A stretch of 49,105 bases of DNA, from IMG/VR virus record IMGVR_UViG_3300003323_000621, positions 72,153 to 121,257 of that record. One strand, given 5' to 3'. Of the stretch, positions 1 through 49,105 are shown piece by piece; within the stretch, counting starts at the first letter, position 1, and each line of letters opens with the position of its first letter. Both the position numbers and the translations under genes were made by a program. Below the pieces are notes generated by a model. It saw nothing but the letters and a program-made list of their open reading frames with translations, did no database searches and was not told the origin of the DNA. Origin of the DNA: a virus. Its lineage: Duplodnaviria > Heunggongvirae > Uroviricota > Caudoviricetes.

Positions 1-2
1 CT

Positions 3-980
3 TTTTGGCAATCATGTAAATCTGGTAAATGGAATATATCAGCTTCTTTTAGAAAAAAGAAATTAGATGAAAATCTTGAATTACAAAAGAATATAATTCT
101 TGATGAATTGAAGAAATATTCTCCTGATGCAAGTATTATTAAAAAATATAAACCTTTACAACATATAATTAATGCTAATGTTTCTTCTAATATAAAAAAG
201 AATAATCTATTAGAAATATCAGTATTTGATTTACATATAGGTAAATTATCTTGGGATGAAGAAACAGGAGAAAATTATGATTCATATATTGCATGTGAAA
301 GATATAAAGCAGCTGTAAGAGATCTTGTAAGTAGAGTGTACAAAGGATCTATAAGTAAGATATTACTACCTATAGGAAATGATATGATTAATGTAGATAA
401 TAAGGCACATACTACAACTGCAGGTACTCCTCAGCATTGTGACTCAAGGTTTACTAAAATGATAAGAACAGCTAAGGATCTTTTAATAGAAGTTATAGAT
501 GAATTATCTTTAATAGCACCAGTAGATGTATTAGTAGTTCCAGGAAATCATGATAATGTAACAATGTTTACACTTGGTGAAATACTAGATGCTTTTTACA
601 GTAAAAATCCTTTAGTATCAATAATTAATGATCCTAAACAGAGAAAATACTATCAATTTGGAGTAAATGGAATTATGTTTACTCATGGTAATGAAGAAAA
701 GCATAATGATTTAGGATTAATATTTGCTACTGAACAACCTCAATTATGGGCAGATACTAAGTTTAGAGAAGCTCATTTAGGACATTTTCATAAAGTAAAA
801 TCTACTAAATATGTAAATATTAATGAAGAAACTGGATTTAAAGTAAGAGTTCTTCCTTCATTAAGTGGTACTGATGCATGGCATCATAGTAAAGGATATA
901 TTTCCAACAAATCAGCAGAAGCTTATTTATGGAATTATGATAGAGGATTAGAAGCTACATTTATACACAATTCAATATAA
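3..980 (+). CDS. Calcineurin-like metallophosphoesterase (5'-truncated; frame is open from the window edge)
   Basis: Motifs DLHIG, GNDMIN, GNHD, FTHG and GHFH form the full metallophosphoesterase set. The frame upstream of the called TTG at 108 stays open back to base 3 (FWQSCKSGKWNISASF...). Confidence 0.85.
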   Translation, partial: FWQSCKSGKWNISASFRKKKLDENLELQKNIILDELKKYSPDASIIKKYKPLQHIINANVSSNIKKNNLLEISVFDLHIGKLSWDEETGENYDSYIACERYKAAVRDLVSRVYKGSISKILLPIGNDMINVDNKAHTTTAGTPQHCDSRFTKMIRTAKDLLIEVIDELSLIAPVDVLVVPGNHDNVTMFTLGEILDAFYSKNPLVSIINDPKQRKYYQFGVNGIMFTHGNEEKHNDLGLIFATEQPQLWADTKFREAHLGHFHKVKSTKYVNINEETGFKVRVLPSLSGTDAWHHSKGYISNKSAEAYLWNYDRGLEATFIHNSI

Positions 981-1663
981 TGACAAATAGAGATATAGTA
1001 AGTAGAGTAAGATCTATGAATAAATTTGTATCAGCAGATAACCTTATCAATGATAGGGTTATTCTTGCTGAACTAAAATCTAAGTCTTCTTTACTAATAA
1101 AGAGAGAAACAAATCTTAGGAGATTATGGCAATCTCCTAATATGTTTACTCCATTTTTATGTATAGAAATGGAAGTAGTTCCATTAGCTGAATGTTGTGA
1201 TTATAAATCACCTTGTAATATAGCTAAATCAAAGAAAAAATTACCTAAGATAGCTGAAGGGATATTTGGATTATTAATTCAAGGAGTATTTAATATAGAT
1301 ACTTCAGAAGAATTTAAATTTACTACAGCAAGAAGATATGCTAACTTACTAAAGTTAAATCTTCCAGGAAGACAAGGATATTATTGGATACAAAATGATC
1401 ACTTATATGCAAGTGATGAAGATGTACAAATGGTATCTATGTTTGCTTATCCTGATGAAGATGTTAATGCTAAAGAATGGAATAAATGTAAAGACAATTC
1501 TGAAGACAATTGTCCTTTAAATCCATTAGATGCTGAATTTAGATGTCCTTCTTATTTAATAGATTCAGTTGTTACTATGACATATGATTCTTTAATGAAA
1601 ACATATTTCAGAATAATTGATGATAAAACTTCAAATAATAAAGATGAACAACTTGCAAGGTAA
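980..1663 (+). CDS. Putative tail tubular/ring protein (crAss-like neck ring family)
   Basis: 227 aa with Cys clusters (ECCDY, CPL, FRCP). It sits just upstream of the IHF-like, ring and muzzle genes, and the sequence style matches crAss-like ring proteins. Confidence 0.6.
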   Translation: MTNRDIVSRVRSMNKFVSADNLINDRVILAELKSKSSLLIKRETNLRRLWQSPNMFTPFLCIEMEVVPLAECCDYKSPCNIAKSKKKLPKIAEGIFGLLIQGVFNIDTSEEFKFTTARRYANLLKLNLPGRQGYYWIQNDHLYASDEDVQMVSMFAYPDEDVNAKEWNKCKDNSEDNCPLNPLDAEFRCPSYLIDSVVTMTYDSLMKTYFRIIDDKTSNNKDEQLAR

Positions 1664-2012
1664 CAATAAATTAACTAATGGTATATATATTACTAGTAAA
1701 ACTAAAGGTATAGAAAGAGCAGAATGGGTTTCTGATGGATTAGCAGAGTATATAAGATATAGACAATCTAAATTTGGATATATAGATAAATTTCTTTTTG
1801 AAGAAAAAGAAGGAATAATGTTTATATCTTTGAATCCTGATTATAAAAGTTATATTGATTCAGAAATAGAATTAGAAGTGGAAAATTCTATTCATGATAA
1901 TTATTATACTGGATTAAGACATTATAATATAGTAGATCCAGGATCTACTCATATGTATCCCCTAGTTACACAAAACAAAAACATAAATTCATATAAATTA
2001 TTTATGAAATAA
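1644..2012 (+). CDS. Hypothetical protein (start uncertain: 1617, 1644 or 1653)
   Basis: The ORF fills the gap between two conserved genes on the coding strand. The ATG at 1644 gives a smaller overlap with the upstream gene than 1617. Confidence 0.6.
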   Translation: MNNLQGNNKLTNGIYITSKTKGIERAEWVSDGLAEYIRYRQSKFGYIDKFLFEEKEGIMFISLNPDYKSYIDSEIELEVENSIHDNYYTGLRHYNIVDPGSTHMYPLVTQNKNINSYKLFMK

Positions 2013-2014
2013 TA

Positions 2015-2488
2015 ATGAGACCAAAAGTAGATTATAGAACTACATCCAAAGATAATTATGAAAAATTCTGTTTAGAGAATTCTAATATAGAAATATCATT
2101 TAAACAATGGAAAGATATATTAGAAAAGTTTTCTGAGAATATTATTGATTATATACTAGAGACAGGTGAAAAAATAAAGCTTCCTTATGGATTGGGTGAT
2201 CTTAGTATAAATAAAAAGAAGCCAAAAAGAACAAAATATTTTCAAGGTAAAGAGTATATAAATTTTGCAATAGATTGGAAGAAAACCAGAGAATTAGGTA
2301 AATATGTATATCACATGAATTATCATTCAGATGGTTTTACATATAGTTGGATATGGTTTAAAGCTAATTGTAGATTTTACCAAAGTGAATTATGGTGGTT
2401 TAGAGCATGTAGGAAAGCTAGTAGGAGTATTAAACCTCAAGTAACAAATAATTCTTATTATGCTCAATTATATAACCAGTGGAAATAA
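2015..2488 (+). CDS. HU/IHF-like DNA-binding protein (crAss-like IHF family)
   Basis: Basic protein with a helical N-half, then GEKIKLPYGLGDLSINKKKP, resembling the HU/IHF 'G..v.l.gfG.f.v' beta-arm. IHF-like genes are characteristic of the crAss tail module. Confidence 0.65.
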   Translation: MRPKVDYRTTSKDNYEKFCLENSNIEISFKQWKDILEKFSENIIDYILETGEKIKLPYGLGDLSINKKKPKRTKYFQGKEYINFAIDWKKTRELGKYVYHMNYHSDGFTYSWIWFKANCRFYQSELWWFRACRKASRSIKPQVTNNSYYAQLYNQWK

Positions 2489-2497
2489 ATAAATAAA

Positions 2498-3367
2498 ATG
2501 TCATATTATTACAAATATAAATTCATATCTCCAGAAGCTGTATATGCAAGGGTAAAAGAAGATCTTCAATCATACTTTGATACAGGTATAATTGATGATG
2601 TTCTTTTCCCTAAATATACAGAGTACTGCTTAAAAAAATTAGGAAGAGTTACTTATAAAGTAGTTGATATTCCATTGGAAATTCAAAACTTTCAAGCAAC
2701 ACTTCCTGAAGATTTTGTAGGAGTAAGAGAACTATTTGCTTGTGTAAATATAACCAGATGGCATCAAAATCCTTCAGCTACTTATACACAAATAACTTCT
2801 CAAGTAACTCCAGTATTAGATGCTTGTACTGATTGTGAGTTTGTGGATGAAGTAGTTACAATGAAAACTACTGGACAATGGAATTGGAGTTATCAAATAG
2901 GAGGTTTATTAAAACCAGCTAATATTGGAGCTATAGGTGAATGTAAAGATAATTGTGGTAATCTTTATTCTAATTCTCCAGACTCATATGATATTCATGG
3001 AAATAAGTTAGTTGTTAATTTTGAACATGGGGCTGTACATTTAGTTTATTACAAGAGGGAAGTTGATGAAAATGAGTATCAATTAATTCCTGATGTTGAA
3101 GAATTTATAGATTGGCTTGAACATTATATTAAGTTCAAATGTTTTGAAACTATATTTAATAAAGTTACTGATGAAAGTTTTAATCAAGTAAATGTTAAAT
3201 ATCAAATGTATAAACAGCTTCAAGCTGTAAAAAAAGTTATTGCTGAAACTGAATTTAAGAAACAAAATATATATGATGTAAGAAGAAGTATTCTTAAAAG
3301 CTACAATAGTTTTAATCATTATGATAGAATGCTTTGGGGAAGAAGATCTTATAAAAGAGGTTGGTAA
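2498..3367 (+). CDS. Putative tail tubular/ring protein (P22 gp4-like position)
   Basis: 289 aa immediately upstream of the stabilisation protein. It has a helical N-terminus, an LPEDFV motif and a helical C-terminus, typical of crAss-like ring proteins. Confidence 0.6.
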   Translation: MSYYYKYKFISPEAVYARVKEDLQSYFDTGIIDDVLFPKYTEYCLKKLGRVTYKVVDIPLEIQNFQATLPEDFVGVRELFACVNITRWHQNPSATYTQITSQVTPVLDACTDCEFVDEVVTMKTTGQWNWSYQIGGLLKPANIGAIGECKDNCGNLYSNSPDSYDIHGNKLVVNFEHGAVHLVYYKREVDENEYQLIPDVEEFIDWLEHYIKFKCFETIFNKVTDESFNQVNVKYQMYKQLQAVKKVIAETEFKKQNIYDVRRSILKSYNSFNHYDRMLWGRRSYKRGW

Positions 3368-3397
3368 TATTTTGTTTTATTTATAATATTAAATATA

Positions 3398-6300
3398 ATG
3401 GCTGAAGAAAGAAGCAATTTACAAGGAAATAATAGTAATACAGTTGTTTCTGCTATTTTTGGTTTGAATTTAGATAATGTTAATCTACAAATCAAAGATG
3501 GACAGCTTACTTATGCACTTAATGCTACTATAGAAGGATTTGATGGTAACATGGTTACTTATCAAAATGAAGAATCTAATATAAAGTGTACAGATTTTCC
3601 TGCTGGATTTAAAGTGATAGGACACTTAATTTTAAGTGAGCAAGATAAAATAGTATTCTTTATTTTTAATGAAGAAACTAAATCTTCTGAAATAGGATTT
3701 GTTGATATTAATACTTGTAAATATTCTAAACTAATTAATGCTGATTGTTTAAATTTTTCAATGCTTCATCCTATACAAGCAAAGTATAGGACTACAGATT
3801 GTACTACACAAATATTTTTTACAGATTTTTACAATCCAAGAAGGTATATTGATCTTAATGAGTTACCTTATAAAAAAGAAGGAGAAAATTGTGATGAACA
3901 AGTTACAAACATAATTGATTGTAATTTAATGCTTGTTCAAAGACAATTCAGTATACCTAATTTATTTGTTACTGAAGTAGTAGGAGAAGGATCTTTAGTA
4001 GAAGGTACTTATCAGTTTACTATTCAATATGCAGATGAATTAGGTAATGGGTTTAGTGATTACCATAGTGTAACTAATCCAGCTTCTATTTTTGCTGGAG
4101 TACAATCAAATAATTTTGATAATATTACATCCAAGGCTGTAAATATTCTTATTGATGGATTAGATAGGACATTTGAATATTATAATTTAGCTGTTATAAA
4201 AACAATTAATAATATTCCTAGTGTGGAGTTAATAGGTACATTTCCTATTAATTCTACCAGAGAAGAATATTTATATACAGGAGTAACTTCTACACAAGAA
4301 CCTCTATCTATAGATGAAATACTCTTAAAAAGAGCTATTTATCCTTATGCAAAGGAAATAGCTACTGTAGATAATGTATTGGTATATGGTAATTTAATTT
4401 CTGATAAAAGAATAAATTATCAAAGTATAGCTAATCAAATAGAACTTCAATGGGAAACATGGAAAGTTCCAGATAATATTTACTCTAAAGGAGAAAGTTC
4501 TGCTAATTTAAGAGGATATATGAGAGATGAAGTATATGCTTTTGAAATAGCATTCTTATTAAGAAGTGGTAAACAAACAGATGGTTTTCATATTCCAGGT
4601 AGAAAATCTAAGGCTTCTGATTTAGAAGTTGTAAACAATGATGATGTTATTTATGAAGAAGACAGTAAATGTGAAATAATTCAAAGAGTAGGTTTACCCA
4701 GATGGAAAGTATATAATACTGGATGTAGGATTGATTATTCTAAACAGTATAAAGACTTTATAAATAGAAATAGTCCTACAACTAATTTAGCTGTTGAATA
4801 TTCATATCACCCTGGACCTTTTCCTAATGATCCAGGTAATCCTCCTGAAGAACCAAACAATACTGATCCTTCTTGTTATACAGGTCCATATGAATATGGA
4901 TGTATGGGATATTATGAGTCTACTGAAGAGTATTCTTGTAATACAGAAATATGGGGAGATTTAGCTGGTGAAAAACAAAGATTTCATAAATTTCCTGATT
5001 GCCTTATATCTCCAATTCATGATGAAAATGGAAGCATATATCCTATAGGTATAAGGATAGATAGTACACAAATTAAAACATTAATTGATAATAGTAACTT
5101 AACTCAAGAAGAAAAAGATAACATAGTAGGATATAAAATTCTTAGAGGTAATAGAGCTAATAATAAATCAGTAGTTGCAAAAGGACTGTTATTTAATGTA
5201 GGAAAATATAATAAAGATACTTCTACTTATTTTTATCCAAATTATCCTTATAATGATTTAAGACCAGATCCTTTCCTAACTAATAAAGATATTAGTAGTG
5301 GTGTTGATTTAGGAGAAGAATTAAATTCTTCTTTTGAAGAAGTAGGTACTGAAGGTTCTAATTTAACTACATTTTATGATGCAGTTATACCAGCTTTTTC
5401 ATGGAAAAATAATAATGATACTATTGTGATACAGTACAATGGTACCTTTAATGGTGATCCTAAGCATTTTAAAAGTTTATATTTATTATTTAATAATATA
5501 GAAATATTTAATAGTAATATATTTTCTACTGATCCCAATGATTCATTTACTCTTATAACAGAATTAAAAAGAGTTGATAGTGCAGCAACTATTCTTATAA
5601 AAAATACTTTAAATATAATAGGTGCTAATCCTAAAACAATTAAGAAAACAATTACAATAAATTCTGTAGCTTTAAATACTCCTAATACAGTAACCTTAAA
5701 AGGTAAGGTTGTAAGAGGATCTTTACTTACTTCTCCTCCACCAGTAGAGGATGGTGAAATAACAGCTCAAGGTTATATAATGGGTTATAGAGCAGCTCCT
5801 AGTATAGCAGAAGATCCTGGGTTATTAAATGGTTTTATTTCTACAGATAGTAAAAAAAGATTTACTTTACATTCACCAGATACTTCATTTTATCAACCAT
5901 TTTTAGGAAATGTTCTTAAGATAGAATCTATAGAACAAGGTAAAAGTATCTCACATTTTGCACAGGTACAAAATCATGCAAGATATAAAATATATACAGA
6001 TAGCTTATTTTTAACTGCAATTGGTGCAGCTGCAGTAATTACTGGTTTATCAAGATGGGTATTAGTAGGTGTATCTAGTGGAGGTACATTAATTGATGGT
6101 AATGCTGCTATTAATACTTATCAAACATTAACATCTATATTCCAGAATCTTGTTCCATATATAAACTATGCTTATCAATTTAACTCTATAGGAAACTATA
6201 ATAAATCTATTAATGTTGATAATAATGGTTCTAAACAAAGATTAATTGATTTATCTTCTTATTTAATCCCAGGTATAGTTGGAGTAGGAGATACTAATTT

Positions 6301-8467
6301 GATTAATAACTATCAAAGAGAATCTTCTGTATATATAAGAACAAATAAATCACTTCCTTTTACACATGAACAAGGAGGGGTTTTAGATGAATCCAGATGG
6401 AATTTAGGATGTCAAGGATTAGGAACTACAAGAGAAACTAATATATCATCTTATTATGCTTCTATAAAAAGAAATATAGCTAATCAATATGGTAGGATGT
6501 ATTCTTATGAAACTATAGATACTGGATTTCAGTATCCTATTAGTTTTACTGGAGTATCCACAGTATTTGGTGGTGATATATTTATTAATAGATTTGGATT
6601 AAAAAGAAAATTACCATTCTTCACTTATAATGGAGTTGGATTAAATGATGGAGCAGATATAGAATATAACAATATATCTAATGTAGGAAATGCTAAGTAT
6701 TGGTATAGTTCTCAAACAAAAGCTGATGGTGGAAGTGGATTTTTATCCAGGTTAGCTGGTATATTATTTGGTACTAAAGTACATGAACTTGATTGTGATA
6801 GATCTTCTTTCTTTTATAGAACAGGTAAGATGTATTTATTTGCTTATGGGTTACCCTATTTTTATACAGAATCTGAAGTTAATGTAGATTTCAGACATGC
6901 AGCTGATTCTCAAATAAGAGACTTTTATCCAAAGAATAATCAATTAGTTATTCCTGATGATTGGTTTCAAGAGAAAAATGTCTCTATTATAAATGATAAT
7001 AGTTATATTTATAACAAAACATATTCTAAACAAAATAAAGAGAACTTATTTACTCATTTAAGAGAAGATTTTAAAGAAGATGAAAGCTGTTATGTTTATT
7101 ATCCTACTAGATTAATATACTCTGATAGAATAACAAATACTAAGAAATCTACTTGGTTATTCTCTAAACCAGCCAACTTCTATGATTTACCTAATATCTA
7201 TGGTAGATTAAGAGGATTAGATGGTCTTGAAAATAATCAGTTATTAGTAAGATTTGAGAATAAAACTCAGATGTATAATGCAATGGTATCTATAGATACT
7301 ACTAATGGTAAATCAGCTTATGTAGGAGGTAATGAATTATTTAGGAATATACCACTTGATTTCTTTGATACAGATGAAGGATATTCTGGATCTAATAATA
7401 GAATGTTACTTAAATCTGAGTTAGGACACCTTTTTGTAGATGAGAAAAGAGGTAATGTATATTTATTAAGTGCAAGTGGTCAAGTAGGATTACAAGATAT
7501 AACTAATGGTTTATCTAAGTGGTTTACACAGAATATGCCATTTGTAATTAATAAGTATTTCCCTAATATAGATATTGATAACTCTTATAATGGAATTGGA
7601 ATTACTGGTGTATGGGATAGTAAATATAATAGATTTATAATAACTAAACTTGATTATGAACCTATAGTAGATAATATAGTATATAATGAAGATACTGGTA
7701 AATTTACTTTAAATGGAAATGTAATAGAGTTATCTGATAGAAGATATTTTTGTAATAAGTCATTTACTTTATCTTATTGTCCAGATACAAAATCTTGGAT
7801 TTCATTTCATTCTTACATACCTAATTTCTATACTCCATATATAGGATCTTTCTTTTCTGGAGTAAATAGTAATATATCTAATATATGGCAACATAATATA
7901 TCTCCTACTAATTATCAAAGATTCTATGGTAAATTGGAACCTTATATATTAGAATATCCAATTAAGTTTGGTTTAGATGATGAAATATTATCTTCTGTAA
8001 AGGATTATGTTACTATATTAGAATACAAAAATGATCAAGATTTCTATGAAGTAAATTATGGAGTATATTTTAATAAAGCAATTATATATAATAATCAACA
8101 GTGCTCAGGAACATTAAATCTTATTCCTAAACCTTTAAATTCTTTAAAAGCTTATTCTACTTATCCAAAGTTAAATACTAATTCTAAGGATATATTAGTT
8201 ACTAAATCTGATAATTTATTTAACTATAATACATTCTGGGATTTAAAGAATGATAATGTAAATGATACTTTCTTTAAGAAGTCTTGTGTAAACAGAACTA
8301 TAGATAAAGAGCTTGATAATTCTGTATTAGACTATTCAAGAATGTCTCATAAAAAAGGTAGAATAAGAGCAAAGAATTTAAGGATAAGACATATACAAGA
8401 TGCTACTGATAAATATAAGTTTGTATCTAAGTATCTTACTATTAGTACTCAAAAATCTATAAAATAA
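3398..8467 (+). CDS. Tail stabilisation / muzzle protein (P22 gp10-like, crAss-like)
   Basis: 1689 aa with beta-propeller-like repeats (IFFTDFYNPRRYIDL; GVWDSKYNRFIITK; WISFHSYIPNFY) and LRGYMRDEVYAFEI. It lies between a ring gene and the cargo genes. Confidence 0.75.
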   Translation: MAEERSNLQGNNSNTVVSAIFGLNLDNVNLQIKDGQLTYALNATIEGFDGNMVTYQNEESNIKCTDFPAGFKVIGHLILSEQDKIVFFIFNEETKSSEIGFVDINTCKYSKLINADCLNFSMLHPIQAKYRTTDCTTQIFFTDFYNPRRYIDLNELPYKKEGENCDEQVTNIIDCNLMLVQRQFSIPNLFVTEVVGEGSLVEGTYQFTIQYADELGNGFSDYHSVTNPASIFAGVQSNNFDNITSKAVNILIDGLDRTFEYYNLAVIKTINNIPSVELIGTFPINSTREEYLYTGVTSTQEPLSIDEILLKRAIYPYAKEIATVDNVLVYGNLISDKRINYQSIANQIELQWETWKVPDNIYSKGESSANLRGYMRDEVYAFEIAFLLRSGKQTDGFHIPGRKSKASDLEVVNNDDVIYEEDSKCEIIQRVGLPRWKVYNTGCRIDYSKQYKDFINRNSPTTNLAVEYSYHPGPFPNDPGNPPEEPNNTDPSCYTGPYEYGCMGYYESTEEYSCNTEIWGDLAGEKQRFHKFPDCLISPIHDENGSIYPIGIRIDSTQIKTLIDNSNLTQEEKDNIVGYKILRGNRANNKSVVAKGLLFNVGKYNKDTSTYFYPNYPYNDLRPDPFLTNKDISSGVDLGEELNSSFEEVGTEGSNLTTFYDAVIPAFSWKNNNDTIVIQYNGTFNGDPKHFKSLYLLFNNIEIFNSNIFSTDPNDSFTLITELKRVDSAATILIKNTLNIIGANPKTIKKTITINSVALNTPNTVTLKGKVVRGSLLTSPPPVEDGEITAQGYIMGYRAAPSIAEDPGLLNGFISTDSKKRFTLHSPDTSFYQPFLGNVLKIESIEQGKSISHFAQVQNHARYKIYTDSLFLTAIGAAAVITGLSRWVLVGVSSGGTLIDGNAAINTYQTLTSIFQNLVPYINYAYQFNSIGNYNKSINVDNNGSKQRLIDLSSYLIPGIVGVGDTNLINNYQRESSVYIRTNKSLPFTHEQGGVLDESRWNLGCQGLGTTRETNISSYYASIKRNIANQYGRMYSYETIDTGFQYPISFTGVSTVFGGDIFINRFGLKRKLPFFTYNGVGLNDGADIEYNNISNVGNAKYWYSSQTKADGGSGFLSRLAGILFGTKVHELDCDRSSFFYRTGKMYLFAYGLPYFYTESEVNVDFRHAADSQIRDFYPKNNQLVIPDDWFQEKNVSIINDNSYIYNKTYSKQNKENLFTHLREDFKEDESCYVYYPTRLIYSDRITNTKKSTWLFSKPANFYDLPNIYGRLRGLDGLENNQLLVRFENKTQMYNAMVSIDTTNGKSAYVGGNELFRNIPLDFFDTDEGYSGSNNRMLLKSELGHLFVDEKRGNVYLLSASGQVGLQDITNGLSKWFTQNMPFVINKYFPNIDIDNSYNGIGITGVWDSKYNRFIITKLDYEPIVDNIVYNEDTGKFTLNGNVIELSDRRYFCNKSFTLSYCPDTKSWISFHSYIPNFYTPYIGSFFSGVNSNISNIWQHNISPTNYQRFYGKLEPYILEYPIKFGLDDEILSSVKDYVTILEYKNDQDFYEVNYGVYFNKAIIYNNQQCSGTLNLIPKPLNSLKAYSTYPKLNTNSKDILVTKSDNLFNYNTFWDLKNDNVNDTFFKKSCVNRTIDKELDNSVLDYSRMSHKKGRIRAKNLRIRHIQDATDKYKFVSKYLTISTQKSIK

Positions 8468-11400
8468 TGCCTGGAGATAAAAAGAAGAAAAATTATAATT
8501 CTAGAGATCCTAGAACAATGGCAGAGATACAGAAAGAAAATATAAATTCTATTCCAAATTCTCAATGGAAAAATGCTATTCCTGTATATTTACCTAATGA
8601 TGTAGTAGTTAAAAAAGGAAAAGCAGTAAAGGTTCCTGCACCAAAACCAAATGAATATTCTCCTGGTAGTTCAGAAACCTTGGATAATTTATCTTCAAAT
8701 GTATTTTCATATTTTCTAGGAGTTAAAAATGATGGATTAATTCCTTCTCCTTATAGGCCAACTAATGCTAAGGATCCAAAAAGTAAATACTATACTTATA
8801 AAAACATAAAAAATGACATAAAAGAAGATTTAATAGGAGATTCTTATAATGAAAGAATAGCTAATGCTGAGAAAGTATATGCTTCTGGAAATCCAAACTA
8901 TAATCCAATTGTTATATCCAAGAATAGATCTTTTGATGATTACTATAATTATTTAAGTAATAGTAAAAGAAAGGTTAAAATGTCAGGAAATAGTATTAAT
9001 TTAGGACATTATAATCTTTCAGCAGGAGAAGATGAAAGAGGAAGGTACATAAGTGCATATGATAAATATGATTGGAACTTATTAGAAGGTGCTGGATTTA
9101 ATGGTAATAGTTGGGAAACATATGATAGAATATATGATGATGAATGGGATAAAATTCAAAAACCTACTAAAAAAGAAGATGGAGGAGCTGTAGGAGATCC
9201 TATTAAAAAATCTAAAGGAAATACTTCTACAAGTGTTCCTATAACCCTTTATGGTCCTACTGATACTGTTAAGAAAGGAAATAAAACAGTAAAAGTAAAA
9301 AGACCCAGTATTATTGGATCTCTTCCTGTTCAACCTTCTATAAATAATCCTATAGAATTTTTAAATTCATATTATAATAGTGATGAATTTAAAAGAAAAT
9401 CTGGATCATTTTATGATGCTAATATGTCCTATTATAAAGCAGGAGATAGAAGCTATGATGTAGAATATGTAGATAGTAGTAATGAAGGAAGCAATGCTGT
9501 ACCTGCTACAAAACTTGTTACATCAGATATGTTTGGAAAAGGTAGGGGTAAAGATCCTAGTATTATATTAGATAGAAGTCAGGCAAAAAGAAGAGGAATG
9601 AATCTTGAGAATGATATTCTTCCACATGAATATTCTCATACTACCAGAGAATTAAGTGCTGATGATGAAGCAAAGTTTATAGAAAAAAATAGAGATTTTT
9701 TAGTTAAAGATTTTTATAGAAGATATTTAGAAGATATAAATACAACACCTACTGAACATAATTTTTCAAGATGGTCTCAGTCTGTTCTTAATCATGAACA
9801 ACTTCCTAGTGAGAACTATTCTGATATGAATACTCTTAGATGGATTCTGTATAAGAACAATATATATGATGCCAGAAAGGGACCTTTGACTAAGGAACAA
9901 TTACAGAAAGCTATTGAAGATCCTAATATAAAAGATAATTTCATGTTTAAAAGATTATTAAAATCTTTTTCAATTGATGATATTGTAGAACTTAATAATA
10001 CAATAGCTTATAACAATCAAAAAAATAATACACCAATGGCAAGAAATGGATTATCTATGAAAAGAAAAAATTATATGAGTTTTGACCCTGGTGGTAATCC
10101 TAGTCCACAGGAAAAGTATTATCAATCAAGTGCTAGATTAAGTCATTATAAAAATATTCTTAATGATAAATTAAAAGCTAAAAATCCAGAAGCTTTTAGT
10201 AATTACTTTAAAGGACTTGTAGATCTTAGAAGATCAGGTAAAACTAATGAAGCTGATAAGTATGTTCAATCTACAGCATATAATGAATATTTAACTCCTC
10301 AAGAAGTTAAATCTACATTAGGAGATAATGATTATAATGATTATTTATCTAGTATTAGAGAAGTAAATGCTTATGATGTAGCTCAAGGTAAACAACCATT
10401 ATATGGTAATGTAGAAGGAGAAACAAATCTTAATGCATTAAATTATGGTAGAAGGTTTGCTTCTTTACAAATAACTCCTAGTTTATCTGTTTTTAATAAA
10501 GCTTCAGGTAAAAACTATAAGAGGAATTATACATATAATCCTGTAACAAGACAAGTAGATGTTAAAGAAGAAGGAGATGTATCATTAAGACCCAACTATG
10601 TTTCTTCAATAACCCCTACTAATGAAGTAGTAAATAACATGGATGATGGTGGTGTACTTGCATTTAAAGTACCACAAATTCCTATACACACAGAAATGAT
10701 GGAAGGTCCTTTAGATGGACTTGAAAAAGATGGTATTGATTATTATGCTAAATCAGGTATACATATTAAACCTGAAAATAGAGGTAAGTTTAATGCTCTT
10801 AAAAAAAGAACTGGTAAAACTACAGAAGAACTTACTCATTCTAAAAATCCTTTAACTAGAAAAAGAGCTATATTTGCTCAGAATGCTAAAAAGTGGAATA
10901 AGGGTAAGAAAAAAGATGATGGTGGTATTATAGAAGATACATATTTAAATCCTCTTAATTATGATCCTACATTAGATTATTATGAAGAGTATGCAAATAA
11001 TCCTAATCTAATGTTAGATGAAGAAGCTGAATTTGGTACTTCATTACCTGATCCTACAAAACCTAAAATAGATGGAAGTATAACTAATCCTAATAATGTA
11101 GGAGGTTATTTATGGGATCCAATGTCACAAGCAGTTCCTACTCCTTTTGAACAAAATAATTCTGGAGTTATAGATACCAGAACTAATCAACAATTCTTTA
11201 CTGTAGATCCTAATCAACAAGGACCTCAGTTTAATGGAGATTTAAATCAAGATAGTAATCAGCAAAATAATCCTTTATTTAGAATAGGAGAAGAAGATAT
11301 ACAAAATGGATTATTAGGATTAGCTTATGCTACAGGAAATCTTAATAGACCAAGGTCTAATAGAATGCCTTTATTAACATCTTATAATCCTTATGCTCAA

Positions 11401-13653
11401 GGAACAGGTTCTCAAGCTATAATGAAGCATGGTGGAAGATTTAAAGCTAACTCAGGAGTAAATATTAACTCAGGTGGAAGTATGTCTCAAATATCAAATC
11501 CTGATGAGTCTAATCCAGTATTTAAATTTAATGGTAATAGTCATGAACAAGGAGGTATCAAGATAGACTATAATGGTAATCCTGTAGAAGTAGAAGGTGG
11601 TGAAACTGCTTATATGGATAATGGTGGTAACTTCAATGTATTTGGTAATATGAGAGTTCCAGGTACAAAGATGAACTTTGATACTATGGGAGAGAAGTTA
11701 GCTAAAGAAGAGCAAAAATATAACAAAGGAAAATATAAAGGAGCTGATATAGTTAATGAAGCTGATTTAGAATCTAAAAATCTTTATGAGAGATATAGAT
11801 TTAATGCTGGAAAAGTAATGTTAGAATCTAATGAGCAGGCTGAAAGAAATATTGGTGAAAGAAAAGAAAATTTAGTAGCTCTTCAAAATGCAATGTTACT
11901 TACAGCAAATACATTTGGAGAAGATCCTAAAAAAATGTTCAATGGTAAAGCAAAGAATGGAGCATCTTTTGGAGCTTATGATCCTTATAAGAGAGTACCT
12001 TATGATGCAGCTAAACCTATGCCTAAAGATCCTTATAAACCTAACTTTCCAATAGCCAAGTTTGATAATGGTGGTAGAACTAACAATTATACTGGAAGTA
12101 ATAAATCAAGTGATTTTATGCAACCTTTATTTACACAACAATCATTAAATTCTGAAGCTTCTTTTGTAGATCCTATGCCAATTACATTGGATAATGGTGG
12201 AGGAATAAAAGATAAATTTGCTAAGTTAAAACAACAAACAGAAGCAGCTTTAGCTAAAAAATATCCTGGTAAGAAGATAACTGTAGTTCCTTCTTATGAT
12301 AGAGATATATCTACACAAAGAGGATTAATGGCTTCAAAGAAATCTAAAACTCCTGTATCACTTCATAACCTTGGAGCAGCTGGAGACTATAATATATATG
12401 TTGATGGAAAGTTAGTACAAGACCCTCAAGTATATAAAGATACCTTATGGAAAGAAGCTAATAATCTTGGATTACATTCTTTAGGAGATTGGGATCCTGC
12501 TCATATATCAGCAGTAAAAGAAGGTAAAGGTACAGCATTTAGTACTTTATTAAGTGCAAATCCAGAGATAAGAGATACAGATCAGTATAAAAATACAGTT
12601 TCTTATCTTAAAGATCTTATTGATAAAAAGCAAGCTACTAACAGAGAAATATCTGCTTATAATCAATTAACAGGATCTAAAATAGCTATTCCTAAAGGAA
12701 GAGGATATATAGATAATACAAGAGTATTAGATACTAGTATTCCCAGTGGACAGGTAGCTTTTGGTGAAACTTATATTAATCAAAATCTTACAGATCTCCC
12801 TAATATAGAACAATTACAGGAGACTAATATTCCTAATATTAGTACTAATATAGAAGCTAATGTTCCTAATACTAATAGTTCTACAATAAATAATTCTATT
12901 CCAGACTTTAAAAAACCTGTACCTGGAAAATCAAGAGATATAAGAAATCCTTTATCAATTGATCAATATTTTCCAGAAGCTTATGTATTAGCTACTAATA
13001 GAGAACAACCTGTTCAGGCACAGTATTACACTCCAGAGTTATTCCAACCTTATGAAGTATCTTTCCAAGATTTAAGAAATCAAAATCAAGCTGATTTTAA
13101 TGCTACTACAAGACAATTGGTTAATGCTGGAAGATATGATTTATTATCTACTGTAGCTGCTGATAAGTATAGAGCTAATGAATCTATAACTGCAGGTCAG
13201 GAATTTAGAACTAATCAAGGAATAGCTAATGATGTATATAATAAAAATATAGGATTATTAAATCAAGCAGAGCTTACTAACTTACAAATAGCAGATTTAC
13301 AAGCTGATAGACAAGCTCAAGCTTATGCTAATACTCAGGATAGAACTATAGATGCTATAACTTCATTATCTGCTAAATCTGCTCAGAATAAATTAGAGAC
13401 TAAAACAGCTAATTTATACTCACAAATGATGAAAAACTTTAGCTATAATGAAAAGAATGGAAAAATAGAGTTTAATCCTGATAGTATAACAGGACCTGTT
13501 ATAACTAATCCTAATGGAACTACAACTGAATATATAGATCCTAATAAGAAAATCATAGATTATGAGTATGATTCTAAAGGAAGAAGAACTAGAAAAGTTG
13601 AAACAGAACCTCAATATAAAGTTCAAAAAGCTAGATGGAGATTATTTGGATAA
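8467..13653 (+). CDS. Modular virion cargo/ejection protein with a zincin (HEYSH) module and an M15-family peptidase module
   Basis: HEYSH at 9625-9639. IHIKPENRGKF motif from 10759. SHEQGG...VEVEGGE motif near 11540-11610. SLHNLGAAGD (12358-12387) plus WDPAH (12490-12504) match the M15 SxHxxGxAxD...DxxH pattern. Confidence 0.7.
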   Translation: MPGDKKKKNYNSRDPRTMAEIQKENINSIPNSQWKNAIPVYLPNDVVVKKGKAVKVPAPKPNEYSPGSSETLDNLSSNVFSYFLGVKNDGLIPSPYRPTNAKDPKSKYYTYKNIKNDIKEDLIGDSYNERIANAEKVYASGNPNYNPIVISKNRSFDDYYNYLSNSKRKVKMSGNSINLGHYNLSAGEDERGRYISAYDKYDWNLLEGAGFNGNSWETYDRIYDDEWDKIQKPTKKEDGGAVGDPIKKSKGNTSTSVPITLYGPTDTVKKGNKTVKVKRPSIIGSLPVQPSINNPIEFLNSYYNSDEFKRKSGSFYDANMSYYKAGDRSYDVEYVDSSNEGSNAVPATKLVTSDMFGKGRGKDPSIILDRSQAKRRGMNLENDILPHEYSHTTRELSADDEAKFIEKNRDFLVKDFYRRYLEDINTTPTEHNFSRWSQSVLNHEQLPSENYSDMNTLRWILYKNNIYDARKGPLTKEQLQKAIEDPNIKDNFMFKRLLKSFSIDDIVELNNTIAYNNQKNNTPMARNGLSMKRKNYMSFDPGGNPSPQEKYYQSSARLSHYKNILNDKLKAKNPEAFSNYFKGLVDLRRSGKTNEADKYVQSTAYNEYLTPQEVKSTLGDNDYNDYLSSIREVNAYDVAQGKQPLYGNVEGETNLNALNYGRRFASLQITPSLSVFNKASGKNYKRNYTYNPVTRQVDVKEEGDVSLRPNYVSSITPTNEVVNNMDDGGVLAFKVPQIPIHTEMMEGPLDGLEKDGIDYYAKSGIHIKPENRGKFNALKKRTGKTTEELTHSKNPLTRKRAIFAQNAKKWNKGKKKDDGGIIEDTYLNPLNYDPTLDYYEEYANNPNLMLDEEAEFGTSLPDPTKPKIDGSITNPNNVGGYLWDPMSQAVPTPFEQNNSGVIDTRTNQQFFTVDPNQQGPQFNGDLNQDSNQQNNPLFRIGEEDIQNGLLGLAYATGNLNRPRSNRMPLLTSYNPYAQGTGSQAIMKHGGRFKANSGVNINSGGSMSQISNPDESNPVFKFNGNSHEQGGIKIDYNGNPVEVEGGETAYMDNGGNFNVFGNMRVPGTKMNFDTMGEKLAKEEQKYNKGKYKGADIVNEADLESKNLYERYRFNAGKVMLESNEQAERNIGERKENLVALQNAMLLTANTFGEDPKKMFNGKAKNGASFGAYDPYKRVPYDAAKPMPKDPYKPNFPIAKFDNGGRTNNYTGSNKSSDFMQPLFTQQSLNSEASFVDPMPITLDNGGGIKDKFAKLKQQTEAALAKKYPGKKITVVPSYDRDISTQRGLMASKKSKTPVSLHNLGAAGDYNIYVDGKLVQDPQVYKDTLWKEANNLGLHSLGDWDPAHISAVKEGKGTAFSTLLSANPEIRDTDQYKNTVSYLKDLIDKKQATNREISAYNQLTGSKIAIPKGRGYIDNTRVLDTSIPSGQVAFGETYINQNLTDLPNIEQLQETNIPNISTNIEANVPNTNSSTINNSIPDFKKPVPGKSRDIRNPLSIDQYFPEAYVLATNREQPVQAQYYTPELFQPYEVSFQDLRNQNQADFNATTRQLVNAGRYDLLSTVAADKYRANESITAGQEFRTNQGIANDVYNKNIGLLNQAELTNLQIADLQADRQAQAYANTQDRTIDAITSLSAKSAQNKLETKTANLYSQMMKNFSYNEKNGKIEFNPDSITGPVITNPNGTTTEYIDPNKKIIDYEYDSKGRRTRKVETEPQYKVQKARWRLFG

Positions 13654-13687
13654 TACATTCTAACTTAATAAATTAATAATTTCTAAT

Positions 13688-13726
13688 AAGATTTGTCAGT
13701 ATTTAATTAAAGTATTGACAAATCTT
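13688..13726. terminator. Inverted repeat AAGATTTGTCAGTA-N11-TATTGACAAATCTT: intrinsic terminator or operator
   Basis: 14-bp arms with one G-U pair, followed by TTATCTTT. It lies in the only sizeable gap between cargo genes. Confidence 0.55.
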
Positions 13727-13727
13727 T

Positions 13728-13737
13728 TATCTTTGTA
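13728..13737 (+). promoter_or_regulatory. Possible Bacteroidota -7 element (TATCTTTG) upstream of the 889-aa cargo gene
   Basis: Matches TAnnTTTG about 20 nt before the ATG at 13756. There is no TTG at the canonical 17-23 nt spacing. Confidence 0.35.
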
Positions 13738-13755
13738 TTCTATAACATAATTTAG

Positions 13756-16425
13756 ATGGCAAATTATAGACAAACTAGACCTATAAATTACTCACCATAC
13801 ATTAGTCAAATTCCTTTACAACCAATGTTACAAGTTGGTAGTCAAGAGCAATTAAATTATAATGTAGCTGTAGACAAAATACAATCTCAAGTAAATCAAT
13901 TGGGAGCTTTAGATATAGCCAGGTCTCAAGGAAGAGCTTATGTTAATCAGAGATTAAATGATCTGGTTAATAAGATAAATGTAGCAGCAGGATCAAATTT
14001 TTCTGATCCTAATGTATTTAATCAGTTAACAGCTATGGCAGGTACAATAGGTAATGATCAAACTATTGTTAATGAAGTTGTAGGTACTCAGATGATGAGG
14101 TCTAAACAAAAAGAGATTACTACTCTTAAGGAAAAGAATCCAGAATTATATTCTCAAAAAAATGAAGAATATGCAATGATGGATATAAATAAATGGTTAT
14201 CTGATGGATCACCTGCAGGTACTAAACTTAATGATAGAAGATCTTTCTCTCCATGGTATGATTCTGAAAAAGAAGCTACAGATTTAACAAAAGATTTCTT
14301 ATCAAGACCAGATGAATTTACTACAGAAACTTTAGATCCTAATACAGGACAAATTATAAAGAAAACTTATAAAGGTAAAACAGCTGATCAAATAAAACAA
14401 TTCTTAAATGCCAATTTATCTAGCAAAGCTAAGAATCAATTTATAATTGATGGTACAGTTAATGGACAGTATATATCAGATCAGGAGTTTTTAAGACAGT
14501 ATCAAGAAGATAAAAACAATCAGATTAGATCATTAATAAATGATGGTAATCAATTAACACAAGCTTATCATAGTAGCTCATTAACTACAGAAGAAAGAAA
14601 TAAAATATCATTACAGGTTAATGATATTAATAAACAAATTCAAGCTTTAAATGCAGATAAAGGTAATGTTGATTATATGAGAGCAGCATTAGCTCAAAAA
14701 CCAGATTATTTTGGTCAAATGTATGCTAATCAGAAAATTAATGCAATGGCTATTACTAGAGAATTTTCTGAAAATGCAGTAACATATGGAACTAATGAAG
14801 CTACAGTTTCTCAGCTAAATAGAATAGCTACCAGAGAAAATATGATGTATACTCAAGCTCAAGAGAATGCCAGAGCTTCTATGGCTAACAAATTAGCTTA
14901 TGATAGATTAGCTGTTGATTCTGGGTTTAAAGAACAGGAACTTGAATTAAAAAGAATTGAGTTAGGTCTTAAATCAGGATTGCAACCTGGAATGGCTCCA
15001 TTTAATCCTAATTCTCCTTCCAGTAGATATGATATTCAAACTACAGGAAAGCAGGATATTACAGAACAAATAACTGGACAGAATGCTTATCAAAAATATC
15101 AAACAGAAACTTTTGGTAAGATAAATAATTATAATGCTAGTAAAGGAGCATTATATGATAATTTATCTAAGATAAAATCTTATCAAGATGATTTAGCTAA
15201 ATCTGTAGGAAAGGTATGGAGTAACATGACAGAACCTGAAAGAAGAAATGCTTTTGATCAATATTTAATAGCAAAGAATTCTGATTGGAATAAAGGTAAT
15301 CAAATGCCTAAAGAATTAGATGATTTCTTTAATGCTTCTACAGAGTTATTAAGAGATGTTACTGTAAGAAGAAACTTTGGTAATAATGCTAATGAAAAGG
15401 TCTTAAAAGATATGCAATCATTAGGAGTATCTAGTGTAACTATAGATGGTAAAACATTTACTCCAGAAGATATTCTTAGATATGTAACTACAGGATTTGG
15501 TCCAATAAAAGATCTTCCAGATGGTTCTGTAGCAGGATATGAAAATGTAGAATATATAGATCCTAAATCAGGATTAAGAGGAACCAGAGTAGTTTATACT
15601 GGAGGTTTAAACAAGTATGCTCCTCTTAGAGAAATGGTTGAAAAATTTAAACAATCTGCTGCCCTTAAAGAATATTACAATCAGTTTAATATGTCTTCAG
15701 GACAGGAGTTATATAAAACTACAAGAACTTTTGATCCTAATAATAAAGCTCAACAAGCAGATTTTACTAAGATGAAAGGTCTTGTTATGGGATTATTACA
15801 ACAACAAGATCAATCAAAAGCTCAAAGTATAAATCCTAATGATATATCTCCAGTATTTCATATTAATAATTCTACTGGAGAAATAGAAGGTACTATCATA
15901 TCTAAAGGTAAAGCAGGTAGAGATGTAATAACTCCATTTAAGGTACAGAATGATGCAATGAAATTTAATAATGCAAGAGATCTTGAGTTACAACAAGAAA
16001 TGTTTTTTAATAATGGAGCTACAGGTTCTATTTTAATAAGAGGACCAAAGCCATTTAATGTAGTGATTAAATCTAACTCTACAGATGCAGCATCTAAATT
16101 TACTGTAGGTCCAGGATTATCAGCAGCTAAGTATACTATATATGATTTAAATAATAATCAAATAAAAGATCCTTATGGTGGATTTGATTCACCCACTGCT
16201 GCAGAAGATTGGATAAAAGGTATGGGTAATGCAATTACTCAACAAGAAGCATCTAAATGGTATAATAGTGTAAAAGATACACCACAATTTAAATCAATGT
16301 CTGATAGACAACAAGCTGATGCTTTAAGTAAACATCTTGAAAACATTGATCCTTCAAATAATATGCAGTTCCAAAGTAATAATGTAATGATGAACATTTT
16401 ACAAGGACTTAAAAATACCAAATAA
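13756..16425 (+). CDS. Putative virion cargo/ejection protein
   Basis: 889 aa, Q/N-rich and predicted helical/coiled-coil. It lies between cargo 1 and the RNAP gene, as in crAss-like phages. No catalytic motif recognised. Confidence 0.6.
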   Translation: MANYRQTRPINYSPYISQIPLQPMLQVGSQEQLNYNVAVDKIQSQVNQLGALDIARSQGRAYVNQRLNDLVNKINVAAGSNFSDPNVFNQLTAMAGTIGNDQTIVNEVVGTQMMRSKQKEITTLKEKNPELYSQKNEEYAMMDINKWLSDGSPAGTKLNDRRSFSPWYDSEKEATDLTKDFLSRPDEFTTETLDPNTGQIIKKTYKGKTADQIKQFLNANLSSKAKNQFIIDGTVNGQYISDQEFLRQYQEDKNNQIRSLINDGNQLTQAYHSSSLTTEERNKISLQVNDINKQIQALNADKGNVDYMRAALAQKPDYFGQMYANQKINAMAITREFSENAVTYGTNEATVSQLNRIATRENMMYTQAQENARASMANKLAYDRLAVDSGFKEQELELKRIELGLKSGLQPGMAPFNPNSPSSRYDIQTTGKQDITEQITGQNAYQKYQTETFGKINNYNASKGALYDNLSKIKSYQDDLAKSVGKVWSNMTEPERRNAFDQYLIAKNSDWNKGNQMPKELDDFFNASTELLRDVTVRRNFGNNANEKVLKDMQSLGVSSVTIDGKTFTPEDILRYVTTGFGPIKDLPDGSVAGYENVEYIDPKSGLRGTRVVYTGGLNKYAPLREMVEKFKQSAALKEYYNQFNMSSGQELYKTTRTFDPNNKAQQADFTKMKGLVMGLLQQQDQSKAQSINPNDISPVFHINNSTGEIEGTIISKGKAGRDVITPFKVQNDAMKFNNARDLELQQEMFFNNGATGSILIRGPKPFNVVIKSNSTDAASKFTVGPGLSAAKYTIYDLNNNQIKDPYGGFDSPTAAEDWIKGMGNAITQQEASKWYNSVKDTPQFKSMSDRQQADALSKHLENIDPSNNMQFQSNNVMMNILQGLKNTK

Positions 16426-16439
16426 TAATTAAAAGATTT

Positions 16440-19400
16440 ATGCCAGATAACAATACACAACAACCTAATGTATCAGGAACTCCAACTCCTCAACAGATTT
16501 CTCCTTTATCACAAAGAGATTTCTATACATTAGATAATGTGCATCAGAGTGTTGGTTCTCAATTACAGAAGACTTTATTCTGGGATTATGCAAGAAATGC
16601 AGCTCCTGTAGCTCTTGCTAAAATGCCAACTTTATCTACTAACTATCCTAATTTAATTAATAATAGTGGAGTAATATATCAAGCAGGAGTTCCTAAAGCT
16701 ACAAAGACTTGGGATCAAATGAGTATTGAAGTAGCTAATAATTTAAAAGCTACTAATCCTTATTTTAATACTCCTACAGTACAGAATTCTTATCAAGAAG
16801 CTGGTAGATATTCTACTAATATTCATGGTAATGCTCATGGTTATATTAGAGGAAGAAATAATGAAGATTATGAAGCTTCTAAACAATCAGGATGGGAACT
16901 TGTTCCTATTGGTGTAATTAACTTTCTTGAAAAAACAGGTAGTGTTGCTTTATCATCTATTGGTATGATAGGCAATTTACCTAATGCTTTATTATCAGGA
17001 GATATGTCTAAAGCTGCTGATAACTGGTTATCTAAATGGGCAGATCAAATTTATGAAGATAGATCTAATGTTGTATTTAGATCTGATGAATATAATCAAA
17101 AAGGAGCTTTAGCTAAATTAGGTACTGGAACCTGGTGGGCAGATCAAGGAGCAGATATGGCTGGTTTTGTTGCTGGTAATATTCTTCCTGCTGCAGGTAT
17201 TGCTAAAGTTGGTGTTTTAACAAGAGGATCTAAATATCTTGGTAATGCTATATGGTCTTCTAAAGCAGCAGAATCTTTTGTTGCTGCTACAGAAGCTGGA
17301 CAATTAGCAGCTACTTCTGTTCCTACTGTATTACAAGCTGGTAACTTTTTAGCTAAAAATAATAGATGGTTAAATGGATTAACTACTTTAGAAACTAGTG
17401 CTGCTTCTGCTTATACAGAATCAGTATTTGAAGCTGCTGATACTAAAAAGAGAATTTATCAACAAATGTTAGATGCTGGTAAAGCACCAGATGAAGCTGC
17501 TTCAATAGCTAATACTAATGCTAATAGAACTTTTGGTCTTAATATGATGGTATTACTTCCCTCAGCTTTTTGGGAAGTTAATGCTTTATTGAAAGGTAGA
17601 GAAAATTTAAAACAAGCTGTAAAATATATAAGGAATGGAGAATTAGTATCTCCAGAAATGAAATCTTATATTGCTTCTTTAGGTAAAGGTGCAGCAGAAG
17701 GTGCTTTAGTAGAAGGTTTATGGGAAGAGAATGTTCAACATTCTATACAGGAACTAGCAGATAAAATCTCTTCTGAAAAAATATCTACTTCTTTTTCTGA
17801 TATTGGATCTTCTATAATTTCAGATACATTTGTAAATAACTTTACTACTGATGAAGGTTTAGAAAATATTGTTGGTGGTGTAGTTATGGGTATTTTAATG
17901 GGAGGTAAAAAAGGATACTCTAATGTAAAAGATAATTATAAATTAGCTAAAGTAGCTTCTGAGAAGTATAATAAATCTTATACAGATGAATATAAACTAG
18001 CAAAAGATATAATGAAATTATCTGATTATCAGAAAAATACTGATGATTATATAATGAGAGATGCTAGTGGTAATATTATACTTGAAGATAATGTTGCTAA
18101 AATAAATCATTCTAAGCTTATACAAGATGTTAAATCACTTGGATTACAAGTAGATTTAGGATCTACAATGGCTAGTGCAGCTAATAATAATCTTGATGAT
18201 GTATTTGAAACTGCAAAAAATCAACTTATAGGAGAATATGTTTATAACCACATGAATAATGGTCTTGAAGAAAGAATGTGGGATAAACTTAATTCTTGGC
18301 AAAATCTTAATCAAACTGAAAAAGACCAATTGGGAATCTTCTTTGAAGAAAAAGATTCTGAAGGAAATCCTATATCCTTACAAGACCAATTGAATGATGT
18401 TAAAATTAAGACTGCCAAATATAAAAGATTATATAATCATATAGAATCTATGTATCCTGAAGTATTATATACTGATAAGGAAGGTAGAGAATATGGATAT
18501 AATACAAGAGGTATATTTAGAGAATCAATTTTAAATCAATCTTTATCTGATCAATTAGATAATATTAGAAATGATATATCTAGTCTTAGTTCAGAAATAG
18601 TTGAAGCTTTTGAACAACAACTTTCTTATGGAAGTTATTCTGATAGGAATGAAAAATTGTTATGGGAGGAAAATCAAAAGATAAAATCTTTTATTGCAGA
18701 TAATCCCAACTCTACTTTTAGTATACAATTTAATAAATTAAATTCTTCAGAGAAAGAGACTATTAGTGAACTTAAAAAATCTAATGAAAGATATAAAGAT
18801 CTTACTAATAGAGATAATACTTTACAAGAGATTCAATCTACTGTAGAATCAAGAGATAAAAATGAAACTATTGTAAAAGAGAAATTAAAGAATTTACCAA
18901 AGGATATAGAAGCTGAAAATGAAAGATCTGCTAAAGATGCTAATGATGTATTTGATACTGATACTTTACCAGAACCTCCAGAAGATGTAACTATTGAACC
19001 TGTAAGTGATGATATAGATGCTTTTGAGTCTGCTGTAGCTAGTAATACTACTAAACCTTCAGATAGTATTCCAGGTAAAGATGAAGATATGGCATATAGA
19101 GTAAGTGTAGCTAAACAAGCTATATTAAATCATTATGCAGGTAATAAAACACTTCAGCAACAAGCTAGTGATAAACTTGATCAAATGGATGATCAACAAG
19201 TATTCCAAGCTTATGATGCTGTATTTAAAGATCAAGCTAAGACTTTTAATTTTAAAGGAAAGACTATAACTGTAGGAGATATATATAAAGATAATACAGA
19301 AGTTTCCAGACAATGGAAAGTAGTTGGACAAAACACTTTACCAGGAGCACAAGGAGCTGTAATGTTACAAGATATATCTGATCCTACAAATAAATATGAG

Positions 19401-22400
19401 ATAAGTGAACTATCTCAGTTAGATGCTTTAACTCTTGTAGAATCTAAACCTAAAACTAGTAAAGAGAAAACAGAAGAAAAGAAAGATAATATTAAAAAAT
19501 CTCAACAACCATCTCTTACAGAGGATGGAAATCCTATTGTTAATGAAGATACTCCTAAAATCTGGAGAATTCCTAATGGAAATGTATTTGTTGAAGTATT
19601 TCAACAAATACCTTATTCCTTAAATAAAGCTGCTATAACTTCTGTATTATCATCTACCCCTAAAATAGCTGTTACATCAGGTTTAAGAATAAGATTTAAA
19701 AGAGTTACTGATCCTAATAGGATAGCTAAATATAATGATTTAAGAAATCCAGCAGGTCAGGATTTAATGCCTAATACTAATATAAAACAACATATGGGTG
19801 TTTTATATGATGCTGAAATTATACTTGGTGATCAAGTAATAGGATATTTAACTGACCCTAATAAATACATATTCTATAGTTCTACTGGAGAAATCATCCC
19901 AGTAGAATCTATGACTGAAGAATATTTCTCTACTATATATAATACTAATCAAAAGTATCCAATATCTTTAGAACAATTTAAGAATTATCATTCTCAATCT
20001 ACAAATCTTTATAATGAATTAATAACAAGGTTAGGTAATGAAGATGAAATAATTCTTGAACCATCAGATATAAGTTCATTACTGAGTTGGAATATTAATA
20101 ATGGAGAATATGATTATTCTGATAATAAAGAATATTCCCTTGATCAGTTACAGTTTAATACTGTAATGGGAGAAACTTATATAATAGATTCTCAAAATGT
20201 ATTTGATAGTAATGGATTATTACAATCCAGAACACAAAATGTAATTATATCTGATCCTACAAGATATAATGAGATAGATAAAGTAGTACAAGATTCTTTG
20301 TCTAAACTTAATACAGGTATAAATAATTATGGTAGATATGTAGCTGCTGTACAATTAGGTAATGGGGATATAAAATTTGTAGAACTTACTACTCCAGTAT
20401 TAAGTAATACTGAATTAGAATCTATTATAGATTCAATATTTGAAAGAAGATCTCAGTCTGCTAGTCAAACTAATATAGCAGAAGATAGATCTAAAATACC
20501 TAATGATTATTCATTTAATGATCAGTTTAATAAAGATCTTAATGATTTATTGTTTATATCTTTAGATCAAAAAGGTTGGAAAGCAAAATTAGAAGTATCT
20601 CCTACAGGAAGTTTTAGATTAGTAGTTACTGATTATAGAAATGATGGTAAGCCAATATCAGCTAAAATAAATATTAGTTTAACTACATCTAAGAACATTG
20701 ATGATATAATTAAATCAATCAATAACTCTATAGTAGAATATAATAAAGCTGATATTAAGGATAAATCAATTGCTAAAATTCCATTTAAATTAAACAGATC
20801 TAACTTTAAAAAATCTTTATCTAGAAATCCAACAATAGATGAATTAAGACTTCTTTCTACTTCAGTAAATCCTGGAATAGTAAAGAATGCTTCATTAAGT
20901 ATAGATGTAAAGCAATTTACTCCTACACCTACTTTAGTAACAACTAATGAAGTTATAAGAGAGCCACAATTACCTTCAGAAACTAATGTAACTGTTACTC
21001 TTCCTATAGAAGATGAATCAGGTCAGCCTACAGAAGCTATGATTGGTTCAGGTTCTTATCAAGAAATATCTGAGCAAATTAATAATCTTCAAATACAAAT
21101 TCAAACTATTCTTTCTGAAATAAAAACAAGAAAGGATAAAGAATTTAATAAAGTAGCTAATGAAAATATTAAGAATATTAAAGCTCAAATAGCTGACTTA
21201 ATGACTAGATTACCTAAGACTGAAATAACTCTTAAGGTAATAAACTCTAAAGAGTCTAGAGAAGGTACTATAAGACTTAATGAATTTAAAAAGTTTTTAC
21301 AAAAGAATCTTCCTAGTTATATTAATGTAGCTGATATTAACAATCTTTCTAAGAATTTAATGACTACTGGAACTACAGTAGGTGCATTCCAGAATAACTT
21401 AGAAATATTAGGTAATGGAAAGTTTAAAGTAACAGGTGGTACTATATTTACTGCAGATAATAATTCATTTAAATATCATGAAGCATTCCATGCTGTATTT
21501 AGATTATTATTAGATAACAAACAAATAAAACAATTACTTGATCAGGCAAGCAAAGAAGTAAAAATAAATGATCAATCTATAAATGAGTTTAGAAATTCTT
21601 CTTCTTTATATTCTAATTTAGGTGATTCTCAAATTAGAGAAAGAATATTAGAAGAATATATGGCTGATAAGTTTGAAGAGTGGAAATCTAATAAAGCAAC
21701 AAAAACTGATTCCAGGATAAAAGAGTTTTTTAAACAATTATTGCTTTGGATAAAATCTTTCTCACAAAGAATAGGTTTATCCAAACAGGATCTCTATGTC
21801 CTTTTTGATGATATTAATACTGGTAAATACAAGAATAAAGTAATTCAACAAAACAAATTTACTAATTATGGAGAATATGATCCTCAGAGTGAGGTATTCT
21901 CTACTGATCCTGTACTTAAATTAATTAAGATAGGAGAGGAAATAACTACAGATGAAAATGGTAATAAGCTGGTTACAGCAAAATACTTATCTCAATCTAA
22001 GTCTACTCAAATAGTAAATACTGTTACTTCTGTGTTCTTAAACAGAAGAGAAAATTATAGAGGAAAAATATCTGATCTTATTAATGAAATAATGAATGAT
22101 TATGCTACATTGTATGATCCTTCAAGAGATATATATCTAGAAAGAGAAGATTATTCAGATATTATAGAAGATTTATATGATATTCAAGCTGCTTATTCAG
22201 ATCCTTCTGCAAGAGAATCTATAATTGAAGCTATCAATTATAATCTTAATCAGATGGGCTTTAAACAAGCTTTATTAGAAGATGAAAATGAATCTGTAGA
22301 AGATAATTTTGGTCCTAAAACTACATCTGATTATTCTTTATCTCAAGAGAATATAGACTCACATGAAAATATACCTGCTCTTGTTAGAAGACATATAGGT

Positions 22401-25400
22401 ACAGCTTCTAAACAAATTATAGATGAATTTGGTAATACTGAATTAAGAGATGGTGAACCTCTTATTCAAGCAGTAGATGTTAATGTAGTTTATAATGGAT
22501 TATTAAAAGCTCTTGCTAATATTCCAGATTCTAAAACATTTATAAGAAGATTACAACAGTATGGAAAAGGTAATTCTGAATCTTCTATTTACATTAGTAA
22601 ATTCTTTAATGATACTGGATTAGTAATTAATAATGATGGTACTTATAATGTAACTAAGAATTATCAATTATTCAATGCAGCTGTTAAAGGGTTTAATCAA
22701 TATAGAATTAATTATTTATTTAGTAGAAAAGATGCTAATAAACAACATCTTGATATATTTAATGCTAACCAAAAAGATGTAGCACAAACACAGGTTACTC
22801 AATGGTATAATGCATTTACTACTAACTACCAGGATATAGTTGATAATTTTACTAAAGAACAGAATTCAGAAAGAAATAAATTTGTTGATAATAGAAAGAA
22901 AGTTCTTGATAGAATTAATTCTTTCTTGTTATTAACTAAATCTTATTCTGATACTGATCTTAATAAACATGCAGAAGATCTTACATTAGATCTTAATGTA
23001 GCATATGGTATATCATTGTCTAAGAATTATATGTATTATTCAATGATAGCTAATATGACTGCTGAAAGAACTAGTGAGCAGGAAAACTATTATCAAGCAT
23101 TTAAAGATATTCAGCCTTTAACACAGGAAGATATATCTCAACTATCAAAGATTATACAAAAAGGTTTTAATCCTTTTGTAAAAGAGACAAAAGATGTAGA
23201 GATTACTGATGATGCTAGTGGAGAAACTACTACAGATGCTGTAGAAACAGATACTGCAGCTATTGGTAGATTAACTAAGATAGCTGCTAATAATGCAATT
23301 TTTGATGAAACAGTAGGTACTTCATCATTTAAGAATGCTAATAATAAGATGGTATATGGACATCAAAGTCCTACATTTGATCTTATTAAAACTACTCAAT
23401 TACAATCTCAAGATTTTAGGGATAATTTAAGAAAAGATAGTTATCTTAATAATAACTTCTTATTAAATAATTCTAAGTTTAATTGGATTGCTAATATAGG
23501 AAAGTTAATTATTGATAGAATTGATGGTTTAAGACAAGTATCTTTATCAGAGAATTCAGAAGGTCAATTATTTGAAAATAGAACTCTTGATGTAAATAAG
23601 AAAGAAGGTGTTGTATATGGTGATTATAATACCAGGGATTTTGTAGTTCAGTTATATGATCTTTATTTTACTAATATAACTAAAACTAATTCTGGTAATT
23701 CTATAAGAGCTATAGAATACCTTGATGATAATAATGCTAAAAAACAATTAGTATTATCTAACCATCTTATTAGAGTAATTGAAGCTTCTAATACTGGGGA
23801 TACAATTGCTTTACCTATAAATTATTCTTATTCTAAAGAAGGAATAACAGAAGAAGCTATTGATATACTTACTAATGAAGTTATAAATGAATATAATAGA
23901 ATTATAGTAGCAAAAGCAGAAATTGATCAGATTAACCAGGGTATAAAGACTTCTGGAATTATCAAAGGTTATCATACAAAAGAAAAAGGTAAGAAAGAAA
24001 GAGGATTAACATTCTTTAACATGGCTAATTCTCTTGGAAATCTTAGAACTTCTCTTGAAGAATCTGCTTTTAATGGAGTTCCCTTCTTAGAAAATAAAGA
24101 TGTTATTAATAATGTAAGGAAACAACTTAAAGATTATTGGAATAATCAAGTAGAACTTGAAGTTCAATACATGATTAATTCTAATATCATTAAAAGGAAT
24201 GCTAATGGTAAATTACATAATTTATTATTGGCAAGAGAATTAGCAGAGGGATTAACAACAAATAAAAAGTTTGATAAAGGATTATCTGATAAAGTATTTT
24301 TTACAAATGATTTAAAAACTAACATAGGTCAAGTATTTATTAATGATTTTATAAATACATTATCTTATAATCAATTATTAGCTGGAGATGAATCTAAACA
24401 AGTAGATGGTCCTGTTAACCAGGTTAAAAGAGCTAAAAGCAGAAACAATGCTGGTGCTTCTTTATATACAGAAGTAATTGCTCCTGAATTAGGTATTAAT
24501 CATACATTCACTCAGTCTCATATTCTTACTATTAAAGAACCTGAGTTTGTAAATAATTTAGGAGAAGTTAAGAGAGCTGATGCTCAAATGTGGGGAACAT
24601 TAAAAGGTATTAGATATACTTTATTTGGTCTTGGTAAACTTAATACTAAAGTAGCTGAATTCTTAGATAAGATAGAAGCAGGAATTCCTGTTACCAAAGA
24701 AGATGTATTTGGTAATGGAGAATTGGAAGGTTCTATTGATTTTAATGGACAAACAAGTGTACTTAAATTAGCTTATGCAGATGGAATAAAGAATGTCAAA
24801 ATCTCTATGGTAGTACTTACTAAACAATTAACTTCTTATTTCAATGAAGAATCTGGAGAGTGGGAAGCATTACCTCAAATGCAAGAGCTTCATGAAAAAA
24901 GAGTTAAATTAGAGGATTTTGAATCTAGAAATAATACTGTAGCATTTATGATTCCAGAATCAGGATCTAAAATGCTAACAGAAGATATTATTGATGATTT
25001 TAGAAATGCACAAGATATACATTTCAAAGTTCTTGATAATAATTTCTGGAAGTTACAATCAGAAAATCCTTCTAATAAAGTAGTAATTACTGATCCTACA
25101 CAAGCTAAACAGATTATAGATTCTGAACAAAATGATATTGTAGAAGTATCTGTTGAAGGATTTCCTGCTTTAAAATCTCTCTTTGGTAAAGATAAAATAA
25201 CAGTTAAAGAATTAAGAGAAATTTATCAAGAATCTTCTTCTAGAAGAGTAGAACAAAATTATTTAAAAGCTAGAAACTTAATATTTAAAATAACTGGAAA
25301 TAAAAAGGGATTATCTGATAGCATAGATACATCAAGAATAACTCCTGATTTAACTGCTTTTATCAAAAGAGCAAAAGAAACTTTGGAAGCTTCAGGTGCA

Positions 25401-28400
25401 GATTCTCAATTATTAGGATTCTTTGAATTGGATGAGAATAATAAACCTAAGTATGATCTTAATCTTCCAATGACTCTTGATAAATATACTCAGCTATTTT
25501 TGGCTTATTTCTCTAAAGGAGTAATACAAGAAAAAACTCCAGGTCATGCTATTACTTTAGCTTCTGATCAGGGAGTTAGAATACTTAGACAAGTAGTATC
25601 TTTAAATGAAGATGGTTCTGTTAAACAGTTTAAAACTGTAAGAATGGATGAATTTAAAAGTAATCCTTATAGATTCAGAAATATAATAGAGGATGGTTCA
25701 GAACAAGGATTATCTGTAGGAGAATTATATCTTACAGATCTTAAGCATAAGGTTCCTGAGTATAATGAAAAAGGAGAAATAATAGGATATTATTCAGAAG
25801 GTATGATAGCTCCACATTTTGCAGAATTAATGGATATTAAACCAGGAGAAAATATTCCTGAAGCTGTATCTAAGAATTTTGGTGTGAGAATTCCTTCTGA
25901 TGATAAACACTCTTTTATTGCAATTAAAATAGTAGATTTTCTACCAGCTAACTATGGTTCTACTGGTATATTTGCTAAGGAACTTATACAAATTTCTGGA
26001 GCTGACTTTGATGTGGATAAAATGTATATGTCTATAGCTTCATGGTATAAAAATAAACAAGGAGATATTGTTAAATATGGAAATGTATCTTCCCAAGAAG
26101 AAAGATTTGCAGAGTTTATTCATTATGAAGTAAATAATAATAAGGATCTTAAAAAGTTAATAGCAGAGAAACTTCAAGCTAATAAGGATTATAATACTAT
26201 GGATAAAATATTATCTGTAAGTAAACTTAGTAATCCCTGGGTTAATGAAGATTTAGAGAATTTAGTTTCTGAAACTTCTTTCTCTCAAGTTATTTCTTTT
26301 GGAGATACTGATGCTCTTATTAAATATACTAAAGCTGAAAAACAATCTCTTAAAGACACAGCTATTATAGAATCTTTACAACAGTTAGGATTACCTTCTT
26401 CATTAGAAGAATATAACAATTATACTAATAATGGAGAAATAGAAATTAACAATGGAGTACTTAATAATAGAATTTTAGAAGCTAAGATAGGTCTTCTTAC
26501 TAATGAGTTTGTTAATACTTATAATGATACTACAGCTGGTCCTGATGCATTAAAAGATCTTACTAAGGATGAAGATCTCAGACCTTCTCTTAATCTTCCT
26601 GATGGTTATGATACAAATACTATTACTGGTAAAAGAATAGGTTTTACTAATAATAAAGAAGGAGCTAATGGTATTGGACCTGCAGTTAACTTCTCTCTTG
26701 TTTATTCTTTATTAAATAAATATGGAATTAAATTAAGGTCATCAGAGGAATCTAATAATGATGATAGTTTCTTTAAATTAAGGATAGATAATCATATTTA
26801 TGATGGTTATGATAGAAGGATAGCTGATGATGGAGAAAGGATAATGCAGAATATAGCAGTACTTGAAGCTGCTATGACAGATAATGCTAAGGAACAATTA
26901 GCATCCATCTTTAATATTCCTACTCATGCTGTATCTGTATTAGCAAATATGTTCTCTCAAGGTATAGATATGAAAACTGCAGTATCTATATTACTTCAAC
27001 CTTCTATTAAAGAATATTTTAACTCTATTAAAGAATTTGAAGCAAACTTTAAATCAGCAGAAGATGGTAAGATAGATGGTAAAAAAGTAAGTAGAAGAGA
27101 TGTAGGACAAGCTTTATTAGATAAAATAAAAGGTACTATTCCTAATGGACAATTTAATGAAGAATATGAAATAACCAGAGAAGGGTTATTTAGTTCTACA
27201 AGAGGAGAATCTTTAGATTCTATGTTACAATGGAAAGTTCTTGATAGTTATATTAGACTTCAAAAACAAACCAGTTCTGTAGCTTCTATAGCTAATGTAA
27301 TAAAACTCAGTAAGGGATTAGGAACTAGTTTTGAATATATTGATGATATTCAAAATACCTTAAGAGAATTAGGAATATATGAAAATGAAGAAGAATTTAA
27401 AGAAAATCCTTCAGCAGTAGATGTTAGAGAAGTGTTAACTAAGCTTCATAAAATATCATCTACTAATATTAAAGTAATGAATCAAATATTTCAATTATCA
27501 AAAACAATGTTCATTGAAAGAACAGATACTTTTGATAGAATATCTGATATTGTTATGGGTAATATGGATTTCTCTAAAGACATGTATAACTTTGAAGAGG
27601 AAAAGATAAAACTCAAGAGAAATCTTATTTCATATTTGACATTCAAAGCTTATATGAAAGATATGGTTGCTAATAACAAATCTGGAAGATTAACTACATT
27701 AACTAATAAATTATTATATGACAAGTTAAATGAAAATGATAACTTCTTAAATATAGTAGAAATAGTTAAATTAGCTAGGAAAAATGCTCCAAATAATTAC
27801 TTCTTAAATAAATTCTTAAACATGGTTCCTACTTCAAGAATACAGAAAGATGGTTCTGTAGTAGCTAATCAGAATAATAAGGATCAAATTAACAAGATAG
27901 AAGCTAATACTTGGGCTAAAGTATCTAATACCAGAGCAGAGTTATTACAAGATAGCTTTAGAGAGTTGTATTCTAATCCAGATACTAAAGATTATGCTGT
28001 AGCAATATTTAACTATCTTATAGTTAAAGATGGTTTACAGTATAAATCTGGCTCATTTATTAAATACATTCCTAATGCTGTATTTTATGATATTTTACAA
28101 TCAGCATCTAAAGTTAATGATTTAATGAAGTTACAGGTATCTGATTCCTTAACTCAGGAAGAACTTACTAAGAAATATGAAAGTGCTTTTGGGTTAGATC
28201 AAAAGGGTATATTTAATGAGTTTACTAAAGTATATCTTTCTAACATAAATAATGCCTTCCATATTCCACAGGTAACTAATATTGTTAAAAATAATAGTCC
28301 TAAATCAGCAATTAATTTTACATCTGATTTAAAAAATCAAATAAATATTGATATATTTGCAAATACAAAATCTCAAGATTTTGAGAATTATTTTACTGGT

Positions 28401-29207
28401 AAATATTCCAATGAAGAGTTAGGACAAGGAGAAGGTTCTTTACAGATAATAGCTACTCCAACAGGTCAATCTGATTTTTCTAAGGACAGCTTTATAACTA
28501 ATATTGAAGATCTTAATGAATCTGGATTTACCTTTGCTTTTGAAAAAGGTAAAAATAAGAAGGGTGAAGATATAGTTAGAAGATTAGTTAAGTTTCCTTA
28601 TGTAATAAAAGTAAGAGATGGAGCTATAGATAGGTATTATAGATTAAATTCTGTAGGTAAAAAGACTTCTAAAGAGGATGTTACTGATAGTTTAGCATCT
28701 AATTTTATTGAGCCAGGAAATACTATGGCTCAAGGAACTAAAGCTGTATATATTGAATTTCAGCTTAAAGGTGTTAGAAATCAAACTCCTATAGCAGAAA
28801 TGTTTGGAGAGATTCCAGATGCTAAGAATTTCATTAAGAAACCTAGAAATATTCTAGGTATGTCTTTAAAAGATTACATGGAAATGTCAAAAAATCCTAC
28901 CATGTTAAGATCTCTTGGTATGGCAGATACTGCTGATGTTTTAGATGTAATGGGATATGGTACTACAGATATAATAGTAAAAGAAAATGATATTCCAGAT
29001 ATTTCTTTTGAGGGAGAAGCTTTTGCTTTTGATAAAGCTATAGCTGATATTAAAGCTAATCAAGAAATTCCTGCTGTAGAAATAGAAGAGATAGAACAAG
29101 AAGCTTTAGGAATTATAGATGTAGATATGCTTAATGAAATGTTAGCTAAAGATGAAGAAATGAGAAAGAACATGGATGAAATGGACTCAGAATCAGGAAC
29201 ATGTTAA
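16440..29207 (+). CDS. Giant virion-packaged DNA-dependent RNA polymerase polyprotein (crAss/phi14:2 gp66-like), with an N-terminal membrane/ejection region and a zincin motif
   Basis: GVRIPSDDKHS (RIP at 25887) and ISGADFDVDKMY (DFDVD at 26004-26018) match the crAss-type RNAP catalytic loop. HEAFH at 21477-21491 has a downstream EEYMAD. The N-terminal ~500 aa contain Gly/Ala-rich hydrophobic helices and EGLWEENVQ. Confidence 0.85.
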   Translation: MPDNNTQQPNVSGTPTPQQISPLSQRDFYTLDNVHQSVGSQLQKTLFWDYARNAAPVALAKMPTLSTNYPNLINNSGVIYQAGVPKATKTWDQMSIEVANNLKATNPYFNTPTVQNSYQEAGRYSTNIHGNAHGYIRGRNNEDYEASKQSGWELVPIGVINFLEKTGSVALSSIGMIGNLPNALLSGDMSKAADNWLSKWADQIYEDRSNVVFRSDEYNQKGALAKLGTGTWWADQGADMAGFVAGNILPAAGIAKVGVLTRGSKYLGNAIWSSKAAESFVAATEAGQLAATSVPTVLQAGNFLAKNNRWLNGLTTLETSAASAYTESVFEAADTKKRIYQQMLDAGKAPDEAASIANTNANRTFGLNMMVLLPSAFWEVNALLKGRENLKQAVKYIRNGELVSPEMKSYIASLGKGAAEGALVEGLWEENVQHSIQELADKISSEKISTSFSDIGSSIISDTFVNNFTTDEGLENIVGGVVMGILMGGKKGYSNVKDNYKLAKVASEKYNKSYTDEYKLAKDIMKLSDYQKNTDDYIMRDASGNIILEDNVAKINHSKLIQDVKSLGLQVDLGSTMASAANNNLDDVFETAKNQLIGEYVYNHMNNGLEERMWDKLNSWQNLNQTEKDQLGIFFEEKDSEGNPISLQDQLNDVKIKTAKYKRLYNHIESMYPEVLYTDKEGREYGYNTRGIFRESILNQSLSDQLDNIRNDISSLSSEIVEAFEQQLSYGSYSDRNEKLLWEENQKIKSFIADNPNSTFSIQFNKLNSSEKETISELKKSNERYKDLTNRDNTLQEIQSTVESRDKNETIVKEKLKNLPKDIEAENERSAKDANDVFDTDTLPEPPEDVTIEPVSDDIDAFESAVASNTTKPSDSIPGKDEDMAYRVSVAKQAILNHYAGNKTLQQQASDKLDQMDDQQVFQAYDAVFKDQAKTFNFKGKTITVGDIYKDNTEVSRQWKVVGQNTLPGAQGAVMLQDISDPTNKYEISELSQLDALTLVESKPKTSKEKTEEKKDNIKKSQQPSLTEDGNPIVNEDTPKIWRIPNGNVFVEVFQQIPYSLNKAAITSVLSSTPKIAVTSGLRIRFKRVTDPNRIAKYNDLRNPAGQDLMPNTNIKQHMGVLYDAEIILGDQVIGYLTDPNKYIFYSSTGEIIPVESMTEEYFSTIYNTNQKYPISLEQFKNYHSQSTNLYNELITRLGNEDEIILEPSDISSLLSWNINNGEYDYSDNKEYSLDQLQFNTVMGETYIIDSQNVFDSNGLLQSRTQNVIISDPTRYNEIDKVVQDSLSKLNTGINNYGRYVAAVQLGNGDIKFVELTTPVLSNTELESIIDSIFERRSQSASQTNIAEDRSKIPNDYSFNDQFNKDLNDLLFISLDQKGWKAKLEVSPTGSFRLVVTDYRNDGKPISAKINISLTTSKNIDDIIKSINNSIVEYNKADIKDKSIAKIPFKLNRSNFKKSLSRNPTIDELRLLSTSVNPGIVKNASLSIDVKQFTPTPTLVTTNEVIREPQLPSETNVTVTLPIEDESGQPTEAMIGSGSYQEISEQINNLQIQIQTILSEIKTRKDKEFNKVANENIKNIKAQIADLMTRLPKTEITLKVINSKESREGTIRLNEFKKFLQKNLPSYINVADINNLSKNLMTTGTTVGAFQNNLEILGNGKFKVTGGTIFTADNNSFKYHEAFHAVFRLLLDNKQIKQLLDQASKEVKINDQSINEFRNSSSLYSNLGDSQIRERILEEYMADKFEEWKSNKATKTDSRIKEFFKQLLLWIKSFSQRIGLSKQDLYVLFDDINTGKYKNKVIQQNKFTNYGEYDPQSEVFSTDPVLKLIKIGEEITTDENGNKLVTAKYLSQSKSTQIVNTVTSVFLNRRENYRGKISDLINEIMNDYATLYDPSRDIYLEREDYSDIIEDLYDIQAAYSDPSARESIIEAINYNLNQMGFKQALLEDENESVEDNFGPKTTSDYSLSQENIDSHENIPALVRRHIGTASKQIIDEFGNTELRDGEPLIQAVDVNVVYNGLLKALANIPDSKTFIRRLQQYGKGNSESSIYISKFFNDTGLVINNDGTYNVTKNYQLFNAAVKGFNQYRINYLFSRKDANKQHLDIFNANQKDVAQTQVTQWYNAFTTNYQDIVDNFTKEQNSERNKFVDNRKKVLDRINSFLLLTKSYSDTDLNKHAEDLTLDLNVAYGISLSKNYMYYSMIANMTAERTSEQENYYQAFKDIQPLTQEDISQLSKIIQKGFNPFVKETKDVEITDDASGETTTDAVETDTAAIGRLTKIAANNAIFDETVGTSSFKNANNKMVYGHQSPTFDLIKTTQLQSQDFRDNLRKDSYLNNNFLLNNSKFNWIANIGKLIIDRIDGLRQVSLSENSEGQLFENRTLDVNKKEGVVYGDYNTRDFVVQLYDLYFTNITKTNSGNSIRAIEYLDDNNAKKQLVLSNHLIRVIEASNTGDTIALPINYSYSKEGITEEAIDILTNEVINEYNRIIVAKAEIDQINQGIKTSGIIKGYHTKEKGKKERGLTFFNMANSLGNLRTSLEESAFNGVPFLENKDVINNVRKQLKDYWNNQVELEVQYMINSNIIKRNANGKLHNLLLARELAEGLTTNKKFDKGLSDKVFFTNDLKTNIGQVFINDFINTLSYNQLLAGDESKQVDGPVNQVKRAKSRNNAGASLYTEVIAPELGINHTFTQSHILTIKEPEFVNNLGEVKRADAQMWGTLKGIRYTLFGLGKLNTKVAEFLDKIEAGIPVTKEDVFGNGELEGSIDFNGQTSVLKLAYADGIKNVKISMVVLTKQLTSYFNEESGEWEALPQMQELHEKRVKLEDFESRNNTVAFMIPESGSKMLTEDIIDDFRNAQDIHFKVLDNNFWKLQSENPSNKVVITDPTQAKQIIDSEQNDIVEVSVEGFPALKSLFGKDKITVKELREIYQESSSRRVEQNYLKARNLIFKITGNKKGLSDSIDTSRITPDLTAFIKRAKETLEASGADSQLLGFFELDENNKPKYDLNLPMTLDKYTQLFLAYFSKGVIQEKTPGHAITLASDQGVRILRQVVSLNEDGSVKQFKTVRMDEFKSNPYRFRNIIEDGSEQGLSVGELYLTDLKHKVPEYNEKGEIIGYYSEGMIAPHFAELMDIKPGENIPEAVSKNFGVRIPSDDKHSFIAIKIVDFLPANYGSTGIFAKELIQISGADFDVDKMYMSIASWYKNKQGDIVKYGNVSSQEERFAEFIHYEVNNNKDLKKLIAEKLQANKDYNTMDKILSVSKLSNPWVNEDLENLVSETSFSQVISFGDTDALIKYTKAEKQSLKDTAIIESLQQLGLPSSLEEYNNYTNNGEIEINNGVLNNRILEAKIGLLTNEFVNTYNDTTAGPDALKDLTKDEDLRPSLNLPDGYDTNTITGKRIGFTNNKEGANGIGPAVNFSLVYSLLNKYGIKLRSSEESNNDDSFFKLRIDNHIYDGYDRRIADDGERIMQNIAVLEAAMTDNAKEQLASIFNIPTHAVSVLANMFSQGIDMKTAVSILLQPSIKEYFNSIKEFEANFKSAEDGKIDGKKVSRRDVGQALLDKIKGTIPNGQFNEEYEITREGLFSSTRGESLDSMLQWKVLDSYIRLQKQTSSVASIANVIKLSKGLGTSFEYIDDIQNTLRELGIYENEEEFKENPSAVDVREVLTKLHKISSTNIKVMNQIFQLSKTMFIERTDTFDRISDIVMGNMDFSKDMYNFEEEKIKLKRNLISYLTFKAYMKDMVANNKSGRLTTLTNKLLYDKLNENDNFLNIVEIVKLARKNAPNNYFLNKFLNMVPTSRIQKDGSVVANQNNKDQINKIEANTWAKVSNTRAELLQDSFRELYSNPDTKDYAVAIFNYLIVKDGLQYKSGSFIKYIPNAVFYDILQSASKVNDLMKLQVSDSLTQEELTKKYESAFGLDQKGIFNEFTKVYLSNINNAFHIPQVTNIVKNNSPKSAINFTSDLKNQINIDIFANTKSQDFENYFTGKYSNEELGQGEGSLQIIATPTGQSDFSKDSFITNIEDLNESGFTFAFEKGKNKKGEDIVRRLVKFPYVIKVRDGAIDRYYRLNSVGKKTSKEDVTDSLASNFIEPGNTMAQGTKAVYIEFQLKGVRNQTPIAEMFGEIPDAKNFIKKPRNILGMSLKDYMEMSKNPTMLRSLGMADTADVLDVMGYGTTDIIVKENDIPDISFEGEAFAFDKAIADIKANQEIPAVEIEEIEQEALGIIDVDMLNEMLAKDEEMRKNMDEMDSESGTC

Positions 29208-29219
29208 AATTATAACTTA

Positions 29220-32200
29220 ATGTCATATTGTAGATTAATAGTTCCAAAGGTAGGAAACAATAAAGGTGTAAAAACTAAATCTGTTTTATATTCAAATATA
29301 CTTGATACAGTTAAGGATCCTAAAAAGGCAACTAAACTGTATCAAGTTGCCTTTACAAGTGATTTTATAAATAATTTTGGGGATTGGATAAATAATCCTC
29401 AAGATAAAAATATTATATCTAAATTAGATAGTAATGGAGAACCTAAATTATCTGAGTTAAAAGATTATATAACCAGTGCTAACTTTAGGATTAAATCTAA
29501 TAGAAATATAGAATACTTCAAGAAAAGATATGGAATAGATAAAGTAATGAGTCTTGGAGAAGCTCAATTATTATCTGAAAAGATCAATAAATTATATCCT
29601 AATGTTCAAGCATCTTGGGATGCAAGAACAGATAATAAAGGAGTAGTTAATCTTCATTTTAATACTTCTGAGTATTTAGCAGATAAAAATTCTGATGGAG
29701 AAGTTAATAGATTACTAGTATCTAAATTACTTGACAAGTTTCCAAAACTTAATGTGAAGTATATAAATCAAACAGATATTGAATCTATAATAGGATCAAG
29801 AAATTTATTAAAAGCTGGTAATGCTGATAACATCAGATCTTTCTTTCATGGAGGAACAGTATATATAATAGATGGAAGAACAGATAATGAAATGGTTATA
29901 GAGGAGTTTTTACATCCTTTTGTAGCTAATATAGCAAAAGATAATCCTGAAGCTATGTTAGGATTATTCAATGATGCAAAGAAAAATTATCCTCAGCTTT
30001 GGAATTATATTCAAAGAGAGTATAATTCTGAAAGAGGATATTCTAATGCTGACAGAGCTAAAGAACTAGTTACTCAATCTATAGCTAAAGTAGCTAATAA
30101 TGAATTTGAAGAAAATGGTTTAGATGAAATATCTAAAAATGATTTCTTATCTAAAATAGAAACCTTTTGGAATAAGCTTAGAGATCTTATTAGATCTTTA
30201 ATAAATAATTCAGATAATAGAATATTTGCAGATGATATAGTTCCAGGTACTAAAATAGATGATATTGCTAAGTTACTTGGAGTAAAGGATATATCATTCA
30301 ATACTTATATTTCTGATCCATTAGAAATATATTTTAATTTAACAGAAGAAGAACAAAAAGGAGAAAATCCTCCTTTACCTACAGATACTGAAGCTGATTT
30401 AGTAGAAAAAATGCTAAATGGTCTTTATAATTATCAAAAGATATTAGTTGATAGAAAAAACTTTTTTAAAGAATCTAATACTAATAGAAGATCTAAGTTT
30501 CAATTCCAGGGTAAAACTATTAATGGATTAGAAGCACTAATTGCTGAATTAGGAACTGATATAGATAATCTTAAATTAGAATATTCTAAAGGAGAGTTAA
30601 TTAGGATATTTAGTAAAATGTTAGATAATATCCAGCATGATGCTGAAAGTATATCTAAATATATTAACAATAAGAAAAATGTAAGTACTGATCCTTATAT
30701 ATCTGTTGTATTAGAAGCTCAAAAAATGATTGATAGTTATAGTAATCTTAGATTAGCAGTAGATATTGGTATGACTAATACTAATATTGAATCCAAGATG
30801 AATAAAACTATTGATCAGCTTAATACTCTTAAAGATGATCTTCTTGATGCAGTAAATGATTATGTAGTACATGTAGTTAAAAATACTACTAACAATGATA
30901 GTTTAACTGAAGAAGAGATTAAAAAAATTCTTAAAGAGAGTTATGACATTCCTGATGCAGATTATTTATTTGGAGACATGTCTACTTCAAAAGATACTTT
31001 ATTAGCTATAGCAGATATTCAATATAAGAATGCTATGATAGCTGTAAAAGATAGAGTAGATGAAAGAAAGGAACAATTAAATACATTAGGAAAGAATCTT
31101 ATAAATGCTACTGGAGGTAAAACTAAAAAAGGATTATTTAACTTCATGATTGATTTTGATGATAAAGGTAATCCTACAGGAAGGTTAGTACAAAAGATAG
31201 GTAAGCAATATTATAATAAGAAGAAAGCAGTAATGGATCCTTTGTTTAATGAAAAAGGAGAGAAAATAGAATACTTTGAAATAAAGAATGTATTAACAGC
31301 AGATCCTGCTCAAGTAAGACATAATCAAGAATTATATGCAAAGAAAAAGGTAGCAAGAATGTTTAGATCTGCTGAGATTATAGAAGATGGTCAAATTTAT
31401 GATGGTACTTATCATGCATATACAGAAGAGTTTTTAAGAGATAGAGCTAAGTATGAAATATTTGATGGAGCAATGTGGAGAGTAAGTCCTGAGTATGAAA
31501 ATACTCCAGAGTATTCTCAGTATAGAAACAAATATTATACTGATCCAATAGAAGTATTAGTAGGATCTCCAAATGGCTCTGCTCAATTAATGAAGATGTC
31601 ATTTCCTAAGAATGAATATGTATATATTAAAGATATTGCATCAACAGGAGAGGATATGAGAGATTCTAAATGGGTTAAACTTCATAACCCTTTAACTAAC
31701 CTTGAAAGAGCTCAATTAGAATTTTATAATGGATACTTAGAAATATATAATGATCTTCTTAACAGACTTCCTGAAAAATATAGGAAGGAAATGGAAGGAA
31801 AGATGATTAAGGTTAAGATGGGTCTGTATAATAATATTATGGAACATAAAGAATCCATGTTCAAAATTATTGCCAGGTCTTTTAGACAATGGACTAAAGC
31901 TCCTGAATATTCTGCACAAAGAGTTACTGATGAAACAGGAATGATTTCTGATGAAGTTCCATTATTTTATGGTGGAGATTTCCAATCTCAGAAAAGGATT
32001 GATTCTCTTCAAAATGAAATTGATAAATTAAAAGCAGATTATTCTGCTAATAAAATCAAACAAGAAGAATATCTTGAACAGAGAAAACAATTAACATCCA
32101 GACTTAACTTTGAAATGGGTAAAGTAAGAGCTGATGAAGCTAGTCTTGATTTGTTAGATGGTCTTAGTAAGTTTGTTAATATGGCTGAGAACTATGATGT

Positions 32201-33677
32201 AATGAGTGAGTTAGAAGATATGTTTAAAACTATATCTGTAACATTACAAAATAGAAGAATAAAAAGAAAAGATTTTAAAGGTAATGATTTGTATACTACT
32301 AATGAAAAAGGAGAAAGGTCTCCAGTATATAAATCAGGTAAAGAATCTAATTCTTACAAAAGATTTAGTGCTTGGATGAAAATGGTGTTTTATGATAATC
32401 AGGATATAGATAATTCTACTGCAGCTACTGTAGCAAGAAAAGCACAAACACTAACTTCAATATCTAAGATTGGTCTTAATATCTTCTCTGGTATAAATAA
32501 CTATGTAATGGGTAGAATAAACTCTACTATAGAAGGTGTTGGAGGTCAACATTATGGGTTTAAAGAATTATCCAGAGCTACTAAAGAATTTAATAAGCAA
32601 TTATTACCTGGAGTTTTAGAAAAACTTGGTCAATTAGGTAAATCAAAAGATCCTTACAAAGATGCTAAACCTTATAGTAAATTTGAAGCTTTAGTAGAAA
32701 GTTATAAAATAGTAAGAGATCAAGCTTCTGGACAAGGAAATCCTCATACAGCAATAACTGATTGGTTATATTTACAACAAAAAGGTGGTGAATATGTAGT
32801 ACAATCTAAACCTGGGATTGCTATACTTATGAGACAAAAACTTACTAATTCTATTACTGGAGAACAAGTTAGTGTATATGATGCTTATGACTTTAATAAA
32901 CAAACTGGTAAATTAACACTTAAAGAAGGATTTGATTTATCTCCTGCAGAAAAAAGTAAGTTAATTAATAAGATTTGGGAAGTTAATAAATTAATACATG
33001 GAAACTGGGAAGATGTTGATAGAATGGTAATTCAACAACACTGGTTAGGTCAATTAGGAGCACAGTTTCACAAATGGTTATATCCAGCTTATAAAGCAAG
33101 ATTCAAGAAGAGATATTTTGATGAAAACTTAGGTAGTATGGAAGGTAGATATTTGACTATTATATCTTTTATGAAACATGCTAATAAGTTAAGTTGGAAT
33201 ATTAAGAATACTTATGCAGCATTAGATGAAAATCAAAAAGCTAATATGAGGAAGAATGCTGCTGAAATAGGATTCATTATGGCTTCTTTTGCTATGTGGG
33301 CTGTGTTTAAAGCATTAGCTGCTAATATTCCTCCAGAAGATGAATTTCTTACTAAGTTTGTTAACTTTTTACAATATCAGGAAAGTAGACAAGTAAATGA
33401 ACTAATTACATTAGTACCTATTGCTGGTATTAATGAGCAATGGCAATTGGTTTCTTCTCCAATAGCTGCTGCTAATACTATAAAAGATTTTGGACAAGCT
33501 ATATGGCAAACAATTAAGATCCCATATGATTTTATGAGTGATTCTATGTATTATGAAAGAGGACCTTTTGAAGGTGATTTAAAATACATGAAAGAATGGA
33601 GAGATGTTATTCCTGGATTATATGCTCTTAATAGATGGGATTCTTATGAAACAATTAAAACTTTTTATATAAAATAA
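29220..33677 (+). CDS. Large virion cargo/ejection protein with a degenerate zincin-like motif (EEFLH)
   Basis: 1485 aa directly after the RNAP gene. EEFLHPF near 29901 is followed by KELVTQ. The C-terminus has a hydrophobic helix (IGFIMASFAMWAVFKALAA). Confidence 0.65.
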   Translation: MSYCRLIVPKVGNNKGVKTKSVLYSNILDTVKDPKKATKLYQVAFTSDFINNFGDWINNPQDKNIISKLDSNGEPKLSELKDYITSANFRIKSNRNIEYFKKRYGIDKVMSLGEAQLLSEKINKLYPNVQASWDARTDNKGVVNLHFNTSEYLADKNSDGEVNRLLVSKLLDKFPKLNVKYINQTDIESIIGSRNLLKAGNADNIRSFFHGGTVYIIDGRTDNEMVIEEFLHPFVANIAKDNPEAMLGLFNDAKKNYPQLWNYIQREYNSERGYSNADRAKELVTQSIAKVANNEFEENGLDEISKNDFLSKIETFWNKLRDLIRSLINNSDNRIFADDIVPGTKIDDIAKLLGVKDISFNTYISDPLEIYFNLTEEEQKGENPPLPTDTEADLVEKMLNGLYNYQKILVDRKNFFKESNTNRRSKFQFQGKTINGLEALIAELGTDIDNLKLEYSKGELIRIFSKMLDNIQHDAESISKYINNKKNVSTDPYISVVLEAQKMIDSYSNLRLAVDIGMTNTNIESKMNKTIDQLNTLKDDLLDAVNDYVVHVVKNTTNNDSLTEEEIKKILKESYDIPDADYLFGDMSTSKDTLLAIADIQYKNAMIAVKDRVDERKEQLNTLGKNLINATGGKTKKGLFNFMIDFDDKGNPTGRLVQKIGKQYYNKKKAVMDPLFNEKGEKIEYFEIKNVLTADPAQVRHNQELYAKKKVARMFRSAEIIEDGQIYDGTYHAYTEEFLRDRAKYEIFDGAMWRVSPEYENTPEYSQYRNKYYTDPIEVLVGSPNGSAQLMKMSFPKNEYVYIKDIASTGEDMRDSKWVKLHNPLTNLERAQLEFYNGYLEIYNDLLNRLPEKYRKEMEGKMIKVKMGLYNNIMEHKESMFKIIARSFRQWTKAPEYSAQRVTDETGMISDEVPLFYGGDFQSQKRIDSLQNEIDKLKADYSANKIKQEEYLEQRKQLTSRLNFEMGKVRADEASLDLLDGLSKFVNMAENYDVMSELEDMFKTISVTLQNRRIKRKDFKGNDLYTTNEKGERSPVYKSGKESNSYKRFSAWMKMVFYDNQDIDNSTAATVARKAQTLTSISKIGLNIFSGINNYVMGRINSTIEGVGGQHYGFKELSRATKEFNKQLLPGVLEKLGQLGKSKDPYKDAKPYSKFEALVESYKIVRDQASGQGNPHTAITDWLYLQQKGGEYVVQSKPGIAILMRQKLTNSITGEQVSVYDAYDFNKQTGKLTLKEGFDLSPAEKSKLINKIWEVNKLIHGNWEDVDRMVIQQHWLGQLGAQFHKWLYPAYKARFKKRYFDENLGSMEGRYLTIISFMKHANKLSWNIKNTYAALDENQKANMRKNAAEIGFIMASFAMWAVFKALAANIPPEDEFLTKFVNFLQYQESRQVNELITLVPIAGINEQWQLVSSPIAAANTIKDFGQAIWQTIKIPYDFMSDSMYYERGPFEGDLKYMKEWRDVIPGLYALNRWDSYETIKTFYIK

Positions 33678-33718
33678 AAGGTAAATAATAATAGATAATA
33701 CAATTTAAAATATTTTTA

Positions 33719-36700
33719 ATGCCAATCAAGAAGTGTTCTCCTGCTAAGGTAAAGTGTCCTGCATGTACTGGTTCCAGTACTAATCCTTCTTGTCCTATAA
33801 CTCTTCCTGGTACTTGTGTTAATTATACAGGAAGTCCTATAACAGGTCCTGGAATTAATGTAAATGATAACTTTAATACAGTTACAAATAAACTTGCTAA
33901 TTATTCTTTAAATAATCAGAAGGTTATTGATGCTAATAGTGGTGTATTTTTAAATGATACTACAAAGACTATTAAATTAGGTTTAAATACTGCTGATCCT
34001 TTATTACAAGAAGGTTCCATTGAATTAGGTAGACTTTGTTATATTACACAAGGTGAAGATATTGCTGCTGGAAAGCAGATTGGTGTTTTATTTCAAGGAA
34101 CTGGTAAAAAACTTGATATAATAGGACTTAGAGGTATGGGCTTACCTGCTGCTGGCTATAGTATTGAAGTTGAGGATACTGGAGCATTGGTATCAATGGT
34201 AGCTAATGATAATAATACTGGTGTACCTACTACAGGAGGTATGCAAATGGTTTTTAGTACTGTAGGTGACATGGAAGTAACTGATGGTATAAATAGTAAA
34301 GGTTTACAATATAGTGGTGATTATGAATCTAACTTTGTTCCAAGAAGTTTAGTAACTAAACAGTATGTAGATGCTATTGTTGGTGGAGGTGCTAATGCTA
34401 ATAATGGTTTATCTTTAAATTCTGGATTTGTACAATTAGGACAATTAGTTAATACCATAGGTAATCCTGCATTAGTTACTAATAATAGAGAGATTCCCAT
34501 GAATAATGGGCTTACAGTATCATTCAAAAATATTAGTAACTCATTTACTACAAGTATAAATCCTGGTAATATTTCTGTTACTAAGGATACTACTGTTTCT
34601 AATCCCTCTTTAGAATTTTATGATAGTAATATAGGAACTGTATTTAGCCAATATTTAACAAGTACAGGATTTGTATTTGATTATGATACTTTACCTGTAA
34701 TAACTCTAGATGCATTTAATAATATACAATTTCATGGTTATCCAAATACAAGAAATAATGGTACAGCTACCAAAGCTCTTTACACTGGTAGTTCTGGAGA
34801 ACTTTTATTAGGTAATTTTCCAGTTGAATCAGCTAATAATGGATTAAGTGTTAGTAGTAATATTGCTGTGTTAGGTCAAACTATAGGAGCTGTGGGTAAT
34901 CCTGCTATATTAACATCAAATAGAGAAATACCTACAGGTGGATTTAATACAGTATTTACAGGAAATGGTAGAATTGGTATAGGAACATCTTCACCTTCTA
35001 CAACTTTACATGTAGAAACTACTAGTAATACTTCAGGAGTACTAATAACATCAACAAGTTCTACACCTTCTTTCTTGTTAAAAGTAAGATCTTATTATCA
35101 AGGAATTGTTAATCAAGCTATCAATAATGCAGGTCTTTCAGGATTAACTCTTAGAGATGCTGCTGATGATCCAAATACTGATTTTAACTTGATGTTTCAA
35201 CCTTCAGGTAAATCATTATATTATCAATTAGCACCTGGAGTAAGTGCTACTGGATATAGTATGCTATGGTGTAAAAATGATCAAAACTTATATGGTAGAT
35301 TATTAATAGATACTGGTAGATGGCAGTTTGGTACTTTAGGTCCAGTAGGTTTTACTTTTGCAGATAATGGTTACACTTTACAAGTAGTTGGAAATCTATT
35401 TGTAAATACTTTTATGAGATTAAATCCTCAAGCTTCTGCACCAGCTTCTCCTACAAAAGGTATGTTGTATGTTAATAATAGTACAAATCAATTCTTAGGC
35501 TATGATGGAACTACTTGGGTAGATTTAGGAGCTACAGGAGGTGGAGGAAGTGTAACAAATGTTTCTGGTACAACTAATAGAATTACTGTTACCAGTCCAA
35601 CTACAACTCCAGTAATAGATATTGCATCTACTTATGTAGGACAAAATTCTATAACAACTCTTGGAACTATTAGTACTGGTGTATGGCAAGGTACAGCTAT
35701 AGCTACTACTTATGGTGGTATACCTACAGCTGGTACAACAGGTCAAGTTCTTACTAAAAATAGTAATACAAACTATGATGTTTCATGGACTACTGTAACT
35801 GGAACTGGTACTGTAACTAACTTTATATTTACTAATGGTAATGGATTTAGTGGATCAGTTTCTTCATCTACTACAACTCCTACATTATCATTAACAACTT
35901 CTCTTACAACAGGAAGTGTTCCATTTATAGCTGCTGGTGGTGCATTATCTCAAGATAATAATAACTTATTCTGGGATTCTACTAATAATAGATTAGGAAT
36001 TGGAACAAATACACCAATAAGTAGAGAAACAGTAAGAACTGATGGATTAGGTGCTTATACAACTACAACTACTCAAAATAGTTCTGGTTTAAGTTTAGTA
36101 AATAATACTGCAGCAATATCAGGAACTCAACAAGCAAGTCCTGCTTTATTATTAAGAGGATTTGGTTGGGGAACTACAGCAGCTACTTCTCAATCAGTAG
36201 ATTGGAGACTTGTTAATTTACCAACACAAGGTACAGTACCAGCTTCTTCCCTAAGATTACAATTTAGTCTTAATGGAGCTACTTATAGTGAGCCATTTTT
36301 GTTTAATAGTACTGGGCAGTTTAATGCAACTGGTAATATAGTAGCAGGAGCTTCTAGTACTTTTGCTTTTACTACAAGAACTAATTTAAGTGCTCCTGTA
36401 GATGGTAATCTATTATTAAGAAATAATGCAAATACTAACTTTGGTCTTATCCAACTTGGTGGAAGTACAAGTGCTTTTCCTGCAATAAAAAGAAATACTA
36501 CAGGTATTGATATAAGATTAGCTGATGATAGTGCTTATACAAGTATAACCTCTTCTAATATCACATTAGATTCTCAATCAGGAGCTGCTACAAGATTATC
36601 TACTATATCTACTACAGGACAAGTACAAGCATTAGCTAATGGTACTGATACTCAAATAATGGCTATAGTAGGTGGTACACCTACATGGTCTACTTTAAGA

Positions 36701-36955
36701 TTAACTAATTCAGCTACATTAAACTTTCCTAGTACACCAGGTGGTGATGATGCTGACTTAACTATTACAGTTACAGGAGCTGCTGATGGAGATCCTGTTG
36801 CTCTTGGTATTCCAAATGCTGCTGTATTACCAGAATCTATGTATATGGCATGGGTTTCTGCTGCTAATACTGTAACTGTAAGATTTATAAATTTCTCTTT
36901 ATCTGCTCAAGATCCTCCAAGTGCAGTTTTTAAAGTAAGTGTGTCCAAATTTTAA
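33719..36955 (+). CDS. Tail fibre / receptor-binding protein
   Basis: Gly/Thr/Ser/Asn-rich with a Cys-rich N-terminus. It has mosaic fibre modules (GTTGQVLTKNSNTNYDVSW; LFWDSTNNRLGIGT; GRIGIGTSSP) and a C-terminal ITVTGAADGD...WVSAANTVTVR domain. Confidence 0.75.
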   Translation: MPIKKCSPAKVKCPACTGSSTNPSCPITLPGTCVNYTGSPITGPGINVNDNFNTVTNKLANYSLNNQKVIDANSGVFLNDTTKTIKLGLNTADPLLQEGSIELGRLCYITQGEDIAAGKQIGVLFQGTGKKLDIIGLRGMGLPAAGYSIEVEDTGALVSMVANDNNTGVPTTGGMQMVFSTVGDMEVTDGINSKGLQYSGDYESNFVPRSLVTKQYVDAIVGGGANANNGLSLNSGFVQLGQLVNTIGNPALVTNNREIPMNNGLTVSFKNISNSFTTSINPGNISVTKDTTVSNPSLEFYDSNIGTVFSQYLTSTGFVFDYDTLPVITLDAFNNIQFHGYPNTRNNGTATKALYTGSSGELLLGNFPVESANNGLSVSSNIAVLGQTIGAVGNPAILTSNREIPTGGFNTVFTGNGRIGIGTSSPSTTLHVETTSNTSGVLITSTSSTPSFLLKVRSYYQGIVNQAINNAGLSGLTLRDAADDPNTDFNLMFQPSGKSLYYQLAPGVSATGYSMLWCKNDQNLYGRLLIDTGRWQFGTLGPVGFTFADNGYTLQVVGNLFVNTFMRLNPQASAPASPTKGMLYVNNSTNQFLGYDGTTWVDLGATGGGGSVTNVSGTTNRITVTSPTTTPVIDIASTYVGQNSITTLGTISTGVWQGTAIATTYGGIPTAGTTGQVLTKNSNTNYDVSWTTVTGTGTVTNFIFTNGNGFSGSVSSSTTTPTLSLTTSLTTGSVPFIAAGGALSQDNNNLFWDSTNNRLGIGTNTPISRETVRTDGLGAYTTTTTQNSSGLSLVNNTAAISGTQQASPALLLRGFGWGTTAATSQSVDWRLVNLPTQGTVPASSLRLQFSLNGATYSEPFLFNSTGQFNATGNIVAGASSTFAFTTRTNLSAPVDGNLLLRNNANTNFGLIQLGGSTSAFPAIKRNTTGIDIRLADDSAYTSITSSNITLDSQSGAATRLSTISTTGQVQALANGTDTQIMAIVGGTPTWSTLRLTNSATLNFPSTPGGDDADLTITVTGAADGDPVALGIPNAAVLPESMYMAWVSAANTVTVRFINFSLSAQDPPSAVFKVSVSKF

Positions 36956-36985
36956 TATATAAACAAAAATCCCCTTTTTTCAAGC

Positions 36986-38095
36986 ATGGCTTTAAGAGAT
37001 TACTTAAATGTTTCTACAAGATCAGAATTGTACAATTTTGTAATGCAGTCTGATCAATGTCTTTTGGTATTAGGTATTTCAGTAGCTGGTGATATTCCAG
37101 CAGAAGTTTGGTATTTTGCTGCAGGTTCTACAGCTGTAGATGATGGAGTAACTGTTATTAGACCTACAAGTATTCCTGTAGGTAATCCTGGAAGGTATTT
37201 AAGAGCAATTCAAGAATCAAGTTGGAGTACTACAACAGGTAAACCCTCTTTTTCTACTGTAGCTAGTTCAGGAGATTATAATGATCTAAACAATAAACCA
37301 ACAATTCCAGCAGCTCAGGTAAATTCTGATTGGAATTCAGTATCAGGAGTTTCTCAAGTATTAAACAAACCAACTAATGTATCTTCTTTTAGTAATGATG
37401 TAGGATACTTAACTAGTATTACTTCATTACAAATTACAGCTGCTCTTGGATTTACTCCTTATAGTGCAGCTAATCCAGCTGGTTATATAACTGGAATAAA
37501 TTCAGCACTGATAGCTGCTGCATTAGGGTATACACCTTATAATGGAACAGCTAATCCTAATGGATATATTAACACAGTTACATCATCAAATGTAACTACA
37601 GCATTAGGATTTACTCCAGTAAACCCTAATGGAACTACATCTCAATACATTAGAGGAGATGGTTCTAAGGTTACTTTTCCTACTATTCCTGCTGCACAGA
37701 TTAACTGTGATTGGAATGCTACTTCAGGTTTAGCACAATTATTGAATAAGCCTTCTTTAGCTACAGTAGCAACTAGTGGTTCTTATAATGATTTATCTAA
37801 TAAGCCTACTATCCCTACAGTAAAAAGAACAGAAACTTATTTAGGAACTACAAATGCAAGTGGTGATTATACAGTTACTTATTCTACAGCTTTTTCTGTA
37901 ACTCCTGATATTCAACCTCAATTACAATCAGGTACTCCTGCTCAAGTAGTAAGAATAACATCAAGTACTACTACAGGATTTACAGTGAATGTTACTAATA
38001 GAGCTTCAGTAGTTATACTTGGTATAGAAGTATTACTTGCAGCTACAACTCCAGTATCAGGAGCTTCTGTAGGTGTTTTGGTAACAGCCAGATAA
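36986..38095 (+). CDS. Tail/head fibre protein with internal repeats
   Basis: The N-terminal VLG...GD...STAVDDGVTVIRP...GRYLR resembles tailspike N-terminal domains. Repeats: TVAxSGxYNDLxNKPTIP x2, AQxNxDWN x2, ALG[FY]TP x3. Confidence 0.7.
   Translation: MALRDYLNVSTRSELYNFVMQSDQCLLVLGISVAGDIPAEVWYFAAGSTAVDDGVTVIRPTSIPVGNPGRYLRAIQESSWSTTTGKPSFSTVASSGDYNDLNNKPTIPAAQVNSDWNSVSGVSQVLNKPTNVSSFSNDVGYLTSITSLQITAALGFTPYSAANPAGYITGINSALIAAALGYTPYNGTANPNGYINTVTSSNVTTALGFTPVNPNGTTSQYIRGDGSKVTFPTIPAAQINCDWNATSGLAQLLNKPSLATVATSGSYNDLSNKPTIPTVKRTETYLGTTNASGDYTVTYSTAFSVTPDIQPQLQSGTPAQVVRITSSTTTGFTVNVTNRASVVILGIEVLLAATTPVSGASVGVLVTAR
37241..37815 (+). repeat. Intragenic peptide repeats in A-B-(C)x3-B-A order
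   Basis: A = STVASSGDYNDLNNKPTIP / ATVATSGSYNDLSNKPTIP. B = AAQVNSDWNSVSGVSQVLNKP / AAQINCDWNATSGLAQLLNKP. C = ITAALGFTP, IAAALGYTP, VTTALGFTP. Confidence 0.8.
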
Positions 38096-38117
38096 TAAAA
38101 TTAAAAACAATTTATTT

Positions 38118-38978
38118 ATGACTAACAAAGTATATAGATTTACTAATGGATTAGGAGCTTCTGTTCCAATAGTAGTATATACTCCAAACAACATGGATAG
38201 TTCTAAAAAGGACTATCCAGTTGTTATATTCTTAAGTGGTTCAGGAGAATTTTCTGATGATCCTAATATTGTAAAAGTTCAGAATAATTCTAATCATGCT
38301 AACTTACTTAAGTTTGGAGATTTAAGAGGATTTATAGTAGTAGCTCCACAATTTGTACCTTCACAGAATTATATAATTAAAGATAAATTTCCAGTACAAA
38401 CATGGCATCCTAATTTCCAGGATGGATTTTATATGAGAGATGTTATTAATTGGGTAAAAAGTAATCTTCCAATTAATACTAAAAGAATTTATCTTACAGG
38501 ATTAAGTGCAGGTGGTAATGGAACATGGGATACTATAATTAAATGGGAAGAATTAACTAATGAAATAGCAGCAGCTGTACCTTTATGTGCAGGATACCAA
38601 GATGGAGATTGGACTTTACCAGTAAAAAGTAAAGTTCCTATATGGGCTTTTCATGGATTAAAAGATGTTAATACTTCTCCTAACTCTACTATACAACAAG
38701 TAAACAAACTTAATAATGAGTTAGATATTAATCCTAAAGCAAGGATAACTTTATATCCCACTATGGATCATTATATTTGGAGTACTGTTTATAATACTCC
38801 AGAGTTATATGATTGGATGTTATCTCAAACAAATGATGGTACAACTATCCCTGAAGAACCTCCAGTAAAACAAGTAAAGGATAAATTATCATCTTCTGTA
38901 GTATTAAATGGAATAAGAGTAGACTTTACTATTACTACTTATAGTGATGGTTCTTCTACTGTAGAAAAAATAAACTAA
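38118..38978 (+). CDS. Alpha/beta hydrolase (carboxylesterase/phospholipase-like 'predicted peptidase' family)
   Basis: YPVVIFLSGSGE, the nucleophile elbow RIYLTGLSAGG, WAFHGLKD (Asp) and MDHYIW (His) give a complete Ser-Asp-His triad. Confidence 0.85.
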   Translation: MTNKVYRFTNGLGASVPIVVYTPNNMDSSKKDYPVVIFLSGSGEFSDDPNIVKVQNNSNHANLLKFGDLRGFIVVAPQFVPSQNYIIKDKFPVQTWHPNFQDGFYMRDVINWVKSNLPINTKRIYLTGLSAGGNGTWDTIIKWEELTNEIAAAVPLCAGYQDGDWTLPVKSKVPIWAFHGLKDVNTSPNSTIQQVNKLNNELDINPKARITLYPTMDHYIWSTVYNTPELYDWMLSQTNDGTTIPEEPPVKQVKDKLSSSVVLNGIRVDFTITTYSDGSSTVEKIN

Positions 38979-38999
38979 TAATTTAAAAAATAAAATAAG

Positions 39000-39926
39000 A
39001 TGGGCTGTAATATAACAGGAAATATACAGGGATCAGTAGTAGATAACATATTACTTCTTAATAAGAAGATGGATAAGGTATGGAAAAGAATATCTTATAT
39101 ACAGAATCATTCTGGTGGTGGTGGAACTGTAACAGGAGCTAATCAAGGTCTTTCTTTATCAGGTACAAATGTTGTATTAGGACAAACTTTAGGTGATATT
39201 AATAATCCTGCAATGATTAGTGGAGCAAAGGAAATTCCTTTTGATACAACAGGTCTTTCTTATTTAACATTTAATTATGCAGGAGCTTTTCCAGGTCAAA
39301 CAATAATACAACCAGCTGTTATACAAATACAAGGAAATTCAGAACAAAGTTCAATTCCTGCTTTAAGATTAATAGATAGTGCAAATTTATCTACATTTCT
39401 TACTTTATCTATAAGTGGTGATACAGCTTCTATATCTAAAAGTGGAGGATCTCCTGTGCTTCTTTTTCATGATGAAGGTACTATAACAATATCTCCTTCA
39501 TTTGGTCCTAGTGATGTAGGATTATGGATTCAAAATAGAAAAATAAGAATTGATGAAGGTAATGGAGGAGTAGGAAAAGTACTTATGTCTGATGCTGATG
39601 GTATAGGTACTTGGGCAAATCCTAATATAAATGTACTTTCTAGTAACAATTCTTTACCTTTACCTACTACTACTAATACATATCACACTTACACAGGTAC
39701 GGGATCAGGAACTTGGACATTACCTTTAATAACAATAGGATTAGAAGGATATAAAGTAACTATTATAAATGCATCTTCTGATATATTAATAGTAGCTACT
39801 TCAGGATCTGATATGATAATAGATCCTACAGGAACTTCTACTAATAGTTATACAATAGCATCTAAAGGTGTAATTACATTGTATAATAACTCTCTTAACT
39901 ATGTAGTTATACCAACTACTCCTTAA
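39000..39926 (+). CDS. Tail-fibre-like protein
   Basis: Shares a 34-aa module with the 1078-aa fibre. Contains GGVGKVLMSDADGIGTW and a C-terminal TWTLP...GYKVTIIN beta domain typical of fibre tips. Confidence 0.65.
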   Translation: MGCNITGNIQGSVVDNILLLNKKMDKVWKRISYIQNHSGGGGTVTGANQGLSLSGTNVVLGQTLGDINNPAMISGAKEIPFDTTGLSYLTFNYAGAFPGQTIIQPAVIQIQGNSEQSSIPALRLIDSANLSTFLTLSISGDTASISKSGGSPVLLFHDEGTITISPSFGPSDVGLWIQNRKIRIDEGNGGVGKVLMSDADGIGTWANPNINVLSSNNSLPLPTTTNTYHTYTGTGSGTWTLPLITIGLEGYKVTIINASSDILIVATSGSDMIIDPTGTSTNSYTIASKGVITLYNNSLNYVVIPTTP

Positions 39927-39990
39927 TTGAATATATCTAACTAATTATTACAATAATATAAACTGTTAACTAAATAAGTTAGATTATATA

Positions 39991-40022
39991 TTTGGTTAAT
40001 AGTTCATATTTAGATATATTTG
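39991..40022 (+). promoter_or_regulatory. Bacteroidota sigma-A-type promoter TTTG-N20-TATATTTG
   Basis: TTTG at 39991-39994 and TATATTTG at 40015-40022, spaced 20 nt. This matches the Bacteroides/Flavobacterium -33/-7 consensus. Confidence 0.7.
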
Positions 40023-40089
40023 TACAATACATATTTTATTAACTTACAGAGATAGGAAAGGATCCTATTCATGTTTCAAACTATTAACA

Positions 40090-40500
40090 ATGAGTACCAG
40101 AAGATTAAGGTATTTTGTAAGATTAGATGGAAGAGGGAATATTGTCCCAGGTTCTTTAGTAGCCAGAAGAAAAGGTCAGGGTCATCCTGGAAGGCCAGGA
40201 ACTCATGCAGTAACAGGGTCATGGATGGAAATAACTAATCCTAAATGCTGCCCTGATACAGTAGTAACTGTAACTCCAACAGGAACTCCTAGTGGAACTT
40301 CTACAGTAACAGTAGTAGGTTCTTGTGATGGTACACAATTATTTACTTATAGTGCTACTTCAGCTTCTATAGCTGATACTGTATCAAAATTAAATACTAA
40401 TTTTCCAGCAATAGCTACTTGGGCAGTAGTAGGATCTACTATTACAGCAACAAGTCCTATTTGTCCAGATTTTACATTTACTGTAGCTTATGCAGGGTAA
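40090..40500 (+). CDS. Putative virion structural (decoration/fibre-like) protein
   Basis: N-terminal LRYFVRLDGRGNIVPGSL...WMEI motif, then a Thr/Ser/Val-rich beta domain. The gene has its own promoter and terminator. Confidence 0.5.
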   Translation: MSTRRLRYFVRLDGRGNIVPGSLVARRKGQGHPGRPGTHAVTGSWMEITNPKCCPDTVVTVTPTGTPSGTSTVTVVGSCDGTQLFTYSATSASIADTVSKLNTNFPAIATWAVVGSTITATSPICPDFTFTVAYAG

Positions 40501-40507
40501 TATTATA

Positions 40508-40539
40508 GCTCATAGAGATTAAGTTCTCTATGGGCTTTT
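40508..40539 (+). terminator. Rho-independent terminator
   Basis: GCTCATAGAGA-TTAAGT-TCTCTATGGGC (11-bp stem, one G-U pair) followed by TTTTCTTGTTT, 7 nt after the stop at 40500. Confidence 0.75.
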
Positions 40540-40556
40540 CTTGTTTAAATATTAAT

Positions 40557-40943
40557 ATGAATATGGCTACTATAAATAAAAGTGCTAAAAAGAAGGTTAT
40601 TAGTAAAGGAAATAAACCAGCAAGACCCAAAAAGAAAGATAACTGTGTTAATGTAAATAAATTAACTTGGTATGAAAGGTTAAAATCTCCTTCACCAACA
40701 TTCTTCAAAAGAATAAAGCAAGTAGGTATTGTACTTACTTCTGTAAGTATAATGTTATTGGCTGCAAATACTAATTTTAACTTAGGTTTGCCAGAAAGTG
40801 TAAATCAATTAGGAAGATACTTAGGATATGGAGGATTTATAGCAGCAGCTATAGCTTCTTTCACTGTAGATCCTGAAAAATTACAGGATAAAATAGATAA
40901 ATCTGCTAGTCTTTCTAGGGGAGAAACAACTTCTGGTGAATAA
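40557..40943 (+). CDS. Holin-like two-TM membrane protein (start revised from 40530 to 40557 or 40563)
   Basis: Basic N-terminus, WYERLKSPSPTFFKRI, then two hydrophobic helices. The ATG at 40530 falls inside the terminator stem. Confidence 0.55.
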   Translation: MNMATINKSAKKKVISKGNKPARPKKKDNCVNVNKLTWYERLKSPSPTFFKRIKQVGIVLTSVSIMLLAANTNFNLGLPESVNQLGRYLGYGGFIAAAIASFTVDPEKLQDKIDKSASLSRGETTSGE

Positions 40944-40959
40944 ATAAGAGGAATATTTT

Positions 40960-41250
40960 ATGTTCAAAGTTTTACAGGGGATCTTTGACAGAAATATATT
41001 AGAGTGGATATCAAGAAATAGAAGTACATTTGTATTAATTGTTCTATTTTTTGGTAATATATATCAATTCTATATTGGTTCTGAGAAGGATAAAAGATAT
41101 GAAGAAAACATGATGAAAATGAATGATAAACTTGAAGAAGCAAATAAGCTTTCTCTTCATTATGAGAGAGATAGATCTAATACACTAGAATCATTATTAC
41201 ATGAACTAGTTATAAAATATAATAATCGTGATTCACTATCTAAAAAATAA
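40960..41250 (+). CDS. Single-TM membrane protein with coiled-coil tail (lysis-cluster candidate)
   Basis: TFVLIVLFFGNIYQFYIG helix followed by a charged heptad region. Confidence 0.55.
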   Translation: MFKVLQGIFDRNILEWISRNRSTFVLIVLFFGNIYQFYIGSEKDKRYEENMMKMNDKLEEANKLSLHYERDRSNTLESLLHELVIKYNNRDSLSKK

Positions 41251-41258
41251 AAGGTTCC

Positions 41259-41483
41259 ATGAAATCTGTTTATATTTTATTGACTATGGCAATACTATTA
41301 TTATCTGCTGATAAATCAGGTAGTAATACTATTATGAATTCAAAAAAATCAGGTTCAATTACTACTGATACTTTACTTGAAATGGAAAGAAGACATAATC
41401 AAGAAAGATTAAAGATAATTGAGTACTCAATAAAAACTATTGATGATGAATATACTTACAAAGATAGTTCAGAAATTAAGTAA
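41259..41483 (+). CDS. Small exported protein with a signal-peptide-like N-terminus
   Basis: MKSVYILLTMAILLLSA N-terminus. No lipobox Cys. Confidence 0.5.
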   Translation: MKSVYILLTMAILLLSADKSGSNTIMNSKKSGSITTDTLLEMERRHNQERLKIIEYSIKTIDDEYTYKDSSEIK

Positions 41484-42189
41484 GAGTTTAATTTCTATAT
41501 GGACATGGATAAAGAATCATCCAAAAGATACTCTATATATACTTTCTACTATAATAGTTGCAATAATAGTACTATATCCTAGAAAAAAAGATCCTATTTT
41601 TATTACTAAAAACAATGAAGATTTAATTCAGAAAGTAAAATACTATGAAGATAAAAATGGTAAATTAGTTGCTCAGTTAGAACAAAAAAGTATAAGTGAA
41701 GATGAAGCTAAGAAAAGAGTAGCTGAATTAGCATTATTATTAAAAGTAAAGCCAAAGAACATAAAAGATGTGGACAAATATATTTCTAAGACAGAAGTTA
41801 AGTTTGTTGAAAAACCAGTATATGTTCCTATAGTACTGGATAATGATTCTAATAAAGTAAAAGAGGGATATTATGTAGTAGAAAAAAAAGATGATTATAT
41901 TAATGTTAGAGCTGTAGCAGGACCAGATACTGGGTCTATAAGTATATCTTCTGTAGATACTTTAACTAGAGTAGTTACAAGAAAAAATAAGTTATTTAAA
42001 CCAGATGAATATGATGTATTACTAACAAATGCTTCTCCTTATAATAAGATAGAATCAGGATATAGTTTTACAATTAAAGAAAGACCAGTATTATTTGATG
42101 TATCTTTACAAGCAGGATATAATCCTTTTACCAGAAAACCTTATGTAGGTATAGGCATATCTAAATCAATTTTTAAAATAAAAAAGTAA
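41440..42189 (+). CDS. Membrane-anchored protein, spanin-like candidate
   Basis: One N-terminal TM (LYILSTIIVAIIVLYP), a coiled coil, and a C-terminal LQAGY...YVGIGIS beta end. This resembles Bacteroidota-phage lysis-cluster proteins. Confidence 0.5.
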   Translation: MMMNILTKIVQKLSKSLISIWTWIKNHPKDTLYILSTIIVAIIVLYPRKKDPIFITKNNEDLIQKVKYYEDKNGKLVAQLEQKSISEDEAKKRVAELALLLKVKPKNIKDVDKYISKTEVKFVEKPVYVPIVLDNDSNKVKEGYYVVEKKDDYINVRAVAGPDTGSISISSVDTLTRVVTRKNKLFKPDEYDVLLTNASPYNKIESGYSFTIKERPVLFDVSLQAGYNPFTRKPYVGIGISKSIFKIKK

Positions 42190-42197
42190 GTTGGGCA

Positions 42198-42620
42198 ATG
42201 GCAACAAAAACATTATTTAAAAACAACTCTGTATTAAAAGAAGAGAAAGGACTAACTCCAGAAATTATAATTGGTAAATTATTTTGGTTTCATTCACAAG
42301 CACATTTTTTACATTTACAAACTAAATCTTTTGCAGAACATAAAGCTTTAGATGAATTATATAAAAGTCTTGTAGATATGAAAGATGAAATTTCAGAGCA
42401 GTTACTAGGGTATATAAATAGAAGATTAAATGACTTACCTTCTTATCCCTTCATAGCTTATTCAGAAGGTGAATCTAGTAAATTATGTGATAATATAATG
42501 GAATTTGCAGTTACTTTAAGAGAATGGGCAGAAAATAATGGATATGAAAATATTGGAAATTTAGCACAAGAACTTTCTGGATTAGGAGCTAGTATAAAGT
42601 ATTTACTAACATTGAAATAA
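42198..42620 (+). CDS. Dps/ferritin-like four-helix protein (DUF5856-like)
   Basis: HSQAHFLHLQTKSFAEHKALDELY...DEISEQLLG parallels the Dps ferroxidase pattern HW...F..LH..f..ly....D.iAE...lG. Confidence 0.7.
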   Translation: MATKTLFKNNSVLKEEKGLTPEIIIGKLFWFHSQAHFLHLQTKSFAEHKALDELYKSLVDMKDEISEQLLGYINRRLNDLPSYPFIAYSEGESSKLCDNIMEFAVTLREWAENNGYENIGNLAQELSGLGASIKYLLTLK

Positions 42621-42645
42621 TAACCAATAATATACAATTATTTAT

Positions 42646-42918
42646 ATGGACATAAGAATTCCAGGAATTCTAAGAGACAATGATCTTACATATTTAAACT
42701 TTCTAAATAAATCAATAAAAGATATTGATCCTAATTGTGAAATAACAGTAAGAGACTCTATTGATGGATTAATGATAAATATTTTATCAAAGATTCCTCA
42801 ATTAAAAGATCAGATAGTTAGGACTATAAGGAAGGTACATTATTCTTTAAATATAAATGTAGAATTTTCTAAGTCTTTGTTAATTTCAAAATATATAACA
42901 TTTAAAGTAAAAATATAA
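42646..42918 (+). CDS. Hypothetical protein
   Basis: 90-aa ORF in operon orientation with an A/T-rich start context. Confidence 0.6.
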   Translation: MDIRIPGILRDNDLTYLNFLNKSIKDIDPNCEITVRDSIDGLMINILSKIPQLKDQIVRTIRKVHYSLNINVEFSKSLLISKYITFKVKI

Positions 42919-42926
42919 AATTTTTG

Positions 42927-42959
42927 TTGGTATATAATATATAATGTACTATATTTGCA
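42927..42959 (+). promoter_or_regulatory. Bacteroidota promoter TTG-N20-TATATTTGCA
   Basis: TTG at 42927-42929 and TATATTTGCA at 42950-42959, 25 nt upstream of the ATG at 42985. Confidence 0.7.
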
Positions 42960-42984
42960 TTATAATTAATTATAAAAGTATTTT

Positions 42985-43266
42985 ATGGCAAAAGTTGAAA
43001 AGAATAACAAAAAAAAGGAAGTTCCTGTATTTGATCCATCTAAACAGTATATATGGAAACCAGAAGATGAATTTGTAATTGATGGTAAACAGTTACAACA
43101 ATTATATAATACTCTTTTAGGTAAAGCTCAAGACCCAGCATGGGTACAAGTAGTTAATGAGTATGAGTCATTAAAAATAATGCATGAGTTATTTGCCAGA
43201 GGTGTAGAACAAGGAATTATAGTTGAAAAAGAAGAAACTGAAACCCAGACAGGAGAAAAACAGTAA
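42985..43266 (+). CDS. Hypothetical protein with its own promoter
   Basis: 93-aa ORF between a consensus promoter and the bidirectional terminator. Confidence 0.7.
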   Translation: MAKVEKNNKKKEVPVFDPSKQYIWKPEDEFVIDGKQLQQLYNTLLGKAQDPAWVQVVNEYESLKIMHELFARGVEQGIIVEKEETETQTGEKQ

Positions 43267-43288
43267 AAAATAAAGTAGGTTGGGTCAT

Positions 43289-43332
43289 AAAAAAGAGAAG
43301 AGTAAGGAAGTAAAATCCCTTACTCTTTTTTT
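43289..43332. terminator. Bidirectional intrinsic terminator between the convergent modules
   Basis: AAGAGTAAGG (43298-43307), a 10-nt loop and CCTTACTCTT (43318-43327), with a T-run downstream and an A-run upstream. Confidence 0.8.
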
Positions 43333-43338
43333 ATTCAC

Positions 43339-43617
43339 CTAACTCTCACCCTCAATCAACTTAAAATACTTCTCTATATCTTCACCTACTAATTCTATTT
43401 GAGAAGCTAAGTGAATTCTTTGCTTAATTATATTTCCTTTGTTATCCTTTCCTACTGGGACACTCTCTTCATGCCCATCATCTAATAATATAGTATATAC
43501 ACTACCATCCTTATTCCAATCTCCTCTAATTACTCTCTTCATATTAAAGTCCTGCTTTCTTACTACTCCATCTTCACAAACTTTATTATAAATAAAGTGT
43601 TCAATATATATACTCAT
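43339..43617 (-). CDS. Hypothetical protein
   Basis: 92-aa ORF, last gene of the - strand block, ends in TAG. Confidence 0.65.
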   Translation of the reverse strand: MSIYIEHFIYNKVCEDGVVRKQDFNMKRVIRGDWNKDGSVYTILLDDGHEESVPVGKDNKGNIIKQRIHLASQIELVGEDIEKYFKLIEGES

Positions 43618-43618
43618 A

Positions 43619-44044
43619 TTATACTAGTACTCCTTGTTTGTTTTTTATTTTATTATTAGTTCTATTATACTCTTGAATTCTTTTATTATATTTTCCAAGT
43701 GAAAAATATACACTCTTGGTAAGAGAGTTTAAAAGCTTAAGTGCCAATTCATCCATAGATAAATTTGGAAATACATGTTGAATTTTACTAACTTCAATAA
43801 ATCCAAACCCACCCATCATTCTTTCATAAGCTAGTGTTCTTCCTAAAGTTTTATCAAAGGAATCATTTTCATTACATATAGATACTCCATATTTAAGATG
43901 ACTTCCTACCATAGAAGCACAAATGGTAGCTCTATCTCCAAATTTAACTTGCTTAGTTTCTACTCCTTCTTTTCTACTATTCACTACATGAATAACTTTG
44001 TAATCTTGTGGAGTGTAGCTATAAAATACTCTATTATTTTTCAT
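43619..44044 (-). CDS. Conserved phage hypothetical protein (G.S.C...D.F.K..GR..A..R type)
   Basis: YGVSICNENDSFDKTLGRTLAYERM is a motif I recognise from many uncharacterised phage proteins. Confidence 0.65.
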   Translation of the reverse strand: MKNNRVFYSYTPQDYKVIHVVNSRKEGVETKQVKFGDRATICASMVGSHLKYGVSICNENDSFDKTLGRTLAYERMMGGFGFIEVSKIQHVFPNLSMDELALKLLNSLTKSVYFSLGKYNKRIQEYNRTNNKIKNKQGVLV

Positions 44045-44054
44045 TATTTTTAAT

Positions 44055-44477
44055 TTAAAAATCTACAAATTTCTCTTGTAATTCTGGAGGTGAAATGGGT
44101 TCTATCTGAACAGAATTTAAACTTTCAAAGTATCCACACCATGGAGCAAGAATTTGATATTCTTGTCCATTATCTGCTAATAATACTATAGTTTCATTCT
44201 CTGATCCCCACCCTTTTCTATTCTTAGTATACCATCTTTGTTTTTTAGCCTCTTCTAAAATCTTTTCATTTTCTTTTTGAGAATTATAATGTTTATTAAG
44301 ATTCTTATAGAATTTATAATGTTCTAATATCCTCTTAACATTTTCATCAGCTATTGCAAGATTTTCATATTCACCATCTAAATAATCAATCTGGTTTTCA
44401 TATTGATTAAAACTATCTCCAGTATTATAATTATATTTTATCCTGTATTTATACTTTAATGAGTTCATCTTTTTCAA
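44055..44477 (-). CDS. Hypothetical protein
   Basis: 140-aa ORF tightly packed in the - strand block. Confidence 0.65.
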   Translation of the reverse strand: MKKMNSLKYKYRIKYNYNTGDSFNQYENQIDYLDGEYENLAIADENVKRILEHYKFYKNLNKHYNSQKENEKILEEAKKQRWYTKNRKGWGSENETIVLLADNGQEYQILAPWCGYFESLNSVQIEPISPPELQEKFVDF

Positions 44478-44694
44478 TAGCTTTTCTTATCCACCTCATT
44501 AGAGTAATAGATTTTTCATGTTGACAAAGTAAAGAATTACTAATATCATCTAATGGAACATCAAATACATATAATTCATCATTATATACAAGATGGTAAG
44601 TAGCATAGCTTTTACTAACACATTTAAGTGAACAATAACTATTTTTAATTATATCTTTTAAATCTCTTATAGAGATATTACTCTGTTGTTCCAT
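44449..44694 (-). CDS. Hypothetical protein
   Basis: 81-aa ORF with short overlaps to both neighbours. Confidence 0.6.
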   Translation of the reverse strand: MEQQSNISIRDLKDIIKNSYCSLKCVSKSYATYHLVYNDELYVFDVPLDDISNSLLCQHEKSITLMRWIRKAIEKDELIKV

Positions 44695-44977
44695 TATTAT
44701 ATAATTCTAAATATTTATTTCTAACTTCTAATGCTCTTCTTCTACTAGAGAAACTTGATCCCTCACTTAATATGAGGGAATCAAGATCTTCATCAGAAGC
44801 ATTTTCACAGATAAAGTCATATTCTTCATCTGTAATATTAAATCCAAATTTCATGGAATCATCAAATAAATCAAATATTCCTGAACTACCAATTTTAGTT
44901 TTTTCACCATTAGGTAATGTTACCTCTTTTGGTGGTCTGGGAACATTTGATTTAACTTCTGGTCTACATTTTTTCAT
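44678..44977 (-). CDS. Hypothetical protein
   Basis: 99-aa acidic ORF in operon orientation. Confidence 0.6.
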   Translation of the reverse strand: MKKCRPEVKSNVPRPPKEVTLPNGEKTKIGSSGIFDLFDDSMKFGFNITDEEYDFICENASDEDLDSLILSEGSSFSSRRRALEVRNKYLELYNNGTTE

Positions 44978-44992
44978 TATAACTAATAATTA

Positions 44993-46132
44993 TTAGAATA
45001 CCAAATGTCCTTTAAATGATCTGTGATAAGCATTATCTTCAGAAATTTTGTAATGTTTTACTACAGTAATTTCATAAGGTTCATCCTCACTATTCTCATT
45101 ATATTTAGGATTTTCTACCCTCATAGAACATTTAAATTCATCTTCAGTAATTACTTCAGTAATCACACCAAGATCAAAGTACTCATCTTCTGAATTATCT
45201 ATACATCTAATATAATTTCCAACAGAATTCTTCTTAATTTTTCTACTAAGAGTAACATCTTTATATCTCAACAAATCTTTGTATACAAGAGAATTATTTT
45301 CTGTACTAGAAACAACTTCAAATATACTATATCTCTTGTCAAGAGTTTTAGTGTTAAATACATCCTTAAACATTTCAGGACTCTCATGATGTATATTTAC
45401 TTCTTCTACTACAGCTTTAACAATATCTATTGTTATAGTTTCTAACATAGAAATAAATCTAATAGTATCTTCTTTGAATTCAGGATATTTAAGAAGATCA
45501 TCTACAACTTCTGTAATTACATCCAATGAAAGATCATCAAATAACTTTAAATATCTAATTCTACCAGGTCTTTGAAGAAGATTTTTATTAACATATAACT
45601 CATTAGTTGTAAGGAGAAATATTTTCCTATATTTAGAAGTCATTACTCCATCCATTAATGTTAAAATATCTCCTCTATCTGAATCACTACCATCATTAGA
45701 GTTATTATTAGAATAGATCTTTTCATATTCATCTATAAATACAACAACATCATAATCAATACTGTTGATAAATGAATTAAATGCAGATCCAAAATTATTT
45801 TGTACAATAATAACAGGAAGATTCAATTCATTAGATATTAATTTAGCAGTTACTGTTTTACCAGTTCCTTTTACTCCATTCAATAAACATCCAAGATTAC
45901 CTATAGTATTATCATAAGTTTTCTTTACTCTATCAATAAAGGAACTTTCTTTACCATATATTTTATATGGAAATAAAAATTTATCTCCAGTTTTTTCAAG
46001 ATATAATTCTCCTGTTTGAGGATTTTTCATTAATTCATATACTCCAGGCATTAAGTCTTCATTAGTTCCTGGATCTCTTAATACAAAACTATTCCCATAT
46101 ACAGCAAATTGCTTATTACCCTGACCATTCAT
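44993..46132 (-). CDS. AAA+ ATPase (BCS1-like phage family)
   Basis: Walker A GVKGTGKT (45854-45877), Walker B VVVFIDEYEK, sensor-1 LTTN and Arg finger RPGRI. Confidence 0.9.
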   Translation of the reverse strand: MNGQGNKQFAVYGNSFVLRDPGTNEDLMPGVYELMKNPQTGELYLEKTGDKFLFPYKIYGKESSFIDRVKKTYDNTIGNLGCLLNGVKGTGKTVTAKLISNELNLPVIIVQNNFGSAFNSFINSIDYDVVVFIDEYEKIYSNNNSNDGSDSDRGDILTLMDGVMTSKYRKIFLLTTNELYVNKNLLQRPGRIRYLKLFDDLSLDVITEVVDDLLKYPEFKEDTIRFISMLETITIDIVKAVVEEVNIHHESPEMFKDVFNTKTLDKRYSIFEVVSSTENNSLVYKDLLRYKDVTLSRKIKKNSVGNYIRCIDNSEDEYFDLGVITEVITEDEFKCSMRVENPKYNENSEDEPYEITVVKHYKISEDNAYHRSFKGHLVF

Positions 46133-46467
46133 ATTATTCTATCTTTAATTTTATTGAAAATTATTTCGATCTGTGGATATATATCCCTTAAAATTTTATT
46201 TGATTTTGATAAATTTATTTCTTTATTATGTATTCTTTCTCTTACTATCTTATTTACTTCATGATGGAGTTCTTCTAATTCTTCTTCTATAAAGTCATCA
46301 TTAGGATTAATACCATGTACAGATAATAATTTATCCTCCATAACCTTTATCTTCTCCATTAAAAAGTAATTTCTCTCACTAATACTTTTTATTTCTTGTT
46401 GTCTCCATTTAAGATGACATTTAGCTTTATCTAGTTTTGCTTTTTTTATTAAAGTATATCCAAACAT
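46129..46467 (-). CDS. Hypothetical coiled-coil protein
   Basis: 112-aa helical ORF whose TGA overlaps the ATG of the ATPase gene (ATGA). Confidence 0.65.
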   Translation of the reverse strand: MFGYTLIKKAKLDKAKCHLKWRQQEIKSISERNYFLMEKIKVMEDKLLSVHGINPNDDFIEEELEELHHEVNKIVRERIHNKEINLSKSNKILRDIYPQIEIIFNKIKDRII

Positions 46468-46469
46468 AT

Positions 46470-46904
46470 TTATTTGTTTGTGGATCCAAATCCTCCTGAT
46501 CCTCTTTCAGTATTAGATAATTCTTCTATTTCAGTAAAAGGTATCTGTTCTACTTTAAGTAATACTCCTTGAGCAATTCTATCTCCATTATGTATAATAA
46601 AGGAATTAGAACTATCTGTATTGTATAATATAACTCCAATTTCTCCTCTATAATCAGAATCTATAGTACCAGGACTATTAAGAACCATAATACCATTTTT
46701 AAGAGCTAATCCACTTCTTGATCTAATATCAAGTTCATATCCAACAGGTATTTCCATACTTAATCCTGTTTTTATTAACTTTCTTTCTCCTGGAGCTACA
46801 ATATAACTTCCTACTGCATGAAAATCAAACCCTGCAGATCCTTTAGTTTGATATGTTGGAATTATAGCTTCTTCAGTTAATTTTTTAATATATATATTCA
46901 TCAT
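46470..46904 (-). CDS. dut: Trimeric dUTPase
   Basis: All five motifs are present: AGFDF, RSRSGLA, GTIDSDYRGEIGV, GDRIAQ and RGSGGFGST. Confidence 0.97.
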   Translation of the reverse strand: MMNIYIKKLTEEAIIPTYQTKGSAGFDFHAVGSYIVAPGERKLIKTGLSMEIPVGYELDIRSRSGLALKNGIMVLNSPGTIDSDYRGEIGVILYNTDSSNSFIIHNGDRIAQGVLLKVEQIPFTEIEELSNTERGSGGFGSTNK

Positions 46905-46913
46905 TTTATCTTA

Positions 46914-47327
46914 TTAATATACTATATTAGGATCATATTTATCTATATTTCCAGTAGAAACAGCAAGCTTTCTAAGAACTAATATAGAATATCTTCTATA
47001 ATTTTCTACTTCAGTTTGTTCAACACTTTGTGTAAGATTTTTAAATATATGATCTAATATACCTGCTTTAATTATATCAGGAACTGCCTCTTTTGAAAAG
47101 TTAAACTTATATGGGGATGATCCTACAAATACAAAACATTCATCTTGTTCTTTTACAGTAAATTCTCCTAAATCTTCTCCAGTTTCTGTTATTACAGATA
47201 CAGAATTATCATCATTTTTTCTTGCATATACATAACCACTGCAAGCATCTTGCATAAATCCTCTATTAGCAGTACTTTTAACTAATACAATATCCCCCTG
47301 CACATATACTTTTCTTTCCTCTTTCAT
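46914..47327 (-). CDS. Hypothetical protein
   Basis: 137-aa ORF abutting both neighbours. Confidence 0.65.
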   Translation of the reverse strand: MKEERKVYVQGDIVLVKSTANRGFMQDACSGYVYARKNDDNSVSVITETGEDLGEFTVKEQDECFVFVGSSPYKFNFSKEAVPDIIKAGILDHIFKNLTQSVEQTEVENYRRYSILVLRKLAVSTGNIDKYDPNIVY

Positions 47328-47555
47328 TTATATATATTTTGATTCCTGTAAATATAGTTCATATATTGTTAAACAGAACTCTTTAGTTTTATTTATACTT
47401 CTAAATGGAGAAGAGTTAGCTTTAATACTAAAGTTAAACTCTTCAGATATTAAATATACATCTGAACCTATATGTCCTCCATTAGTATGTTGTCCTCCAA
47501 GAGGAGGTGATATAATCTTCCACTTTATCTCATCTAGTATTTCCTGTGGTATCAT
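47328..47555 (-). CDS. Small GGQ-motif protein resembling the peptidyl-tRNA hydrolase domain of class I release factors/ArfB
   Basis: PPLGGQHTN...SDVYLISEEFNFSIKA...RSINKTKEFCL aligns by eye with the RF1 pattern GAGGQHVN..SAIRITHLPTGIVVEC..ERSQHKNKAKAL. Confidence 0.55.
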   Translation of the reverse strand: MIPQEILDEIKWKIISPPLGGQHTNGGHIGSDVYLISEEFNFSIKANSSPFRSINKTKEFCLTIYELYLQESKYI

Positions 47556-47758
47556 TACTTAATATTTTTGTAAATATATACTGTATCACATACACCATTT
47601 ATACAAGTTTCTTTTATTTGTGGAATTAATGGTGTTTTAGTGATAACATCATCTGATATAAATAACAAATCTACTAAGCCATATCCTACAAAAGCTACTA
47701 TTATTCCAAGTATTAAAAAAGCTATAAATGCTTCAGTAAAATTAAAACTTCCCATCAT
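47555..47758 (-). CDS. Small single-TM membrane protein
   Basis: FIAFLILGIIVAFVGYGLVDLLFI helix and a C-terminal CINGVCDTVYIY. Confidence 0.65.
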   Translation of the reverse strand: MMGSFNFTEAFIAFLILGIIVAFVGYGLVDLLFISDDVITKTPLIPQIKETCINGVCDTVYIYKNIK

Positions 47759-47764
47759 AATTTT

Positions 47765-48031
47765 CTATTTAATATTTTCTTCTGGATAAGCTGAAAGAAT
47801 TGATTCTTTATCTATAAAAGCATCCATTGCTCCATAATCTGGTTGATAAGCTTCAGCTACAGCTCTTTTAGTAGCAGCTTCAAGAGCAGCTTTTACATGA
47901 AGTTTGGTAAATTCTGTTAATGCTGTCATAAAATCTTCTCTATCTATAAGATATTTAGGATCACCCTCTTCAAATTGATAAAGATTAGAATATTTATTAA
48001 ATAACTCTTTTATTGTAGGTATCTTTTCCAT
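47765..48031 (-). CDS. Hypothetical protein, tandem paralog B
   Basis: MEKIPT...FTKLHVKAAL...ILSAYPEENIK. Confidence 0.75.
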   Translation of the reverse strand: MEKIPTIKELFNKYSNLYQFEEGDPKYLIDREDFMTALTEFTKLHVKAALEAATKRAVAEAYQPDYGAMDAFIDKESILSAYPEENIK

Positions 48032-48315
48032 TATTTTATATTTTCTTCAGGATATGCAGTTAAAATGAATTCTCTAGGTGCTACAAAGTAGAATCCTGCT
48101 TTTAAATCTTCATAATCATGTGATAATTTGTATGTAAAGACAGTTTTCTCAGCTACTGATTTGATAGCTGCCTTTACATGGAGTTTAGCAAATTTTATCA
48201 TTATTTTAGAAATATCTTCTTTTAGAATACAAGCTTCCATATTTCCAGGAAGAGTTTCTATAAAAGAGTAATTATTATTAGATATAAAATCTTCAGCTGT
48301 TGGAATTTTTTCCAT
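48031..48315 (-). CDS. Hypothetical protein, tandem paralog A
   Basis: MEKIPT...FAKLHVKAAI...ILTAYPEENIK. Confidence 0.75.
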   Translation of the reverse strand: MEKIPTAEDFISNNNYSFIETLPGNMEACILKEDISKIMIKFAKLHVKAAIKSVAEKTVFTYKLSHDYEDLKAGFYFVAPREFILTAYPEENIK

Positions 48316-48478
48316 CTTCTAAATTTTTAAAGGCTGTTTTAAGCATCTCAATATACCATTCTGCTCTTTCTTTAGTATCTACAGGATGTAATCTAAATGT
48401 TTGTACTCCTATAGTAAAGGTAGGTATAAAAGGATATTCTTCATCTAATCCTTTCTTTATATTATATATTATTTCCAT
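48293..48478 (-). CDS. Hypothetical protein
   Basis: 61-aa ORF with a 1-nt start/stop overlap upstream and a short overlap downstream. Confidence 0.6.
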   Translation of the reverse strand: MEIIYNIKKGLDEEYPFIPTFTIGVQTFRLHPVDTKERAEWYIEMLKTAFKNLEDGKNSNS

Positions 48479-48813
48479 TATAATAAGTCTCTAACTTTTG
48501 TTACATCAAATAGTCTAATACAACTAATAGTATGAATTCCACCTTCAAAATAAGGACACAAGTTATTAAACAAATCTATTTGATCTTCTGTTAAAAGATC
48601 TTTATATAGTTCATTTACATTTCCATCAACAAAATCTGATGCAGGCCAATTATGTTTAGACTTACACTTTTTAATAATTTTTATTATAGGTTTTAACTTT
48701 TCTAATTGAGCATCTGATATTTTATTAACTGAATGTACATAATCAGCATCATTTGTATCTGCTTCTATAATTAAATAGTTCATATATGTATCTTTTAATG
48801 AAAATGTCCACAA
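48478..48813 (-). CDS. Hypothetical protein
   Basis: 111-aa ORF. The start may be the internal ATG (MNYLIIEADTNDADY). Confidence 0.65.
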   Translation of the reverse strand: MWTFSLKDTYMNYLIIEADTNDADYVHSVNKISDAQLEKLKPIIKIIKKCKSKHNWPASDFVDGNVNELYKDLLTEDQIDLFNNLCPYFEGGIHTISCIRLFDVTKVRDLL

Positions 48814-49076
48814 GGACCTTTTATTGCAATTCCATAATTACTTTTTTGAACTCCTCTTCCTGCATAAGCCCATTGATCCTCCTCAAACTCATCTCCTTCT
48901 TTCACATATCCAAGAGCATCAGGAGATATTTCACCAATTTTCTTATAGCACTCTTCCAATGGGAACCAGAAATTTATACCATCATCATGAAACCAAATCA
49001 ACATTTTCTTAGGAAAATAGTTTTCACCTGATCCCATTTCAATCTTTGTACATATATGCTCTTTCCACTCATTCAA
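48795..49076 (-). CDS. Hypothetical protein
   Basis: 93-aa ORF on the coding strand of the - block. Confidence 0.6.
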   Translation of the reverse strand: MNEWKEHICTKIEMGSGENYFPKKMLIWFHDDGINFWFPLEECYKKIGEISPDALGYVKEGDEFEEDQWAYAGRGVQKSNYGIAIKGPCGHFH

Positions 49077-49105
49077 ATTCCCTACCTGTATATCTCTACT
49101 ACAGA

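Follow-up and report, generated by a model that had tools for sequence, protein, structure and literature searches.

A crAss-like phage genome and its relatives from which the CG dinucleotide is almost entirely absent

The DNA analysed here (the window, 49,105 bp with 28.7% G+C) makes up the right-hand part of a complete crAss-like phage genome of 121,257 bp, designated G000 (terminal repeats, CheckV 100%). The features located are listed in Table 1. The major capsid protein of G000 matched PF23898 Crass_capsid (E 9e-33) and the portal matched PF16510, and the PHROG matches were phrog_6681 for the large terminase (TerL), phrog_6547 for the portal and phrog_11589 for the capsid protein. The joint presence of a crAss-type capsid, a P22-like portal and a crAss-type large terminase in one module identifies the genome as Crassvirales-like. 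No domain match was obtained in the Pfam search of the six giant proteins (889-4255 aa), and a further 34 proteins (early, island and giant) remained almost entirely without annotation in Pfam. The dUTPase is the sole nucleotide-metabolism gene inside the window and has no base-modifying role. Genome-wide, the nucleotide-related genes found were limited to dUTPase, ribonucleotide reductase and uracil-DNA glycosylase. DNA nearly identical to G000 was sought in the phage collection with no match, and a scan of IMG/VR with the single protein TerL did not recover a relative. With regard to the host, the metagenome-assembled genomes (MAGs) holding TerL relatives were labelled Sediminibacterium, Cytophagales and Chitinophagaceae, in a group at about 40% TerL identity for which binning is weak evidence. 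The search with ribonucleotide reductase gave matches in mixed MAGs only, the Por_Secre_tail domain was absent from G000, and the GroEL search gave no match.

Table 1. Positions of the features located in the window and in the complete genome
Feature	Window position	Genome position	Strand	Details
CpG-purged stretch	1..49105	72153-121257		right-hand 49 kb of G000
Six giant virion/ejected-protein genes	3398..36955		+	1689, 1728, 889, 4255, 1485 and 1078 aa; 0 CG
Residual CG no. 1	39700..39701	111852	+	ACG (Thr) codon positions 2-3, 308-aa ORF 39000-39926, context ACGG
GATATC	41007..41012	113159		sole copy in window
Residual CG no. 2	41227..41228	113379	+	CGT Arg codon, 96-aa ORF 40960-41250, context TCGT
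Residual CG no. 3	46167..46168	118319	-	junction of ATC and GAA, 112-aa ORF 46129-46467, context TCGA
dUTPase gene	46470..46904		-	Pfam PF00692, E 4.5e-31
Endonuclease_7 gene		48397-48792		small; Pfam E 1.3e-23

The CG dinucleotide occurs three times in the window, where 999 copies would be expected from the C and G content (symmetrised O/E 0.003), and 26 times in the whole of G000 versus about 2,400 expected (O/E 0.011). An earlier, sequence-only reading had found three copies by eye; the positions proved exact, with no others in the window. The same reading had described GC and GATC as abundant, and both were present at normal levels (GC, 1,003 copies, O/E 0.99; GATC, 188 copies versus 195 Markov-expected). 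Its statements that Arg is encoded almost entirely by AGA and AGG and that NCG codons are nearly missing held genome-wide: 1,301 of 1,306 Arg codons are AGA or AGG, CGN accounts for the other 5, and just 5 NCG codons are present. The depletion extends to codon junctions, where a C-ending codon precedes a G-starting codon 11 times versus about 550 expected (O/E 0.02), to non-coding DNA, the intergenic spacers included (5 CG versus 134 expected), and to the five tRNA genes and the tmRNA gene (0 CG versus about 31 expected). Flanking context is irrelevant, as all ten NCGN classes, non-palindromic ones included, stand at 0.02 or below.

Codon usage was ruled out as the cause because 200 synonymous-codon shuffles within the genes of the window still gave 161±10 CG (minimum 138) compared to the 3 observed. 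The avoidance of CG thus exceeds both the compositional and the codon-preserving expectation. Low G+C, which had already been considered no explanation, was ruled out by the equally AT-rich phages phi14:2, Lbo-JY46, cr1_1 and 6H, in which CGN makes up 14-44% of Arg codons and the O/E at codon junctions is 0.7-1.08. A sequencing or assembly artefact, or a misread modified base, was rejected since the pattern was found in independent assemblies, in different samples and in cultured isolates; a misread base would moreover break conserved proteins at C/G codon junctions.

The 26 residual CG of G000 are scattered singletons found at every codon position. TCGT/ACGA contexts are over-represented (14 of 26), and no functional motif was found around these sites. 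The depletion is also graded within the genome. ORFs of at least 300 aa have a rho(CG) of 0.0023, and relative to expectation the CG frequency of small ORFs is nine-fold that of large conserved ones (p = 2e-5). The purge is five-fold stronger in the late structural block than in the early one (p = 3e-4), and within the early block rho is 0.0046 for the large replication genes versus 0.0248 for the small ORFs (though with p = 0.09 only). Since the large early genes are about as purged as the structural genes, the gradient is better accounted for by gene age than by expression.

Three relatives with a TerL 66-68% identical to that of G000 were found to contain 0, 0 and 3 CG in 16-22 kb. Each of L087/88 and L089 is CG-free over about 22 kb, in which 12 and 9 tRNA genes, respectively, are included, and L112 has 3 in 16.5 kb. 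In the TerL tree G000, L085/86 and these relatives form one group (99% support), whose sister clade shows rho(CG) values of 0.10-0.70. In the fourth relative, L085, 32 of 50 CG lie inside a 3.7-kb inserted island missing from G000, and the core outside the island has about 8 CG in 13 kb. The island is proposed to be a recent insertion that still carries CG, new DNA coming with CG and being cleaned later. Four-fold sites were 0.52-0.56 identical between clade members versus a random expectation of 0.46-0.48 and are therefore nearly saturated. As CG is almost absent despite this near-saturation of synonymous sites, it was deduced that the purge is maintained rather than passively inherited. The long-term, CG-specific pressure proposed from the window alone is supported by these data, the purge being common to a well-supported clade.

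The same near-total depletion was observed in distant kin (TerL 25-29% identical), namely the cultured phages crAss001 of B. intestinalis (rho(CG) 0.03), DAC15 of B. thetaiotaomicron (0.03) and FpV4 of F. psychrophilum (0.07) and the uncultured IAS virus (0.075). As in G000, CGN is rare in these genomes (0-5% of Arg codons) and the junction O/E is low (0.03-0.11), whereas crAss001 retains 18 CG in its tRNA genes and G000 retains none. Other crAss-like phages that lie between the purged lineages are unpurged (phi14:2, 0.49; cr130_1, 0.83), which indicates that the trait was gained or lost several times. The sequence-only reading had asked whether the depletion is common to all AT-rich Bacteroidota phages and hosts, and it is not. 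B40-8, a phage of Bacteroides fragilis and thus of the same genus as the crAss001 and DAC15 hosts, has a rho of 1.17, and 6H, which infects Flavobacterium psychrophilum as FpV4 does, has a rho of 0.95, so that in the cultured analogues the deficit does not extend to phages with a host genus or species in common. The sampled chromosomes are likewise normal (rho(CG) 0.70-1.45 at the rpoB loci of 34 Bacteroidota genomes). The purge is real, independent of codons and flanks, clade-wide, old and still maintained, and it is no copy of host composition.

From these data we infer that selection rather than mutation caused the loss of CG. The interpretation that we favour, and to which we assign somewhat less than an even chance, is continuing purifying selection against every CG regardless of flank, the agent most likely being a restriction-like factor, encoded by the host, that recognises CG in phage DNA. 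Such a candidate factor would read CG on incoming or replicating DNA, and the phage would escape by deleting the target without modifying its own DNA. Protein sequence would be left unchanged through the replacement of CGN by AGR, of NCG by NCH and of NNC-G by NNT-G at junctions. The tRNA genes of the phage, among them Arg-UCU and Leu-UAA, correspond to the AT-rich replacement codons, and newly acquired DNA would enter with CG and then be cleaned. Against a host factor, the stability of the purge over deep divergence fits a constant phage-intrinsic cause about equally well, and ordinary avoidance shifts fast in this group (GATATC in G000 only, CCGG in freshwater relatives only). Furthermore, we know of no restriction enzyme or bacterial defence with a bare two-base CG specificity. 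Since CG is self-complementary and nearly all of the phage DNA is transcribed, reading on DNA cannot be split from reading on RNA by these data.

In more general terms, it is conceivable, if doubtful, that Bacteroidota and possibly other bacteria possess an immunity factor for bare CG in foreign nucleic acid that several crAss-like lineages escaped independently, or else that the phages wield a CG-directed weapon for which CG-free DNA is self. If present, the Bacteroidota factor would either parallel ZAP or TLR9 in prokaryotes or be a restriction activity with a two-base site. The exclusion of one dinucleotide from >100 kb, tRNA and tmRNA genes included, despite full synonymous turnover implies a strong, constant and as yet unnamed CG reader in the phage-bacterium world. 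As the same signature is carried by cultured, tractable pairs (DAC15/B. thetaiotaomicron and crAss001/B. intestinalis), this reader is directly searchable. Its discovery would reveal a new way in which bacteria or phages tell self from non-self and could help explain the persistence of crAss-like phages, and CG content could serve as a design criterion for DNA delivery into Bacteroidota. A full-text search of the literature, which covered the crAss001 paper, found no description of CpG loss in crAss-like phages.

The CG reader could instead belong to the phage, an enzyme such as a host-DNA-degrading nuclease acting at CG so that the CG-free phage genome is self and needs no modification. This explanation is considered improbable. 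It is consistent with the stability of the purge over a deep clade, ordinary site avoidance being different from genome to genome, and with its recurrence in several crAss-like lineages, other phages that share a host genus or species being spared. The Endonuclease_7 gene was weighed as a CG-specific nuclease because G000, L087, L089 and L112 carry it and the windows sampled from L085 and the sister clade do not. This candidate was rejected: the family is common in Mycobacterium and Gordonia phages, whose hosts are G+C-rich, so that it is not CG-specific, and its tracking of the purged members was deemed a coincidence that may merely follow phylogeny. The early genes and giant ejected proteins scanned yielded no further nuclease and no CG-binding domain. 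In addition, gaining a CG-cutting enzyme would be lethal to a phage with hundreds of CG of its own, and a gradual route is hard to picture.

The reader could also act at the RNA level, a host ribonuclease or sensor recognising CG in phage transcripts in a ZAP-like manner, with selection clearing all transcribed sequence. The purging of the tRNA and tmRNA genes alongside the mRNAs would be expected from this, and the stronger purge of the late structural block could scale with expression. However, the large early replication genes are purged to about the same depth as the structural genes, the intergenic spacers are purged too, and to our knowledge no bacterial RNase or sensor is specific for CG; we regard this explanation as unlikely. 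CpG suppression in vertebrate viruses (evasion of ZAP and TLR9) resembles the present case in that CG is deleted by synonymous recoding, implying a reader that treats CG as foreign. The host of G000 is a bacterium, to which vertebrate sensors are inapplicable, and vertebrate TLR9 was rejected as the driver since B40-8, a gut phage of Bacteroides, shows no depletion.

Avoidance of short palindromes is well known in T7-like and Bacillus phages, as is the loss of GATC in Staphylococcus phage K. G000 resembles these cases in that a short word was removed by synonymous recoding in a lytic phage without a methyltransferase, and it differs in that the word is two bases long and was lost in every flank. 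It could be argued that many ordinary restriction-modification systems were summed, the CG-containing sites of the host population all being deleted by removing CG. By our own count, 23 six-base palindromes out of 64 and 5 four-base palindromes out of 16 include CG. Classical avoidance does occur in this phage: GATATC is present twice in G000 versus 41 expected, with relatives at the expected level, which is ordinary restriction-site avoidance peculiar to G000, and CTAG is low (0.49). The freshwater relatives, and only these, avoid CCGG (O/E 0.01). Nevertheless, the other 10 of the 11 four-base palindromes without CG are near expectation in G000 (0.78-1.08), and the loss of CG is not limited to particular sites, the NCGN classes being equally empty. 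The context counts in partly purged relatives likewise point to residual CG that is unbiased with respect to known recognition sites. The CG purge is also conserved over deep divergence, while avoidance of specific sites varies from genome to genome. A sum of ordinary systems was accordingly judged very unlikely.

The last explanation, hypermutation without selection on CG, caused either by 5mC deamination after CpG methylation by a host enzyme or by a context-specific deaminase or polymerase bias, appears highly improbable. As in the CpG decay of vertebrates and Mollicutes (M.SssI/M.MpeI-type), the deficit in G000 is genome-wide and uniform over flanking contexts, and a TG/CA excess of about 1.2 was observed in more distant relatives with a rho of 0.2-0.5. 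The purged genomes show no such excess. The TpG/CpA excess for which the sequence-only reading had proposed a check was not found, the TG/CA rho being 1.00 in the window, 1.04 in G000 and 0.96-1.11 in the purged relatives. Arg codons at conserved positions have shifted from CGN to AGR, which requires a C-to-A transversion and is beyond deamination. The depletion (O/E 0.00-0.01) lies far below methylation equilibria, such as the roughly 0.2 O/E of vertebrates, and is 20 to 100 times deeper than in methylation decay. Structured RNA genes are clean as well, and CG is at normal levels in a temperate phage and in a siphovirus that share the host species or genus. The 5mC-deamination route suggested earlier is thus not supported. 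Neither is the suggestion of a methylase or C-modification gene encoded outside the window. Of the candidates named in that reading, a CG-recognising host defence is left and would be compatible with the data. The complete genome gave no match to the six Pfam families searched, namely PF00145, PF01555, PF02086 and PF05869 for DNA methyltransferases and PF00303 and PF01702 for thymidylate synthase/hydroxymethylase and TGT, and a phage-encoded methylase or base-modification pathway was rejected on this basis. B40-8, which keeps CG, is annotated with two DNA methyltransferases, whereas G000 has none.

The sequence-only reading had picked out three CG dinucleotides in the window by eye; these were found at exactly the positions it gave (table) and were the only ones present, compared with 999 expected from 6,339 C and 7,739 G. 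When observed/expected ratios (O/E) were computed for all dinucleotides of the window, CG alone was so depleted, the next lowest being AC/GT (0.82); GC, called abundant in that reading, was normal (0.99), and AG/CT stood at 1.33. The window takes up the right-hand 49 kb of one contig of 121,257 bp, which has direct terminal repeats and class virus in IMG/VR and a CheckV completeness of 100%, and this whole genome contained 26 CG versus about 2,400 expected (observed/expected ratio, rho(CG), 0.011).

The phage is a crAss-like podophage. Pfam assigned the major capsid protein to Crass_capsid (E 9e-33) and the portal to P22_portal, PHROGs matches in the genome comprised terminase, portal, head protein, DNA polymerase, ribonucleotide reductase and helicases, and six ORFs of the window were giant (889-4,255 aa). 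The nearest cultured phage by TerL was Leptolyngbya phage Lbo-JY46 (38%); next, at 22-30%, came gut Crassvirales and phages of Cellulophaga and Flavobacterium. The DNA polymerase strongly matched phrog_1252 (E 2e-139) and no Pfam family at E 1e-3.

Coordinates of features in the phage genome (L002 and L003 are segments of it) and in related loci
Feature	Position	Strand
CG dinucleotides	window 39700, 41227, 46167	
GATATC	window 41007-41012	
GATATC	genome 35278 (L002:15278)	
DNA polymerase gene, 716 aa	L002:6220-8367	-
Endonuclease_7 (HNH-type) gene, 131 aa	L003:8397-8789 (genome 48397-48792)	+
Insertion of 3.7 kb in relative L085	L085:5425-9130	
Region just upstream of terminase module in L113, sister clade	L113:1-7222	
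tRNA array of crAss001	L095:1683-5807	

Neither codon usage nor amino-acid content nor low G+C accounts for the CG loss. Across the 154 ORFs called (93% of the genome), CGN made up 5 of 1,306 Arg codons and NCG codons numbered 5, consistent with the near-exclusive use of AGA/AGG and the missing NCG codons noted by eye. The loss extended to codon junctions, where C-ending codons met G-starting ones 11 times versus about 550 expected from position-specific composition (O/E 0.02), and to non-coding DNA (5 CG versus 134 expected). Synonymous codons were shuffled within each gene, keeping the protein and codon counts, which already lack codon-internal CG; this gave 161±10 CG in the window genes versus 3 observed, and 414±16 in those of the genome versus 21. 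In Y-ending codons, C was taken in 0.2% of cases before G versus 11% before other bases. The earlier view that low G+C is not the cause was supported by phages of similar third-position G+C (phi14:2, Lbo-JY46, cr1_1 and 6H), which keep CGN at 14-44% of Arg codons and junction O/E at 0.70-1.08.

The five tRNA genes (Arg-UCU, Met, Leu-UAA, Asn and Trp) and the 421-nt tmRNA gene contained no CG, with about 31 predicted from their own C and G content, and the constraint was therefore deduced to be on the nucleic acid rather than on decoding. CG-free sequence of two relatives likewise includes tRNA genes, 12 in L087/88 and 9 in L089. In crAss001, 18 of the 44 CG of the first 50 kb fall inside tRNA genes, often as TCGA; that phage keeps CG in these genes, whereas the present phage and its clade have cleared them too.

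TerL homologues were numerous, many on contigs of 110-130 kb, and 80 IMG/VR loci with TerL 39-50% identical gave rho(CG) of 0.18-0.53. Closer relatives were taken from public assemblies. No CG was present in L087/88 (TerL identity 68%; 22,064 bp from two runs together) or L089/90 (66%; 22,061 bp), three were present in L112 (66%; 16,488 bp), and rho was 0.11-0.13 in L085/86 (82%). The TerL tree grouped the five members of this purge clade with 99% support. In the sister clade, rho was 0.67, 0.70, 0.30, 0.30 and 0.10; it was 0.30 in the next outgroup. Of the 50 CG of the L085 locus, 32 lay in an insertion adjoining the terminase module and without counterpart in our phage, the core having about 8 in 13 kb. 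It was therefore concluded that all five members are purged and that recently gained DNA is still uncleaned. The ORFs of the insertion (1,015 and 209 aa; G+C 0.33-0.39) had no Pfam match. A size gradient in our phage (rho 0.021 for ORFs below 300 aa and 0.0023 for those of at least 300 aa; p = 2e-5) fits this interpretation, and the large replication genes of the early region were about as clean as the structural genes. Between L085 and L086 (two samples, 99.8% identical), most SNPs fall in the insertion. The terminase genes of some other relatives (P0031, P0070 and P0075; TerL 1,035-1,092 aa) are enlarged by intein/homing-endonuclease domains (PF14890, PF14528 and PF05204).

Six structural genes were compared at four-fold degenerate sites where the amino acid was identical: our phage shared the third base with other clade members at 0.52-0.56 of sites, versus 0.46-0.48 expected if fully randomised. 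Synonymous sites are almost wholly turned over, yet CG has built up in none of the lineages, which marks the purge as old and actively upheld. The long-term CG-specific pressure proposed previously is supported by this clade-wide purge despite near-saturated four-fold sites.

The purge does not mirror host composition. Among crAss-like phages, the cultured crAss001 (rho 0.03), DAC15 (0.03) and FpV4 (0.067) and the uncultured IAS virus (0.075) were purged, and phi14:2 (0.49), phi17:2 (0.46), the Azobacteroides phage (0.68), cr1_1 (0.66) and cr130_1 (0.83) were not. The Bacteroides fragilis siphovirus B40-8, from the same host genus as purged cultured phages, had a rho of 1.17, and 6H, a temperate phage of Flavobacterium psychrophilum, the host species of FpV4, had 0.95. 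The rpoB loci of 34 Bacteroidota genomes, a sample of only 4.5 kb per genome, gave 0.70-1.45 (median 1.17), and four crAss-like contigs in Bacteroidota MAGs were depleted two- to fivefold more strongly than the rpoB of the same MAGs, binning being weak host evidence. The deficit is not general to Bacteroidota phages or to the sampled rpoB loci. In a full-text literature search, no paper turned up that describes CpG loss in crAss-like phages; the original crAss001 article does not mention it either.

Together, the data show a maintained, context-free exclusion of CG at the nucleic-acid level, which new DNA must undergo, and we infer selection by a putative CG-reading factor. The most likely explanation, put forward tentatively, is a host restriction-like activity that would act on phage DNA at CG. 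It was preferred because every CG removed would bring an incremental benefit, because the phage has no methyltransferase, and because B40-8, which keeps CG, has two annotated methyltransferase genes.

A CG-directed activity intrinsic to the phage is unlikely. The methyltransferase or base modification suspected elsewhere in the phage was not borne out, as the complete genome had no match to C5, N4/N6, D12 or Dam families, nor to thymidylate synthase/hydroxymethylase or TGT/DpdA. Pfam matches included uracil-DNA glycosylase, dUTPase, a weak PD-(D/E)XK and Endonuclease_7, none of them a CG-reading domain; judged by known families, the CG reader would not be phage-encoded. The Endonuclease_7 gene, whose neighbours lie on the opposite strand, occurs in the purged L087, L089 and L112 and not in the windows sampled for L085 and the sister clade; it probably belongs to a mobile element or encodes a resolvase. 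That CG is read on RNA was judged improbable to the same degree.

A sum of ordinary R-M systems is less probable still. GATATC, the EcoRV-type site, occurred twice in 121 kb versus 41 expected and was at the expected level in every sampled relative, which suggests an R-M system of this specificity in the phage's own recent host. In the freshwater relatives from IMG/VR (L014-L084), O/E was 0.01 for CCGG, 0.08 for CCGA/TCGG and about 0.6 for ACGA, ACGC and ACGT, a classical signature of avoidance of an HpaII/MspI-type site. In this group, then, classical avoidance depends on the site and shifts quickly, whereas the CG purge is conserved and independent of context, all ten NCGN classes of our phage being at or below 0.02. 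This contrast speaks against pooled R-M systems and points to one constant CG reader, host- or phage-encoded. The purge may be regarded as a form of motif avoidance, distinctive in its two-base word, its lack of a known reader and its deep conservation. In our phage, four-base palindromes without CG were at 0.78-1.08, except CTAG (0.49); other low words were GGTACC (1 versus 10.7) and GAGCTC (1 versus 8.5).

Hypermutation is the least probable alternative, and the 5mC deamination invoked by the sequence-only reading was not supported: TG/CA showed no excess (1.00 in the window, 0.96-1.11 across purged genomes), and at eleven conserved TerL Arg columns 54 of 55 purge-clade codons were AGA/AGG, where L092, L113 and L007, outside the clade, mostly use CGN. 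The change from CGN to AGR requires a first-position C-to-A, and deamination of CGN yields Cys, Trp, stop, His or Gln instead. The gaining dinucleotides, AG, CT and TG, are the synonymous escapes open in the genetic code and not a mutational signature.

The listed region of L113 encodes an M4 peptidase bearing a Por_Secre_tail (type IX secretion) domain, along with a HEPN protein of 528 aa and a CarboxypepD_reg protein; the type IX tail suggests that the host of that phage belongs to the Bacteroidota. L106 (contig_1; 120,283 bp, 33% G+C, rho 0.21), from a MAG labelled Rickettsiales, has a ribonucleotide reductase 58% identical to that of our phage and appears to be a related large phage that binning had placed in a bacterial MAG.

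What the first reader, a model, noticed from the sequence alone, without database searches (positions are those of the whole stretch)
47328..47555. Stand-alone 75-aa GGQ mini-protein: a possible phage ribosome-rescue or translation-interference factor
Seen: GGQ at 47490-47498 within PPLGGQHTN, then a beta-strand-like segment and RSINKTKEFCL. Established: class I release factors and ArfB hydrolyse peptidyl-tRNA through a GGQ loop in the context GGQHVN...(beta)...RSQxxNKxxA. RFs need codon-reading domains and ArfB needs a basic C-terminal tail. Neither is present here; the protein ends at YLQESKYI. Inference: this is an isolated catalytic domain that may release nascent chains without a stop codon, act with a partner, compete with host RFs or their methylase PrmC, or counter ribosome-stalling abortive-infection systems.
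Basis: partly seen in the sequence, partly recalled or inferred. Interest (0 to 1): 0.72.

Follow-up and report, generated by a model that had tools for sequence, protein, structure and literature searches.

The report
Phage mini GGQ release-factor domain
A crAss-like phage carries a real, conserved 75-residue gene that is only the peptide-releasing GGQ core of a bacterial release factor. Such cut-down factors are already catalogued in many phages but have never been tested, so how they act on ribosomes is still open.

Summary
ORF 47328-47555 (-) encodes 75 aa with GGQ at 47490-47498.

The protein alone hits nothing in Pfam, PHROGs, NCBIfam or the PDB. An exhaustive search found about 30 homologs of 72-100 aa, and GGQ is invariant in all of them. 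The family profile matches RF1, RF2, mtRF1 and PrfH (E 4e-8). It aligns to RF domain 3 (hhalign 98%, E 2e-13). 28 of 30 members hit PF00472. An AlphaFold model (pLDDT 86) has the strand, GGQ loop, two strands and helix fold, and its best matches are release factors.

No member has codon-reading domains, an ArfB tail or the ArfB/ICT1 insertion. The helix face that is basic in RFs is acidic here.

The phage is a complete 121-kb crAss-like genome that also encodes a tmRNA. The model phage phi14:2 carries an unannotated member (g110, a middle gene) and a tmRNA.

Comparable mini RF-1 proteins exist in over 100 cultured phages and in PHROGs, and this scan found them before on other DNA. This is therefore a divergent new member of a catalogued but untested kind.

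The most likely function is ribosome-bound, codon-independent peptidyl-tRNA hydrolysis. This is inferred, not shown. A decoy role is not excluded.

The parts
47328..47555 (-). Gene for the 75-aa stand-alone GGQ (RF-1 domain 3) mini-protein, P0001
   Evidence: ORF and translation. About 30 homologs. Profile match to release factors. AlphaFold model with pLDDT 86.2.
47490..47498 (-). Codons for G20-G21-Q22, the catalytic GGQ motif. It lies in the low-confidence loop (residues 16-31) between strand 1 and strand 2.
   Evidence: Invariant in all 30 aligned homologs and in phi14:2 g110. It aligns with the GGQ of RF1 and RF2.
47379..47402 (-). Codons for R52-E59 (RSINKTKE). This is the counterpart of the RSQxxN(K/R)E loop and helix start that helps form the RF catalytic site.
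   Evidence: R52 is at least 90% conserved in the family, and S53 and E59 are invariant in the closest six homologs. The motif aligns to RSQxxNK of the RFs. In this protein the Q and N positions are I and T.
47343..47396 (-). Codons for the C-terminal helix, residues 54-71. This is the counterpart of RF helix alpha-7 but is short and acidic/hydrophobic (EFCLTIYELYLQE).
   Evidence: Secondary structure of the model. Charge comparison with RFs.
47555..47758 (-). Upstream 67-aa predicted membrane protein whose stop overlaps the GGQ gene start. It is context only and is not conserved next to homologs.
46914..47327 (-). Downstream 137-aa protein of unknown family that starts right after the GGQ gene stop. 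It is context only and is not conserved next to homologs.

Best explanation
This is a genuine phage gene. Its product is the isolated peptidyl-hydrolase domain (domain 3, Pfam RF-1 or 'GGQ' domain) of a bacterial class I release factor, reduced to short helix, strand, GGQ loop, strand, strand and helix.

Most likely mechanism (inferred): it enters the large-subunit A site of ribosomes whose A site is vacant. Its GGQ loop orders in the peptidyl-transferase centre and triggers hydrolysis of the P-site peptidyl-tRNA without reading a codon, as ArfB, ICT1 and mtRF-R do.

It has no decoding domains and no mRNA-channel tail. Targeting must therefore come from something else. Candidates are an unidentified partner, a substrate with an open A site such as split 50S-peptidyl-tRNA complexes, or simply timing and dose during infection. 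The purpose would be to free ribosomes and tRNAs in the infected cell, alongside the tmRNA that the same phage encodes.

Shown: homology, fold, invariant GGQ, minimal architecture and phage distribution. Inferred: ribosome binding, catalysis, substrate and biological role.
For: Homology and fold:
- The family profile hits RF1, RF2, mtRF1 and PrfH at E 4e-8 to 1e-5, and ArfB and C12orf65 at about 1e-3. The alignments run from GGQ through RSQxxNkE.
- hhalign against RF domain 3 gives probability 98.0%, E 2.3e-13, over 61 columns.
- 28 of 30 members hit PF00472.
- Among longer proteins only canonical PCRF+RF-1 factors match.
- The model has pLDDT 86.2 and pTM 0.71, with topology H4-9, E11-15, loop, E32-37, E42-47, H54-71.
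- Foldseek's top hits are RF2, RF1, PrfH and C12orf65, with probability up to 0.99 and TM about 0.65. RF1 is the top VIA hit at Z 6.3.

Constraint on the catalytic motif:
- GGQ is invariant across 30 homologs that are only 23-48% identical to this protein. The R and N of the second catalytic-site loop are at least 90% conserved.
- GGQ is also kept in phi14:2 g110 and in Pseudomonas phage Boevelstad.

Context:
- The same complete genome encodes a full-length tmRNA (Rfam 78.7 bits).
- phi14:2 has both a family member and a tmRNA. Four TerL relatives have neither.
- phi14:2 g110 is a middle gene with a mapped promoter (bioRxiv 10.1101/2020.03.07.982082), so at least that member is expressed.

Established knowledge: GGQ-domain catalysis takes place only in the ribosomal peptidyl-transferase centre.
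Against: - ArfB lacking its last 10 residues has no detectable hydrolase activity, and ArfB function depends mainly on its C-terminal extension (PMC3950681). A bare GGQ domain is therefore expected to bind 70S ribosomes poorly.
- The segment from GGQ to the helix is slightly acidic in this family (mean net charge -1.7) against +1 to +3 in RFs. The two basic positions of the RF helix are replaced by Glu and an aromatic residue.
- In this particular protein two positions of the RSQxxN loop are changed (Q to I, N to T).
- No conserved neighbouring gene that could be a recruiting partner was found.
- The phage encodes no SmpB, Pth, RtcB or PCRF domain.
- The tmRNA link is not general. None of 38 tmRNA-pattern-bearing viral records have the gene (with positive controls). 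Boevelstad has a mini-GGQ but no tmRNA.
- No biochemical data exist for any phage mini-GGQ protein in the library searched.
Confidence: 0.5

Rival explanations
1. Non-catalytic mimic or decoy. The mini-domain occupies the A site or peptidyl-transferase centre, or titrates a protein that recognises the GGQ domain, such as the RF glutamine methyltransferase PrmC. It would thereby modulate host termination or translation rather than release peptides.
For: The protein lacks every known ribosome-anchoring element. The RF-helix face is acidic. This protein has a degenerate RSQxxN loop. Invariant GGQ would also be required for recognition by PrmC (established knowledge that PrmC methylates the GGQ glutamine; Foldseek lists the RF1-PrmC complex 2b3t among the matches). 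Earlier unchecked notes of this scan describe related phage mini-domains in which GGQ is replaced by RRW or GMQ, which suggests binding roles in some lineages.
Against: In this subfamily GGQ and the second catalytic-site loop are conserved as in active hydrolases. A pure blocker would not need an intact catalytic glutamine. No evidence of any interaction with PrmC was obtained.
Confidence: 0.2
2. Repurposed fold. The small alpha-beta-beta-beta-alpha domain now binds RNA or another target away from the ribosome, and GGQ is kept for a structural reason.
For: VIA-align ranks dsRNA-binding domains (Dicer, DRB4, Staufen) at Z 5-6, interleaved with the release factors. Genomic neighbours are nucleotide-metabolism and replication genes (dUTPase, AAA ATPase, NAPRTase, ligase) rather than translation genes.
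Against: Sequence-profile homology is specific to RF-1. The fold resemblance to dsRBDs is a common small arrangement at Z below 8 (note). Invariance of exactly the catalytic tripeptide in a flexible loop across 30 diverged sequences is hard to explain structurally.
Confidence: 0.1
3. Not a functional gene: a chance ORF or a decaying fragment of a captured release-factor gene.
For: The GGQ tripeptide by itself is expected by chance. The single sequence has no hit in Pfam, PHROGs, NCBIfam or the PDB.
Against: About 30 homologs have a constant length of 72-81 aa (a few with longer called N-termini) on independent large phage contigs. Conservation is domain-wide and the model is confident. The gene sits in a tight operon. 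phi14:2 g110 has a mapped promoter.
Confidence: 0.02

Closest known systems
[quoted passage not shown]
   Same: The order of elements is the same: strand, GGQ loop, strand, strand, RSQxxN loop, helix. These are the best sequence-profile and structure matches. There is no insertion between strands 2 and 3.
   Different: The protein has no domains 1, 2 or 4 (no PCRF, no codon-reading motifs, no switch loop). The helix is shorter and lacks the basic residues. This protein has I and T at the Q and N positions of RSQxxN.
ArfB (YaeJ) and mitochondrial ICT1: codon-independent GGQ rescue factors
   Same: They are stand-alone GGQ-domain proteins that release peptides without a stop codon. This is the functional model proposed here.
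   Different: ArfB and ICT1 need a linker plus a basic C-terminal helix in the mRNA channel, and they carry an alpha-i insertion between the strands (PMC3950681). Both features are absent here. The profile match to ArfB is weaker (E about 2e-3) and partial.
mtRF-R (C12orf65) with MTRES1, on split mitoribosomal large subunits
   Same: It is a small GGQ protein acting on large-subunit-peptidyl-tRNA complexes together with a partner. It is a structural match (7a5h Z 5.8, 2rsm).
   Different: mtRF-R has a C-terminal extension and a defined partner. No partner or extension was found here.
PrfH (RF-H), the RtcB-linked rescue factor for damaged ribosomes
   Same: It is a truncated release-factor relative with GGQ. 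It matches the profile at E 1.4e-5 and by fold.
   Different: PrfH is about 200 aa, keeps a decoding-site domain and is paired with RtcB. This phage has no RtcB and the protein is 75 aa.
Phage stand-alone RF-1-domain proteins. Examples: PHROG phrog_20323 (73 positions), phrog_3122 and phrog_35727; Pseudomonas phage Boevelstad CDS0189; phiPsa267-type 'peptide chain release factor 1'; Vibrio and Rhizobium phage 'RF-1 domain peptide chain release factor'.
   Same: They share the minimal architecture and size, GGQ is kept, and they sit among small early or middle phage genes. The A2 profile detects the Boevelstad protein at E 2.3e-12.
   Different: This crAss-like subfamily is divergent. P0001 hits no PHROG at E up to 10, and its relatives hit phrog_20323 only at 2e-4 to 0.3. 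It has its own conserved helix motif, (E/N)FCxTvFELyLxE. None of these phage proteins has been tested functionally, as far as the library shows.
Cellulophaga phage phi14:2 g110 (YP_008242336.1, 73 aa, annotated hypothetical protein)
   Same: It is a member of the same subfamily: hhalign probability 98.6%, E 1.3e-15, with GGQ and the (K/R)SxxKNKE motif present. The phage is crAss-like and also has a tmRNA.
   Different: It is 21% identical to the window protein over the 58 columns aligned by hhalign. It lies at the head of the leftward middle transcription unit rather than in the replication-side block.

Membership tests
RF-1 domain superfamily (Pfam PF00472; GGQ peptidyl-hydrolase domain) | Significant sequence similarity to the RF-1 domain profile | tested here: met
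   P0001 alone has no Pfam hit at E up to 10. Its family does match: 28 of 30 members hit PF00472 (best 1.2e-8). The family profile against solved RFs gives E 3.6e-8. hhalign against RF domain 3 gives probability 98.0%, E 2.3e-13.
RF-1 domain superfamily (Pfam PF00472; GGQ peptidyl-hydrolase domain) | GGQ tripeptide in the loop after the first strand | tested here: met
   G20-G21-Q22 are invariant in 30 of 30 homologs and align with the RF GGQ.
RF-1 domain superfamily (Pfam PF00472; GGQ peptidyl-hydrolase domain) | Second catalytic-site loop, RSQxxN, before the long helix | tested here: inconclusive
   The family keeps R (at least 90%), mostly S and Q, and N (at least 90%). This protein has R-S-I-N-K-T, with Q and N replaced. 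The functional consequence is unknown.
RF-1 domain superfamily (Pfam PF00472; GGQ peptidyl-hydrolase domain) | Three-stranded sheet plus helix fold with a flexible GGQ loop | tested here: met
   AlphaFold model with pLDDT 86.2. Foldseek's top hits are RF2 and RF1, probability up to 0.99 and TM 0.65, although E is 0.1-1 for this short model. VIA's top hit is RF1 at Z 6.3, interleaved with dsRBD folds.
RF-1 domain superfamily (Pfam PF00472; GGQ peptidyl-hydrolase domain) | Ribosome-dependent peptidyl-tRNA hydrolase activity | not testable with these tools
   This needs biochemistry.
[quoted passage not shown] | PCRF domain and codon-reading domains 2 and 4 (PxT or SPF motif, switch loop) | tested here: not met
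   The protein is 75 aa. There is no PF03462 anywhere in the genome. Among longer proteins only canonical RFs match, with no extended forms of this family.
ArfB / ICT1 | Linker plus basic C-terminal helix that binds the empty mRNA channel | tested here: not met
   The protein ends four residues after the domain helix. No member of the family has a tail. The net charge is -2.
ArfB / ICT1 | Alpha-i insertion between the strands of the GGQ domain | tested here: not met
   Strands 32-37 and 42-47 are joined by a 4-residue turn. The feature is defined in PMC3950681.
PrfH-RtcB rescue module | A factor of about 200 aa with a decoding-site domain, encoded next to RtcB | tested here: not met
   The protein is 75 aa, and the genome has no RtcB.
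Catalogued phage mini RF-1 proteins (PHROG phrog_20323, phrog_3122, phrog_35727) | Match to the PHROG profile | tested here: inconclusive
   P0001 has no PHROG hit at E up to 10. Relatives hit phrog_20323, phrog_19918 or phrog_35727 weakly, at 5e-5 to 0.3. The A2 profile detects Boevelstad, a phrog_35727 member, at E 2.3e-12. The architecture is the same, but whether the two groups share a phage ancestor or were captured separately is unresolved.

The most novel reading that the evidence does not exclude
Some crAss-like phages carry a two-part ribosome-rescue or takeover kit of their own. One part is an abundant phage tmRNA. The other is a free, tail-less GGQ hydrolase that reaches the peptidyl-transferase centre by a recruitment mode not yet described. 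That mode could be a new partner, action on split 50S-peptidyl-tRNA complexes, or action on ribosomes arrested by host defence or by phage-induced mRNA decay. This would be the smallest known self-standing release factor and a new route to codon-independent termination.
Probability: 0.2. Interest if true: 0.8.

Novelty: new member of a known kind. Interest (0 to 1): 0.5.

Why it matters
Every characterised GGQ factor (RF1, RF2, ArfB, ICT1, mtRF-R, PrfH) owes its ribosome binding and specificity to parts outside the GGQ domain. A conserved family that is nothing but that domain raises a clear question: how does it find and act on ribosomes, or is it a mimic?

This report adds three things:
- There is a divergent subfamily in crAss-like phages that standard libraries miss.
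- A member exists in the culturable model phage phi14:2 (g110), where transcription data and a host system already exist.
- In the two complete crAss-like genomes that have the gene, a phage tmRNA is also present.

Together these make the question directly testable. Because similar mini-domains are already annotated in many phages, the discovery value lies in function, not in existence.

Tried and rejected
- **Single-sequence searches of P0001.** Pfam, PHROGs, NCBIfam, the PDB and the word-indexed protein search gave nothing. Megablast and tblastn against phages also gave nothing.
- **First structure model.** The model made without an alignment was poor (pLDDT 53) and was not used.
- **P0003.** This 1026-aa repeat protein is a spurious hit with no GGQ domain.
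- **IMG/VR scans.** Scans with family patterns and with the terminase found no relatives.
- **Metagenome contigs of homologs.** Their records are not held, so they could not be searched for tmRNA. No tmRNA lies within 6 kb of the gene on those contigs.
- **Neighbour comparison across six loci.** No conserved partner was found. Only a 111-aa phrog_8428-like gene lies nearby in two loci, on opposite sides.
- **General tmRNA link.** This was rejected. None of 38 viral records with a tmRNA 3' pattern have the gene (controls). Boevelstad has the gene but no tmRNA.
- **Mycobacteriophage Thibault gp119 and relatives.** These tblastn hits are spurious, with no GGQ.
- **'Bacteriophage sp.' MT836423 and MT836888.** They encode full-length RF2, not mini-proteins.
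- **Atlas search by features.** It returned restriction-enzyme clusters at scores typical of chance.
- **Programmed frameshift or fusion with flanking ORFs.** This was considered and rejected. The flanking genes are a membrane peptide and an unrelated 137-aa protein, and the homologs have different neighbours.
- **Complex prediction.** None was run, because no specific partner is claimed.
- **Expression check.** None was attempted on sequencing runs.

Full report
**Observation.** The minus-strand ORF 47328-47555 encodes 75 residues (P0001). GGQ is residues 20-22 (47490-47498), inside SPPLGGQHTN. The ATG overlaps the stop of the upstream 67-aa gene by one base, and the next gene starts immediately after the stop. 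The ORF is therefore part of a tightly packed minus-strand operon that continues into a dUTPase (phrog_135, E 5e-60) and an AAA ATPase. The tripeptide alone means little: GGQ occurs twice in the window's 16,113-aa proteome, with 2.5 expected.

**Homology.** On its own the protein hits nothing in Pfam, PHROGs, NCBIfam (E up to 10) or the PDB. An exhaustive phmmer search of 1.84 billion representatives found five true homologs of 74-81 aa, plus one spurious repeat protein. A profile search raised this to about 30 proteins, mostly 72-82 aa.
- In the 30-sequence alignment GGQ is the only invariant block. L35, R52, the N of RSQxxN, and F65 are at least 90% conserved.
- The six-sequence profile hits solved RF1, RF2, mtRF1 and mtRF1a-like factors at E 4e-8 to 1e-7. 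It hits PrfH at 1e-5, and ArfB and C12orf65 at about 1e-3. The alignments run from the strand before GGQ to the helix after RSQxxN.
- 28 of the 30 members individually hit PF00472 (best 1.2e-8).
- A search among longer proteins returned only canonical PCRF+RF-1 release factors.
- A profile-profile comparison with domain 3 cut from nine of those factors gives probability 98.0%, E 2.3e-13, over 61 columns.

**Structure.** With the family alignment AlphaFold gives pLDDT 86.2 and pTM 0.71. The topology is helix 4-9, strand 11-15, a lower-confidence GGQ loop, strands 32-37 and 42-47, and helix 54-71.
- Foldseek's best matches are almost all RF2, RF1, PrfH and C12orf65 (probability up to 0.99, TM about 0.65, E 0.1-1 for this short query).
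- VIA-align puts RF1 first (Z 6.3). mtRF-R, mtRF1, PrfH, RF2 and ArfB follow at Z 4.7-5.9, interleaved with dsRNA-binding domains that share the same simple arrangement.
- Fold evidence alone would be weak. Together with the sequence evidence it is consistent.

**What is missing.** No member has a PCRF or decoding domain or an ArfB-type linker and basic tail, and the protein ends four residues after the domain helix. Strands 2 and 3 are joined by a tight turn. The alpha-i insertion that distinguishes ArfB and ICT1 from RFs (PMC3950681) is therefore absent, and the domain is of the RF1/RF2 type. From GGQ to the helix the family has a mean net charge of -1.7, against +1 to +3 in RFs. The two basic helix positions of RFs are Glu and an aromatic residue here. 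In the window protein the Q and N of RSQxxN are I and T.

**The phage.** The window is bases 72153-121257 of a 121,257-bp IMG/VR record. The record has direct terminal repeats, is rated 100% complete and is 28% GC.
- It has giant virion proteins (one of 4255 aa) and a terminase. The nearest terminase is that of Leptolyngbya phage Lbo-JY46 (38%), followed by Crassvirales and by Cellulophaga and Flavobacterium phages at about 29%. It is a crAss-like phage.
- It encodes five tRNAs and a full-length tmRNA (RF00023, 78.7 bits, model positions 1-374).
- It has no SmpB, Pth, RtcB or PCRF.

**Relatives and context.**
- Homologs lie on large phage-like contigs of 40-133 kb, among small genes and nucleotide or replication genes (NAPRTase, ligase, SET, bpMoxR). 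No neighbour is conserved.
- Cellulophaga phage phi14:2, the crAss-like model phage, carries an unannotated member, g110 (73 aa). The evidence is hhalign probability 98.6% with E 1.3e-15, profile E 8e-19 and the sequence itself.
- The phi14:2 transcription study lists g110 as a middle gene with its own mapped promoter read by host RNA polymerase (bioRxiv 10.1101/2020.03.07.982082).
- phi14:2 also has a tmRNA-like gene at 4031-4502 (46 bits against a cut-off of 47, E 1.8e-18; ARAGORN tag GSSVQKLAMVA).
- Four other terminase relatives have neither the gene nor a tmRNA.
- The link is not general. None of 38 viral records with a similar tmRNA 3' end have the gene, while the own genome, phi14:2 and Boevelstad all ring as controls.

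**How new is it?** PHROGs already holds phage families named 'RF-1 domain peptide chain release factor', one of them only 73 positions long (phrog_20323). Pseudomonas phage Boevelstad has a 75-aa GGQ protein. Its relatives occur in 111 phage records, many annotated as peptide chain release factor, although some of those are full-length factors or unannotated fragments. RF-1-domain genes have been noted in mycobacterial and mycobacteriophage tRNA arrays next to tmRNA and Pth (PMC5966550). This scan has also reported mini GGQ domains on other phage DNA, including variants without GGQ (unchecked notes). I found no functional study, and the survey of RF evolution I read does not mention phage forms (PMC6514570). 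The kind is therefore catalogued but untested. This subfamily is a divergent new member that the libraries miss.

**Mechanism.** Invariance of the catalytic tripeptide and conservation of the second catalytic-site loop, across sequences 23-48% identical to this protein, argue that the function depends on GGQ chemistry or on GGQ recognition. GGQ domains catalyse only inside the peptidyl-transferase centre (established knowledge). The best reading is therefore codon-independent release on ribosomes with a free A site (confidence about 0.5). The obstacle is targeting. ArfB without its tail is inactive, and this family is not basic. Either a partner exists or the substrate has an exposed A site, as in split large subunits handled by mtRF-R and MTRES1. 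A decoy for the A site or for PrmC (0.2) and a repurposed fold (0.1) remain possible. A chance ORF is excluded for practical purposes.

**Verdict.** This is a new member of a known but uncharacterised kind, of moderate interest. It has a tractable experimental entry point in phi14:2 g110.

Noticed in passing
L010:1501-1970 (+), which is NC_021806.1 about 4031-4502: Cellulophaga phage phi14:2 has an unannotated tmRNA-like gene (Rfam 46 bits against a cut-off of 47, E 1.8e-18; ARAGORN tag GSSVQKLAMVA). It lies in the g004-g006 intergenic interval. The phi14:2 transcription preprint reports very abundant rightward 'long non-coding RNAs' of unknown function there, so one of them is probably this tmRNA.
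   Followed up: partly
Outside the window: genome bases 38819-39239 (-), which is L001:6818-7240 (-): The same phage genome encodes a full-length tmRNA (RF00023, 78.7 bits) with a 27-residue acidic tag ending EAVMA. It also has five tRNAs (Arg, Met, Leu, Asn, Trp). No SmpB gene was found.
   Followed up: partly
L013:2456-2683 (+), which is PQ464592.1 89876-90103: Pseudomonas phage Boevelstad CDS0189, annotated hypothetical, is a 75-aa stand-alone GGQ domain closer to canonical RFs (GGQQVG ... ERSQYKNK). Relatives occur in 111 phage records, many annotated as peptide chain release factor. This phage has no tmRNA.
   Followed up: partly
P0030 (140 aa, on a 26-kb metagenome contig): One homolog is called as a fusion. 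An N-terminal piece has a DMDGV motif, as in HAD-type 5'(3')-deoxyribonucleotidases, and the mini GGQ domain follows it. This may be a real fusion or a frameshifted or merged gene call.
   Followed up: no
window 47765-48031 (-) and 48031-48315 (-): Two adjacent small genes (88 and 94 aa) are tandem paralogues. Both start MEKIPT, share the block KLHVKAA and end AYPEENIK. Neither has a PHROG match.
   Followed up: no
window 48478-48813 (-): This 111-aa protein (phrog_8428, E 1.6e-10) has a 49%-identical homolog about 600 bp from the mini-GGQ gene on contig ERZ869921 NODE_33 (L005:6827-7132). It is the only other gene shared near the GGQ gene in two loci, and it lies on opposite sides of it.
   Followed up: partly
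L017:2790-3908 (+) and L018:166-1287 (+): The unannotated 'Bacteriophage sp.' fragments from human faeces (MT836423, MT836888) encode full-length RF2-like factors of 372-373 aa. It was not determined whether these are phage genes or bacterial DNA.
   Followed up: no
window 46914-47327 (-): The 137-aa protein encoded directly after the GGQ gene has no family match. It starts with a short beta-rich segment (VYVQGDIVLVKS...). It is not found next to homologs elsewhere.
   Followed up: partly
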